Source: Sulfolobales archaeon HS-7 (GTDB lineage: Archaea; Thermoproteota; Thermoprotei_A; Sulfolobales; Sulfolobaceae). Taken from it: a stretch of DNA of 64,000 bases. The position numbers and the translations under genes were made by a program. The stretch lies in NCBI GenBank assembly GCA_019704295.1, contig AP024596.1, positions 704,001 to 768,000 on the forward strand, read 5' to 3'. Positions 1 to 64,000 of this stretch are shown here, piece after piece (positions within the stretch are counted from its first letter, which is position 1; the number at the start of each line of letters is the position of its first letter). A model generated the notes under the pieces. The model ran no database searches. It had not been told where the DNA came from and saw only the letters and a list, made by a program, of their open reading frames with translations.

Positions 1-164
1 TTACCGTTTCCATCGCTCTCTATCTCTTCTGAATCCTCTAGTACTAAATTCAGATGCTGATCAAAGCTCTTTAATTTCCCTCTAACCTCTTTATTCCCTT
101 TAAGTCTCACTAAAATCTCGTTTCCTACAGCCTCTCCCAACAACTTATGTGTAGTCTCAGCCAA
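1..164 (-). CDS. Sm-like archaeal protein (SmAP/LSm), 3' end outside window
   Basis: Manual translation from TTG: [47 protein letters not shown] contains the Sm1 motif; not in the ORF track. Confidence 0.9.
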
Positions 165-216
165 AACGATCCCTATATTAACATTCCCCTTACTTATATA
201 AGTATGTCGGATAGGA

Positions 217-324
217 TCCCGTCGCGGGGATCTTCGGGTGGAGTAGTCAACCTTTCGAACCCCGGACCACCCGGTTACCGCCCTCCATCTACAGCCGGGC
301 GCTCTACCGCTGAGCTACGACGGG
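217..324 (-). tRNA. tRNA-Tyr(GTA) with two introns (37/38 at 276-288; 59/60 at 231-253)
   Basis: CCCGTCG/CGACGGG-A acceptor stem, anticodon arm CCCGG-CTGTAG..A-CCGGG, BHB-type motifs at both insertions. Confidence 0.93.
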
Positions 325-427
325 ATCCTATCCAATACTTGAATCTAGCCACTATTAAAATTTTTTCAGTTATGAGGTCATTCGAGAAAAGACTCATAAA
401 AATTCAGAATTAAGAGGATCGAAGTCG

Positions 428-695
428 TTGCCAACAGTTTCAGATAAACAGCGAAGTTTATATATTTTATACTAAAAATATATTTTATAAATTTTGTCAC
501 TAGATGTGGACGACCTTTCCCGAAAGGTGACAGGGCGCAAGATACGCGGGTTTCCCCACATCCATAAGCGGGAGTGAGATATCCGCTGAAGGGATGAAGA
601 AGGATGAAATCGACAATACCTCTTGACTTTGGTGAAGTCCAAGGGCTTAGGCTTGATATAGAATATGAAATCCTATGAAGCCAAAACCCCGGTGA
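428..695 (+). mobile_element. MITE family A copy 1 (probably IS607/TnpB-derived, non-autonomous)
   Basis: Colinear similarity to 31371-31659 (-) and 52471-52675 (+), e.g. CCTTTCCCGAAAGGT-ACAGGGC and GAAATCCTATGAAGCC. Confidence 0.7.
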
Positions 696-1570
696 TGATG
701 AGGTGATTTCTTATATTTGAACATGATACAGATAAGATATTAATCGTAGCTACATATGAAGTAAGAGTAAGCATACTAGTGAGAGAAATAGTACTTAAGA
801 GAGTTAGGAAATTCTAGTTATGGTATCTTAACACCTAATCTATTTATTAGATTAATTGCGAGGGGAAAAGAGTCGAGCAGACGAAAATGGATGGTGTCAT
901 GTGTGTAATAGCAAAAAGGAAAATGTCAGTGTCGTTTACTTATTATTCCCCGGGAGAGGTTAAGAACTGCAACGAATTAAACGTAAAGGACAAAAAAAGT
1001 AAGAGAAAATAGGTAGACTTCTAGACCAATAGTCCGCATAAGTTTACGATAGTACGTGTTACTCAGACAGGACAACTGACCTCTTCTAAGGCGTGAGGAA
1101 TCTTTATGGTAACATCTGAAGTCCACTAGAGATATCTTGCAGGAAACATCAAGTCCTTCCCGATAAGAGTTCCACTAAGTGGATCTCCCACTTCTAAGCC
1201 TCATTAACTACATTAAGTTACTTACACGTCCCATAACAAGGGAAAAGTTAAAACACTTCCCAAATTCGTCAAGAAAACTTGCGAGTAATGTAGAAACCGT
1301 TAGATATCGATTTACAGTTATTACCTATGCGTATACGGTTTCACTAGAGTGTGATTTTGAATCGGCTATCACAAGGATAATAGATCGGTTATATTTGATC
1401 GAACTCTCGCTATCGCATAAGTGTTGCCATAAGAATCAGGAAATCGTAAGGTTAGAACACCCAGTTAGTGATTCCAGGATTGTTCAATAATTCCGTAAAG
1501 TTCCGATTCGTTGGGAGTACGTAAAATATTAGCAACAATCTTCTATAATATCATGTAAAAGAAGAAGTAG

Positions 1571-1625
1571 CGGTATGACGAAGCTCGAAAGGTCTGAAAA
1601 TGATGAACCCGCGCAGGTCTGACCG
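1571..1625 (+). ncRNA. box C/D sRNA
   Basis: ATGACGA-12 nt-CTGA-aa-ATGATGA-12 nt-CTGA with a CGG/CCG terminal stem. Confidence 0.88.
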
Positions 1626-1710
1626 ATAAGGGTTTTTCCTTCTTTTATCAAACCTCTATTTCATGAAATGTGACTAGTTTTTAATTATAAAATCTCATAA
1701 ATGATGGGCA

Positions 1711-2178
1711 ATGATTAATGGCTATTTCGATGGACTCTGCGAACCTCAAAATCCAGGTGGTATATCTACCTTCGGTTACATCTACGTGTTTGATACAAAG
1801 GTTATAAGAGGGTATGGACTTGCAGCCCCTCCATGGAGCTCTCTTAGTACTAACAACGTTGCAGAGTATATGGGGCTTATATGCTTATTAAAAAGCATGT
1901 TATCAAGAAATGTTCGTAATGCTCAGATTTTTGGCGACAGTCAGCTCGTAATAAAACAGATTAACGGTAAGTATAAGATAAAAGCTGAGAGGATATTACC
2001 ATTATTTAATGAAGCGGTCTCCCTCAAAAAGAACTTTGACAATATCTCATTTATATGGGTCCCAAGGGAAATGAACAGCGACGCAGACTTTCTAACTAGA
2101 ATGGCATACCGTTTAGCAAAAGAGAACAAACTAACTGTGGTAGGATGTTATAAAGAGGAGATTAGCTCCTTACCATGA
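1711..2178 (+). CDS. rnhA: ribonuclease HI
   Basis: GYFDG, TNNVAEY, GDSQLVI and WVPREMN..AD RNase H motifs. Confidence 0.93.
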
Positions 2179-2614
2179 GTTTTGCTTGTTCAGGATCATA
2201 TTTCCAATTATTCGGTAGTTTTTTAGTAGACTTATAATACCTCTCCAATCTTCTTATTTTCGACTCTATTTCCTCTAAGCCTTTCTTGGCCTTAGAGTCT
2301 CTTGGGTGCTCTCCTATATGTCTCCTAGCGTTAACTGCCCTCCTTATGAGGTTCATAAGATCCTCGGGTACTTGCAGTTTAATTCCAGTATTCTCAAGTA
2401 CTCTAGTGAGTTTTTTCCCTGTTACCTGTTTGATCAGAGGTACCCCGTATTGATCTCTTAATAAAACTCCTATCGTAGAAGGTTCATATCCTTTTTTGTA
2501 TAACTCGACTACTAACGTGCCTATTTCTTCAGCACTTAGTCTAACCCATTTCGGTGAACCTGCTCTTACAGGTCTTACTGAGTGTGATTTGCCTCTAGCT
2601 CTTTTTTTATTCAT
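2162..2614 (-). CDS. rps15: 30S ribosomal protein S15 (uS15)
   Basis: [12 protein letters not shown] and [15 protein letters not shown]. Confidence 0.97.
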
Positions 2615-2729
2615 CTATGACACTTACTATACCTACAGAGAATCGCTAAATAAAATTTTAGTTCTCCTATTGCTGTAATTGCCACAGAATTCGACCTATC
2701 ATGTTCAAGTTACGTGCTTGAATGTTTAT

Positions 2730-2790
2730 CTTGGCGAAGCTAAGGGAGCGGAAGACCCGTAAGGATGGATAGCTTCCCCATTTTAATTTG
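2730..2790 (+). mobile_element. isolated IS200/IS605-family left-end remnant
   Basis: TTTAT|CTT...GCGGAAGACCCG...TGGATAGC, same left-end pattern as MITE family B. Confidence 0.6.
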
Positions 2791-2902
2791 TAGATACTTC
2801 ATTATTTATAGTTGCTAACGGAGAATGCTTAACCAATGCCCCCCTAAGTAAGGGTTTATCTGTTATACTCTTGCCCCACCAAGTGGTCATGTGCAGGATA
2901 TT

Positions 2903-3196
2903 ATGAACTCGCTCCTTCTTGGCAGAAGTGGCCTTCTGCTTCTCTGCTCCACCTTGCAGGCGATAGAGGGCGGAGCTCCACAACCCCTGAGGATCGGCCC
3001 CGAACTTAACGTTGGTGTCCGGCATCGGACTGTAATTAGAGCAGAGACGTACTACATCGACCCTCGCTTAGGCGTCCTAGTAACGCTTACTCTGTTGATG
3101 ATTGTTATTGATATCTGGCTGCAAACCGACTTAAACTAGTACAAGGGGGCTATCCACTCTTGCGGGTCTTCCGCCTTCTTTGAACCCCCATTGAAG
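2903..3196 (-). mobile_element. IS605-derived MITE family B copy 1 (left end + omegaRNA-like right end)
   Basis: 2904-3201 is the exact reverse complement of 3985-4282; left end CTTCAATGGGGG after TTTAT; right end GTGGAGCTCCGCCCTCTA...GAAGCAG...GTTCA. Confidence 0.85.
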
Positions 3197-3207
3197 ATAA
3201 AGGGTTT

Positions 3208-3870
3208 CTATCTTCCTAATTTTGCATTTTCCAATATTACTTCAACTAGATTGGTTACGTACGATTCAGGTAGATCCGTTTCCTGCATTAACATTGTCTT
3301 AAAGCTATTTTCCGCATCCTTTATCTCTATTTCATTTTTTACAAGTCTAACAGAAAGTTCTCTATACTTTTTCGTGTCTAAATGTGGAAAATTTATATAC
3401 TTATTAATATAATCGTCAACATTTATTTTTCCCTCCTCTTTCGATAAGAAATGCTTCGTCCAAGTTCTCACTTCCCTTTCTGCAGCTTCACGGGAATCTG
3501 AAAGATGAGCAACGTTAATTCCTCCGAATATACCAAATTTACCTCTAATAGATGTTGGTGACGCCCTCTCACACATGGTATTACCGAGTTTATCTCTTAA
3601 TTTAGCAACAACATCATCTCCCTTAATAACTGCAACGAGTACTGGACTAGCAGTAACGTAATTAATAAGCCAGTTGAAAAAGAATTTTCCCTTATGCATA
3701 CTATAGTGATATTCGATATAGAATTCTCTTGGCACGTTAAGGATATGAGGATGTAATAACTCATAATTATCACTTAAAATTTCTTTTAAAACATTTGCCC
3801 CAACTCCTCTTCTTATTACACTATCCGGTTTCAGAAAGAACAGTGCCTCTTCTTCTATCTTTCCTGACAT
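3208..3870 (-). CDS. ndk: nucleoside diphosphate kinase, divergent, with about 80-aa C-terminal extension
   Basis: FLKPD, HY..H, LG.T, SIRG and N..H.SDS catalytic motifs; lies downstream of rpl24e. Confidence 0.85.
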   Translation of the reverse strand: MSGKIEEEALFFLKPDSVIRRGVGANVLKEILSDNYELLHPHILNVPREFYIEYHYSMHKGKFFFNWLINYVTASPVLVAVIKGDDVVAKLRDKLGNTMCERASPTSIRGKFGIFGGINVAHLSDSREAAEREVRTWTKHFLSKEEGKINVDDYINKYINFPHLDTKKYRELSVRLVKNEIEIKDAENSFKTMLMQETDLPESYVTNLVEVILENAKLGR

Positions 3871-3989
3871 GAATTCACCTTATTTTTCACTCACGTGATC
3901 CCGTTAATTAATAAAAAAATTCTTCTATCCGCTCTTTACACTTAATTAAGTATTTGGGACTAGTGCTTCTTAAATTTTCACGAATTTAT

Positions 3990-4283
3990 CTTCAATGGGG
4001 GTTCAAAGAAGGCGGAAGACCCGCAAGAGTGGATAGCCCCCTTGTACTAGTTTAAGTCGGTTTGCAGCCAGATATCAATAACAATCATCAACAGAGTAAG
4101 CGTTACTAGGACGCCTAAGCGAGGGTCGATGTAGTACGTCTCTGCTCTAATTACAGTCCGATGCCGGACACCAACGTTAAGTTCGGGGCCGATCCTCAGG
4201 GGTTGTGGAGCTCCGCCCTCTATCGCCTGCAAGGTGGAGCAGAGAAGCAGAAGGCCACTTCTGCCAAGAAGGAGCGAGTTCAC
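3990..4283 (+). mobile_element. IS605-derived MITE family B copy 2
   Basis: Identical inverted copy of copy 1; preceded by TTTAT and ending GAGTTCAC. Confidence 0.85.
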
Positions 4284-4503
4284 CGCGTAAACAATGAGAT
4301 GTAAAAAAGCAAATGCATATTATATTATTAGAGCTACATCTAAAATTAACGTGCTAATCTTTAACCGCTTTTTAACGATCATTATAATTCTTTAAGAAGA
4401 CAGAATTATGATAAATTTAAATGAGAATTTTCATCCCATCTCTAATTATTAACAGAATTAATTAGAGCTTTTTATGCTTTTAATCCTTTCTCTACGACGA
4501 GGA

Positions 4504-4689
4504 TTATGCTCCTTTAATATACTTCAACGTCCATTTAAGCCTTTTAGGATCTTTGTTGTAAATTAGGCTATATTTTCTACACTTAGAAGAACAGAACCAA
4601 AGGATTGAACCGTCATTTTTTACATACATTATCCCAGTTCCTGGAGTTATCTTACTCCCACAATAACTACAAGTTCTTTCTAAAGGCAT
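4504..4689 (-). CDS. rpl24e: 50S ribosomal protein L24e
   Basis: [23 protein letters not shown]. Confidence 0.97.
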
Positions 4690-4761
4690 ATCTTATCCCA
4701 GACTAATGAGGGAAGAGTAGTATTTAAAAGTAAGGCAGTTCATATTTACATCGTGAATAGT

Positions 4762-4995
4762 ATGAGTCAGAAGAGCTCGATTACAGAAGAGTTTGGATAC
4801 CCAGCTGAGGTAATTCAGGTTTTGGATAAAACCGGTGTAACGGGTGAAGTAACACAAGTAAGAGTCAGAGTGCTGGAAGGTAGAGATAAAGGAAGGATAT
4901 TAACTAGAAACGTAAAGGGAGCTGTTAGATTAGGAGATATCCTTATACTGAGGGAGACAGAAAGGGAGGCAAGGAAACTGTCGACGAAAAGGTAA
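4762..4995 (+). CDS. rps28e: 30S ribosomal protein S28e
   Basis: [12 protein letters not shown] and [21 protein letters not shown]; ATG 4762 preferred over GTG 4753. Confidence 0.97.
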
Positions 4996-5003
4996 TCTTG
5001 TGA

Positions 5004-6021
<1,018 letters not shown>

Positions 6022-6055
6022 CTTATGAAAGGTGAGACTGTTAAAATGGGTACAT

Positions 6056-6577
6056 TTAGCACGATTGCGGGATAGTGTATTGTAATATATCCCTTACAAT
6101 CCATTTCGTAAGCTGATTAATCTCTAGTAATACTGTCCCTACGAAGGGTTGGCCATACAGCACAAGGGAGTTCTCACTCCCGAATATTACAAGGGGAATT
6201 ACGAGCATGTCCTCCTCGCCATCAACATAGATTGGGCCTTTGTAACCGCTTGTTAATAACTCCCTTAATTTCTCTAATGCCGAGATCCTTAGGACTCCTG
6301 GTTCATTCCTTATTTCAACCCCCCTTATATTCTCCACCACAGGTATGTTACGTCTCGTCTTCCTATCAGCAATAGATAGAGTAGGAGAAAACCCTTTCCT
6401 CATTAGAATTGATAAAACGTAATCCCCTACTACATATACTTTATCGAAGTTTTTGGCATGTTGTATTATCTTATCTGGACTTTTAATCACTCTTCCGTAA
6501 GGCCTTGATAACCTTAGCCTAATTTTTTCATCGAATGTTAAACAAATGTCTACTTCACGGTTATCGCATATCTCCAA
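6056..6577 (-). CDS. GTP-dependent dephospho-CoA kinase (DUF359)
   Basis: VVGD, D.KTRR, VDGEED and YGQP motifs; usual position after spt4. Confidence 0.85.
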   Translation of the reverse strand: MEICDNREVDICLTFDEKIRLRLSRPYGRVIKSPDKIIQHAKNFDKVYVVGDYVLSILMRKGFSPTLSIADRKTRRNIPVVENIRGVEIRNEPGVLRISALEKLRELLTSGYKGPIYVDGEEDMLVIPLVIFGSENSLVLYGQPFVGTVLLEINQLTKWIVRDILQYTIPQSC

Positions 6578-6747
6578 GGTCTCTCAACGCCTGCTACCTT
6601 TCCAGCCTCAGAGTCTATTGACATTACTATTAACATGCCGCTCCACTCGTCTGAGAAAGAGGATGAACCGCATATTGGACAGTTCCCCTGTTCCCTTGGA
6701 ACTAATGCCCTGCAATTTCTGCATGCCTTAAAGAAACTAGCTTTTAT
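6550..6747 (-). CDS. spt4: transcription elongation factor Spt4 (RpoE''), putative ATA start
   Basis: Manual translation (I)KASFFKACRNCRALVPREQGNCPICGSSSFSDEWSGMLIVMSIDSEAGKVAGVERPWRYAITVK; absent from the ORF track. Confidence 0.92.
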   Translation of the reverse strand: MKASFFKACRNCRALVPREQGNCPICGSSSFSDEWSGMLIVMSIDSEAGKVAGVERPWRYAITVK

Positions 6748-7291
6748 TTTGACTCACCTCCTCTTTTAACCACTCCAGCTTCCCGAGGTATGGTTGACGC
6801 ATGGTTAGACCTATTCTCATCATTTTGCCAGATGTATAAGCTCCTATCGAATTTACTCTAGCTCTTACGAAGTCACCCTTCTGTATTACCTTCTTACTCT
6901 TCTCGCCAACTAGCATGCCTCGAATATTATCGTATCGCATTTGATCGTCCATAACCTGTGAAATGTGTACGAAACCGTCTATAGGTCCAATATTCACAAA
7001 AAGTCCAGTGTTAGTAACTTGAACAACTATTCCCTCTACTAATTCCTGTAATACAGGAGTATATACCAGCAAATTGAACTCTGCTTCGTGATATGTTGCC
7101 CCGTCTCCCATTAAAATCAATCCCTCCTCGTTTACGTTGACATCGTAAACCGATAGGATTAGTCCTATATCTTTTATTACTTTCTCCTGATATTCCTCTC
7201 TCAAAACATTCAAAGCTACTTCTTCAAGCGGTTTACCGAAAAACTCCGGGGGAATTCTTACGACTCCTTTAGCCTTTATTATTTTATACAC
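6737..7291 (-). CDS. rpoE1: RNA polymerase subunit Rpo7 (E')
   Basis: VRIPP, GDGATYH, S1 domain GPIDGFVHISQ, LTMRQPYLGK. Confidence 0.96.
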   Translation of the reverse strand: MYKIIKAKGVVRIPPEFFGKPLEEVALNVLREEYQEKVIKDIGLILSVYDVNVNEEGLILMGDGATYHEAEFNLLVYTPVLQELVEGIVVQVTNTGLFVNIGPIDGFVHISQVMDDQMRYDNIRGMLVGEKSKKVIQKGDFVRARVNSIGAYTSGKMMRIGLTMRQPYLGKLEWLKEEVSQNKS

Positions 7292-7296
7292 ATTCC

Positions 7297-7731
7297 CTAG
7301 ATATCAAATGCCCCCTTAATAATTTTACCTTTACGACCTAATGTAATAACCTTTACCCCTGACAGTTTTGCTTCTTTGATAAGGGTTTTATCATTAGTGA
7401 AGAGTACCATTTTCCTCGCTATGGCCGTTTCTAATAAAGCTCTATCAACTTCGCCGTTCACATTATCATCTATAATCTCCCATATTCCTAATTTTTTTTG
7501 TAAGTAATTTTCAGCAATTCTAGCTTTGGCACCTAATTTTCCAGATCTAGTCTCTTTAGATTTCAATTCGTTAATGACTAAACGATGTATATAAAATTTT
7601 GGAGAATATTCTAGATAATCTGCTACTAATTGAAATACATCTATTCCATCGTATACGTACATTAGTATGTTAGTGTCTACAAGGATGGCTAAGCGCTCTA
7701 TTGTAATGTTCCCCACGCTATCATACGCCAT
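7297..7731 (-). CDS. PIN-domain protein (Fcf1/Utp24-like)
   Basis: LVDTNIL, ELK, VD and TND motifs; conserved position between aIF2 gamma and rpoE1. Confidence 0.85.
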
Positions 7732-8930
7732 CTGCCAGTAATTTGCTTGCTGATTACAATTCTCATTCCTTTATCCCATATTACTGCAGGTTTTTTCAAG
7801 ACGATGGATATAGTGTCACCCTTAGCATGAGAAACCGTACCGTAAATAGTATCCGTACCTACATTTATCATTAAACTGTCATTCACCCTGAACTTGTCTA
7901 CCTTTATGTCTGTGGTCACCCTTTCCAGCATATTGTATATCACAGTGATCTTATCAGTAACCTCAAGATTAACGTTGGCCCCTGTAACAACGCTTCCCCT
8001 TAGTACGTCAGCCTTGGTTAAGGAGGGATCCAGAGCCGTACCTATGGCAACCAACCCACCAGGTCTTGCCTTCTTCACCTCGACATCTCCAAATCTTAGG
8101 GTTCTAATTTCGGTATATATAGGGGAATATTCCGTTCTATTGCCCTTTTCTATTCTATTCCCTGGTAAAATCTTTATCTCGTCACCGATCTTAAACTCTC
8201 CCTGCACTATACTTCCTCCTAATACTCCCCCTCCTAAGTTGTTTACGGTCGTTCCTGGCTTATTTATATCAAAGCTCCTGATAGTTAGCATAACAGGCGA
8301 TTTACTAAGATCCCTTTCAGGGGTAGGTATATGTTTTTCAATGTAATATATTAGAGCTTCAATGTTAATTTTGTGTAGAGCACTCACTGGTACAATTGGA
8401 GAACCCTCCGCCCACGTTCCCTTTAAAAATTCCTTTATCTGTAAGAAATTCTTTATAGCGTCCTCTCTAGTCACAACATCAATTTTATTTTGTACTATAA
8501 TTAACTTAGTAATACCTATAATTCCAAGCGCATTAAAGTGCTCTCGTGTTTGCGGTTGGGGAAAAGGTTCATTTGCGGCGACTACAAGTAACGCACCATC
8601 CATAAGGGCTGCGCCACTGAGCATAGTGGCCATAAGACTTTCATGTCCAGGTGCGTCAATAAAAGATACCTTCCTTATGAATTTAGGTTCCCCTTCTCCA
8701 CATTGGGAACAATTATCCTCCGATATATACGCTTCTATTTCATTACAACCTTCGCATACTCCTATACTAGCCTCAGCGTATCCCAGTTTTATTGTCATTC
8801 CCCTCTTGAGTTCCTCTGAATGTTTTGCAGTCCAGACACCAGTTATCGCTTGCACTAATGTAGTTTTGCCATGATCTACATGACCTACTACACCTATATT
8901 CACTTCAGGCTGCGTTCTAGAACCACGCAA
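7698..8930 (-). CDS. eif2g: translation initiation factor aIF2 gamma
   Basis: [35 protein letters not shown]. Confidence 0.97.
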
Positions 8931-8934
8931 AAAC

Positions 8935-9579
8935 TTATCCCCTTACAATTACTGTATTGATCTGAACTATGTCTGGAGTAATCAAGTTTCCCCTTACTAG
9001 TTTTCGCCTTCGCTCACCAGGCTTAGCTGGATAATATCCAGGGGGTCCAGAAAGTAATATTTTTTTCTTTACACCGCCAAGTACATCAGAACGCATTGGG
9101 AATCCACTATTATCAGATCCGCCTGTTATCCTTAGTTTAAGTTCTGGTAATCCTATAATCGTCCCATCAAATTGTTCTCCTATCTTCATATTAACTAGTG
9201 AGGAAGCCCTACTTTGATCCATGTTTATTTGAAACGATTTCGCCCTATAAACTTCTCCATCAAATTCCTCCTTGCCAAACTTTTCAGCGATTTCTTTATT
9301 AATATATATTACATTATCGGGGGTTTTATTATCAATAACTGCCTTGAAATGGACTTTGATCTTCTCTTTCTTATCTCCTTCTTTTTCCGTCTGAATAGTT
9401 ATGAACTGAGGAGAACCTATTTGATTGTGCGTTTTCTCGTTTATCTTAGCTATTGGTAAGGCTTTTCCCTCCTTTTCTCCCTGTAACACGTTAACCTCCT
9501 CTGTTGAGATTACTTTGCATTTAATTTTTTTGTCATTCTTGGTTTCAGGGTCTGAGATGACAATTTTAAAGTCTGCCAA
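8935..9579 (-). CDS. rps6e: 30S ribosomal protein S6e (Sulfolobales long form)
   Basis: [33 protein letters not shown]. Confidence 0.96.
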
Positions 9580-9645
9580 CTTTACTCCTCAGTTATCAAG
9601 AGTTTAACTAAAATATAAAACCGTCTCAGGCTTAAATATAGATAA

Positions 9646-10035
9646 ATGTTAGGAGTCTTACTTGTACTTCATGGTAGCAGAATTGAAAGTTGGCAGGAGA
9701 CTGCTCTAGGTTATGTAAATCTGTTAAGAAAACACTTCGATAACGTAGAGTACGGTTTCATTGAATTCAATACACCTACTCTTCGCGAGGCAGCCGAGAA
9801 ATTAGCAAGTAAAGGTGTTTCAGAAATAGTTGCAGTTCCTCTTCTCTTCGCGGCAGGTACTCATTTCAAACGGGATATACCAAGGCTTTTGAATCTAGAG
9901 GGTTCAGCTATAAGAGTAGGAGAAACGAGAATACCTGTGAGAGTCGCCGAACCCATAGGAGTCGATGAAAGAATCTCGCAAATACTTAAAGAGAGAGTAG
10001 AGGAGGCTTTAGCTGCTGGGATCACTTTAGAGTAG
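9646..10035 (+). CDS. cbiX: CbiX/SirB sirohydrochlorin chelatase (small form)
   Basis: HGSR and VPL..AAGTHFKRDIP. Confidence 0.85.
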   Translation: MLGVLLVLHGSRIESWQETALGYVNLLRKHFDNVEYGFIEFNTPTLREAAEKLASKGVSEIVAVPLLFAAGTHFKRDIPRLLNLEGSAIRVGETRIPVRVAEPIGVDERISQILKERVEEALAAGITLE

Positions 10036-10084
10036 AAAACTCTTCCTAAATGTTCTACTATGAAAAGTATCAACTAAGCAAAAC

Positions 10085-10456
10085 TCACCTTGAATAAGAC
10101 AGAAGAAGTTGGAACATATCAAATGTAAAATATTCTCTATATTCTCCAGGATTTTTACTAATACAAATTGAAGCGAATTCCAGTTCATTCGCAACCCCAT
10201 ATTTTTCCTGGATCATGGTTAACGGGAGGTTCATATTAAGGTAGTCCCTAACAAACTCCTTAGAACATTTGTTATACAAAAAACATAGTACAGATAAATT
10301 CACTGCTCTTCGTTTTTTCCCATCATAGACGATTAAAACTAGTTGATCCCTTAATTTGCACCCATCAAGGATTTCAGAAGATATGGGTCTGATTAGTATA
10401 TATGGGACGTCCCGTTTTATGAACATATCAAGTATATCGTGAAAAGTTGTCTGCAT
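10085..10456 (-). CDS. hypothetical protein
   Basis: 123-aa ORF fitting between neighbouring genes. Confidence 0.6.
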   Translation of the reverse strand: MQTTFHDILDMFIKRDVPYILIRPISSEILDGCKLRDQLVLIVYDGKKRRAVNLSVLCFLYNKCSKEFVRDYLNMNLPLTMIQEKYGVANELEFASICISKNPGEYREYFTFDMFQLLLSYSR

Positions 10457-10493
10457 TACCGTAAACTAATTTAATTTATCCACATAAAAGCAT

Positions 10494-11069
10494 ATGATGT
10501 ACCCACCAACATGGGAAAAAGATAAAGCTAGCGCTGTAGATAGATTAGAAGAGGATAGACGAATAGGTTATTTAGACCCAGACATATATGACGTCCTTAT
10601 CGAATTCATGAAAGTTGACTCTCTCTTCACAAAGAGTAGTTGCAGTGGAAGGATAACTATAATAGATGCGGAATTTCCTTGGAATAGAAAAGATTCTTAT
10701 GTTCTATTTAAGAATCATTTTCCCATAATTAAAAATGATATACAGGAAGTAGTCAAGCAGAAAGCTAAGGCGACATTATGGTTAGTTACTCAAGGGCCTA
10801 TTCTCCACGTATATGCTGCTAACGAACAGGTTGCATGGAATTTGCTTAAGATTGCAAGGAATGTTGGATTTAAACATAGCGGAATTCTATCTGTAAATTA
10901 TCACGGTGCAGTAGTTGAACTTAGAACGGGTATAAAAATAACTATACCTATTCTTGATAACGATATTAGGGATAAATACATTGAAATAGCAAACAACGCA
11001 CTGATACTAGGCAAGAATAAACTTCAAAAGCTTAAAGAAGTGGTGTCCCTTGTTTCCACTCGTGATTAG
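10494..11069 (+). CDS. taw3: tRNA wyosine methyltransferase Taw3/TYW3
   Basis: GYLDPDI, TKSSCSGRI, PILH, GFKHSG. Confidence 0.92.
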   Translation: MMYPPTWEKDKASAVDRLEEDRRIGYLDPDIYDVLIEFMKVDSLFTKSSCSGRITIIDAEFPWNRKDSYVLFKNHFPIIKNDIQEVVKQKAKATLWLVTQGPILHVYAANEQVAWNLLKIARNVGFKHSGILSVNYHGAVVELRTGIKITIPILDNDIRDKYIEIANNALILGKNKLQKLKEVVSLVSTRD

Positions 11070-11864
11070 ATAGTATTTTATAATGGATTTTGTAGTGAGC
11101 TATCTGCTCTAGCGAATTAGGAAATTTTGCTTACCGACTTCGCCAGCAGGCCTTGACAGATATGAAGACTACCGCTATATAGAACGTGATGTTCAAGACA
11201 TTAAAGCCGGGTCGTTGACCGGAGCGTAGGCTTACAATACCCTCGCTCATGTCCCTTGGGTACGTTTAGACCATTAATAACCATAATTAAAGGGTAGTCT
11301 GTAAACACATATTGTAGTATAATAGGGCTATCCATACCCATTCTCACGTTACAATGTCTAATGTATAATTATAAACTAAAAAGTTATAAAACATATCTAT
11401 CTAGAAATTAAATTCGCTTAATTGTTAGAATAGTAATATAAAATTAGTTTATTAGGTGTAATTGTAAGTAATCATGCGGTTTTCGAAAATCAAGGGTAAT
11501 AAATGACCTTTTCTAAAGTAATGGGTTCAACGTTTGCTGAGGTTTCCATAAGGTAAATATTATAAGCTAGAAAGTCGGCAAAGGTGATCAATCGTTTACT
11601 CATTAAGTATTATCCCCAAATTGGACTCTTTGCTACTTGTTTTCCTATAAAATTTAGCTCTTAAACCACCGCTTGTTATATATTGGACACTATTTCGTGT
11701 TTTTAAGTTAGATTAATCCTATATTATTATAGACTAGTTAAACCAATAATATCTTTCCAGCATGAGATTTTTGGTGAAATGCGCTGTGAAATATATTAAT
11801 GTCTCCTAAAACTTCAGGAAAGTACAGGACCTTAGCCTTAGGGCCTCTCAGCGATACTTTCTCT

Positions 11865-12545
11865 TTATATATCTCCATTTATTCTCAAGTAAATTTTTCG
11901 TAGAAAGCGAATAATAGTTCTAGCGTCTTCTTCATCCCCAATTCCCCGCAATATAGTTCTCTTGAGAGAATAGTAAATCCTCTCATCTTGTGGATTTTTC
12001 TTAATAGTGTCCACCACCTCTCTAATATACTTATCAAGAAGCCTTAAAGCCTCGTCACTTATTTTAGCAGAGTTTTGTATAGCATTCCTGTTAATTTCGT
12101 ACAGCACTATTCCAACAGCGTGTGATAAGTTGAGAACAGGATACTCAGTGTTTGTAGGTATATGAAGCAATAAGTCACATTTAGATATTTCTTCCCTGGT
12201 TAATCCTACGCTTTCTCTACCGAATATAAGACCTACTCTCTTGTTCAGTATAAGTTTCGTTATCTCCCAAGGTTTTACGGATTTCCTTAGAAAATCACCA
12301 GGTATATCAGCTATACTAGAAGTTGCAATTTTAAGATCTAAATCGGTAATCGCTTCATCTAACGTTTGCACAACCCTACTTTCATTTAATACGTCTATTC
12401 CCCGCACTGCGAATTCCCTACCTTTGGTTACATCGCAAACAGGATTTACAATATAGAGTTCTTTCACCCCGAAGTTTTTACACAGTCTTGCTACAAATCC
12501 CACGTTATACTCGCCCTCAGGCTGAACAAGTATTACTCTAATCAC
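11865..12545 (-). CDS. trmJ: tRNA (C32 2'-O)-methyltransferase, TrmJ-type SPOUT
   Basis: VQPEGEYNVG, FGRESVGL, YPVLNLSHAV; GTG 12545 preferred start. Confidence 0.9.
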   Translation of the reverse strand: MIRVILVQPEGEYNVGFVARLCKNFGVKELYIVNPVCDVTKGREFAVRGIDVLNESRVVQTLDEAITDLDLKIATSSIADIPGDFLRKSVKPWEITKLILNKRVGLIFGRESVGLTREEISKCDLLLHIPTNTEYPVLNLSHAVGIVLYEINRNAIQNSAKISDEALRLLDKYIREVVDTIKKNPQDERIYYSLKRTILRGIGDEEDARTIIRFLRKIYLRINGDI

Positions 12546-13167
12546 TGCGAATACACTTAATAGCAAATATCGTTTCGAAATCAAAATTTTTCTCTATTTG
12601 CTTTTCAACTCTAATTTTGTTCCTACGTAATTCTGCGTATATTTTTTCCACATTTGCTAAAGAAGAATATACGAAATAATAGTAATTGGTACGGTATGAT
12701 AGGGCTTTAACGATTTCTTTTACCCCGTCAGGCCCCCCAGACCAGCTATATGATAACCATGAGTCGTATTCTTCTACAGGCAAATATGGAGGATTGAATA
12801 CTATTTTCTCAAAGTAATCTGCCCTAACTGCATACACAGTATCCGCGTTTATTATTTCTACATTTACATTATTGATCCTTGCTGAGCACTGTGTTGTTTC
12901 AGCGGCCATGGGATTTACATCAATCGCTACAACGCTAGCTCCAAGTTTGGCGAGATACACACTTATAATGCCAGTACCGCTTCCTATCTCCAAAATTCTC
13001 TCCCCCTTCTTAACATCAAGGATTTCCATTAAGGCCTGAGTGTCGTCAGATGGCTCGTATACATTATCATCGATGCAAATTTCTATATTATGGAATCTAG
13101 TAAGAGAGAAACGTCTGTTGGTGCGAATTGGTTCACTTTCATTGTAGAAACCGAATTTCGTCCGCAT
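12538..13167 (-). CDS. HemK2/PrmC-like methyltransferase
   Basis: VYEPSDDT, EIGSGTG, FNPPY; true start uncertain. Confidence 0.9.
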   Translation of the reverse strand: MRTKFGFYNESEPIRTNRRFSLTRFHNIEICIDDNVYEPSDDTQALMEILDVKKGERILEIGSGTGIISVYLAKLGASVVAIDVNPMAAETTQCSARINNVNVEIINADTVYAVRADYFEKIVFNPPYLPVEEYDSWLSYSWSGGPDGVKEIVKALSYRTNYYYFVYSSLANVEKIYAELRRNKIRVEKQIEKNFDFETIFAIKCIRSD

Positions 13168-13733
13168 AAAAGAGAGGCCCTCTTTAACGATTTATTTCTA
13201 TATTTTGAGATACACCCTATTAAATTATCCACTTGCTTATCATATTTTCTTGTTCTCTCTAACAATACTAATTCGCTATAAACTTTAGGTTCAGGCCTGA
13301 ATGATGAAGGAGGAATTTTCTTAATGGAACTAATTTTAAAGAAATAGTTACTGAGAAAAGAAATATACGTAGGATATTCCTGTAACTTTACTATAAAATC
13401 ACTTTGAATAATAAGTAATAATGAGTATATATCATTTATCTTAATAATTTCTGAAAAAAAATCCGATGTTATGTGATAAGGCAATGAAGATATTACACTG
13501 CCTCTGATAAAAGGGATATGCCTGGCGTCGCTAACACTAACGTTAAATTTTCCTCTTAATGGTTTAACTAATTCCTCGTCGATTTCAATAGTTAGATCAG
13601 GATTTATAACCTCAGTAATAGCCCCCTTACCAGTTCCTACTTCAATTACAGGTTTTCTAAGGGTCATCGCGATATCGCGAATTAAATACACTATTTTTTT
13701 ATCAACGAGGAAGTTTTGAGAAAGTCTTGCCAT
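13083..13733 (-). CDS. ksgA: 16S rRNA adenine dimethyltransferase
   Basis: SQNFL, EVGTGKG, SSLPY, F.P.PKV.S. Confidence 0.92.
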   Translation of the reverse strand: MARLSQNFLVDKKIVYLIRDIAMTLRKPVIEVGTGKGAITEVINPDLTIEIDEELVKPLRGKFNVSVSDARHIPFIRGSVISSLPYHITSDFFSEIIKINDIYSLLLIIQSDFIVKLQEYPTYISFLSNYFFKISSIKKIPPSSFRPEPKVYSELVLLERTRKYDKQVDNLIGCISKYRNKSLKRASLLCGRNSVSTMKVNQFAPTDVSLLLDSII

Positions 13734-13744
13734 TTATGGTTCCT

Positions 13745-14422
13745 TTATTTTTCATGTCTACTTTTTAGCTTCTGGAAATAGTTTATGAATGTGGTTTTTT
13801 CTCTCACTGGTTTAACGAATAGGAAATACCTCTCATCACTAAGACCTTGAGGCGAAGCAGCTTTTATTTCATATATTATTCTTTCAACTATTATGTTTTT
13901 GATGTCTTTCAATTTGGTTCTTTCCTCAATTTCCTTCAAACTCGTAAATTTACCCCTTTTCCTTTCATCTAATATAGTTTTTAATGATTTCTTTCCGATT
14001 GATGGTAATAATTCTAGGGAATGTAGTTTTAGCGTAAGGGATTCTGCCTGATTAAAAAACTCTACAAAGACATGTTCATTTTCATCCACCACTTTATTTA
14101 GAACTCTGACAAGCGAGTCCTTTGCGAGACTAGTTAGTTCATCATAAAATATTTGATCGACTCTGATAATTGAATTAGAGATAGGATACTCAGAGAGGGA
14201 GATCTTTTCTTCAGTTTGTATATTATCTAAAGGATGGATAAGTATTATTTCAAAAAGTCCGAAATAGTTCTCCCCTAATGCTTGAATTGTAGGTCTATTC
14301 TTCTCAGTCATTAGACCTTCTGGCATATAGTCAAGAACATAGAATGAGCTCTCGTCTATTTTTGTATCCCTTTTATCCCTATCAAACCTGCCATGAGCAT
14401 CTCTTCTCTGCAACGACCTCAC
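13745..14422 (-). CDS. DUF655 putative RNA-binding protein
   Basis: YVLDY, QALGE, LHSLELLP.IGKK; rpl21e-rpoF-DUF655-ksgA gene order. Confidence 0.88.
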   Translation of the reverse strand: MRSLQRRDAHGRFDRDKRDTKIDESSFYVLDYMPEGLMTEKNRPTIQALGENYFGLFEIILIHPLDNIQTEEKISLSEYPISNSIIRVDQIFYDELTSLAKDSLVRVLNKVVDENEHVFVEFFNQAESLTLKLHSLELLPSIGKKSLKTILDERKRGKFTSLKEIEERTKLKDIKNIIVERIIYEIKAASPQGLSDERYFLFVKPVREKTTFINYFQKLKSRHEK

Positions 14423-14457
14423 TTAAGTAAAATATTATAAAAGATAAAATAATAATC

Positions 14458-14793
14458 TCAACGTTCGAGTTGAGATTTTATCAATTCTAATATTTTATTT
14501 AAATCGTCAGTACTGTATGTTTTCTCTTCAAGAAAAAGGGTGCTTCTCAATTCGTCTAATGTGGAAGGACATATGCTAGCTATTATTGCAGCGGTTTCCT
14601 CCTTAAGTCCCGTTTTTATTATTTCAGCTCTCAAGTGCGATGCTTTTTCGACAGTGCACTTCTCTACAGCCGATAAGTATTCGATAGTTCTTTCTATAGT
14701 TGCTGACAACTCGTTGTCCTTATTTTTTCCTTCTAGTATTCGTTTAGCTTCAGAATAAGAAACGTATTCGCTTTTCTCTATCTTAATTTCCAT
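14458..14793 (-). CDS. rpoF: RNA polymerase subunit Rpo4 (F)
   Basis: YSEAKRIL, RTIEYL, SICP.T.DELR; gene order. Confidence 0.9.
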   Translation of the reverse strand: MEIKIEKSEYVSYSEAKRILEGKNKDNELSATIERTIEYLSAVEKCTVEKASHLRAEIIKTGLKEETAAIIASICPSTLDELRSTLFLEEKTYSTDDLNKILELIKSQLER

Positions 14794-15097
14794 ATGTCTG
14801 TCCTCTCAAAGGTTTCAAATGTTCTGGTCGTGTAAAGAGTGTTCTAAAAGAGTTTCCATCACTCACCCTGATTATATAACACCTTCCCCTTCTGCCTACA
14901 ATTTCCCCTGTTCTACCTTGGAACCTTCTGTGTGGCATTCCCTTATGTATGGCACTGTTTATATCAATAGCTACTCTTTCTCCCTCCTTATACTCATACA
15001 TTAACCTGCTTAATGAAGGCACGCCCCCCTTTTCTCTTACTGATTTCTTAAAAACGTTTCTGCTTTTTTGCCTATTGCCTTTTGACGCTTTTACCAT
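14783..15097 (-). CDS. rpl21e: 50S ribosomal protein L21e
   Basis: HKGMPHRRFQGRTG and RPEHL. Confidence 0.97.
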   Translation of the reverse strand: MVKASKGNRQKSRNVFKKSVREKGGVPSLSRLMYEYKEGERVAIDINSAIHKGMPHRRFQGRTGEIVGRRGRCYIIRVSDGNSFRTLFTRPEHLKPLRGQTYGN

Positions 15098-15526
15098 TAC
15101 TGCCCAAAGATGATGTTCCTTATTTACAAAAAAGATTAACCCTTACCTACCTTTCCAGGATTTCCTCAAAGCGAGTTTGTATGTATAGGAACCTGGTGAT
15201 TAGGAATAATTCCTTCCAGAGTTATAACTAACCTATTAGAGACTGAGCATGTAGAACACCTACGTGAACTGCTTTGCACTTCCTTCTACCCATTTTATGT
15301 TCATTTATAATCTGTGTTTATCCCTTAACTACAGGCTCGCCTCAACTATAGACTAGTTATAGGAATTCTTCCGGCCAAATAACTTATACCACGTTAGCAT
15401 CTTTATCGCTTTTCTGGAAGAACAACTTGTAAGAAAGATCACCTATTGCTAAAATTACTAAAATAAATATAAAAATATTTCTATTACGGAGAAGAAGATT
15501 CGATCCAAGATATCCGAAAATGCCTC

Positions 15527-15605
<79 letters not shown>

Positions 15606-15805
15606 TTTAGCATTACTAAAATAGGTTAGTCCTTTTTACGGTTTTTGACTGTCTTAGAATTAGTTTAGGATTTAAAGATGCTTTATATTCTTTGAATAAT
15701 TTAGTTATTAATAATAAATCGCTAATATCTGTTCCTCTTAACATAATAACTCACTGATATTTTTAATAAGACTGTTTTCGTTAATAATCTTAGGGATTCA
15801 CCTTA

Positions 15806-16312
15806 ATCAAGATATGGATAAAGGAGTATGGTGAAGACGATCCAAAGAAATGTACGGGAAAGAAAATGATAAGATTAAATTATGCAAATCCTACCAGATC
15901 CTTCAAAGGAATAATATTAAATCCTTTTTCGAGGAAAATATTATCACTTAATGACTCTGATATTGTATCGAAACAGGGCATAACGATTATAGACTCCTCA
16001 TGGAATAAATCCGACATAACTTTTTTTAAGAAATTTATGAGAAATTCTAGAAGGTTACCCTTTCTTTTAGCAGCAAACCCTGTAAATTACGGAAAAGGAT
16101 TTAAGTTGAGCTCGTTAGAAGCCGCTGTTGCATCGTCTTATATATTAGGTGATACAGAGTTAGCAATAAAACTCGCTAATACAATAAAATGGGGTCATAC
16201 TTTCATAGAACTCAATAGAGAACTCCTCGATTGTTACTATAAGAAGACTGAAAGTGAAATAGAGAAATGCGAGAGAGACTTTCTAAATGAGAAATTTGAC
16301 CTTGGGACATAA
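15806..16312 (+). CDS. tsr3: 16S rRNA aminocarboxypropyltransferase Tsr3, putative ATC start
   Basis: In-frame DDPKKCTGKK lies upstream of the track ATG (15866); DSSW, RRLPFLLAANPVNYG, KLSSLEA, KWGHTF. Confidence 0.92.
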   Translation: MKIWIKEYGEDDPKKCTGKKMIRLNYANPTRSFKGIILNPFSRKILSLNDSDIVSKQGITIIDSSWNKSDITFFKKFMRNSRRLPFLLAANPVNYGKGFKLSSLEAAVASSYILGDTELAIKLANTIKWGHTFIELNRELLDCYYKKTESEIEKCERDFLNEKFDLGT

Positions 16313-16876
16313 GTGAACTATAGTCTTGAGCAGCAGATCAAAACTCATCATATCGTAATTAATATAAAAGCATCAGTATTGGCAATAATAATTCTGATAT
16401 TGATAAGAGCGTCAGTATTTACAGTAAGTTTTCATGTTATCCTTTACGGTTTAATGTTCATTAAGGAACGTTCAACTGCGGAGTTGCCAATGGATGAAAT
16501 AAGGACTTAGTTATCAAATGTCTCCGCAAACTTCTCCTCTATAATCCAAGGTAAACCCAAGGAGTATTGAGAAACGTCCTAAGGGGCACAGCAAGTTATC
16601 AAAAGAAGAGGAATTCTGGGTTCATCATTAGGAGCAAAGACTCAACTCGCATCACCTATATATTGGATCCCTCCTACTGTATCCTCCTAACAGATCGAGA
16701 TTCCTCTAAATGTTCATTCCCAAGGTAAGTAACTCATTGTTCTTGAATTGCTTAACCGAATCTAATGAGGACTAATCGTTTGATTTATCCATTTTTCAAA
16801 TTCGTTATATACTTAAAATCAATTTCCTTGATATACAAAGAATTTCAGCTTGGATTGTAAGGACATAGGTTTATAG

Positions 16877-17080
16877 GTGAACTATCCTGCGGACGGAGCT
16901 TCCTGCTTCTCCACCTTACTAATGGCAGAGGACTCCACAGGTACAAAGGGTTGATTCCTAACCTGAATTGATCTTCATATTCAGAGTATTCCATACAAGA
17001 TCGTTGATTGGAGCAAAGCCGTACTGGATCAAACCCTCGCCTAGGTTTCTCTGTCACTTAATAGGTGGCTATCGTTAATA
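16877..17080 (-). mobile_element. degenerate MITE family B-like element (omegaRNA-like right end)
   Basis: Minus strand CCTAGGCGAGGGT...CCTGTGGAG...GAAGCAGGAAGCTCCGTCC...TAGTTCAC; left boundary approximate. Confidence 0.7.
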
Positions 17081-17468
17081 GTCTTCCAAGAACTCATATT
17101 TGAGTATATAGCGGCCATCCTTACTGTTCTTCCACCCCCTCAATCTATATAGAACGCGGCCATCAAGATAAGTTATTTTCATCCGTTGACATGTTAATCG
17201 TCTAAATAGATTACGCGGAGGTCTCCCTCGCATTCTTGGTAAGTTCCTTTGCTATTCCCGAAGCTGGTAGTTGCTACTGCTATAAGATATTAACTACTTT
17301 CATTACGTCTTTTAGGATTTCTGCCTGATCGAAGTTAATCACTTATGCATCAGACCTGCCATTTACTCTACATTATACTACTATTAACTATATTAACTAG
17401 AGACGAGGGCAGATCATCCCTTAGGTTTCTCATATTATCCTAGGGAGGAAAACCTCTCTATCTTATTT

Positions 17469-18887
17469 TCAGGAAATTTCTCTCAGTTTGCTTTGTATCA
17501 ATTCGTACACCTGTTTTGGATTAGCTCTCTTCTTAACTTCCTTCATAACCATTCCCACTAAGAAGTCGACGACTTTTGGGTCTTGTTTTGCCTTCCGTAC
17601 GACTTCTATATTTTTAGATATAACTGAATTGATCACATTCTCTAATGCAGTCACGTCCGTAATTATAAGCAAGTTATTCTGAATAACATATTGTTCTGGA
17701 TCAATACCATCAATTATTTTAGGTATAAGATCCTTCATCGTCTTTACACTGATCGAACCGTTATCTTCCATTGCCAAGACTTTAATGAGGTGTTCAGTTG
17801 ATAATTTGCTATTCTTTAATTCAATTTCTCTCTCGTTAAGTCTTCTTTGGACTTCATTTATGATAACGTTAGCTAATCGCTTATATTGCTTATATTCCTT
17901 AGCTGCTTCTTCAAAGAAATCAGCCAGTTGTTTCTGATATACCAGAACTTGAGCCTGGTATTCGTCTAATCCATATTGCTTTATTAATCTATCAATTCTA
18001 CTCTCTGGCAATTCTGGCATGGATTTGATTATTTTATCTATAGTCTCGTGTGGGATATAATAAGGAGGCAGATCTGGATCTGGAAAATATCTGTAATCCT
18101 CCTCGGTTTCTTTGCTCCTTAAAGGTACAGTTACTTTTCTAATCGAATCCCAGTGTCTCGTCTCTCTTCTTATCTTTACTCCACTTCTTAAAGCAGCGTT
18201 TTGACGCGCTATCTCATAGGCTATAGCCGCCTCTGCGTCTTTTGGGGACCCAACGTTCTTAACTTCCACCCTTTCTCCACCTTCAACAGAAACATTACAA
18301 TCTGCTCTCATTGCACCTTCTAGTTCGAAATTAGTTACATCCAAGTGTTCTAAGATACTTCGTAATACTTCCATAAATTGCCTAGCCTCCTTAGGATTTT
18401 CTAAATCTGGTTCGGTTACAATTTCCAATAGACCTATACCAGACCTATTATAATCGAGAAGGGTATATTTACTTGTTAAAATGGAACCTGTTGGATAAAT
18501 TGATTTTGCGGGATCCTCTTCAATGTTTATTCTTCGTATTCTAATCTTCTTTCCGTTAATTTCAATCCATCCATTGTACGCAATAGCTGTACTTCCAGGT
18601 CCGTCATACTGTGTAATTTGATAGTTTTTTGACATATCAGGATAAAAATAATGTTTTCTAGAGAAGGAAAGAATATGAGAAATTTCCATGTGGAGGGCTG
18701 TGGCCACCATTACAGCCATTGTTAATGCCCTTTCGTTTACCACGGGCAATGCCCCGGGCAAGCCTAAGCACACAGGACATACATTAGTATTTGGCTCTTT
18801 ATCTTCATAATTTGAAGAACAAGAACAAAACAGTTTAGTATTGAGTGTATTTAAGTGGACGTGAACCTCTAAACCGATCTTTACCAT
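17469..18887 (-). CDS. gatB: Asp/Glu-tRNA amidotransferase subunit B
   Basis: IGLEVH, KLFC, CLGLPGALP, RKHYFYPD, DYRYFPDPDL. Confidence 0.97.
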   Translation of the reverse strand: MVKIGLEVHVHLNTLNTKLFCSCSSNYEDKEPNTNVCPVCLGLPGALPVVNERALTMAVMVATALHMEISHILSFSRKHYFYPDMSKNYQITQYDGPGSTAIAYNGWIEINGKKIRIRRINIEEDPAKSIYPTGSILTSKYTLLDYNRSGIGLLEIVTEPDLENPKEARQFMEVLRSILEHLDVTNFELEGAMRADCNVSVEGGERVEVKNVGSPKDAEAAIAYEIARQNAALRSGVKIRRETRHWDSIRKVTVPLRSKETEEDYRYFPDPDLPPYYIPHETIDKIIKSMPELPESRIDRLIKQYGLDEYQAQVLVYQKQLADFFEEAAKEYKQYKRLANVIINEVQRRLNEREIELKNSKLSTEHLIKVLAMEDNGSISVKTMKDLIPKIIDGIDPEQYVIQNNLLIITDVTALENVINSVISKNIEVVRKAKQDPKVVDFLVGMVMKEVKKRANPKQVYELIQSKLREIS

Positions 18888-19450
18888 TTTGATTAGCTTA
18901 TCAATCCGGATTATTTAACCTGATCCACATGCTTCGGATTTCTATACTTTTAGGTAAAATGTATTCTTCCTCACAGAGACTTCTGGCATGACACCTTACT
19001 TAGGATGAGGAGATTCTTAATTAATTCCTAAGAACTAACCGAAGATTGTCTATTCTAGCAAGATCGTTATAATAAGTGTTCAATATTAGTTGCATAAAAT
19101 TCAGGAAAGAATGATATAGCTATAGCTAAGGTTTAACGAATCCATGTGAAATATTTTCATTTATGGGCATGACAGCATCACTTAACTATGTCCTACTTCT
19201 TAAGATAACATTAATCAACTCGTGATAACGTCTAGTGGCTAATTAACGCGAAATAACTAGATAAAGTAAAAATTATAAAATATGTGAAGTGAGGATTAAA
19301 TTCGATTAATTATATGTTAGCTAACGATATGAAACCAGTCTATTAGCTGTAGCAACATTTACAATGTTAAGAATTTGCAAGGACATAAATAGTTTGATTG
19401 AGATCTCTTTGCTAAAGCTATTTAAATCTTAAGATTATTTTTTTCTATAA

Positions 19451-20239
19451 ATGTCTGATGCGATAGATAAGAAAATACTCTTTCATCTACTCAGGGACGG
19501 CAGGGCTTCTCAGAGAGCAATAGCGGTTAAATTGGCGTTAGCTCCTCCTGTAATAAACTATAGATATACTAAACTTAGAGAAAATAATATAATAAAAGGA
19601 TTTTCATTGAAAATAAATCCTAACATACAAGGTAAGTATTATGGTTATATTGCCCTAAAAAATTCTATTGAGTTTGTCGATAATTACGCTTTCTCAGTTA
19701 AGTGTTTGGAAGAAACTAACGTATACGAGATTATTGCAGACTCCTTAGATGATCTGAAAGTAAAAATCAGTTCAGTGACGGAAAAATTTGGGGAGCCCAT
19801 AATGACGTACATTCCCAGACAGGAACTACGACATTTATCAAAATTCGACACGGAAATTATATATATATTAAAAGAACAACCAAGAATACAGGTTTCAGAA
19901 ATTGCAGAGAAAATGAAGGTTTCTACTAAAACAGTAAAGAGGCACTTAAACTATTTGGAATCGGAGGGAATGATTAGAGTTTTACCAATTATCGATCTAA
20001 CTCGTGCTGGATTAATAGTGTTTGCTCTATTCACCAGGAGAAACGAAAAAATACGGGAGGTATTGGATAGGTGGATGTTTGTCAACATAGCGGACGACAA
20101 TTATGAAATAGTGGTGTGTGCTACCGAGAACATGAATAGTGCGAGTAGGCTTATAAAAGAGGCTAAAAACATAGATAACTCGTCTCAAGTAATGATAGTA
20201 GAAGAGTATGAGGTAAAATCGTTACCTGAAAAGATATAA
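19451..20239 (+). CDS. Lrp/AsnC-type regulator with two wHTH domains
   Basis: DAIDKKIL..L..DGR N-terminal HTH and a second HTH EIAEKMKVSTKTVKRHL. Confidence 0.8.
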   Translation: MSDAIDKKILFHLLRDGRASQRAIAVKLALAPPVINYRYTKLRENNIIKGFSLKINPNIQGKYYGYIALKNSIEFVDNYAFSVKCLEETNVYEIIADSLDDLKVKISSVTEKFGEPIMTYIPRQELRHLSKFDTEIIYILKEQPRIQVSEIAEKMKVSTKTVKRHLNYLESEGMIRVLPIIDLTRAGLIVFALFTRRNEKIREVLDRWMFVNIADDNYEIVVCATENMNSASRLIKEAKNIDNSSQVMIVEEYEVKSLPEKI

Positions 20240-20466
20240 AATAAAATTATTATTACGAAGATATTTTATATTCAATAAAGTTAAGCGGATCACATCCCCT
20301 TTCCAGATTCGCTTTGTTTTAAGAATTGTAACAAATTCGGTTCAGTACTTTCACCTAACTAGTGGGGGATTTACGCTCAATAATTTACTTCATTTCATCC
20401 GTCCTCCTGACAAATTATAATTGGCAAAAGAACCCTGAATCGGCAGTATAATTATACTTAATACTA

Positions 20467-20922
20467 TTATATCTCCCCCTTCAAGATAAGTCTCGCTTTC
20501 TTAATTGTTCCTGTGGTTCTCCGTGGTATTAATATTACGCTCTGATTATTTATTTGCCTAACTCTCTGCATAGCCACAATCACAGACGCATGAAATTCCC
20601 TCTTACTTAAGACTATACCTCCCCAGATCTTATCATCGAGAAAAACAACTTTGGGATCGGCAAGGCTTAATCCTATTTCACCAACTATTTCCTTTAGCGA
20701 ATTCCTTATAGCTTTTTCAAGTTCGTCTTTTGATGGAAACCTTTGCGACTCGATAAGAAATACAATATATCGTTTCTTCCTGTATCTTGTAGTTTTCCAC
20801 CGCCTGTTCCCTACCCTTTTAACTGTATTATATTTATATTTAATCATTAATAATATAGTAAGTATAGATAGCCAGCCTGTCTCCACTATCAATAACGGAA
20901 GAACTAACTCCATAGATAGCAT
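20467..20922 (-). CDS. RNase P protein Pop5/Rpp14 with hydrophobic N-terminus
   Basis: KKRYIVF, G..G...A.P.V and TTGTIKKA. Confidence 0.85.
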   Translation of the reverse strand: MLSMELVLPLLIVETGWLSILTILLMIKYKYNTVKRVGNRRWKTTRYRKKRYIVFLIESQRFPSKDELEKAIRNSLKEIVGEIGLSLADPKVVFLDDKIWGGIVLSKREFHASVIVAMQRVRQINNQSVILIPRRTTGTIKKARLILKGEI

Positions 20923-20953
20923 TAAAAACTACGCGCTTGTTTATAACTATTAA

Positions 20954-21003
20954 GTGATGATGCCATCCCAGACTGAGTATATGATGTGCTCGCGACGAAC
21001 TGA
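20954..21003 (+). ncRNA. box C/D sRNA
   Basis: GTGATGA-12 nt-CTGA-gtat-ATGATGT-12 nt-CTGA. Confidence 0.88.
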
Positions 21004-21017
21004 ATATACAGGAGGGA

Positions 21018-21737
21018 GTGAAAACGCTTTCAGTGAACAATAAGGAGTCTGAATTAAGACTTAGAATAATGATCCTAGACGTGCTTAAAGACCTTAAAAA
21101 AACGATGACGTATAAGGAAATGTCTGGACTGTTAAATATTCAGGACACATTGCTTTGCAGGTATGTTAACGGAAATACGATACCAAGCGAGGCGCAATGT
21201 AGAGATATATTGAATAAACTAGAAAGGAATAGTATATTAAGGGAAGTTTTAAGGAGCCAAATAAAGATGTATGGGGATGGATTTGTAGATACAAGTAGAG
21301 TGCTTCAGTATCCGTCATTACTTAGACTAGTAATTGAGATTTTCATCAGAAGGAATATAACATATAGTATAGACAGGATTGTTACACCTGCAGTAAATGG
21401 CATTCCATTTGCCACCATAGTATCACAAATTCTTAATAAACCTCTTGTAATTGCGAAAAAATATAAGGACTCCATATACTTTGAGTATTACGAAGAAAGT
21501 ATAAGGGAAAGTAGCGCACAGGTATCCAATCTTTACATAAGAAAAGACCTGATAAACAGGGGAGATAAGATACTTATTGTAGATGACGTTATAAGAAGCG
21601 GAAGAACGGTGGATCACTTAGTAAGGCTTCTGATAAGATCTGGAGGAATGCCTAAGTTAGTAATTGCGGTTGTAGGGAATACGACTAGAAGAGCTACATA
21701 CAACGGAGTTGAAATTAAAACGATAATAAACGTCTAA
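21018..21737 (+). CDS. HTH + phosphoribosyltransferase protein (purine regulator-like)
   Basis: N-terminal HTH (LLCRYVNG) and PRPP motif ILIVDDVIRSGRT. Confidence 0.85.
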   Translation: MKTLSVNNKESELRLRIMILDVLKDLKKTMTYKEMSGLLNIQDTLLCRYVNGNTIPSEAQCRDILNKLERNSILREVLRSQIKMYGDGFVDTSRVLQYPSLLRLVIEIFIRRNITYSIDRIVTPAVNGIPFATIVSQILNKPLVIAKKYKDSIYFEYYEESIRESSAQVSNLYIRKDLINRGDKILIVDDVIRSGRTVDHLVRLLIRSGGMPKLVIAVVGNTTRRATYNGVEIKTIINV

Positions 21738-21778
21738 AGTTAGAGGGAGACGCTTCCAACATGAAAAGGTGAAAGTAA

Positions 21779-22279
21779 GTGAGAATATACGATAGGGTCT
21801 ATATAATAGAGGGAGAGAGTTTTGGGGGAGGTACATATAATTCGTATCTATTCAATGAAGGCTATTGGTTTCTTGTCAATGGAGGCCTGATAACAAGTAC
21901 AAATCTCATGATCAATAATATCTTAGAAATTACTAAAGGACATCCATTAAGGTATATTATAATAACCTCTTGTATCAGAGAACTAGCGGAAAACGTTAAG
22001 GAATTATATATGGTATTTAACCCTGATATTATCGCTGGATATCCAGATTCGGTAAGGCTAAGGAGGGGTGAGTGTGGAAACTCTCCAGTAGAAATAGCAA
22101 TAGAAGTTAGGAACGAGATACGAATAGGGAAGATACGAATAGTAAGAAGTAAATCTCCTACCTCAGGATCAATAATAATTGAAAGTGAAGGCGGGATTTT
22201 CTCAGGTTTAACCAAAGTATCACCGCTTTACCAAAAGAGTTATTTGTTCTCGTCCACAGAATATATACGATATGGATAA
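21779..22279 (+). CDS. degenerate metallo-beta-lactamase-fold protein
   Basis: NSYL, LVNGG, YIIIT and PTSGS pattern without the metal-binding histidines. Confidence 0.6.
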   Translation: MRIYDRVYIIEGESFGGGTYNSYLFNEGYWFLVNGGLITSTNLMINNILEITKGHPLRYIIITSCIRELAENVKELYMVFNPDIIAGYPDSVRLRRGECGNSPVEIAIEVRNEIRIGKIRIVRSKSPTSGSIIIESEGGIFSGLTKVSPLYQKSYLFSSTEYIRYG

Positions 22280-22488
22280 TGTTAGCCTTCGATGATATGT
22301 GTGACAGTTGTGGGAAATACACATTAGTAAAGCTATGCGATGTTAAGAAAATTAATGTCTGCACGCTCTGTTGCTTGTCTTGTTCTTATAGAAATAAGTG
22401 TAACTCAATAGTATGGTTTAGATCATTAAGAGAGAACATTATTCCAAGAAAGCAAGAAATAACCCTAGACAGGTTTATAAAGGAATGA
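22279..22488 (+). CDS. small cysteine-rich hypothetical protein
   Basis: CDSC...C...C..CC..C; overlaps both neighbours as in an operon. Confidence 0.7.
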   Translation: MLAFDDMCDSCGKYTLVKLCDVKKINVCTLCCLSCSYRNKCNSIVWFRSLRENIIPRKQEITLDRFIKE

Positions 22489-23114
22489 GACCATACGTTA
22501 TAATTTTCTCAACGATCACGCTTGATGGCCGCCTTGCTTCTAAGACTGGGTTTAGTGAACTTAGTTGCAAATGGGATAAAATGAGACAAAATAAACTGAG
22601 GGCTGAGGTAGATGCTATAGTAATAGGTGCAAATACTGTGAGGATAGATAATCCCTCACTAAAAGTAAAATGGTTTACCAACAACTCCCCCATCAGAGTG
22701 ATTGTATCGAGTAGCTTAAAACTAGACCCGAGCTTAAGGATATTTCAAATTCCCCCTAAGACAGTAGTGTACACCTCTATATCTCATGATACATCTGCTG
22801 AGAAAGAACTATCAGAGAGAGGCGTCGACGTAATAGTGATGGACGGAGTATGCAATATTATTACAGATCTATATGAAAGGTATGGGGTTAGAAGGGTTAT
22901 GATAGAAGGAGGAGGGAGATTGAACTGGAGTGTTATAAAGGAAGGTTGCGTTGACGAAATCCGTGTTACGATCAGTAATAAAATCTTTGGAAGAGGGGTG
23001 AGCTTTGCGGAGGGAGAGGGATTCGAGCGAGATGAATTTAATCGTTTCGAAATAGCTTCGTTCAAAAAGTGTGAGTGTGAAAAAGAAATTCATTTGATTT
23101 TTAAAAAAACTTAG
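22485..23114 (+). CDS. pyrimidine reductase of riboflavin biosynthesis (RibD C-terminal domain/ArfC)
   Basis: [26 protein letters not shown]. Confidence 0.9.
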
Positions 23115-24850
23115 ATGAATGTGGAGTAGGTCTTCCTATAAAGTTCCGATGATTCAAGTCTAGTAGCATTCCTTTTATATTTCATGGCATCTCCAATTGC
23201 ATTTGGACCGAACTTTTCGGACCATTTTTCTACCGGTATCTGATAGTCCTTCAGTATTTTATCCCTATAGAGATCGTTTAATACGTTATATGTGCAGAAT
23301 GGAATTACTCTGCCGTCAGGGGATAGATAATGTATATCACACCTCATCACTCTCTCAACATCGTAATTGTATAAGTCCATGAAGTGCATATTTCCCAAAA
23401 ATAGGGTCCGATAATGCCATTGACCTAAAACGTCATAATTGTGGTTTACTATTATGTTATACAGCATTTTCCAGACGTCAAAGTCCTTTGGCCCTTTCTC
23501 TTGATCAATAAACTTCCTTATATTGTATAGGAGTTTCATCCCTACCCAATACTTATTCTTACCCTCAAACAGCTCCTCGGTTTTCTCCTTGAAGTACTCC
23601 AATAGCCCCTCTAGATCAATAAATCTTGATAACGGGATATAGTGTGGTTCATCGTTTTCCCATTCAACGAAAACATAGGAGCCTGATCCACATACGGGAT
23701 GATTAGCCATTTCAAATTGCGGTTTACCAGTTAAGGCCTCAATTATTCTAGTAAATACGACAGACGTTCCTATCGGATACCAGCTATCTTTAGTTATCTC
23801 TCCGTTAGTTTGTTCCTCAATATTCTTTATTATCTCAGGTATAGTAATTCTAAATTTAGCCCTCATGTTCCTTTTCATCATACCTGTTAAACTTACAGGT
23901 TGGAAGTTTACTGCCCTTACTATATCCATGTTCTGAGCAGCGAATTTAACTATGTTTCCTAAATCATCATCATTAACGGTCTTTATCACTGTTGGTACTA
24001 AAACAACGCTAGACATACCAGCCCTTCTGAATACCTCGAACGTATACGGTACTTCCCAGTGATTTTTAGGATTTGTTTTCCTTGTAGTTCCGTCATAACT
24101 CATATATACTGTGTTGACTCCGGCCTCACGGAGCTCCCTTGCGAACCTTACCGCTTTTTCTGGATCCTCGATATACATCTTTGCAAATGTTCCGCCCCAA
24201 CTATTCAGTTGTATGTGCTTTACTCCCTTATCCCTTAATAATTTGATTACCTTTATTATATCCTCCCTAAGAGTTGGTTCGCCTCCAGTGACCTGAATTA
24301 CCATGGTAGGTTCTCTTAACTTAAACTGGTCAATCATATACCCGATCTGCTCTAATGTAGGTTCAAACACGTATCCAGCCTTCTCCGCATAGAAGAAACA
24401 GTACCAGCATGAGAGATCACATCTATTTGTAATGACAAGGTTCACGAGAGCTGTATGCTGATGATGCATGGGGCATAGGCCACAGTTAAAGGGACACGGC
24501 GATTTTAAGTCTACATAGGGGATCTTCGGTCCTCTTCCCTCATATTCCCAGTAATCGAACTTGTAATACATTCCTACATCTCCATAGTAGAGATCCTCAA
24601 ATTCTCCATGATCAGGACAGATTTTCCTTATATAGAGCCTTTCATCTTTCTCGAATATAGCCGCAGGAAGGAGTCTATAACAAGCTGGACAGAGGGATTC
24701 CGTTACCCTTACAAGTTTTTCGCTATCTGAAAGCTTAGGTAGTGGTCCACCTACTTTAATTTCCTTATCCCCAAATATTACTTTTCCATCTTCATATCTT
24801 GAAGGTGCAGGTAACAGCCTAAATTTCTCTTCCGTTGTTGTTTGAGCCAA
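23111..24850 (-). CDS. tes: radical SAM tetraether lipid synthase (Tes/GDGT-MAS)
   Basis: [28 protein letters not shown] and RCDIHY...IPFC; TTG 24850 preferred start. Confidence 0.88.
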
Positions 24851-24945
24851 TTTGACCTGTTCATATACTAAGCATATCCCTATATTTAAGGACATTCTCC
24901 CAAGTACTATAATTTAGGTCAACTGTTAATTATAGAGTAGTGAAT

Positions 24946-25881
24946 TTAATAAAATCCCTTAAAGTTATCCCATCCATGAATTTCAATTTCACGATTTCCA
25001 TATATTATAACTGGACTGGCCATAACACTACCAATTACTACCGGATTCATACCTAGGAATCTCATGTATTCTATGATGTTATTTGCGTGGTAGGGGTTAA
25101 TAAATAACAAAGCTTGAAACTCCTCTCCGGAGAACTTAAGAATTTCATCCTCTGTTATTCCTATCTCGTGTGATAAAGTAAGTACGCGCCTATTATAAGG
25201 TAAATTGATTATATTAGCTCCTAACCCATTTGCGAGGAGCACATTAGCTAATGAAATAAGCAATCCATCGCTTATGTCCGTCGACGATGAAATTTTCTCA
25301 CAATAATTAGCGAACACTTTATTTATCTCTTTAGGGAATACCGGATGTTTTACATATAATGATGAAAGTTTGGAGAAAGTGAAATCGGGTATATTCCTGA
25401 AAAAGGATAAAAATACCTCTGTAGTATATCCGATCTCGTTTGATATAATTATCATATCACCGGGTCTTATCTCACTGAGCTCCTTGTAACAAATATTCTC
25501 ACCAACTACTGCAATATCTACCCAACCATCTCCCGAGGAACCATTAATATCTCCTCCAACATACTTGCTGCCGTAAAACTTGCTAGCGTCATTTATTCCT
25601 TCAACTAGTTTCAACACATCCTCTACAGTACCTTGATTTATACCAAACGATCCCAGCAAATATCTAGGAGATCCCCCTCGAGAGAAAATGTCACTAACTG
25701 CCGCTGTGACTGCCTTCCATCCTATATCGTAGTACGTCATAAAAGGAAATTTGTATTCTAACGAGAAACCATCGATCTTGAATAGCATGTTACCATCAAA
25801 ATAGACGTCGTCGTGTTTCAGACTAAGTTGAGATAAAACTTTCTCAATTACCTGCTTTTCGCCAATTTCCTTTAACGACAA
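24946..25881 (-). CDS. thiL: thiamine-monophosphate kinase
   Basis: IGEKQVI, IGWKAV...SDI, VGGD, DISDGL, SGEEF. Confidence 0.9.
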   Translation of the reverse strand: MSLKEIGEKQVIEKVLSQLSLKHDDVYFDGNMLFKIDGFSLEYKFPFMTYYDIGWKAVTAAVSDIFSRGGSPRYLLGSFGINQGTVEDVLKLVEGINDASKFYGSKYVGGDINGSSGDGWVDIAVVGENICYKELSEIRPGDMIIISNEIGYTTEVFLSFFRNIPDFTFSKLSSLYVKHPVFPKEINKVFANYCEKISSSTDISDGLLISLANVLLANGLGANIINLPYNRRVLTLSHEIGITEDEILKFSGEEFQALLFINPYHANNIIEYMRFLGMNPVVIGSVMASPVIIYGNREIEIHGWDNFKGFY

Positions 25882-26333
25882 AGTTGACTCTACTTCATAA
25901 TTAGTTATACCTAGTTCTTAACCTTTTACGTAGTATGATAATCTTCTTGATAATTTAAATAGTAATACAATATTAATAATTTACTCAACGAATTATATGT
26001 AAAGTCCTTTTCCCAACCTTCACTTACCATATCGCAAGGATTATAGGTTTAATCTACAGTTCTTCCTGATATATTCTCTGAGAATTACGTGATAGATTAG
26101 GGTTCCTACCATGCTCTTTGGTTAGACGTGATATTACGAGCAACTAATTAGTCGAATTATTTATATAAAACAATATTAATCAGGTCCGGGTAGTGTGGAC
26201 TTGACTAAGTATCGGTGGTCGACTTCCCTGAGCATGAAGCTTGTCGGTGAGCATCCCTCATTTAAGTTTGGACGAGAACATAAGCCAGTATAATAGGTAA
26301 AAAGTAACCCTGTACATTTTAAGGACATTAACG

Positions 26334-26408
26334 TGGGCCCGCTGGGATTTGAACCCAGGGCCTTCGCCGTGTGAGGGCGACGTCCTTACCAGGCTAGACG
26401 ACGGGCCC
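26334..26408 (-). tRNA. tRNA-Val(CAC)
   Basis: GGGCCCG...TCGCC-CTCACAC-GGCGA...TTCAAAT...CGGGCCC-A. Confidence 0.96.
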
Positions 26409-26500
26409 ATTTAACGTTACTAATAATTCATTCTTACTCTAAAGATCTTTATTAACTTTTTCGGTTAGAGTAGTAGTGAGAGCTTCAGGCTCACTATGAC

Positions 26501-27469
26501 TTACATAACTATTCCCGGTTTTAGATTGTCAAGACTATACAACTTAATATAGTCGTCGGCACCAGCTACTCTAAATACCTTTTCTGCTACCACGTCAATA
26601 ATTTCCTTACTCCTTGCGTGAATCATGCAGTAGCATAAATAGTCCCACGGTTTATTAGATTCTCTTAAGACAACATGGGTTGCTTCTTTGACGTTTTTCG
26701 CAATCCTGTAGCAAGCCTCTTCTAAATCTTTTGCTTTAATTAAAACCATTGCGTTTTCCGTTATGCCTACCTTTTCCCCATTCAGGGTGGCCCCGTAGTC
26801 CTTTATAACCCCCTTTTTCTTAAGTTCGGAAATCATATCTATTATTTCCGTTTCAGTTATACCAAATTTCGATGCTAGATTTATGAAAGGTCTAGGACCC
26901 AAAGGAAGAGGAAGAGAGAGGTATTTCAAAAACTCATTACTTATTCCAAGTTCGTTTGCGGTTGGGATCTCCTCTGGTAAATCTTCATATTCTCCCCAGG
27001 AGACACCTTTAAAAATATCATATTTTACTACCAATTTCAGATTTTTCTTAGAGTAGAGAATGACATAATCATGGGCTTCCGAGGTTTCCATTAACTCCTT
27101 TATCTTATCATCTAACTCCTCTTTACTTTTTGCTTTTATTACAAACCATATATTATACTCTGGATGATCCCTAACGAAGTTATGTGTTATCTCCCTAATT
27201 CCAAGTGCTTTCCTTCTAAACGATTCGATCTTTTCAGGTCCTAACTTGGCTGCGACAAGGGCAGCAGTCATACCTTTTGATCTGTAATTAATGTACATTC
27301 CTACCCTTTTTACTACTTCATGATCTACGTAATACTTTATTCTATTTACAACGTCTTTTTCCGATAGACCTATTTTTTCAGAGATTAAAAGATAAGGCCT
27401 TTCGTGTAGAGGAAAATGATATTGTAATTCCATTAGGAGCTCCTTGTCTTCGACAGTAAAATACAACAT
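26501..27469 (-). CDS. fused siroheme decarboxylase AhbA-AhbB (NirDL/GH-like, Lrp fold)
   Basis: Two repeats: FPL.ERPY..THNFVRDH..YNIWF and LPL.PRPF..THVVLR..W.Y..YCMIH. Confidence 0.82.
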   Translation of the reverse strand: MLYFTVEDKELLMELQYHFPLHERPYLLISEKIGLSEKDVVNRIKYYVDHEVVKRVGMYINYRSKGMTAALVAAKLGPEKIESFRRKALGIREITHNFVRDHPEYNIWFVIKAKSKEELDDKIKELMETSEAHDYVILYSKKNLKLVVKYDIFKGVSWGEYEDLPEEIPTANELGISNEFLKYLSLPLPLGPRPFINLASKFGITETEIIDMISELKKKGVIKDYGATLNGEKVGITENAMVLIKAKDLEEACYRIAKNVKEATHVVLRESNKPWDYLCYCMIHARSKEIIDVVAEKVFRVAGADDYIKLYSLDNLKPGIVM

Positions 27470-27710
27470 ATATAGTACCTCTAAACACGGCAAATAAATT
27501 GTTTGCAAGAACTTTTCGCCTTATTTCAAGCATAATGTTCAACTTATCAACTTAGAATTATAATATAATTTATTTATAATAAAAAAATATACATTATTCC
27601 ATCAAAATACCAATAACTTCCTTGTCCAACATTTATTGTTAATAAACAACTCTTACTCCATAAAATACCTATTTGTTTCCTTGTTTATGATGAATTAGGT
27701 TCATTTTATC

Positions 27711-27872
27711 CTATTTCCATGGTTCTTTCATTATTACAATCTTTACAGCATTCTCCTTCTCGTCATACGACACTTTTACGAGATCCCCTTCCTTTATCTG
27801 AAACTTCTGTCTTATCTTGGCAGGTATAGTTACCTGATAGTTACGTGATACCTTAACTACTTCCTCTGTCAT
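27711..27872 (-). CDS. Sso7c4-like AbrB-fold DNA-binding protein
   Basis: Manual translation MTEEVVKVSRNYQVTIPAKIRQKFQIKEGDLVKVSYDEKENAVKIVIMKEPWK; below the ORF-track length cutoff. Confidence 0.92.
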   Translation of the reverse strand: MTEEVVKVSRNYQVTIPAKIRQKFQIKEGDLVKVSYDEKENAVKIVIMKEPWK

Positions 27873-28293
27873 ATTAATCCCAAAAATAATATAGCATTTG
27901 GGTTTAAGAACTTTTATAATAAATAGTAATTCTTTGTTTTCTACTGAGTAATGTTTTAAGTATTTAATTGATAAGAATTCATTGATCTAATACATAACTA
28001 GACGATTATATTCAGTATTAGGGAATATGTTATGTAGAATATAACCAGTTGTGAATAGCAAAACAGCCATTGAAAATGCGAGAAAGAATCCTTCAATCAA
28101 ATTCGAACAACCATTAACAAGAGTTCATCATGATGGATATTATTCGTTGTAGAGATTCTGGAATTTTGATAGAAATACTCGATACGACTCTACAAAATTA
28201 CTGAATTATTTTAATATTCAGGTGTAAATAAGTTAGGCGTTGCTGCACGTTTATCGAAAAAGTTAATATTTATTACAGTTTCTTTTACTTTCT

Positions 28294-29535
28294 ATGGAAT
28301 ACAGAGTAAAAAATATTGGACTTGCAAAAGACGGCTGGAATAAAATAAGATGGGCGGAGTCTCATATGCCCGTACTAATGAAGATAAAGGAAGCTAATCA
28401 AAAAAGGAGACCGCTGACCGGTGTCAGAATATCTGCAGTACTTCATGTAACTAAGGAGACTGCTGCACTAGTAAGAACTTTAAGGGATTTAGGTGCAGAC
28501 GTTTGGCTTGCAGGCAGTAATCCATTATCGACGCAAGACGATGTGGCAGCTGCTTTAGCTGAAGACGGTATACATGTATATGCGTGGAGAGGCGAGAATG
28601 AAAGCGAATATTATAGCAATATAGACATAATAGTTAATGCAAATCCAAACGTAGTAATGGACGATGGAGGAGATTTACATGCGTTACTTCATGAGAAGTA
28701 TTCGAATATAAGAATTAAGGGTGGTACAGAGGAGACAACGACAGGTGTTGTTAGACTAAAGGCGATGGAGGAGTCCGGGGTATTAAGATATCCTGTAATA
28801 GCGGTAAATAACGCATTTACTAAGTATCTATTTGATAATCGAATAGGGACAGGTCAAAGTGCAATAGACGGGATTCTTCGTTCTACAAACATTCTCCTAG
28901 CTGGAAAAATAGCTGTTGTCGTAGGTTACGGATGGGTAGGAAGAGGAATAGCGACTAAGCTAAAAGGACTTGGAGCCAGAACAATAGTAGTTGAGGCGAA
29001 CCCCTTCAGAGCTTTAGAAGCTGTAATGGATGGCTTTGATGTTTTACCAATGGATAAAGCTAGCAAAATTGGAGATCTGTTCGTTACCGCAACTGGTAAC
29101 ATTAACGTAATAGATGTAGAACATTTTAGGAATATGAAGGATGGCGCAGTATTAGCTAATGCAGGTCACTTCAATGTAGAAATAGATGTAAAAGGATTGA
29201 AGGAGATGAGCAAACAGGTTTCAGTTATCAGAGAGAATTTAGAGGAATATATGCTAGAAAATGGAAAACGAATATATCTTCTAGCTGATGGACGACTTGT
29301 AAATCTAGTTGGAGCTGAAGGTCATCCGAGTGAAGTGATGGACTTAAGTTTCTCCAATCAGGCATTGAGTGTTATCTATCTTACGAATAATAGTCTCTCC
29401 AATAAGGTTATCAATGTTCCAGAGGAAATAGATGAGCAAGTTGCTCTCCTCAAACTAGAGAGTATGGGTATAGAGATAAATAAAATGACTAAAGAACAAT
29501 TAAATTATATCAAACAATGGAAATATGGTACTTAA
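28294..29535 (+). CDS. ahcY: adenosylhomocysteinase
   Basis: [33 protein letters not shown]. Confidence 0.97.
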
Positions 29536-29626
29536 TGGATTTCCCTTTCATGAATAAATAGTAGATTTATTTCAACTAGCTATTCACCCTTATCGTTAGA
29601 TTCAGCACTTCGCCTTCATGGGGAGT

Positions 29627-29938
29627 TCATGTGGACACTTTATCGCTCCCTACGACTTCATTAAATACCTCTAAATGGGTATAAAAATACTTTGAAGGTC
29701 TATATAATGCGCCATATCCATCACCCTCCTTCACAACGATTTTATGTTTAAGTAAAACGTCTAAGTGATAAGTAACTGTTTTATAATCTAATCCAGTGTT
29801 TTTAGTAAGTTGATGGGCATTAAGTGGAGAGTTGATCAAAAGCGATATTATTTTCGCTCTAGTAGTTCCTCCTCTCGAGGCTAGGAAGAGGAGTTTCATT
29901 AGTTTCTTGGCTTCTCTCATCTCCTTGCTGCTGTTCAT
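29627..29938 (-). CDS. ArsR-type wHTH regulator
   Basis: SRGG.TR.KI, DYKTV.YHL.VL, YGALY. Confidence 0.85.
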   Translation of the reverse strand: MNSSKEMREAKKLMKLLFLASRGGTTRAKIISLLINSPLNAHQLTKNTGLDYKTVTYHLDVLLKHKIVVKEGDGYGALYRPSKYFYTHLEVFNEVVGSDKVST

Positions 29939-30017
29939 TCAGATAACGATATGGATAACGTGATTAAAATATCATTCCCTTTTATGAAACATAGTAGAAA
30001 ATAAATTATTTATGAAA

Positions 30018-30914
30018 TCAAAAGTTTAAATCCTTTTTAGTTTTTCTATACAGGGCTTTAACTACCCCATATGGAGAGGATATTGCCAGGGAGAGACCTG
30101 GTATAAGATTATAGAACATTTCTCTACCACTCTTATAATAATATAAACCAGTTGCTATTATAGGCAAATATAATAGGAATAACGGATAATATACTATTCC
30201 TATTATAGCCGTTATGTAATACCCCCAATAATATGCATAGCTTGTAAGCATTGCACGAGGAGCTAATCCATCAAACAATAACTGTGCATCGTAAACACTT
30301 CGTCTAAAATTTCTTTTGGCTTCGGCAAGCGACTTGCGTAAACTGTCCCTTTTATGAGAAAGATTAAGATGTAAACATCTATAGTTAATCGGTTTAGCCT
30401 TATAACCCGCCTTCAATAGTTTAGCGTAAATCCAAATATCTTCATCGCGTTCATACCTCTCATCAAACATTCCAATTTCCTTAACGGCTTTAACCCGTAG
30501 TGATGCACAACCCAAGTTAGGATTATTTTCTAATGTTGAAGTAGGCTTTAAGAGATCCTTTTCCGTATAGGCATAATGCATCCACGTCATATCAAGTTTC
30601 TCTTCTTTCGCGGTTTTAACTAATTTTTGGGGACCGTCTGATGGCATAACTACGTCGCTATCGACTAGGACTGGATATTCAGTAATTGCCAGTGATAACA
30701 TCTTATTTCGTAGCAAGGCCATATTAACTTTAGGTAAGCGCTTATCTATAACATGTTCCACGTTATAATTATTAACTAGCTTAGTTAGGTCCTCTCTTTC
30801 TGAGTTATTGTAAACAGTAATCTTCGAATTAGTTTTTATAACTGAGTCGAGACATCTCTTAACCCAGTCGTATTTATCGTTAGGACCTATTGGAACAATA
30901 ACTTGTAGCTCCAC
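30018..30914 (-). CDS. GT2-family glycosyltransferase with C-terminal membrane segments
   Basis: VIVP, RN, VDSD, GMFDE..ED. Confidence 0.85.
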   Translation of the reverse strand: MELQVIVPIGPNDKYDWVKRCLDSVIKTNSKITVYNNSEREDLTKLVNNYNVEHVIDKRLPKVNMALLRNKMLSLAITEYPVLVDSDVVMPSDGPQKLVKTAKEEKLDMTWMHYAYTEKDLLKPTSTLENNPNLGCASLRVKAVKEIGMFDERYERDEDIWIYAKLLKAGYKAKPINYRCLHLNLSHKRDSLRKSLAEAKRNFRRSVYDAQLLFDGLAPRAMLTSYAYYWGYYITAIIGIVYYPLFLLYLPIIATGLYYYKSGREMFYNLIPGLSLAISSPYGVVKALYRKTKKDLNF

Positions 30915-31370
30915 TATTGTTAATTAGATACTAGCATTAAAAGGATATAAGGATATGAACCCGCAAAACAAAAATTATATCGTATATAATCGATAAAAAC
31001 TATAATATTATATTATCTCTTGGAAAGTAGGATCAGTTTAAAGTGTACGTAATACTTTATGCAAGAGTCGATAACCACGCCCTTACTAATTTCTGCATAA
31101 TAAATCCGTCTTAATGAATAAGTAAAGGGTTTTACATGGAATTAAGATATCCATCATTGAAGATATTTTATAGGAGCCTATGGTCCGTAAGAGCTAGAGT
31201 CAGGGATACCTCATCCGTTCTCCCTTAGCGATTATAAGTATAGTTTTTATAATTTTTATTTAAATATTAAGGGAGTCGTAACTTGTAGAAAGATTCTCCC
31301 TCTCTTGATCCCTTGATTAAAATAATACGGAGCTGTTAGAACTGTGTATGTGGCCTTTCTTGAACGCCTT

Positions 31371-31659
31371 ATAAAAACAGCGAAGTTTTATCCGGAGTTT
31401 GGGCTTCATAGGATTTCATGACGTTTCATCTCAATCCTCAGCTCTCGGATTTAATTAAAGTTATGGGGGGATTGCCCGGTTCATCCTTCTTCGTCCCTTT
31501 AGTAGATTCCCACACCTGCTCATGTGGGGAAAACCCGCCATTTTGTGCCCTGTTACCTTTCGGGAAAGGTTGTCTAAATCTGGTAAAAAGACTTATAAAA
31601 TATATTTTATATATATATAAGGTATATATACTTTACTATTTATCTGAAACTATTGACAA
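31371..31659 (-). mobile_element. MITE family A copy 2 (most complete)
   Basis: Reverse complement aligns with 428-695; its right end carries an inverted copy of AAACAGCGAAGTTT. Confidence 0.7.
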
Positions 31660-31698
31660 TGGCAAGTAACTACGCCAAGAACTGTATCTCATTGGAAA

Positions 31699-31986
31699 CT
31701 ATTGTTCCGACGAGAGAAAGTTAATTATTAAAAGGTAGACATTTTCTATTCCTATTTTTGGAACAAATTTCTCAAATATATCAAGAACACATGAGTAAAA
31801 TTCTTTATTTTCCCTTACAGTATCGGCGTGTTCTGCATAAATGGCTAATATGCTAGCCCTTATGCTCTTATTCTCATCTTCTACTGTATCTCTTATCTCA
31901 TTAAGGATAAGTACATCTCTTTCATTAAGTTTGTAGCCACTTCTTTTCAGTTTAAGGAATTCGGGGGAATTCAATATACTGCTCAA
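31699..31986 (-). CDS. hypothetical protein
   Basis: 95-aa ORF coupled to the pyrH stop. Confidence 0.6.
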   Translation of the reverse strand: MSSILNSPEFLKLKRSGYKLNERDVLILNEIRDTVEDENKSIRASILAIYAEHADTVRENKEFYSCVLDIFEKFVPKIGIENVYLLIINFLSSEQ

Positions 31987-32696
31987 TAACTGCTCACCAA
32001 AATCTCAGAGCCTATTTTTAACTTTCCTCTAACCAGAAAGGGAATTTTGTCTATATCGTTAAAATGAATCACGAATGTCTTTATTCTGGCTCTTTTAATT
32101 ATTTTTATCGCTAAGGGATCAATGAGTTCATAAGTGCCCGCGTTCACCCCTTGCACATTCGATAATATTTTTTCAAGCTCTTTCACGTTAACAGACGAGA
32201 GAATCTTTGCGTCGTTGTTCTTACTAGGATCTTTATCGTAAATTCCGTCTACATTGGTACAATCGATAAGGTATTCAGACCGTGTGGACTCAGCAATTAG
32301 CGCAGCTACTCCTGACGTAGACTGACCTGGTTGAAGACCACCAATAACTATCACTTTATTATTTTTATTAGAAAATGCTTGCAAGAAATCCTCCATATCG
32401 GTAGGAACTAATGGATAAGTGTCATCATTCAGTAAATAGGATAGTAATACAGCATTTAACCTTGATGCGTATATCCCTATTATATCGAGTGAGAACTCGT
32501 TTAGATTTAGTTTCCTGCCTATACTTATGTAATTTCTGGCTATCTCGCCCCCTCCCACAACAAGGAAAATTCTATGACCCTCGCTAGTTAGGGAAAATAT
32601 CATGTCTCTTAATCTCGTAACGTAGTCCTCTGGGTTGCGATTATATAATAATTGGTCAAAAAACTTTCCGGAAATCTTTATTGTGATGTTCATCAA
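31983..32696 (-). CDS. pyrH: uridylate kinase
   Basis: IKISG, VVGGG, GGLQPGQST, NVDGIYDKDP, AGTYELID. Confidence 0.95.
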   Translation of the reverse strand: MMNITIKISGKFFDQLLYNRNPEDYVTRLRDMIFSLTSEGHRIFLVVGGGEIARNYISIGRKLNLNEFSLDIIGIYASRLNAVLLSYLLNDDTYPLVPTDMEDFLQAFSNKNNKVIVIGGLQPGQSTSGVAALIAESTRSEYLIDCTNVDGIYDKDPSKNNDAKILSSVNVKELEKILSNVQGVNAGTYELIDPLAIKIIKRARIKTFVIHFNDIDKIPFLVRGKLKIGSEILVSSY

Positions 32697-32736
32697 GAGA
32701 TACCCATATTATATTTTATCTTTTATGTCCTTTTAT

Positions 32737-32916
32737 TTAAACTGGATAGTCGTCTGGAAGTCTATGTCTAAAGTATTTCCCAGACTCAGGGTCTTTAAAA
32801 AGACCTATCTTAACCCCCTTTCTTCCTTTTGGAGCTAATAACCATGTCTTTTCAGGAGATAAAGAAACCTCCTTCCCAGCGGGTGTTTTAACCTTTACAG
32901 TTTTTCTATCTGGCAT
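32737..32916 (-). CDS. creN7: chromatin protein Cren7
   Basis: Manual translation [59 protein letters not shown]. Confidence 0.96.
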
Positions 32917-33616
32917 TATATGTCAATACCAATATTCCCCTTACTATTTTATAAACCTTTCCATATGGTATTGTATGTTAAAAATAATATCATTTATAAG
33001 TATAATTATATATCATGTATATAATTTAATAATAGACTAATAATAGTTACCGACTGTTCCCTCATAGTTTTTCATTACAAATTTCTTATAAGTAGAAGGA
33101 GATATTTCCATCACTATTTAACTGTTTCGAAAGTCTACTTTTACCTGCACTTAACCAAGTTAATTATCTGAACTGGTAGTACTTCCATTGTGAGGCGTAT
33201 AAGAGTATGCCAGATGCAGATAATTCAGTTTATTTATCTTATTACTTAGAAAAACTTAAAAACATCCATTATTATTAATTCAAGGAATACTGACAATTCA
33301 GGTCCTCATAGTAAGTTTTAATAGTTTTATCTAACGAATATAATATTCAATTTAATTATCACTGTTACTCCACGCTATGTACGGGTTAGTCCAATTAGTT
33401 TATTTTGAATTATTTAAACGAAATGAATTCGCGAAGGCGTTCAGCAGTATATCTATGCGGAATTTCAAGAATAGTGATAGCTAGCGAGATCGGGCCTTTC
33501 ACCCGTTCATTGCAAATTCAGTTTGTTTAGAAAAATAGAATGAATTCGATTGAATACTATCGTATGTATTGGTAAGGATTCACACTTAATAATTTCCTTT
33601 ATTTAATACTTATTTA

Positions 33617-35019
33617 CAGTCTTGTTTCGCCAAAAAATCTCATGATTGTAAGATATTATTAGAGTAATTAGTGTATAAAAATATAGGATTAAGTTAACTC
33701 AAGATGCGTAGCAATATGATATGTTTAGTAAAAATCTGGTATATTTTGCAAGTTAATAGTAACAAACACAAGAAGTTCTGAATTTATTTTACGTGTTCAA
33801 AACGAGGTACATAGTCCACCCTCTAGCTTGAAAACGCCTAGAGGAGATTGACGAACTGGTCAAACGCGAGGGGCTTCTCTCCCGGTGCTTTGAAGTTAAA
33901 CGAGAGGAAGAGGTACAAGTTCCAGGAAGTGTCGAGGAGCGCGTAGATCAGGTAGAGGTAGAGCTTGTTGCGCAACCTCCTTATGAGTTCTATCCTCGCT
34001 TTCCTCGTCTTGAACCCCTCCTCTATACCTCAACCTGTAGGTCTCGGCCAACTCGTAGGGATCTCCCTCAACGTTTGAGACGAAAACGAAGTGCGTTGGT
34101 TTCCCCTTGTGCTTCACGTAAATCACGTCGTAATAGTAGAGTCCCTTGTACTCTAACTTTCTGTGGGCAACGTAAGTTCTGTCCTCAACCGTGTAGTACT
34201 TCACGGTAAGGGACTGAGCAAAGAGTTCCTTGACTCCCTTTAAGTTAGTTTTCCCTCTGATCACGGCCTTTGCGGGTAACTCCTTGAGGATCTCGAGGTT
34301 GAGGAATCCAGCGTCGGCAACAACGTAACTCAAGCTGTCGCGCTGTACAGCCTTGTTGACGAACTCTTCAAGGAACTCGGAGGGCTTTTGATCCCCTTTA
34401 ACCGCGAATTGGGTAACCACGTTACATCTCACGGGAGACAAGAGATCTGCGGATCTAACCTTGGCCTTTCCCGAGAAGAGTTTGTCCCCCACTCTCTCTG
34501 CTTCCTTCTCTCCCACCCTCAGGAAGGTCTCGTCAAATCCCAGCACGATGTTCTCATTCGCGAAAATTGTACACAGCTCCCAGAACTCGAAGGTTTTACC
34601 CAAGAGTTCCCCTAGCTTTTTCCCTTGTCTTACAAGGGAAATGTAATCCTTTCCTCTATTCCCCAAGAGGAGAGATTTACTCCTCTTGATAACGTCGCGG
34701 GGATTAGAGGAAATCTTCTTAAACGCTTCCTCTACTAATTCATTAGCGAGGGACTTATACCTTGGCTTTGGTTTCCGCATATCAAAATCTGGGAAGTCCC
34801 TCGCTTAAACTTTAACGTCCTCATTTCTACCCACTTGATAATACTATACACAAGGTATTACTATACGTGTAAAAACTAGGTTACACACCTTCTACTGAGA
34901 TAAAAGTCGATCTTTTCTCAACTTTTACGGAAATTTAGCTAATTTCGACTCTTCAGAACGAGATTTTCCCTTGTTTTAGAAATTGTATCATTTTTAGTAA
35001 AATTGGCGAAACAAGACTG
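33617..35019 (-). mobile_element. ISH3/IS4-like insertion sequence, 1403 bp
   Basis: Terminal inverted repeats CAGTCTTGTTTCGCCAA / TTGGCGAAACAAGACTG enclosing a DDE transposase. Confidence 0.88.
33838..34780 (-). pseudogene. frameshifted DDE transposase
   Basis: GFDET and VADAGF; the Y..R..IEE.FK motif is split by a frameshift near 34027. Confidence 0.85.
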
Positions 35020-35160
35020 ACAATAATTATAATTGACAATGGAAACCTAAATCACCCGCGAGATCTCATGGATTCGGTATAAAAGCTATTTCGAAATAAT
35101 TTTATATGCATGAACTTAAAAACTTATTTAATTTAGTTCTCTATGTGAAATAAGATTAAT

Positions 35161-35213
35161 GATGATGAGCGTCGAGGTTATGAAGCAGAGATGATTTGTT
35201 TATTCCCGGCTGA
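35161..35213 (+). ncRNA. box C/D sRNA candidate
   Basis: ATGATGA...ATGA...AGATGA...CTGA over about 52 nt in intergenic DNA; D'/C' assignment ambiguous. Confidence 0.65.
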
Positions 35214-35390
35214 AAATTCTAATTCAATGGGAATATAAAATGTGTTATTCCCGATTATCCTACTCTCAATCTTTTACTTAGCAATGTTTTATCAACAATG
35301 ACTTTAAAATTCAATTATCTAAAAAATGCAGAAAGCAAGTCTCAATATGCCCAAGTTAGATTTCTAAACCATATCTTCCATATAGTTGGA

Positions 35391-35650
35391 GTTAACTACA
35401 TGGAGTCGCTTGGCCCTAAGGAGGCTTCTCACCTCATAGTAGCGATTTATTGTTTCTCAGTTCCACCCTGTCTAGAAGGCTTCACAGGACATTAGTGTAA
35501 CACCAAGAAGCGAACATGATAGTGCTCTGAAGACTGCGATTGTAGCACAGGCGTACCATATCGACCCTTATTAGGCGTCTTGGTCACGATTACTCTTTTA
35601 ATGATTGTCGTTAGGGTAGATGAGTCATTTTTGAATTTGAGGTTATACTT
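35391..35650 (-). mobile_element. degenerate MITE family B copy
   Basis: Shares ATCGACCC..TTAGGCGTC..TTACTCT and TTAGGGTAGATGAGTC with other copies; boundaries approximate. Confidence 0.65.
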
Positions 35651-35654
35651 TGTC

Positions 35655-36870
35655 AGACCTTAAAAACCGAGGTTATTAGTTTGTAAATCATAAACCTTAC
35701 AAAGTGTGATTCTTAGTGTTCCACAGAGTTAGGCGCGTTATGCAGAACCCCCATGAGGGATTTCCCCTCACCTGTATAGATTAATTAGTTGGGGAGAGTA
35801 ATACTCTCCAACTGGGAAACATGGTCGAGCCCTTGACTGAAGCAAAGTCTTCGAATGGGGGCGTGACAAATCCATCGGGCTTAACATTGTGATAATATTC
35901 ACGGGTGATAACGAGGTAAGGATCCTGGGAATAGATGTATCGAAAGAACATCTGGTAACGAGCAAGGGGAGGATAAGGAAATACGAGAACAACAAGGATA
36001 CGAGGAAATACTGAAAATGACCTTAAGGTAATAGTGGAACGGGAGTATACTCGATAAAACCTAGCGAGTACTTCAGGGAAAGGTACTGCAGGTAAGCCCG
36101 AACGTGTTATGGAGAAGGACTTGAGGGGAAACAGATTTTTACGATGCGGAAAAACTTGAAAGCATGCCAAATAAGGCTAGGGAATACGGTAACCCGTTGA
36201 GAGAGCTAGTAACGCTTTACTTCTTCCTAAAGCACTTGGAAGTATAAGAACAGGCTAAGGAGGGCGATTGATAAACGATAAGGAGAAAATAAGCAAGGGA
36301 CTGAGGAGTTCTCGAAGGGGAATTTCAACAAGTGTATTGGAGTACACGAATATGGTACTTGAGGAAATTCAGGTATTAGCCAAAGCACTACTGGAAACAA
36401 GCGAGAAAATGGAGTAAGTGGGGAAAAAGATACAATCGCTACTAGAAAACTACGTCTTACTAGCTATACCCGAAGCAGGAAGACTTTCCGCGGGAGTAAT
36501 AATTGGTTGAAGACGTTAAACGCTTTTCAAATCCTTCGTAGCTTACTGCGGAATCGAGTAGTTGAGAGGGCGGTAAGGCCATGGTGAGAAAGGGAATATC
36601 GAAGAGGGGGAAAAAGCACTTACGCAGCTTGTTCTGCTTCTTCGCCGAAATACTCTCGTAATCCCACTCTGCTCAAGTTTTACGAAACGCATGAACTTGT
36701 TGGCAGGAAGCTGTACATAGCGCTTGCGAGGAAATTAACGAGGGTTATTTGGAACGTTTAATACAATAATAACCCTTACGAGCCTAGGTGATCCTCCCCT
36801 AAATCGCCACATGGATTGAGAAATTCACGTGGCAATCTTAGTTAGCACTACGCTCGAAGTTAAATCGAAA
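35655..36870 (+). pseudogene. IS110-family element with decayed transposase
   Basis: ILGIDVSKEHL at the N-terminus; FVAYCG, GISKRG and ALARKL..IW in shifting frames with stops; boundaries approximate. Confidence 0.85.
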
Positions 36871-37116
36871 ATATTTATTACTGGATGCCCTCAAGGTCTG
36901 ATTAAGTATAGCTAAAAAGGTCTATTTATCCCTCACGGATCTTACGATCCTTCCGAACCCCCTGATAAGATAATCTCATTTTAGATATAGGGATTTCATC
37001 TTCATCAGTCTGCTACGTTAATCCTCCTTAGATAAAGGAGTAACGATTTGTTGTAAGAAAATGTATGGTTAGAGTATAGTCCCGTAAAGTTAAATTAACA
37101 TAGATATGAAACATAT

Positions 37117-37821
37117 ATGATGAACGTATTTAAAAAAATATCAGATATCCTAGAGTTCTACTTATACAATAGAAACGTTATAGGTATAGGTACTGGTAGA
37201 ACAATAACTAGTATACTAGAGGAATTAAAAAGATCTGAGCTTATGAGTAATAAGCTATTCGTTACCACATCCCTTGATTCCGAAATAAAACTCAGGGATT
37301 TTGGAGCTAGGGTATTGTCTATATCAGGTGTAAGCAAAGTCGACATATATATAGATAGTTTTGACATTTATCGTCAGAACGAGTTTCTCATTAAGGGAGG
37401 AGGGGGTGCATTCTTCAGGGAGAAGTTATTGGCTTCTATGAGTAAAGAAAATATATTCGTTGGTGATGAGAAAAAAAGAATAGTAAGTGATAAATATTAC
37501 GTGCCTATAGAAGTAATACCTTCAGCTCTTACCTTTGCGCTCGACACATTACGTAAAGAATTTAAAAATGTCGTCTTAAGGAGTTCTTCAGGTAAAATGG
37601 GACCAGTAATATCTGATAATGGCAACGTAATTATTGACGTCGAGATTTCAGGTGAAAAAATATGTAGTGCTGAATCTGAATTAAAGAAAATAATAGGAGT
37701 CGTGGAGACAGGTATATTTTGTACTCAGCTAATAGATAAGATAATATTATACAATGAGTTCGGACATCTCGAAATTATCGAGAAAAGCAGAAAGGGAATT
37801 AAACAGAGTTACTCCACTTAA
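37117..37821 (+). CDS. rpiA: ribose-5-phosphate isomerase A
   Basis: GIGTGRT, IKGGGGA..REK, GPVISDNGN, GVVETG. Confidence 0.95.
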   Translation: MMNVFKKISDILEFYLYNRNVIGIGTGRTITSILEELKRSELMSNKLFVTTSLDSEIKLRDFGARVLSISGVSKVDIYIDSFDIYRQNEFLIKGGGGAFFREKLLASMSKENIFVGDEKKRIVSDKYYVPIEVIPSALTFALDTLRKEFKNVVLRSSSGKMGPVISDNGNVIIDVEISGEKICSAESELKKIIGVVETGIFCTQLIDKIILYNEFGHLEIIEKSRKGIKQSYST

Positions 37822-38107
37822 AATAGAGATCAATGGAAAGGTCACTTCACTTTATATTCTAATCGGAAGAGAAAGGACTCATATAACAACGCCTTTTTCT
37901 TGTGACTGTGAGGACTTCAAGTATAATGTGATATATAGAGGTAAGAGAAGATTTTGCTACCATATGCTTTTACTTCAGCTTGCATTAGAAAAGGAAAGAA
38001 CTAAAATCATTTCTCTTACGATAGGAGATTTTATTAGTATATGTAATGAAATTAGTCATACAGGCAAGTCTTTATTACTTAATAGAAAGTTAAGAAATAT
38101 GGGATAG
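37754..38107 (+). CDS. SWIM zinc-finger protein
   Basis: CDCEDF...CYH. Confidence 0.75.
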   Translation: MSSDISKLSRKAERELNRVTPLKIEINGKVTSLYILIGRERTHITTPFSCDCEDFKYNVIYRGKRRFCYHMLLLQLALEKERTKIISLTIGDFISICNEISHTGKSLLLNRKLRNMG

Positions 38108-38231
38108 ATGACACCGCAATTGATAATTTATTTGATATTAATTATAATATTTATAGTAATAAGTGTATATTTAGTCTATAGTGAATTCTTGACACCGAAT
38201 AAAATAAAAGTAAAGAGTAAGGTAGAGAGAT

Positions 38232-38537
38232 ATGGGCGGGAGGAAAAAAAGAAAGCAAAAAGTAGTTAGACCTAAACCCACGGTACCAAAGACATTTCAA
38301 TGCCCCCGTTGCGGACGATTATCTATTTCAATAAAAATAAAAAAGGGTATAGCTGAGATTCGTTGTGGCAGTTGTAAGCTAAAAACTGCTTTCGCAGTAC
38401 CGCCTGTGTATAAGGAAGTTGACGCTTATGGAAAATTTATTGATGGATACACAGAGGGGAGTCTAGAGATAACTGAAATGAGAGAGGATGAATATGAAGG
38501 GGAAAGTGGAGAAATATCTAGAGAAACTGAGGAGTGA
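38232..38537 (+). CDS. elf1: transcription elongation factor Elf1
   Basis: MGGRKK, F.CPRC, CGSC, VDAYGKFID. Confidence 0.9.
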   Translation: MGGRKKRKQKVVRPKPTVPKTFQCPRCGRLSISIKIKKGIAEIRCGSCKLKTAFAVPPVYKEVDAYGKFIDGYTEGSLEITEMREDEYEGESGEISRETEE

Positions 38538-39243
38538 AGGCGAATCCATTCACTTCTCTTTAATTGATCCTGAAAAACTTCCTCATGATCTAGAGAAGGT
38601 TGCAAAGCAGCTTTACAATAGCGGTACTTCAGCTTTCTTAGTTGGAGGTACTTTGGGGGTCACACATGAGATATTCCAATACGTTCTTGATGTATTAGGA
38701 GATTTCGACATACCTAAAATAATATTCCCTAGTAATACCAATTTAGTAGATTCTAAGGCTGACGCGATTCTCTTTATGTCGCTACTGAATTCTGACGATT
38801 TATACTTCGTCGTAGGAGCACAAGTATATAGCTCACTTATGGTTAAGAAGCTGGGTTTAGAGGCTCTTCCTACAGCTTACTTAATAATAGGGAATGGGGG
38901 TACGGCTTCCCATATAGGAAAAGCTAGACCAATCCCTTTCGATAACTACGTTCTAGCTTCTGCATATGCGTCTGCCGCCGAACTGTTAGGCATGAGGTAT
39001 ATTTATTTAGAGGCGGGTTCAGGATCACCAGAGACCGTAAGACCAGAGATGATAAAATCTATAAAAAGCGTAGTACCAAACGCCTATTTAATCGTGGGAG
39101 GAGGAATTAGGAGTGAAGATAAGGCCATCTCAGTTACAGAGGCAGGCGCTGATATAATTGTTACCGGAAACCTGATCGAGGAAAACATTGATAAAGCAGT
39201 AAGTATAATAGAGAGAATAAGGAAAGTTAAAAAGAGGGTGTGA
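38488..39243 (+). CDS. geranylgeranylglyceryl phosphate synthase
   Basis: LIDPEK, LVGGT, SLLNS, YLEAGSG, VGGGIR, VTGN. Confidence 0.95.
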   Translation: MNMKGKVEKYLEKLRSEGESIHFSLIDPEKLPHDLEKVAKQLYNSGTSAFLVGGTLGVTHEIFQYVLDVLGDFDIPKIIFPSNTNLVDSKADAILFMSLLNSDDLYFVVGAQVYSSLMVKKLGLEALPTAYLIIGNGGTASHIGKARPIPFDNYVLASAYASAAELLGMRYIYLEAGSGSPETVRPEMIKSIKSVVPNAYLIVGGGIRSEDKAISVTEAGADIIVTGNLIEENIDKAVSIIERIRKVKKRV

Positions 39244-39250
39244 AGTCAAA

Positions 39251-39421
39251 ATGCCGTCTAAGAAGAAAAAGGAAAATATTCCAGTTGCAAGTATGGCAGG
39301 TTTAATAAGATATTACGAGGAGGAAAAAGAAGTTATAAAAGTGAGTCCGACCGTAGTAATTGTAGCGTCAATAGCGGTAGTAGTAGTTGTAGCGATATTA
39401 TCGAAGATTTTACCAATATAG
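39251..39421 (+). CDS. secG: preprotein translocase Sec61 beta
   Basis: Manual translation MPSKKKKENIPVASMAGLIRYYEEEKEVIKVSP followed by a TM helix. Confidence 0.93.
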   Translation: MPSKKKKENIPVASMAGLIRYYEEEKEVIKVSPTVVIVASIAVVVVVAILSKILPI

Positions 39422-39433
39422 GTGAGATCCTAG

Positions 39434-40033
39434 TTGTTCACTCCCCGGGGAAGAGATATTAAAAGATTAAGGGAAAAGCTAGGTATTTCACAAACAGAGC
39501 TTGCAAAACGTGTAGGTATTTCCCAATCTTTCATAGCTAAAATAGAAAATGAAAAAATAGATCCTAGATTATCAACTATAAATAGAATCCTGGAAGAACT
39601 TCTAAATAATCTTTCGTTCTCGGAAACTGTGGAAAAAGTTATGAAAAGTCCAGTTATCTCCGCAACGGATAACGAATCCTTACCTCATGTATTTGAACTA
39701 ATGGAAAAAAACAACATATCTCAGTTACCGGTTATAGACAGTAATGGAATAATAAAAGGTATGATATACGACTATGTGATACTAAGAAAGGTGATATCAA
39801 AGGATCCTTTATCCCTAAAGGCAAAGGACGTTATGATTCAGCCTCCCCCATTGCTTAGAAGGACAACCCCTATAGAAGCGGCTATGAAAACATTAACCAA
39901 AAACCAGGTAGTCGTAGTTATAGATGATAAAATGAGACCAATAGGGATAATTACTAGGAGCGATATAATTAAGTATAAAATGTATACTACAAATAGTATA
40001 TTGTGGGCCGCGGAGGAACCCAACGGGATTTAA
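39434..40033 (+). CDS. XRE-HTH + CBS-pair regulator
   Basis: ISQTELA..GISQSFIAKIE, ISQLPV, GIITRSD. Confidence 0.9.
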   Translation: MFTPRGRDIKRLREKLGISQTELAKRVGISQSFIAKIENEKIDPRLSTINRILEELLNNLSFSETVEKVMKSPVISATDNESLPHVFELMEKNNISQLPVIDSNGIIKGMIYDYVILRKVISKDPLSLKAKDVMIQPPPLLRRTTPIEAAMKTLTKNQVVVVIDDKMRPIGIITRSDIIKYKMYTTNSILWAAEEPNGI

Positions 40034-40308
40034 CCCTGAGGAAATACCAGCCTCCCGCAGCAAGGGAGTCCTAACTAGGACATATGAAGAACATATGGCA
40101 ACTACAAAGAAAATTCCTCATAACCTCCGATGAGAATGATACGGTAGTTAAGGGAGCGATTCCTTAACGAAGTGGAGAGGAGGTTAGTAGAGTTGAAAAG
40201 TAGACCTCCCTGGAGCAAGGGGAAGATCTGTGAAAGGCTGTCGAGATCTTCCGTTTCCGCTTAGTCAAATGGTTCCTACGACAAAAGCTGGATTATGCCG
40301 CGGCCCAC
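40003..40308 (+). ncRNA. rnpB: RNase P RNA
   Basis: P1 GTGGGCCGCGG/CCGCGGCCCAC; GAGGAAATACCAGC (CR-I), GTTGAAA, GGAGCAAG, CTTAG..ATG and ACAAAAGCTGGATTA (CR-V). Confidence 0.93.
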
Positions 40309-40611
40309 TATGAAATAATGCATTTAGTGCTTTGTGTACTTTATAGGGTAAAACGTCAAAATTTTTCCTCTTCAAACATCGTCCTTGAATACGGTTAATA
40401 CTGAAAGTAGTAAAGGAGTTTTGATCTTTAGAGTACAAAGAAATACAATGTTATGATAAAGGAAGTATCGAGGGAGACAAGTACTTACGCAGTTTAATTC
40501 TCGTTATAGGGATGAATTACTTTAGTAGCTTCAAGTTTTTGAAACATGTAACCTTTCGGGAAGTTGTGCTGCACTTAGTAGGAGGGTTGAGAACAGTAAG
40601 GATTTAATATG

Positions 40612-40927
40612 GCAAACTTACCTTGCCTTAACGGGACTTTCCACCTCATTGTAGGGATTTCCTGGTTCCTACCCAGCCTTGCCCAAAGCACTTCATAAGC
40701 ACTAGGGGTCGTACCTTGAAGTTAATTTGGCGTTGATATCCCACATGGGACTCCTAATTGGAGAAGAGACGTATCACATAGATCCTTGCTTAGGCATCTC
40801 AGCGAAGCTTACTCTATCTATGAGTTTTATTAGGGTAGATGAGTCCTTTTTTCCATATTTTAGACTAACTACAAAGGGACTATCCATCTTTTTTGGGTCT
40901 TCCGCCTTCTTTGAACCCCCATTGAAG
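40612..40927 (-). mobile_element. MITE family B copy (about 320 bp, SMN1-like architecture)
   Basis: Left end TTTAT|CTTCAATGGGGGTTCAAAGAAGGCGGAAGACCC identical to copies 1 and 2; IS605-type right end. Confidence 0.8.
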
Positions 40928-40980
40928 ATAAAGGAAAACTAAAGCCTCTTATAGTAGGGAAGTCGTTTTATATTGCCCTT

Positions 40981-41778
40981 TTATATTGCCCTAGACACCC
41001 CACCATCCACAACTATATACGTTCCAGTTATATAGTCCCCATACTCAGAGGATAAATAAGTTATCAATTTTCCTATATGTTTTTCAGGTTTGCCTAATTT
41101 CCCTACCGGGATAGGATCCACTACCATTTCTTTCCAAACCTCACTAAAAGGCCTTCCAATTTTAGTAGAATATTTCCGTAAATTTTCTACAGCACCTGTA
41201 GTTTCAAATGAGCCCATAAGGATTGTGTTAACTGTAATTCCATGCCTTCCAAGTTCTCTTGATAAGAGTTTAGTTAATTGAAGTAAGGGTGCTCTAGAAA
41301 CATCGGCTAAAACAAATATGTCGTGTGGCTCTTTTACTGTATAAGATGACAGGAAAAAGATTCTCCCCCAGCCTCTTTTAATCATATAAGGAGTGATTAG
41401 CTTAACTAATTTAATAGAACTTAACAGATAGAGGTGTATAGAATACTCCCATTCATTAATGTCGTTCTCGAAGAAAGTCGAGGGCTCAGATGGTGGATTC
41501 CCTGAATTAACCACCAGAATATCGATTCCCCCCATTTGGCTAAGTGCAGTATTAACTAATTTGTCTATAGAAGCCATGTTAGTCAAATCTACAGTATCTC
41601 CCCATACATTTTCGTTAAAATTTTTGAGTTCCTTAACTGTTTCTATAACCCTATCTAGGTTTCTACTGGATACAAATATGTAGGCGCCTTCCATTGCAAG
41701 ACTTTTCGCTACCCCTTTCCCTATGCCGCTTGTAGATGCCGTAACAAGGATTTTTTTCCCCTTAATATCAACTATCAT
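40981..41778 (-). CDS. SDR-family oxidoreductase (atypical)
   Basis: VTASTSGIG, LVVNSG, WGRI, YITG..IVVDGG. Confidence 0.9.
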   Translation of the reverse strand: MIVDIKGKKILVTASTSGIGKGVAKSLAMEGAYIFVSSRNLDRVIETVKELKNFNENVWGDTVDLTNMASIDKLVNTALSQMGGIDILVVNSGNPPSEPSTFFENDINEWEYSIHLYLLSSIKLVKLITPYMIKRGWGRIFFLSSYTVKEPHDIFVLADVSRAPLLQLTKLLSRELGRHGITVNTILMGSFETTGAVENLRKYSTKIGRPFSEVWKEMVVDPIPVGKLGKPEKHIGKLITYLSSEYGDYITGTYIVVDGGVSRAI

Positions 41779-42255
41779 TAATACGTTTCAGCGTTCTTTA
41801 TACAATTTAATTTTTTCCTTTAACGTGAAGCGGGGACATTAATGACCAGTCATAAAAGTTAACAAAAATTGGGAGGTTAGGGGGTGAAAAGTCTCGCCGA
41901 TGGAATAGTTCCTTTATTCTTATATACTTCTTCAAATTAAGAGATGTAATACCGACTCGATGTGTGAATTGTGAACCTCCTGGAAGGGAACTCTCGCCTC
42001 TTCTATAGGGGCAATGGAAGTTAGTATGTAAGCTGTATATACTACTTCTTGAGTTCCGCTCTATTTACGTGAAAATCGGTTTATACAGTCTTCGTAACTG
42101 TAATTGGAGCATACTTTTCCTTATATGGAGAGACAAAGCATTATTACATTAAAGTAATTTAGAAAACGAAGAAAATTATATATCTATATTTTTATAATAG
42201 TTAATAATATTTACCAAACTTGAGTTACAAGCAACAATAAATCTAAAAGATATTG

Positions 42256-44088
42256 CTAACCGTTAGAGCCTTTATTTAAGCATATCTTATCTTTATCTAT
42301 CTTTACTATTCCCTGCTTTACCCTTTCTTCCATTATAGCTTCAAGAACATCTCTCTCGAAACCTGTTTCATTAATGTTTATGCACCCTTTTTGTTGTAAT
42401 TCTTCCATTAGCCTGGTAGTAACTAGATCAAAGATGTCAGCTATCTGGACTATTTTCTCAACAGTATGATAATACTCCGACGCTCGTTTTAATTCGAATA
42501 CATACGGCTTTATCTCACCTATTTTAACACAAGGTGGTTTTTCCGAATCCAATATTGAAGTTATCAGTGTCAAAGTTGAAAGATAATTCTTTGATAACTC
42601 GGTCGGCAGTTTACTGTACACTTGCTCTAACTTACCTATAGCGTATTTTATCATGTCATTGATGAATATTATAAAAGATGTTCCCTTATAGATCTTTGAT
42701 AATGGAAGGGTCTCTATGTTAAACTCCGTTCTTAGAGTGTTTACCTTTGTCTGCTCCTCTATGTTAGTTATTGATTGTAACGAATCATATATACTATACG
42801 CGTTACTAACACATTCCTCAATAACTGGCTCGTTTTTTTCTATCATCTCTTTAATAGTATTCAGAATCTTCAAAGAATCAACGTACTCTTTATATTCCTC
42901 ATTACACCCTATTGCTGACTTAAGGACGTCTATAAGCGTTTTATACTCGTTACTTATATTTCTTGTGAAAACTTCCTCTACCTGATCTACTTTCTCGACT
43001 ATTGAAGATGCTTCTTTTAATGTAGATACTTTATATATTTCCACTTCAACTATGTTCTTTATTCCAATATTCTTAGCAATCTCAGCCCTATCCTTTAATG
43101 ATACAGATATGGTAAATACGTAATTATTGAAGTATGATAGTAAATCGCTCTCTATTTTATCATACTCCTCGCTAACTTCTTTGATACAATCGATTTTATC
43201 ACACTTTTCTAACTGATCGATTAATTTGCTTACGCTGTCTTTATACTTATCTATTTGAAACCGTGGATTGCTTATTTTATTCTCTAAGTTGTTAATAGTT
43301 GCCAGCATGTTTGTAATTTTTTCATTAATTTCTGTTTTCTTTTTATCCAATTCTTGATCCCTCTTAACTCTCTGAATGTAGTTGACATATGCATCAGGAA
43401 CTTCACCAATTAAGGCAGCTATCATAGACGCTGATAATGCAACAATAAAATTATTAGATATAATATAAATTGAGATAAAAATAGGGACTAAACCAATAAG
43501 GCTTAGATAAGACTTAAGCAAAGAAAAAATTATTATTGACGCAAAAATAGAGATTATAAATATAATAAATATAATAAGTTTAAGTGAAAATAAAAGATAC
43601 ATAAAAGGCACTAGTGATAACAGCGCATTATAAATTCTGTCCTTAACGGAGTATGAAAAAGGTAGGGTTAGGAAGTGAAATGGATATCCGCTTAAAGTTA
43701 AGATGACAGCTTCGCCTGCAAGAGAAGCCTGAGGTTTATTTAATGCGATCAGTACAATAGGTATAATTATACATAAAATTTGAAATATAATACTGCTAAT
43801 AAATAAAAAGGAGGTATAGGATGTAATTATATTTGTTTTTAAATTATATATTAAATAATACACTTCTTTAACGTCGTATATTGCTATGAGTATTGGAGTT
43901 AGTATTCGAAAAAAAGGATAGCTTAATATTATAACAATTATCCAAACTAATACTGAAAATAAACCCAATTCAGTTTGAATAACAGGATATTCTTTTAATA
44001 TATTTAGTGTGAAGAAAAAGTTTAGTATAATAAATAATATTCTTATTTCTATTTTTTTAAGATCGCTATCCGCAATAGATAAAGGCAC
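42256..44088 (-). CDS. membrane protein with long helical/coiled-coil C-terminal region
   Basis: About 230-aa multi-TM N-terminus, then charged helical sequence. Confidence 0.75.
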   Translation of the reverse strand: MPLSIADSDLKKIEIRILFIILNFFFTLNILKEYPVIQTELGLFSVLVWIIVIILSYPFFRILTPILIAIYDVKEVYYLIYNLKTNIITSYTSFLFISSIIFQILCIIIPIVLIALNKPQASLAGEAVILTLSGYPFHFLTLPFSYSVKDRIYNALLSLVPFMYLLFSLKLIIFIIFIISIFASIIIFSLLKSYLSLIGLVPIFISIYIISNNFIVALSASMIAALIGEVPDAYVNYIQRVKRDQELDKKKTEINEKITNMLATINNLENKISNPRFQIDKYKDSVSKLIDQLEKCDKIDCIKEVSEEYDKIESDLLSYFNNYVFTISVSLKDRAEIAKNIGIKNIVEVEIYKVSTLKEASSIVEKVDQVEEVFTRNISNEYKTLIDVLKSAIGCNEEYKEYVDSLKILNTIKEMIEKNEPVIEECVSNAYSIYDSLQSITNIEEQTKVNTLRTEFNIETLPLSKIYKGTSFIIFINDMIKYAIGKLEQVYSKLPTELSKNYLSTLTLITSILDSEKPPCVKIGEIKPYVFELKRASEYYHTVEKIVQIADIFDLVTTRLMEELQQKGCININETGFERDVLEAIMEERVKQGIVKIDKDKICLNKGSNG

Positions 44089-44119
44089 AAAACTATTGCT
44101 TCTGATATCAAAATAAGTT

Positions 44120-44899
44120 TTATTGTGTAATTCTAGAGTTCAGTTCAGCCGTAAGCTTTTCTGAGGAGATTACCCTATTCCATATCTCATCATAATTATC
44201 AAAAAGGTATTGGTAAGCGTCCTTGATCCTTTTCATTACTATAGTATCGGAAAGGGGGTATATCCTTAAACCTACTCTTCCCACCGCCCCACTACTTATC
44301 ATCATCCAATGAGAGAAAATCTCTAGCGGATAGAGACGCTTGATGTCATAGGCACCCAATGGAACGGAATATAGCCAATATAATTCCCTTACAAAATTTG
44401 TAACAATATTTCTAATTAATGATGGTTTCCATTTTTCAAATATTTCATTACTATGTTCTTTTACATATTTAACTATTTCTTCATACTTTTTATTGCCTTG
44501 AGGATCCGATGCTAATCCGGTAATAGCTAAAACGAAGTCCTTTTGTTCCAAGAGCGATAATAAATTTCCAGATACGTACAACCAACAGCTTGCAGCAAAC
44601 GAGTCGAATATTCCCTCCTCCATTTTCTGAATTGCCTCCTCTATAGTCACTGTGTTAGTGTGAACAGTGCCTTTTATTATAACCTCCTTCAACTCATCGA
44701 AGTTTACCTTCCCGCTCCATATCAATTTCCCATTTATGAATACCGAAGGAGTAGATAGAACACCCCTTTCAAAAGCTATAAAGGGATATTGCTCAGTATT
44801 TACCAGCTTGATTTTATCTATAAGTCCCTCTTCCTTTAACATTGATAAAAGAATAGCGCATTCAGAACACTTACTATGGGTAAATATTTCTATTTCCAT
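44120..44899 (-). CDS. thioredoxin/glutaredoxin-fold protein
   Basis: FTH..CSEC and GVLSTPSVFING. Confidence 0.8.
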   Translation of the reverse strand: MEIEIFTHSKCSECAILLSMLKEEGLIDKIKLVNTEQYPFIAFERGVLSTPSVFINGKLIWSGKVNFDELKEVIIKGTVHTNTVTIEEAIQKMEEGIFDSFAASCWLYVSGNLLSLLEQKDFVLAITGLASDPQGNKKYEEIVKYVKEHSNEIFEKWKPSLIRNIVTNFVRELYWLYSVPLGAYDIKRLYPLEIFSHWMMISSGAVGRVGLRIYPLSDTIVMKRIKDAYQYLFDNYDEIWNRVISSEKLTAELNSRITQ

Positions 44900-45063
44900 A
44901 TATATGCTTACGATATAGCCCCAAAATAAAAGCTAACTACTATTAATTGAAGGGTCGTCCACGCGTTTATTGCAAATTATAATATTCTTGATTAAATTAG
45001 TATAGTTAAGCGTGTAATAATCCAGATATATACCAAGTAGTGCGAGGAATAAGAGTGACTGTA

Positions 45064-45620
45064 CAGTCTTATTTCACCAAAAAATCTCACGGTTGTAAGC
45101 TAATATTAGCGTAATTTCTATATAAAATAGGATTAAGTCAACTCAAAAAGCGTGACAATATGACATGTTTAGTCAAGATAATGAATATTTTACGAGTTAA
45201 GACTGAATCACATAAGAAATTCTGAATTTATCTCATCAGTTCAAAACGAGATATATATTCCACCCTCTTACTTACTCAAAAATCCGCTAGAGGAGGTCAA
45301 CGAACTCGTTAAAAATTATGGGCTTCTCTCCTGGTGCCTTGAAGTTAAACGAGAGGAAGTTATGTAAGTTACAGACTATGTCGGGAAGCGTGTAGATCAG
45401 GTGGAGGAAGAGCTTGTTCCTAAACCTCCTGATGAGTTCTATCCTCGCTTTCCTCGTCTTGAACCACCTTCTACACCACAACTTATATGTCTCGGTTAAG
45501 CCATAAGGATCTTCCTTAATGTTAGACATAAAGACGAAGTGTGTTGGTTTACCCTTGTGTTTCACATAAATTACGTCGTGATAGTAGAGTCTTTCGTAGT
45601 CTACCACTCCATAAGTAACA
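45064..45620 (-). pseudogene. truncated second copy of the ISH3-like element
   Basis: TIR CAGTCTTATTTCACCAA plus a transposase C-terminus homologous to 33617-34200. Confidence 0.85.
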
Positions 45621-45634
45621 TAAGTTATGTCTTC

Positions 45635-45815
45635 AACCTTCCATGGCGAAAATACGTAGCACTAGAGACGAGAATAACGAGTCCCTACAATGGTTTAGTC
45701 TTAAGAGGTGCAAGTTTGCTAAGAGCAAGAACGTCAAGAAATACAACGTTATCTAGGTACCGTTCTCGACACGTTGTTCCCATAGCTGTGTTTGAGGCGA
45801 AGCGTGTAGTGGCTT
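45635..45815 (+). repeat. repeat family C copy 1
   Basis: Aligns with 51608-51790 (GTAGCACTAG, GAGAATAACGAGTC, AAGAGCAAGAACGTCAA, TGTTCCCATAGCT). Confidence 0.75.
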
Positions 45816-46183
45816 GAAAAATTCGAGATTAGTTCTGAGTACACTTAATAAACTAATTTTATATTACTTCCCTATTAGTAATTAAGCGAATTTAATTCTA
45901 GAAAGACGCACTTTATAACTCTTTAGTTTATTTAGTTATTCAAATTAATTACATACTGGACATCATCATATGTATAGTGTGAAAAAGTGCGGTAAACCCT
46001 GTACGTCAATGCTGAATGAAGTTTCCTCTCCCTTTAATGTCTGACCAAGTATAATGTTTAAAAAATGTATCGTCTCAGTTATTGAAATTCCTTATTAAGC
46101 TCATTCTTATAATCAATGCGAGATGAATGTTTAAATCTAAACTTAACTAACTTTAAAGGTTTTAATCCGCTACATCTATATTC

Positions 46184-46402
46184 ATGGAAAACAATGACCT
46201 TCGAGGTACTACATGCGATCAATTTATAGTAACTCTCTCTAAAAGACTATTAGCATTAAAACCTGGTGAAAGCATTTCAATAATAGCTGATAAAGATAGA
46301 ATTTTCTGTATGCATATGGTTTTAAAGAATTCCCCTCGTTTTATTTATAAAGCGGATACTAAGGAAGCGTATGCCGAAATAACTATAAAACGATTAAGGT
46401 GA
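46184..46402 (+). CDS. TusA/SirA-like small protein
   Basis: DLRGTTC...LKPGESI.II. Confidence 0.7.
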   Translation: MENNDLRGTTCDQFIVTLSKRLLALKPGESISIIADKDRIFCMHMVLKNSPRFIYKADTKEAYAEITIKRLR

Positions 46403-46575
46403 GAGTTAAACAGTATTAAGGTTTTAATGAAAGCTAAAAACTTAATTCAAGAATTACAAGCATGGCTGAGGCCTGAGGATTAAATCAAATACTACGAAAT
46501 TGTAGCAAGCCCAAACTTCGTCGCACTTTAAGTGTTATGGTTTATTTCCTATCATCTAAAAAATATAACAGTTGT

Positions 46576-47769
46576 ATGAGTGACATAATAGACGGCATAA
46601 TTGAAAGGGCTGAAAACTCTAGGATCTTCCGAAATAAGGAGGTATTAAGGCCTGATTATGTTCCTGGGGAACTTCCACACAGAGAAGAACAAATCAGAAG
46701 ACTTGGGACAATTCTCGTAACCTTACTTCGTAAGGAGAGGCCAAGTAACGTATTTATTTACGGGTTAACGGGGACGGGAAAAACTGCGGTTAGTAAGTTT
46801 GTACTTAACAGTTTGCATAAAAGAGGTAGCAATAGTTTTAAATATGTATATATAAATACGAGGCAAAGTGATACGCCTTACAGAATCCTTGCTGATATAA
46901 TAGAAACTTCCGGATTGACGGTACCGTTCACGGGTATATCTACAGCAGAACTTTACAGAAGGTTGGTTAAAGTTGTTAGACAAGAAAATAGAATAATCGT
47001 TCTTGTCCTTGATGAGATTGATACAGTCGTTAAAAAGCATGGAGATGAGGTTCTTTATAGATTAACTAGAATTAATGAGGAGCTTTCAACATCAAAATTC
47101 ACGATAATAGGAATTACGAACGATATTAATTTCGTGGACTTACTCGATCCACGTGTCAAAAGCAGTCTGGGTGAGGAGGAGTTAGTTTTTCCTCCCTATA
47201 ATGCATCCGAATTAGAAGACATCCTCTCAAGAAGAGTAAGGGAAGCCTTAAAGGAAGGAACGTATTCTCAGAACGTTATATCATTATGTGCTGCATTAGC
47301 CGCAAGAGAACATGGTGATGCTAGAAGAGCCCTAGATCTTATTCGTGTATCAGCAGAAATTGCTGAGAGAGGAGGTAAAAATCAGATTGCTGAAGACGAT
47401 GTATATCTTGCTAGAAACGAGATTGAAAGGGATAGAGTTACAGAAGTTTTGGAAAGTCTTCCATTTCACTCTAAGTTAGTCCTGATAGCGATAATTAAGG
47501 GATTGGAACAGAGAAAGCAATTGATTACGGGAGAGGTATACGATATTTACAGAAGATATGCTAAACGACTAGGTCTAGAGAGTATATCCCAAAGAAGAGT
47601 AAGTGACATAATAAATGAACTGGATATGGTAGGTCTGATAAACGCTAAAGTGATTAATCGTGGGAGATATGGGAAGACGAAGGAAGTTACAATAACGAAA
47701 GAGATAAGGGATGCTGTAGCAAAAGTAGTTATTAATGATGAGAAACTTGCTAGTGTCTGGAGTGGATGA
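46576..47769 (+). CDS. cdc6-1: Orc1/Cdc6 replication initiator (Cdc6-1 type)
   Basis: [43 protein letters not shown]; ATG 46576 preferred. Confidence 0.93.
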
Positions 47770-48283
47770 TGGTTTTTTCCCCATAAAGTTTAAGGGAAAA
47801 AAAGGAAAGACCGTGTTATCCTCAGTTACTTATGATGATAAAAGGGTCGTTTATATAGATCTTAACAGAATAACCGTTGATGGAAATGACGGTACAGACG
47901 CTTTCAGAACATTAAGAAAAGGAGATATAACTATTTTAGACGGGGTAATTTATGCTGGGTTTAATTACATTACTCCAGATCAAAACTATATAATTTTCTA
48001 TTCATCAAGACCTAACATAGAAAAAATTAAGGAGGCTCTCATTAAACATTTCTATAATGAAAATGAGAAAATATCATACGTGGTAAACATTTTAAACGGA
48101 TTATCTAGGATTACGACTAAATGGGGTGACGTGTTTATTTATACCGACTTAAAAATCCAAGATGCAGTAAAAATTATTGAGAAATATCAGTTTTTTTCTA
48201 TAAGACCTGAACCGTTAAGGACGGCTCATATAATTTCTAGTTCTGTAGCAAGATTTTTACTAAATAAGCATAATAGCCTCTAA
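47735..48283 (+). CDS. DUF99 (endonuclease V-like) protein
   Basis: GVDDG, ITVDG.D.T, LDGV.YAGFN, PEPLR.AH. Confidence 0.85.
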
Positions 48284-48359
<76 letters not shown>

Positions 48360-48425
48360 AACTAATTATCTATGAACAAAAGTTATTTTTATGTTCTTTG
48401 GTTTCATGTAAGGATTAACCTAAAA

Positions 48426-48812
48426 CTACTTAACTAGAAGGGGAAGTAGGAATATCGCGAATAGCAGGTTAAATAACACGATTGCTGTTATAATAGTGTA
48501 TAGTTTATCTCTCTCTAAACCAAAATTTATAACAGATGCAAGCACTCTAATCACAGGAGTTGCTATTAGTACAATTAACCCGAGATATATAAGGGCAAGT
48601 CCGTCGCCTTTTAGTATAAGTGGGGGAATTTTATATACACTGGCAGTAGAAGTATTTACAATGGAATGAACTGACGCTATTTGGGATAACGAGTATCCCT
48701 GTGCTCCCCCATGAATGAATATTTCCGCAGCACCTATAGCTAGCAGTACTCCGCTGATAATCACTCCTATTCTGAGAATGTTGCCTATTACTGTATCAAA
48801 ATCTAGCTTCAT
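48426..48812 (-). CDS. DUF1634 membrane protein
   Basis: LRIGV and GL.VLIATP..RV; coupled to the TauE gene. Confidence 0.85.
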   Translation of the reverse strand: MKLDFDTVIGNILRIGVIISGVLLAIGAAEIFIHGGAQGYSLSQIASVHSIVNTSTASVYKIPPLILKGDGLALIYLGLIVLIATPVIRVLASVINFGLERDKLYTIITAIVLFNLLFAIFLLPLLVK

Positions 48813-49666
48813 ACAGGTACCCCGAGCCCACGTAATATGCTTTCTATTGCTAAAATGCCTATCAGTATTAGGAATAACATTCTCACCCTAGTGTTTCTTA
48901 TTTTTACTAGTATTTTACTTCCGAAGAATGAGCCAATCAGGACTCCAATAGCTGTTGCAGCAGCTAAAAATGGCTGAATATAGCCAAAAAACCAATAGAT
49001 TGAGGAGCCCGTAGCTGCAGTAACTCCTATCATAAAATTGCTGGTTGTAGTAGTTACCTTCATAGGTAAGTTCATAGCGAAATCCATTCCAAGTACTTTA
49101 AGTGCTCCACTTCCTATACCCAAAAGTCCTGAGATAAACCCTGCGAAGAACATTACTATCGCCCCTAGCCACCATCTAATACCTATATATCTTACTTCTC
49201 TATTTAACGCTAAATCGTAATATGAACCCTGCATTTTGAAAATCCTGGTTGTCCAGTCGGGTTTTTTTTCAGATGGTAATTCTGCTTTCATTTTTTGTAT
49301 AGAAGTAAATATTGATATAAGTAATACCGCGCCTAATGAAAGGTAAATGATGTACGTCAGTCCATGCGTGTAAATGTACTCAGCTGTAAGTGAACCTACA
49401 ATTGAGCCTAAGGTTGTCCCTATTTCTAATGACATTCCTATTCTTAGATTAACTATTCTATCCTTAACATACGCACTAGCTGCACCACTTGACGTAGCTA
49501 TTGTGGATATTAAACTTGCTCCGGCAGCGTAGATTATTGGAATATTTAGGTAGAGACTTAAAATAGGTACTAATACCGTTCCGCCTCCCAAACCAGTTAG
49601 GGAGCCTAATAACCCTGCAGCAATACTCACTATTACTATTTCTAGGAAGAAAAACAACGCTAGCAT
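48809..49666 (-). CDS. TauE/SafE-family exporter
   Basis: GSLTGLGGG, SGLLGIGSG, TSNFMIGVTAA. Confidence 0.9.
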   Translation of the reverse strand: MLALFFFLEIVIVSIAAGLLGSLTGLGGGTVLVPILSLYLNIPIIYAAGASLISTIATSSGAASAYVKDRIVNLRIGMSLEIGTTLGSIVGSLTAEYIYTHGLTYIIYLSLGAVLLISIFTSIQKMKAELPSEKKPDWTTRIFKMQGSYYDLALNREVRYIGIRWWLGAIVMFFAGFISGLLGIGSGALKVLGMDFAMNLPMKVTTTTSNFMIGVTAATGSSIYWFFGYIQPFLAAATAIGVLIGSFFGSKILVKIRNTRVRMLFLILIGILAIESILRGLGVPV

Positions 49667-49787
49667 CTACTCACCAGAGTTAAAGGGTTTTATTTGGCAT
49701 TTAAAAAAACGATCCTCAGAAACTAGGATATAACATAGTATTTGTTCGGTTACTTAGTAAATAAATTATGAGATTGGTAAAAGTATA

Positions 49788-50117
49788 CTACGACGAAAGA
49801 ATCTCTATAGCCTTTGCTATATCACCATTAGCCTTTCTAAGAGCTGTTACACATTCCTCCCTGTTCTTTCCTGTCTGTTGCATTACGAAATTTATATCAT
49901 CCTCGTTTATCTCTATTTCCTCCTTCTTTTCTCTCTCCTCAATTTTACCTCCAGTAACGGCGTACATGTTCTGCCCTTGCCCAGAAACATAAGTAACTGT
50001 AGGCGAATCTATCGTTATTACTTTATCGTTAGTTTCGATTATTACTCTAATAGCGTTGATTTCCTCAACATTAATACCAAACTTTTTTAGTTTTTTCAAA
50101 TCATTAGCCTTAAACAT
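49788..50117 (-). CDS. nac: nascent polypeptide-associated complex protein
   Basis: NAC domain plus UBA domain (EDDI.FV.QQTG...NGDIAKAI). Confidence 0.9.
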   Translation of the reverse strand: MFKANDLKKLKKFGINVEEINAIRVIIETNDKVITIDSPTVTYVSGQGQNMYAVTGGKIEEREKKEEIEINEDDINFVMQQTGKNREECVTALRKANGDIAKAIEILSS

Positions 50118-50184
50118 AACTATTATCCCTTTTTCAGACAAAATTTAATACTTTGTGGTGAATTAACGATATCTATCGGATATA

Positions 50185-51462
50185 ATGTATTCGCTAAAGA
50201 TACTAGGAGGAGGTCAGGAGGTAGGGAGAAATTCTTTAGAGATATCTAAGGATGGCAGCGAAAGTATAATGCTAGACTGTGGGGTAAACTTTGACGAAAA
50301 AGACATGCCTCGTCTTCCGTTACAAGTCGCCTCTCCAGTGAAGCTAAAGGGAATAGTGGTCTCTCATTCTCACTTAGATCATACTGGAGGACTCCCACTA
50401 TATCAAATATCAACATCTATTCCTATTTATGGAACGCAAATAACTAAGCAAATTTCAGAACTAATACTAAGTGATTTCCTTAAGCTTTCTGGTGCGATGT
50501 TACCGTTTGAGTTAAGGGAAGTTCAGAAGACTTTAGGGAATTTCATAAGTCTTAACTATAAGGATACAGTTGAAGTAGGAGGATTTACAATTGAGATAAC
50601 TAAAGCAGGTCACATACCTGGAAGTACATTAACTATAGTGAAAACTGAAAAAGGAGATATTGCATACAGCGGAGATATAAACACAACAGAAACTAAGTTG
50701 TCAGGACCTGCAGACCTTTCGGAAGTCAGAGACGCAAAGGTCTTCATAATAGAGGGAACTTACGGTAAGTTTAATCATCCCGACAGAAGGAAAGTTGAAG
50801 AGGATTTCGTTTCGAAGGCAAAAGAGGTAATTGAGGGCGGAGGGATAGTTTTAGTTCCTGCATTCAGCTTGGCAAGAAGTCAGGAAATATTATCCGTTCT
50901 CGCCGAGAGGAATTTTGAATATGACGTCTATTATGACGGTATGAGTAAGGATATGTTAAGAATTATGTTACAAAATAAAAACGAAATTAATAGATACGAC
51001 ATATTAGTAAAAGCTTCGGAGACGTTTAATCCAGTGAGAGGATGGAGGGATAGAAAGGAAGTTCTGAGGCAAAAAGGGCTTGTGATAACTGGTGCAGGAA
51101 TGCTGAAAGGAGGAGCAGCAGTTTTCTATTATAAGAAGATAGCGGATGACAAGCGTAATGCCGTATTTATGGTAGGTTATCAGGCAGAGGGTACTCCAGG
51201 GAGAAGAATATTGGAAACTGGAATGTTCGATGAGCAGTCCCCTCCTTTAAAGGCTAGGCTCGAGTTGTTTGATTTTTCGTCACATGCCGGGAGAGATCAA
51301 TTAGTGGATATAATAAAGCACTCTAACTTGGTGGAAAAAGTGATCATAGTGCATTCATCGATTGAGAGCGGTAAAGTGTTGGCTAAAACTATTATGGAAA
51401 AACTTAATGGTGTAAATGTATATTTTCCAGCAGAAGGAGATGAAATTAAATTGTTTGACTAA
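50185..51462 (+). CDS. beta-CASP ribonuclease (aCPSF2-like)
   Basis: GGGQEVGR, SHSHLDH, AGHIPGS, EGTYG, FSSHAG. Confidence 0.9.
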   Translation: MYSLKILGGGQEVGRNSLEISKDGSESIMLDCGVNFDEKDMPRLPLQVASPVKLKGIVVSHSHLDHTGGLPLYQISTSIPIYGTQITKQISELILSDFLKLSGAMLPFELREVQKTLGNFISLNYKDTVEVGGFTIEITKAGHIPGSTLTIVKTEKGDIAYSGDINTTETKLSGPADLSEVRDAKVFIIEGTYGKFNHPDRRKVEEDFVSKAKEVIEGGGIVLVPAFSLARSQEILSVLAERNFEYDVYYDGMSKDMLRIMLQNKNEINRYDILVKASETFNPVRGWRDRKEVLRQKGLVITGAGMLKGGAAVFYYKKIADDKRNAVFMVGYQAEGTPGRRILETGMFDEQSPPLKARLELFDFSSHAGRDQLVDIIKHSNLVEKVIIVHSSIESGKVLAKTIMEKLNGVNVYFPAEGDEIKLFD

Positions 51463-51514
51463 ATCAGTCAAAATTAACGTATAGATTTTTGTCTCAAAGA
51501 AGTTCTGATTAAAT

Positions 51515-51571
51515 ATGGATGAACGAGGTCTTAAGTTCTGACAATAGATGATGACGAAACCCACGCTGTGA
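51515..51571 (+). ncRNA. box C/D sRNA candidate
   Basis: TGGATGA-15 nt-CTGA-caatag-ATGATGA-13 nt-GTGA. Confidence 0.7.
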
Positions 51572-51607
51572 CTCAGTATACTAGCAGTATAGGAATAACA
51601 AACTGAC

Positions 51608-51790
51608 ACAATCCTTCCACTGGGAAAACGTGTAGCACTAGGGATGAGAATAACGAGTCACTATAATGGTTAGTTCCAACAGGTGCAAGTTGGCAAGAGC
51701 AAGAACGTCAAAAATATAACGGTGAACTAGGGACCCTTCTGGACACGCTGTTCCCATAGCTATGTTAGAGGCCAAGCATATAGCGCCTTT
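51608..51790 (+). repeat. repeat family C copy 2
   Basis: Aligns with 45635-45815. Confidence 0.75.
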
Positions 51791-52132
51791 GGATAATAAG
51801 ACATTTATACCGAAAACTTACTATTTTCAATATTGTAGTTTGAGTGGATGTTTTCAATAATACAGGTTGTCGCTAACCATTACGTCCTCACAAATACGAC
51901 TTCTTTTTCTATTACATACCTCATTTGTAAGTAACGGTTCTATAGGTCAAAAGGGGTTAATGTCGCATTATAGGATTCCTTTTTACCTAATATGGATAGT
52001 TTTAAGAATAGAAGGTTATATTAACAACCTTAAATATTTCCGTAAAGATTACCTTTTCCTTATTTTAATATATTAACTCAGCTTTTAGTGGATAAACAAA
52101 AATATGTGACAGAAATTAGTGGAGTAGTGAAT

Positions 52133-52194
52133 GGGTCCCTGGAGGCCCACTTTCACAGAGTCCAAACGGACACTCAGTGGGAGTCGCCAGACCC
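52133..52194 (-). ncRNA. structured K-turn hairpin RNA candidate (H/ACA-like)
   Basis: GGGTC/GACCC, CCCAC/GTGGG and GTCC-GTTT-GGAC stems with a CTGA/TGTGA tandem GA motif. Confidence 0.5.
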
Positions 52195-52246
52195 TAATTC
52201 AAAGAGGGGGGAAAAGTCTTAAAAACATTGATGAAGACTATTCTCT

Positions 52247-52330
52247 GCCGTCGTAGCTCAGCCCGGGAGAGCACCCGGCTGAAGGAGGCCGGAAACCGGG
52301 GTGTCCGGGGTTCAAATCCCCGCGACGGCA
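52247..52330 (+). tRNA. tRNA-Phe(GAA) with 10-nt intron (52285-52294)
   Basis: GCCGTCG/CGACGGC-A; CCCGG-CTGAAG[GAGGCCGGAA]A-CCGGG. Confidence 0.93.
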
Positions 52331-52470
52331 TTATATTTAGTATAAACTCGATTAGTTGAACTCACTTTCAATCGGATTATACTATACTATATTAACCATA
52401 TACCCTTATGTTTCTCATTCGACTCCTACGCCTTTTACAAGACTAACTATCTTGGGTATATGGAGAGCAA

Positions 52471-52675
52471 TTGTCATTACTTTCAAATAACGGTGAAGTT
52501 TGTATACTTCTTATATAAAACATATTTTATAAATCTTATCATCAGATATGGATGAGTTTTCCCAAAAAAGTGACAGGGCATTCCACAAATGTACGGGTTT
52601 CCCAATATGAGCAAGTGTGAATTGCCCGCTAAAGGGACGAAGAGAAATGCTTTCGATTTCAGCAAGGCCATTCAA
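52471..52675 (+). mobile_element. MITE family A copy 3 (truncated)
   Basis: GTGACAGGGC, CGGGTTTCCC and CCGCTAAAGGGACGAAG shared with copies 1 and 2. Confidence 0.65.
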
Positions 52676-52968
52676 ATACCTCTATTAACGTTGATTACGG
52701 AAGATGCTGGAAAGGTACTGAGTACTTTACTACTGGGAAACTGTTATCAACTGTACTAATGGTTTGCTTCTTAGAGAAGCTCTTCCTTAAATTTTACGTG
52801 ATTTCTATTAAAAGTTATTATAATTAGCTTATTTCGATCAAAAATTCTCAATTACCTTACGTTAAGTATTATTAAATCTCTTGAAGCCGAAGAAAGCGCT
52901 GTTAGAGTTTTTATAAACTTGTCGTATAATGTTTTTTTCCATTACTCATATAGAGAGAAAATTATCCA

Positions 52969-54186
52969 CTAATCTATCACCTTGACATCAAGTCCTTCCG
53001 ACTTTAATTTCGACATGAATGAAAATAGTGCCTCTTGAAATATTAGTTCAAAGGTTACATATACATTAGTAAAACCTGGACTTACCTCAGCACTTATTCT
53101 GTCATGCTGTACCTCTATTACATTGCCCTTAACATCCGCTACGTAACCAAGAATTCTATTTAAATATCCAGGTTTATCTGGAACTACTACTTTAACTCTA
53201 ACAATTTGCTTATGCTTGTGCCTTACATGCGCTATTACATTTGAAAGAAGAGATAAATCTATATTTCCTCCACTAATTAACGATATAACTTTTTTACCTT
53301 TCACGTCAACTCTGCCAGAGATCAGCGGAGCAACAGATGCTGCCCCTGCACCCTCAGCTAATGTTTTAGCTCTTTCCAACAATAACGTTATTGCCTCTGA
53401 TATTTCCTCATCATCAACCGTTACCACGTCATCTACAAGATCTTTAATTACCTCAAAAGTGATCTCGGAAGGCGTTTTAACTAATATACCGTCAGCAATA
53501 GAAAAAGATGGTTGTACTTCAGTCAGTTTTCCCGTTTTCTTTGACATTGCAAGAGAAGGTGAAGCCTTTGACTGTACTCCTATAATTTTTACAGATGGTA
53601 AGAGATTTCTCAATCCAATGGAAATCCCGGAAATAAGCCCTCCTCCCCCTATTGGGACTAAGACTACATCAGGTCTCAGTTCAGCTATTTCAAAGCTAAT
53701 CGTTCCTTGTCCTAAAACTACGTCAATATCATCATAAGGGTGTACTAAAGTATAACCGTATGCAGACATAAGTTCCTCTGCTTTTTTCATACTTTCATGA
53801 ATGTAATTACCATATAGAACCACCTCAGCTCCGTACTCTCTCGTTGCAAGGTATTTGGATATAGGAGCGTTTTCTGGCATAACAATAACAGACTTTATCT
53901 TCAATTTATTAGCAGCATAAGCTACACCCTGAGCATGGTTACCTGCCGAAACCGCAATAACACCCTTATTCTTTTGAGGTAATAAGGTAAGCATCTTGTT
54001 AAACGCTCCTCTAACCTTAAATGAACCAGTCTTCTGTAAATTCTCCAACTTTAGGTATACTTCCCCTTGACAAATTCGAGATAAGGTATTAGAGTAGTCC
54101 GTAGGCGTAACATGAATAAAGTCGATGATTCTATCCCTACTCTTTTTAAGATCCTCAAATAATTCACTGTAACTACGATTAAGCAT
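52969..54186 (-). CDS. ilvA: threonine ammonia-lyase with ACT domain
   Basis: [35 protein letters not shown]. Confidence 0.93.
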
Positions 54187-54679
54187 TTTCTAGCCTCTTA
54201 ACTCTATTAACAATTGGCTCTTTAAGCTTCTTATAAGTGTCTTCTAAAGTCTCTGGCATAACCTTTGTATTACTAGTAAGAGCTATGAAGTTTAGATCTC
54301 CAATCCATCGAGGAATAACGTGAATATGAATGTGTTGCTCTACACCTGCACCAGAGGCCCTTCCTATGTTAATACCTATATTTAAACCTTCAGGTTTATA
54401 GACTTCCCTTAGAGTATCAACTGAAATTTTAAGGAGATTCATCATCTCGTCGATTTCCTCATGTTCTAACAATTCAATGCTAGGTACATGACGATAAGGA
54501 ACTATCATAAGATGACCAGTATTATAGGGATATAAGTTTAATATTATGTATGATTTTACTCCCCGGTATATTATATAGACATCCTGATCATCCTTTTGAA
54601 CTACGTTACATAATATACATCCTTCGCCTTTGTTCCCGACAATATACTTCATCCTCCATGGAGACCATAAAATATCCAT
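54179..54679 (-). CDS. HIT-family hydrolase
   Basis: [24 protein letters not shown]. Confidence 0.92.
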
Positions 54680-54724
54680 AAGAATAGGTTAAGTCGTTCT
54701 GAGTTAATATTAGTAATTGGAGGG

Positions 54725-54960
54725 ACCCCTTGGTTTCCACTGGAACTTAATTGATAAGATATAAAGCAGATTAAGTCAGGTTATACAAACTAAAGGAGTG
54801 AAAACATTCTCTACTTTCCAAATGAAAGAGAGGGGTATCTGGGAAAACGTTTATAGTTCAGAAGAGTTGAATATTGATTAAGATAAGTCAGTTTAATAAT
54901 TGTATGAAAAACGATATTCAAATTGTTGTTAACTGGTTTCTCCAGTGGAAATTAAGGGGT
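54725..54960. other. replication origin (oriC1-type) with three ORB elements
   Basis: GTTCCAGTGGAAACCAAGGGGT (54725-54746, -), TTCCAAATGAAAGAGAGGGGT (54816-54836, +) and CTCCAGTGGAAATTAAGGGGT (54940-54960, +) with AT-rich spacers. Confidence 0.88.
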
Positions 54961-55071
54961 AATTTACTCCCCGGTTAAACGCGGAGAAATATTATAAAAG
55001 TAAAATATTAGCTAGTTATAGTAGAATATCAATAAAATTTTTATAAAAAAGTGCAAAAAGGCGTTATAATA

Positions 55072-55155
55072 CGCCGGGGACGGGATTCGAACCCGTGCGG
55101 GGAAACCCCCACCGGCTCTCCAGGCCGGCCCCTTAGTCCGCTCGGGCACCCCGGC
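55072..55155 (-). tRNA. tRNA-Ser(GGA)
   Basis: GCCGGGG/CCCCGGC-G, anticodon loop CTGGAGA, long variable arm. Confidence 0.96.
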
Positions 55156-55160
55156 ACTAG

Positions 55161-55472
55161 TTATTGTATTAATTCTATCTCTATATACACGTTTTCAGGG
55201 ACTCTAAGTCTCATTAGTTGTTTCATAACACGTTCATCTGCTGCTATATCGATCAGCCTTTTATGGACACTCATTCTCCATTTCTCCCATTTCTTTCTAC
55301 CTTCTCCATGTGGAAGTTTCATAACGGGCACTGTCATGTTTTTAGTTGGAATAGCTATTGGTCCTCTCATATATATTCCTGATTTCTCCGCAATATTTCT
55401 TATTTGTGTTACTACGTTTTGAAGATCCTCTACATTAGTACTCCATAGCCTTATTCTTGCTCTAGAGGGCAT
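55161..55472 (-). CDS. rps10: 30S ribosomal protein S10
   Basis: [21 protein letters not shown]. Confidence 0.97.
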
Positions 55473-55496
55473 ATATTAAGGCACCAATTTAGTATA

Positions 55497-56804
55497 TTAC
55501 TTAATTTCTATTTTGGCGGGCTTTACATTGGTTACCGTTCCTACGCCAACAGTCTTAGACATATCTCTTATTGCGAACCTCCCCAGTTTTGGAAACTCTG
55601 ATACTTTCTCCACAACTACAGGCTTTAATGGTTTAAACGTAACCATCGCGAGATCTCCCCTCTTAAGTAATTTCGGATTTTCCTCTATAACTTTTCCAGT
55701 GTTATCCATTCTGTTCTTAATTTGTACTATCTTACATGAAACACTTGCTTCATGAACGTGGAGATAGGGGGTGTACCCGACTGGTATTGCTGTTGGATGC
55801 CATACAATAAATAATGTTGCATCAAACTCATCTGCAACCGTTGGTGGGTTGTCAGGATGTCCAATCACGTCACCTCTCTTGACATCATTCTTTGTTAATC
55901 CCCTTAAGTTTACACCTACATTATCCCCAGGTTCGGCCTTATCAACTCTCTCATGGTGAGTTTCGATCGTACGTACCTCTGTTGCTTTTCCTGACGGTAA
56001 GATGACTACCTTATCTCCGGTCTTTAAAGCACCAGTCTCAACTCTACCTGTGACAACAGTGCCAACTCCTGTAACAGATATCACTTCTGTTATTGGCATT
56101 CTTAACGGTTTATCAATAGGCTTTGGCGGAATTTCTAAAGTATCGAGAAGTTCCTCTAGTGTAGGACCGTTATACCAGGGCATTTTATCCGATTTTACGT
56201 AAAGATTATCACCAGTAAGTGCAGACACTGGGACAAATCTAACCTTACTCATGTTCATAACTACTTCTTTCTCTAAGTACCTCTTTACTGTCTCCATTAC
56301 CTCATTATATCTTTTTTGATCGTATGGTGGTTCTGTAGCATCGATTTTGTTTATAGCTACAATTAACTGGCTTACACCCATTACCTTAGCTAGCAACGCA
56401 TGTTCACGCGTCTGCCCTTCAGATGACATACCAGCTTCAAACTCACCCTTTCTAGCAGATACAACTAAAATAGCCGCATCAGCTTGACTGGTACCAGTGA
56501 TCATGTTTTTAACGAAATCCCTATGACCAGGGGCGTCAATAATGGTGAAGAAGTACTTTTTAGTTTCAAACTTCATGAAACTTAAGTTAATCGTGATTCC
56601 TCTTTCTCTCTCCTCTTTCATTCTATCAAGCAGAAAGGCAACTTTGTCCGAGTCTTTTCCAAGTTTTTTAGCCGCCTCCTCAGCCTCTTTAAGTGTTTTT
56701 TCATCTATGAATCCTCTATTAAGCAGTAAATTCCCAACTAATGTACTTTTACCGTGGTCTATGTGGCCTATTACTATTAGGTTTAAGTGTGGTTTTTGTG
56801 GCAT
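55497..56804 (-). CDS. tuf: elongation factor EF-1 alpha
   Basis: GHIDHGKST, ERERGITI, DAPGHRDFVKNMITG, LGRFAIRD. Confidence 0.98.
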   Translation of the reverse strand: MPQKPHLNLIVIGHIDHGKSTLVGNLLLNRGFIDEKTLKEAEEAAKKLGKDSDKVAFLLDRMKEERERGITINLSFMKFETKKYFFTIIDAPGHRDFVKNMITGTSQADAAILVVSARKGEFEAGMSSEGQTREHALLAKVMGVSQLIVAINKIDATEPPYDQKRYNEVMETVKRYLEKEVVMNMSKVRFVPVSALTGDNLYVKSDKMPWYNGPTLEELLDTLEIPPKPIDKPLRMPITEVISVTGVGTVVTGRVETGALKTGDKVVILPSGKATEVRTIETHHERVDKAEPGDNVGVNLRGLTKNDVKRGDVIGHPDNPPTVADEFDATLFIVWHPTAIPVGYTPYLHVHEASVSCKIVQIKNRMDNTGKVIEENPKLLKRGDLAMVTFKPLKPVVVEKVSEFPKLGRFAIRDMSKTVGVGTVTNVKPAKIEIK

Positions 56805-57092
56805 TGGAATTACCTCCTAATTTGGAACATCATGTATAACATTAAAAATCTTAGCATACTACAGACCAGCGCGTCCTATACTTCCTAGTTCTTAAATATG
56901 AGGTAAGATTTCACTCACTAGTTTCATCAAAAGTTTCAAGCATGGAATTTCAGTAAATCTGTAAGTTATTACCCTTTCTCCTGTTAGACTTATGGAATCA
57001 TATTAAGGTCGATTTCTCCTTCTTTCACTGAACCCTGAAAAAAGTCGGTTATGTTAAAGGTTATTAACGAAGTGATAAATAACTAATATATA

Positions 57093-57539
57093 ATGGATGA
57101 AGATGAATTAAAAGTTGTAAGAATAGAAGCTTTTTTTACTCCTACACAGGCTACTCCTGTTATTGTATGTTATCTTGAAGATGATAGGCAGTTTGTATTA
57201 TACCATATATTACCAGAAATAATCATTGCTATAAATAAATTATTGGGAGTGGGTGATTATTCAGAACATTTTGGTCATGGAAGAGAAACACTATATGATG
57301 TTTTATCATCTATTAACGAGTTAAGGGACACCTTATCCGAGAAAATATCTAGAGTAGTGATAGATCAATTATATCCCGACCTCGGAGTTTTTAGTGCAAC
57401 CTTAGAGTTGAGGTTTGATGGGGTGATAATTGAGAAAAAGATGGTTCCAAGTCATGCTATCTATCTAGCTCTACTTGCAGATAAGCCAATTTATGTAAGG
57501 AAAAATCTTATCGATAGTCAGCAATCGGAAAATACGTGA
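57093..57539 (+). CDS. bifunctional nuclease-family (DUF151) protein
   Basis: RETLYD, RVVID, PSHAI.LAL...PIYV. Confidence 0.82.
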   Translation: MDEDELKVVRIEAFFTPTQATPVIVCYLEDDRQFVLYHILPEIIIAINKLLGVGDYSEHFGHGRETLYDVLSSINELRDTLSEKISRVVIDQLYPDLGVFSATLELRFDGVIIEKKMVPSHAIYLALLADKPIYVRKNLIDSQQSENT

Positions 57540-57703
57540 TAGGATATAATGATACTTAACCTCTTTCTCTACAGGGGGTTTTCCTTCATACTTTAAAATA
57601 TATCAGATAAACTCATCTAATAGATAGACGTAATATTAGCAGTAGGTCAGTTTTAATAGGCTATTTTAGTAGATAGAGGTATAACAATGTAAAAGGTGTC
57701 GAA

Positions 57704-58285
57704 ATGGAAAGCGAGCAGGATTATATTGAAATGAAACTGTTTGGAAAATGGGATTTCAAAGTAAATATTAGGGATCCCAGTCTTAAGAAATACATATCAA
57801 TTGCTCCCTCAATTTCTATTCATAGTAGTGGCAGGTACCAAAGAAGAAGGTTTGGTAAGTCCAGAATGTTCATAATTGAAAGATTAATGAATGATCTATT
57901 AAGACCTGGGAGAAATAAGGGAAAGAAAATATTAGCATATAACATCATTAGGATGGCGTTCGAAATAGTAGCTGCTAGAACCCATGAAAATCCTCTACAA
58001 GTGCTTATAAGGGCAATTGAAAACGCTGCCCCTAGGGAAGAGACTACTAGGATAATGTACGGAGGAATAGTGTATTATGTAGCAGTTGATGTTTCACCAC
58101 AACGAAGAGTCGACTTAGCATTAAGGAATTTATGTTTAGGGGCTAGGCAAGCATCTTTTAACAAACCAATTCCAATCGAAGAGGCGTTAGCAGAGGAAAT
58201 AATAGCCGCAGCTAATAATGATGAAAAAAGCTTTGCAATCAAAAGGAAGGAAGAGATAGAAAGAATTGCGTTAAGTTCGAGATAA
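57704..58285 (+). CDS. rps7: 30S ribosomal protein S7
   Basis: [39 protein letters not shown]. Confidence 0.97.
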
Positions 58286-58646
58286 CAGTTGTTTTTCCCT
58301 TACATATTAACTGTTCTACGATGAGTCGGATTCCCTATATCATTTCACCAAAAATTTTTACGGCAGTAAGATATTTATAGTTTTTCTATAAAAATGTAAG
58401 AATAACTCAACCTAAGAAGCAAGATATTCTCTCAGGATTTTAGGTGGAACGAAGTTAAAAAAACTCTAATAGCGGTTTATAAGCAACTCTATTCTCTCTG
58501 ACCTTTATTTCAACCGCTATAGTAAGTGTTAAGAAATCCCTCACTAAGCCTTAATTGTCCTCGCCTACTTAATAATAAATAAGGTGTTACAATAGGTTAG
58601 AACTCGTTTATTCACCCTCCAGCGTTCTAGAAATTACTTCATTTAT

Positions 58647-59953
58647 CTTCATAGCGGTTTAAAAGGGGCGGAAGAACCTTGAGGGCGGATACCCCACCCT
58701 TGTAGTAAAGGATAAATAGTTGTGATTCACGATTCTCCTAATGCTCTATGTGGGGTTTAGATTTAGGGCTTACGTGAAGCGACATTGAGGGCATTAAGGG
58801 CCAGGTTAAAGTTGACGTACGAAACAACACTTTGCGATAAGCAGATTTTTATTTCTATTCGAGGAGTTAACAGTTTTAACCCAAACCGAGTTGAGGAAAC
58901 TCGCCCTAAACCTGAGGAAGCAGAACGAAGAGTATAGAATACCGCACTCTCAAGTTGCTCAGAATATTTCGGATCGCTTTTACTAGGCTAGACGGAGGTT
59001 CTTTGACGAAATAGTGCATTTTCTTAGGAAGAAGCGTAAGTGGTTTTCCCTGGTCTACCCGCAGAGCTGTTGGAAAGTCCTGAGCGTAAGGAAGGTAAGG
59101 AAGAAGAGTAGGGAGGCAGGGAAGGGGCAACTCAAGGAGTTGGTTAAGTTAAGTTTTTCCACTTAGACGTCTTCAAGTTTTTATAAACGGGGACGTCCCC
59201 CTGGACAAGGTCAAGATAGTTATCGTAAAGTTGACGCCTTCGGAGAGAGTCTACATGTCCTTCATGTTCGAGAGATAGAAGTTCCTCAAGCTACCTCAGG
59301 TCAACAAGACCGTTGTGCTGGACATAGGTGTCAAGAACCTCATCATGACGTCAGATGGGGGAGTACTTCTCCAATCTCAGCCCTTACAGGATGGCCTTGT
59401 GGAAGGTGAGGCGCTTGCATAAGATCCTGTCCTGGAAGGAGTTCCTCTCTAAGAACTAGTTCGATACAAAAGTGAAGTTGTCCGAGGTCTACGAGTACCT
59501 TAAGAACCTCAGGAGAGACCTTCACATAAAACTTGGTAAATACTTAGCAAAGAACTACGACGTTCTCATCATGGAGGACGCAAACGTCAAGAAGCTTGTG
59601 GGCAAGCCCCTCCGAAAAACCAGTACACATAACGTAACCTTCCACTAGATGAAGTCCTCCTTGAAATACTAGATGCAAAAGCACGGTAAACGATCACTCT
59701 CGCGAATCCTGTATACACGTCCAAAACATGTGTCAAACGAGGTAACGTGGAGGAAGACCTAACCCATCTTGATCTAACGTTCTCCTGTCCCTAATCTGGG
59801 CGGGTCACTGACCATGATTCCAACGCCTCTCTGAACATTTTGAGTAATTCCTGCAACCCTTAGGACCTGTGAAGCTACATCCCCCTCCGGTTCTTAGGTA
59901 CTAGTCAGGTGGAACCGTGAATCTGGAAGCCCCTTCTAGTGTAGAGTGTTCAC
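58647..59953 (+). pseudogene. tnpB: IS605/IS1341-group element with decayed tnpB
   Basis: Left end after TTTAT; GFRFRAY, LDIGVK, MED.NV, YTSKTC and D.NASLNI remnants with stops; right end ending GTTCAC. Confidence 0.88.
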
Positions 59954-60025
59954 CATCGTAACACACCGAACTTTTGATTAAAACCTTGGAAGCTATGAAT
60001 CTGGAAGCTTACTTCCTAAATGGTA

Positions 60026-60469
60026 TTATCTCACTGGTTTCTGTTTTTTCCCCTTATAGAGGGCATCTAATGAAACTCCATTGACCATTATTACCTTATA
60101 TCTTACTCCTGGGAGGTCTCCCATCGATTTTCCAAGAGTACCTCCTATTCCTGCGATGATCACCTCATCATGCTCATCTATAAAGTTCACTCCTCCATCT
60201 CCAGGAACAAAAGCAGTTACCACTCTTCCATCTTTTACTAATTGAACTCTAACGCACTTCCTAACTGCCGAATTTGGTTGTCTAGACTCTATTCCTACTT
60301 TTTCAAGTACTATGCCACGTGTCATTGGAGCCTTTCCTAAAGGATCAAATTTCTCCTTTAAACGTAATACCCGTATCTTATACGCTCTTAAACTCCATTT
60401 AAACTTCTTTCTCTTCAGTTTCAACTTTCTTGATGCAAATAAACCCTTCGGTGATTTACTTCCTGTCAT
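60026..60469 (-). CDS. rps12: 30S ribosomal protein S12
   Basis: [14 protein letters not shown] and GDLPGVRY. Confidence 0.98.
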
Positions 60470-60473
60470 TTTC

Positions 60474-60899
60474 TCACTCTATTATGACTGAGTCAATGTC
60501 TTTATATCTCTTCAAAATAAGTTTAGCTCTCTGAACGTTTCTTCCGTTCTTACCAATTGCAATACCTTTATCATTAAAGTCGACCCTGATATGCATTACT
60601 TTCTTTGAGTTATTCTGGACAATCTTTATCGCTCTTACTCTCGCAGGGGCCATTATGTTCTCAACTAGTTTCTCCATATCATCGTTATACTCGACTATCT
60701 CTATGTCCTTTCCAATAACGTTCTTAAGTTTTCTAACATTAGTCCCCCCCTTGCCTATCGCTAACCCAGTCTGTCCTGGATTAACGAGGAATATTATCCT
60801 ATCCTCGGTAATAATGCAATCTCTTGCAGTTACCCTTGTAACGTCTTGGAAAAGCGACATATACTTTAGTTCTTCTGGCGTTAATTTTATATCAGGCAT
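60474..60899 (-). CDS. nusA: transcription factor NusA
   Basis: Two KH domains, AIGKGG and AIGKNG. Confidence 0.95.
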
Positions 60900-60905
60900 A
60901 AAAGC

Positions 60906-61199
60906 TTATTCACCTCTAATTTCTAATCCCTCCGCCTCAATAACTCCTATACATGATATCATATACGGTTTACCTAATAGAGCCCCTAACTCATAACCCG
61001 AGCCGTTATATATCTGAACGGGGATATTGGAAGCCGTACATAATCCTAATATTTCATTTTTCAACTCATCATTTATATTATTAGATAAAAACACATATTT
61101 ACATTTACCTTTTTTTATTGCCTTTATTGTTGTCTTAGATCCGATCACGTATTTACCGGTTCTAACAACCTGCTTTATATCAATATTAGGTTTTGAAAT
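60906..61199 (-). CDS. rpl30e: 50S ribosomal protein L30e, putative ATT start
   Basis: TGKYVIG and GSGYELG..GKPY; the conserved N-terminus extends 17 codons upstream of the track GTG. Confidence 0.93.
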   Translation of the reverse strand: MSKPNIDIKQVVRTGKYVIGSKTTIKAIKKGKCKYVFLSNNINDELKNEILGLCTASNIPVQIYNGSGYELGALLGKPYMISCIGVIEAEGLEIRGE

Positions 61200-61205
61200 T
61201 TCATT

Positions 61206-64000
<2,795 letters not shown>

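Follow-up and report, generated by a model that had tools for sequence, protein, structure and literature searches.

Putative near-cognate start codons of spt4, tsr3 and rpl30e in Sulfolobales archaeon HS-7 and of other genes in the Sulfolobaceae

From which codon are spt4, tsr3 and rpl30e translated in Sulfolobales archaeon HS-7? Within the window (the whole stretch of 64,000 nucleotides analysed here), each of these genes opens just past an in-frame stop, and no in-frame ATG, GTG or TTG is present from that stop to the conserved N-terminal domain, as an earlier note on this DNA had claimed and as re-reading of the sites confirmed. ATA (spt4), ATC (tsr3) and ATT (rpl30e) are the sole near-cognate codons within the short open stretches, and the Pfam profiles start at residue 2-7 of all three proteins when counted from these ATH codons. 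The open reading frames are intact and present in one copy each in the genome, and their conservation reaches past the first canonical codon on its 5' side. For comparison with the HS-7 genome (G000), the sole genome of its genus, the genome of Sulfolobus acidocaldarius SUSAZ (G009) was used; among the 60 genes of the window with an orthologue in G009, these three alone lack a canonical start.

The spt4 gene (minus strand, 6550..6747), as delimited by the Pfam match and the orthologues, runs for 65 codons from ATA (6747-6745) to a TAG stop (6552-6550). A Shine-Dalgarno (SD) sequence, GAGGTGA, was read directly at 6754..6760 on the same strand, 6 nt before ATA. The 3' end of 16S rRNA in the HS-7 genome, ...GGATCACCTCA, is complementary to this motif, confirming the anti-SD. 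The TGA within GAGGTGA (6756-6754) is the in-frame stop upstream of spt4, followed by GTC AAA and then by ATA, after which the gene reads AAA GCT AGT TTC TTT AAG GCA TGC. The earliest in-frame canonical codon is an ATG located 37 codons downstream, past all four zinc-binding cysteines. Counted from ATA, residues 7-65 of the product match profile positions 2-77 of PF06093 (43.5 bits), and the orthologues start with ATG or TTG 1-5 codons around the ATA position. Similar arrangements were found elsewhere, GGTGA-N6-ATT in assembly G022 and GGTGA-N6-CTG in assemblies G029 and G001. The gene before it, rpoE'/rpo7, overlaps the first codons of spt4, its TAG (minus strand, 6737..6739) ending 5 nt after ATA, a layout compatible with termination-reinitiation coupling.

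The rpl30e gene (minus strand, 60906..61199, from Pfam and orthologues) begins in the same manner, with ATT (61199-61197) located 6 nt behind a directly read GGTGA (minus strand, 61206..61210). The TGA in this motif is the stop of rpoA'', which lies in the same frame as rpl30e, and is followed by AAT GAA and ATT. The earliest canonical codon, GTG at 61148, is 17 codons downstream, past the RTGK motif. PF01248 matches residues 7-92 of the product counted from ATT (60 bits). The orthologues carry ATG, GTG or TTG at 5-7 nt behind GGTGA, with ATT, like ATA in spt4, lying within 1-3 codons of the orthologous starts, and a parallel arrangement, GGTGA-N6-ATA, was detected in assembly G039. In the public protein collection, L30e from the HS-7 genome is present solely as an 80-aa form starting at GTG 61148. 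The spacing of exactly 6 nt behind GGTGA in both spt4 and rpl30e is, as the earlier note had observed, identical to that of the canonical GTG start at 21779 (plus strand, 21768..21781, with GGTGA at 21768-21772, read directly), and is the modal spacing of canonical starts.

The tsr3 gene (plus strand, 15806..16312), with ATC at 15806-15808 placed by orthologue alignment and Pfam, is organized differently. An A/T-rich promoter-like stretch, TTTTTAATAA followed by GTTAATAATC, was read directly at 15760..15789 on the plus strand, and then come a TAG at 15791-15793, the four codons GGA TTC ACC TTA, and ATC. No SD of the GGTGA type was found before ATC, just AGGG 10 nt upstream. This gene is the first of its unit, without an upstream cistron, and is divergent from a tRNA gene at 15531-15605. 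The earliest canonical codon is ATG at 15866, past the sequence DDPKKCTGKK. The ATC aligns to the ATG, GTG or TTG start of the orthologues, a canonical start being kept in all relatives compared. In the product read from ATC, residues 2-30 correspond to profile positions 2-32 of PF04068 (37 bits), and PF04034 is matched with 138.7 bits. Initiation at an ATH codon is the best reading of the spt4 and rpl30e sequences, and initiation at ATC is a reasonable reading for tsr3. Initiation on leaderless or short-leader mRNAs is considered strongly AUG-dependent, which, together with the missing SD, counts against the tsr3 start. This gene looks like a separate sub-case, in which a recent start-codon substitution may still permit low-level initiation.

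Open reading frames without a canonical start near the 5' end were then collected from both genomes, and the codon located 6 nt behind GGTGA was compared with those at the control spacings of +3 and +9. The ratio of near-cognate to other codons was 14:22 at +6 against 10:61 at +3/+9 in G000 (Fisher p=0.006), and 18:16 against 11:58 in G009 (Fisher p=0.0002). The enrichment is about 3-fold in both genomes, the seven near-cognate codons making up 15-16% of the background. In an orthologue test, 1317 reciprocal-best pairs of G000 and G009 were searched for genes with an SD, a near-cognate codon and an N-terminus conserved 5' of the earliest canonical codon. A total of 16 cases were detected in G000, including ATA (5 cases), ACG (4), ATT (4), ATC, CTG and AAG (1 each), while 25 SD-led near-cognate starts were detected in G009 among the same pairs. 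A looser criterion, by which the alignment had to reach at least 5 residues upstream of the earliest canonical codon, yielded about 105 apparent cases in both genomes, mostly chance extensions, split genes and spurious open reading frames within rRNA, and was replaced by the stricter filters. Three cases in 64 kb do not amount to significant local clustering, about 1.5 being predicted from the genome-wide rate of about 2.5%. The suggestion that all such starts are AUH does not hold, ACG (second-position mismatch) and CTG (first-position mismatch) being used as well. Nor does the suggested control common to transcription and ribosome genes hold, the affected genes being diverse in function: sucD, FEN1, an ABC ATPase, dehydrogenases, aroA, fni, LeuRS, TBP and uL24.

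Two of these genes, sucD and FEN1, carry a near-cognate codon throughout the family. In sucD, ACG is located 6 nt behind the SD in 25/25 Sulfolobaceae genomes, and ACG makes up just 9-21% of Thr codons. In FEN1, ATA, ATC or ATT, never ATG, precedes the sequence G-V-D in 24/24 Sulfolobaceae genomes. Both genes have ATG, GTG or TTG in other families of Sulfolobales. In RefSeq, FEN1 of many Sulfolobaceae begins with MGVDL, that is, at the ATA/ATC codon. The protein of M. cuprina, which matches locus L262, is one such case. The RefSeq start of sucD is placed at ATA or GTG two codons past ACG; the codon at this position is GTA in G000, leaving ACG as the sole shared candidate. Older FEN1 entries of S. 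acidocaldarius are shortened (302 and 331 aa), the crystal chain of S. solfataricus FEN1 (2IZO) begins 5 residues past the conserved start, and the S. acidocaldarius TBP construct (1MP9) takes in the whole open frame. Some near-cognate starts have, as judged from this distribution, been retained since the origin of the family Sulfolobaceae.

We consider it probable that spt4, tsr3 and rpl30e are translated from AUA, AUC and AUU by Met-tRNAi with one mismatch, SD-anchored for spt4 and rpl30e, and that this is an ordinary property of the Sulfolobaceae as a whole. In the predicted mechanism, base pairing between GGUGA and the 3' end of 16S rRNA would fix the 30S subunit on the spt4 and rpl30e leaders and thereby put the codon 6 nt downstream into the P site, where a one-mismatch codon would then be enough, at a rate below that of AUG. 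Since the stop of the upstream cistron is located a few nucleotides from each of these two starts, ribosomes that terminate there may contribute to initiation as well. We infer the use of Met-tRNAi at ATH codons, the lower output and the contribution of coupling from the arrangement of these sites. The link of near-cognate starts to upstream stops is modest: a stop lies within -30 to +15 nt in 18/41 SD-led near-cognate starts (about 44%), as against 28% of canonical starts in a set not restricted to SD-led genes. Near-cognate starts, ACG and CUG included, are estimated to affect at least 1-2% of conserved Sulfolobaceae genes.

The earlier note had proposed instead a relaxation of third-position start selection peculiar to this lineage, in which AUH would start translation here alone owing to changes in aIF1, aIF1A or initiator tRNA. 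Three cases in 64 kb are in agreement with it, as are the isolated position of G000 in its genus and its marker completeness of 91% despite a closed contig. The comparison with G009 largely refutes this proposal, since the orthologue census gave at least as many cases there. Conserved ACG and ATH starts are spread throughout the Sulfolobaceae, and other genera have ATT, ATA or CTG at SD+6 in spt4 and rpl30e. Changes in initiator tRNA and aIF1 were looked for, and the initiator tRNA proved canonical in G000 and G009 and the aIF1 gene ordinary, with an ATG start, in three genera (G000, G009 and G012). Lineage-specific relaxation is therefore quite improbable. Slightly less improbable, though still unlikely, is a loss of the starts, either with N-terminally truncated proteins made from the next ATG or GTG or with genes in decay. 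Gene callers yield exactly such truncated forms, as for the 80-aa L30e, and this explanation is most plausible for tsr3, which lacks an SD while all its relatives have a canonical start, and which is dispensable in other organisms. Truncated Spt4, however, would be without all four zinc ligands, truncated L30e without the RTGK strand and truncated Tsr3 without the DDPKKCTG domain, and the three frames are intact, single-copy and conserved 5' of the canonical codon.

Base-call or assembly errors, either converting ATG or GTG into ATA, ATC and ATT or shifting a nearby ATG out of frame by an indel, are the least probable explanation of all. In favour of an indel, an out-of-frame ATG (61204-61202, reading ATG AAA TTT...) adjoins the rpl30e site, one base off frame and near a short A run; this ATG, however, is 1 nt from GGTGA, too close for initiation. 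Another out-of-frame ATG (15814-15816) adjoins the tsr3 site, but the homologous frame reaches upstream of it. The same SD+6 near-cognate layout recurs in independent assemblies, and broken frames are not in excess in G000 (7 shortened open reading frames, versus 9 in G009, among 1137 pairs). The same two out-of-frame ATG codons could be taken as starts followed by recoding through a frameshift, or the TGA of rpoA'', sole separator of rpoA'' and rpl30e in one frame, could be read through to give an RpoA''-L30e fusion. Early +1 shifts are indeed used in the Sulfolobaceae, the aRF1 gene having ATG AGT CTT TGA in 21/25 genomes. In a search for early +1 signals of the prfB/aRF1 type, neither rpl30e nor tsr3 showed a slippery or re-pairing site, and spt4 lacked an out-of-frame start, its TGA not being the rpoE' stop. 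The passage from the ATG frame to the gene frame in rpl30e would be a -1 shift, for which AAA TTT cannot re-pair; the TGG TGA of tsr3 would require re-pairing of Trp-tRNA on GGU; and it is implausible that an essential ribosomal protein would be made solely as a fusion with a polymerase subunit. Recoding is accordingly very unlikely.

Initiation at near-cognate codons, the reading preferred here, has counterparts in bacteria. In E. coli, infC and pcnB start at AUU, and NCBI translation table 11 lists ATT, ATC, ATA and CTG as rare starts; the Sulfolobaceae also use ACG, absent from that table, and the frequency estimated above far exceeds that in E. coli. As in the bacterial SD-led cases, a one-mismatch codon follows a strong SD at the usual spacing and is predicted here to be read as Met. 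The factors involved are different, being of the eukaryotic type (aIF1, aIF1A and aIF2) rather than IF3. Furthermore, in contrast to infC, the gene of the fidelity factor aIF1 has an ATG start, which rules out an infC-like autoregulatory loop. Termination-reinitiation coupling occurs in both archaea and bacteria; the upstream stops of spt4 and rpl30e, within 11 nt of the start, resemble such coupled arrangements, unlike tsr3. A further parallel is the RefSeq start of Sulfolobaceae FEN1, ATA or ATC 6 nt behind GGTGA, a site of the kind seen in spt4 and rpl30e, annotated in many genera; this start represents annotation practice, neither experiment nor published analysis, and the three genes of the window are treated differently, L30e of HS-7 appearing solely in its shortened form. 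A search of the literature in the library consulted found no report of natural AUH or ACG starts in Sulfolobales. The output from near-cognate starts of the bacterial type is expected to be below that of AUG (PMC4705826).

Taken as a whole, the comparison among genomes identifies the putative near-cognate starts as a family-wide habit of the Sulfolobaceae and not as a peculiarity of HS-7. For annotation, gene finders limited to ATG, GTG and TTG shorten or miss such proteins. A model mRNA with AUU is disfavoured in vitro by aIF1 of S. solfataricus (Hasenohrl 2009, described in PMC4705826 and PMC6237735), and yet ACG and AUH codons are invariant in essential genes of model Sulfolobus; these genes therefore offer a handle on how SD pairing may override start-codon proofreading of the eukaryotic type. 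It is possible, though rather less likely than not to be the case, that selection maintains near-cognate starts in the Sulfolobaceae as a fixed layer that sets expression or senses fidelity, with ACG of sucD and AUH of FEN1 fixed while such starts come and go in Spt4, L30e, uL24 and others. If so, the activity of aIF1/aIF2 or translation of the upstream cistron would influence how a defined set of genes is translated, in model archaea that are genetically tractable.

The starts of spt4, tsr3 and rpl30e, each present in one copy in the closed genome of strain HS-7 (2.15 Mb, 39.6% G+C), were read directly, and all three genes lack a canonical start codon (ATG, GTG or TTG) ahead of the conserved N-terminus, in agreement with the earlier note. 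On the reverse strand, the Shine-Dalgarno (SD) sequence of spt4, GAGGTGA at 6760-6754, includes the TGA closing the spt4 frame, and the proposed start ATA (6747-6745), preceded by GTC AAA, is followed by the conserved FKACRNC; no canonical codon follows in frame until an ATG 37 codons further along, past all four zinc-binding cysteines. For rpl30e, also on the reverse strand, the TGA of the SD GGTGA (61210-61206) is the stop of rpoA'' in the same frame, AAT GAA separates this SD from the proposed start ATT (61199-61197), and the first canonical codon, GTG at 61148, is located past RTGK. On the forward strand, the tsr3 region reads TAG, four codons and then ATC at 15806, the first canonical codon being ATG at 15866, past DDPKKCTGKK. 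The forward-strand GTG start at 21779, examined as a reference, indeed lies 6 nt after GGTGA.

Numbered from these ATH codons (ATA, ATC or ATT), the Pfam profiles of Spt4, Tsr3 (Fer4_RLI and Ribo_biogen_C) and L30e match from residue 2-7 onwards, indicating that the residues upstream of the canonical codons are part of the domains. N-terminally truncated products lack support, as do frameshifting from adjacent out-of-frame ATGs and read-through of TGA. Orthologues of the three genes were sought in 40 relatives. ATG was found in most spt4 orthologues, other forms being GGTGA-N6-ATT without a canonical codon in G022, GGTGA-N6-CTG in G029 and G001, and ATA ATA ACG after GAGGGA in Metallosphaera cuprina (G012). 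For rpl30e, ATG, GTG or TTG is located 5-7 nt past GGTGA in nearly all, and GGTGA-N6-ATA is present in G039; every tsr3 orthologue carries ATG, GTG or TTG at the ATC position or 1-4 codons upstream. Judging from these orthologues, the ATA, ATC and ATT of HS-7, the sole representative of its genus among the Sulfolobaceae compared, are lineage-specific changes, and changes of the same kind arose independently in other assemblies, which argues against sequencing error at the three start codons, an explanation lacking support. Assembly fragmentation is no worse in HS-7 than in S. acidocaldarius SUSAZ (7 vs 9 shortened ORFs; 1137 pairs).

A gene caller refusing ATA could pick, instead of spt4, an antisense shadow ORF of 61 codons, initiated by ATG at 6546-6731 (forward). 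The window also contains an ordinary archaeal RNase P RNA at 40004-40307 (forward, 141 bits) and five ordinary tRNA genes, at 15531-15605, 26334-26408, 48284-48359 and 55072-55155 (reverse) and 52247-52330 (forward).

Tsr3 is the first gene of its own unit, divergent from the tRNA gene at 15531-15605, with A/T-rich promoter-like boxes at 15760-15789 (forward) and no GGTGA upstream of ATC. Apart from this ATC, no near-cognate codon (one mismatch to ATG) is present at the profile start or before it, and the ATC aligns with the start of the orthologues. Our interpretation is that an ATG recently changed to ATC and that weak initiation would still be permitted there; this is the least secure of the three cases, and a truncated product or decay of the gene is a possible alternative. 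A motif like ATAAGAACTTTACGA, conserved in several genera, is located 6-12 nt before the tsr3 start (loci L002, L005, L008, L010, L011 and L014), and may be a promoter or operator. The similar AATAAGACTGTTTTCG of HS-7 (15762-15779) is 26 nt before ATC, and the leader seems about 17 nt longer there than in other genera.

Stop-to-stop ORFs of HS-7 and of the whole SUSAZ genome (2,061,920 bp) were paired as reciprocal best hits, giving 1317 pairs. A loose orthologue criterion was dropped as noisy; when a minimum of 8 similar residues had to align ahead of the first canonical codon, and spurious ORFs inside rRNA were discounted, about 33 genes passed in HS-7 and about 40 in SUSAZ. A near-cognate codon was found 4-9 nt after an SD-like motif in 16 of the former (ATA 5, ACG 4, ATT 4, ATC 1, CTG 1, AAG 1) and 25 of the latter (ATA 8, ATT 6, ACG 5, ATC 2, AAG 2, AGG 1, CTG 1). 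NCBI table 11 gives ATT, ATC, ATA and CTG as rare starts. Near-cognate initiation, as proposed in the earlier note, is retained as the likely reading, while the narrower forms of that proposal are not: the higher count in SUSAZ indicates that HS-7 is not exceptional, against a lineage-specific relaxation; the SD-led codons include ACG, CTG and AAG (and AGG in SUSAZ) besides AUH; and the affected genes are functionally mixed, against a control shared by transcription and ribosome genes.

In a homology-free test of ORFs of at least 80 codons without a canonical start near the 5' end, the codon at +6 from GGTGA was compared with control spacings +3 and +9. Near-cognate codons accounted for 14/36 at +6 vs 10/71 at controls in HS-7 (p=0.006) and 18/34 vs 11/69 in SUSAZ (p=0.0002), the coding background of the seven near-cognate codons being 15-16%. 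The 3' end of 16S rRNA, GGATCACCTCA, is complementary to GGTGA.

Among the pairs without a canonical start in both genomes, sucD (HS-7 contig C1 887679-888521, reverse) and FEN1 (1776233-1777276, reverse), both outside the window, were singled out. In all 25 Sulfolobaceae genomes sucD carries ACG 6 nt past the SD, in the form AGGTGA TGC NNT ACG or GTGAGGGA TGC NCT ACG, with variable flanking codons and an ACG share of only 9-21% of Thr codons. FEN1 carries ATA, ATC or ATT, never ATG, 6 nt past the SD and followed by GGN GTA GAY, the M-G-V-D N-terminus of the family, in 24/24 Sulfolobaceae genomes with a match. Other families of the order use ATG or GTG for sucD and ATG or TTG for FEN1. Near-cognate starts can therefore persist for as long as the family Sulfolobaceae. 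ATH starts common to HS-7 and SUSAZ were also found for a SPOUT methyltransferase and one gene of unknown function.

Two other 5' ends outside the window are unusual. The release-factor gene aRF1 (C1 1857519-1858610, reverse) lacks an in-frame start in HS-7; the exact 12-mer ATG AGT CTT TGA (1858603-1858614) is placed such that the frame of the gene opens in +1, an arrangement found in 21/25 Sulfolobaceae genomes. In bacterial prfB, the shift occurs at CUU UGA. A riboflavin-kinase/HTH-like gene (ORF opening at 1970418 in HS-7 and 1103964 in SUSAZ, both forward) carries GGAGGG-N7-TTG AAA AG in both genomes, where the conserved frame is +1 of TTG and has no canonical codon until 58-81 codons downstream; its sequence may indicate +1 slippage early on, at A-AAA-A, or some other atypical start.

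The initiator tRNAs of HS-7 and SUSAZ are canonical (A1:U72, GGG/CCC anticodon stem, CAU). An infC-like loop, in which the gene for a fidelity factor itself carries a weak start, was ruled out because aIF1 starts at ATG in HS-7, SUSAZ and M. cuprina. According to in vitro work cited in PMC4705826 and PMC6237735, aIF1 of S. solfataricus rejects a model mRNA with AUU, so near-cognate starts would have to be permitted in vivo by SD strength, coupling or limiting aIF1. The stop of the upstream gene lies within -30 to +15 nt of 18/41 SD-led near-cognate starts (about 44%) vs 28% of canonical starts generally, which is compatible with termination-reinitiation coupling but no demonstration of it.

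A literature search for natural AUH or ACG starts in Sulfolobales found no paper within the library covered. In RefSeq, FEN1 of many Sulfolobaceae already starts MGVDL at an ATA or ATC codon; for sucD a neighbouring ATA, GTG or ATT was chosen over ACG. Other entries in public protein collections are truncated: those for FEN1 of S. acidocaldarius (302 and 331 aa) and those for FEN1 (316 aa) and L30e (80 aa) of HS-7. Two structures were compared with loci L119 and L146. The S. solfataricus FEN1 chain of 346 aa (PDB 2IZO) opens 5 residues downstream of the conserved M-G-V-D-L start, and that of S. acidocaldarius TBP (PDB 1MP9) is the whole open frame, YIIPDE..., for which ATT or ATA after GGTGA is the likely start. 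Missing canonical starts have influenced experimental constructs, and the family-wide, partly conserved use of near-cognate codons, ACG included, is of more interest than the three window genes themselves.
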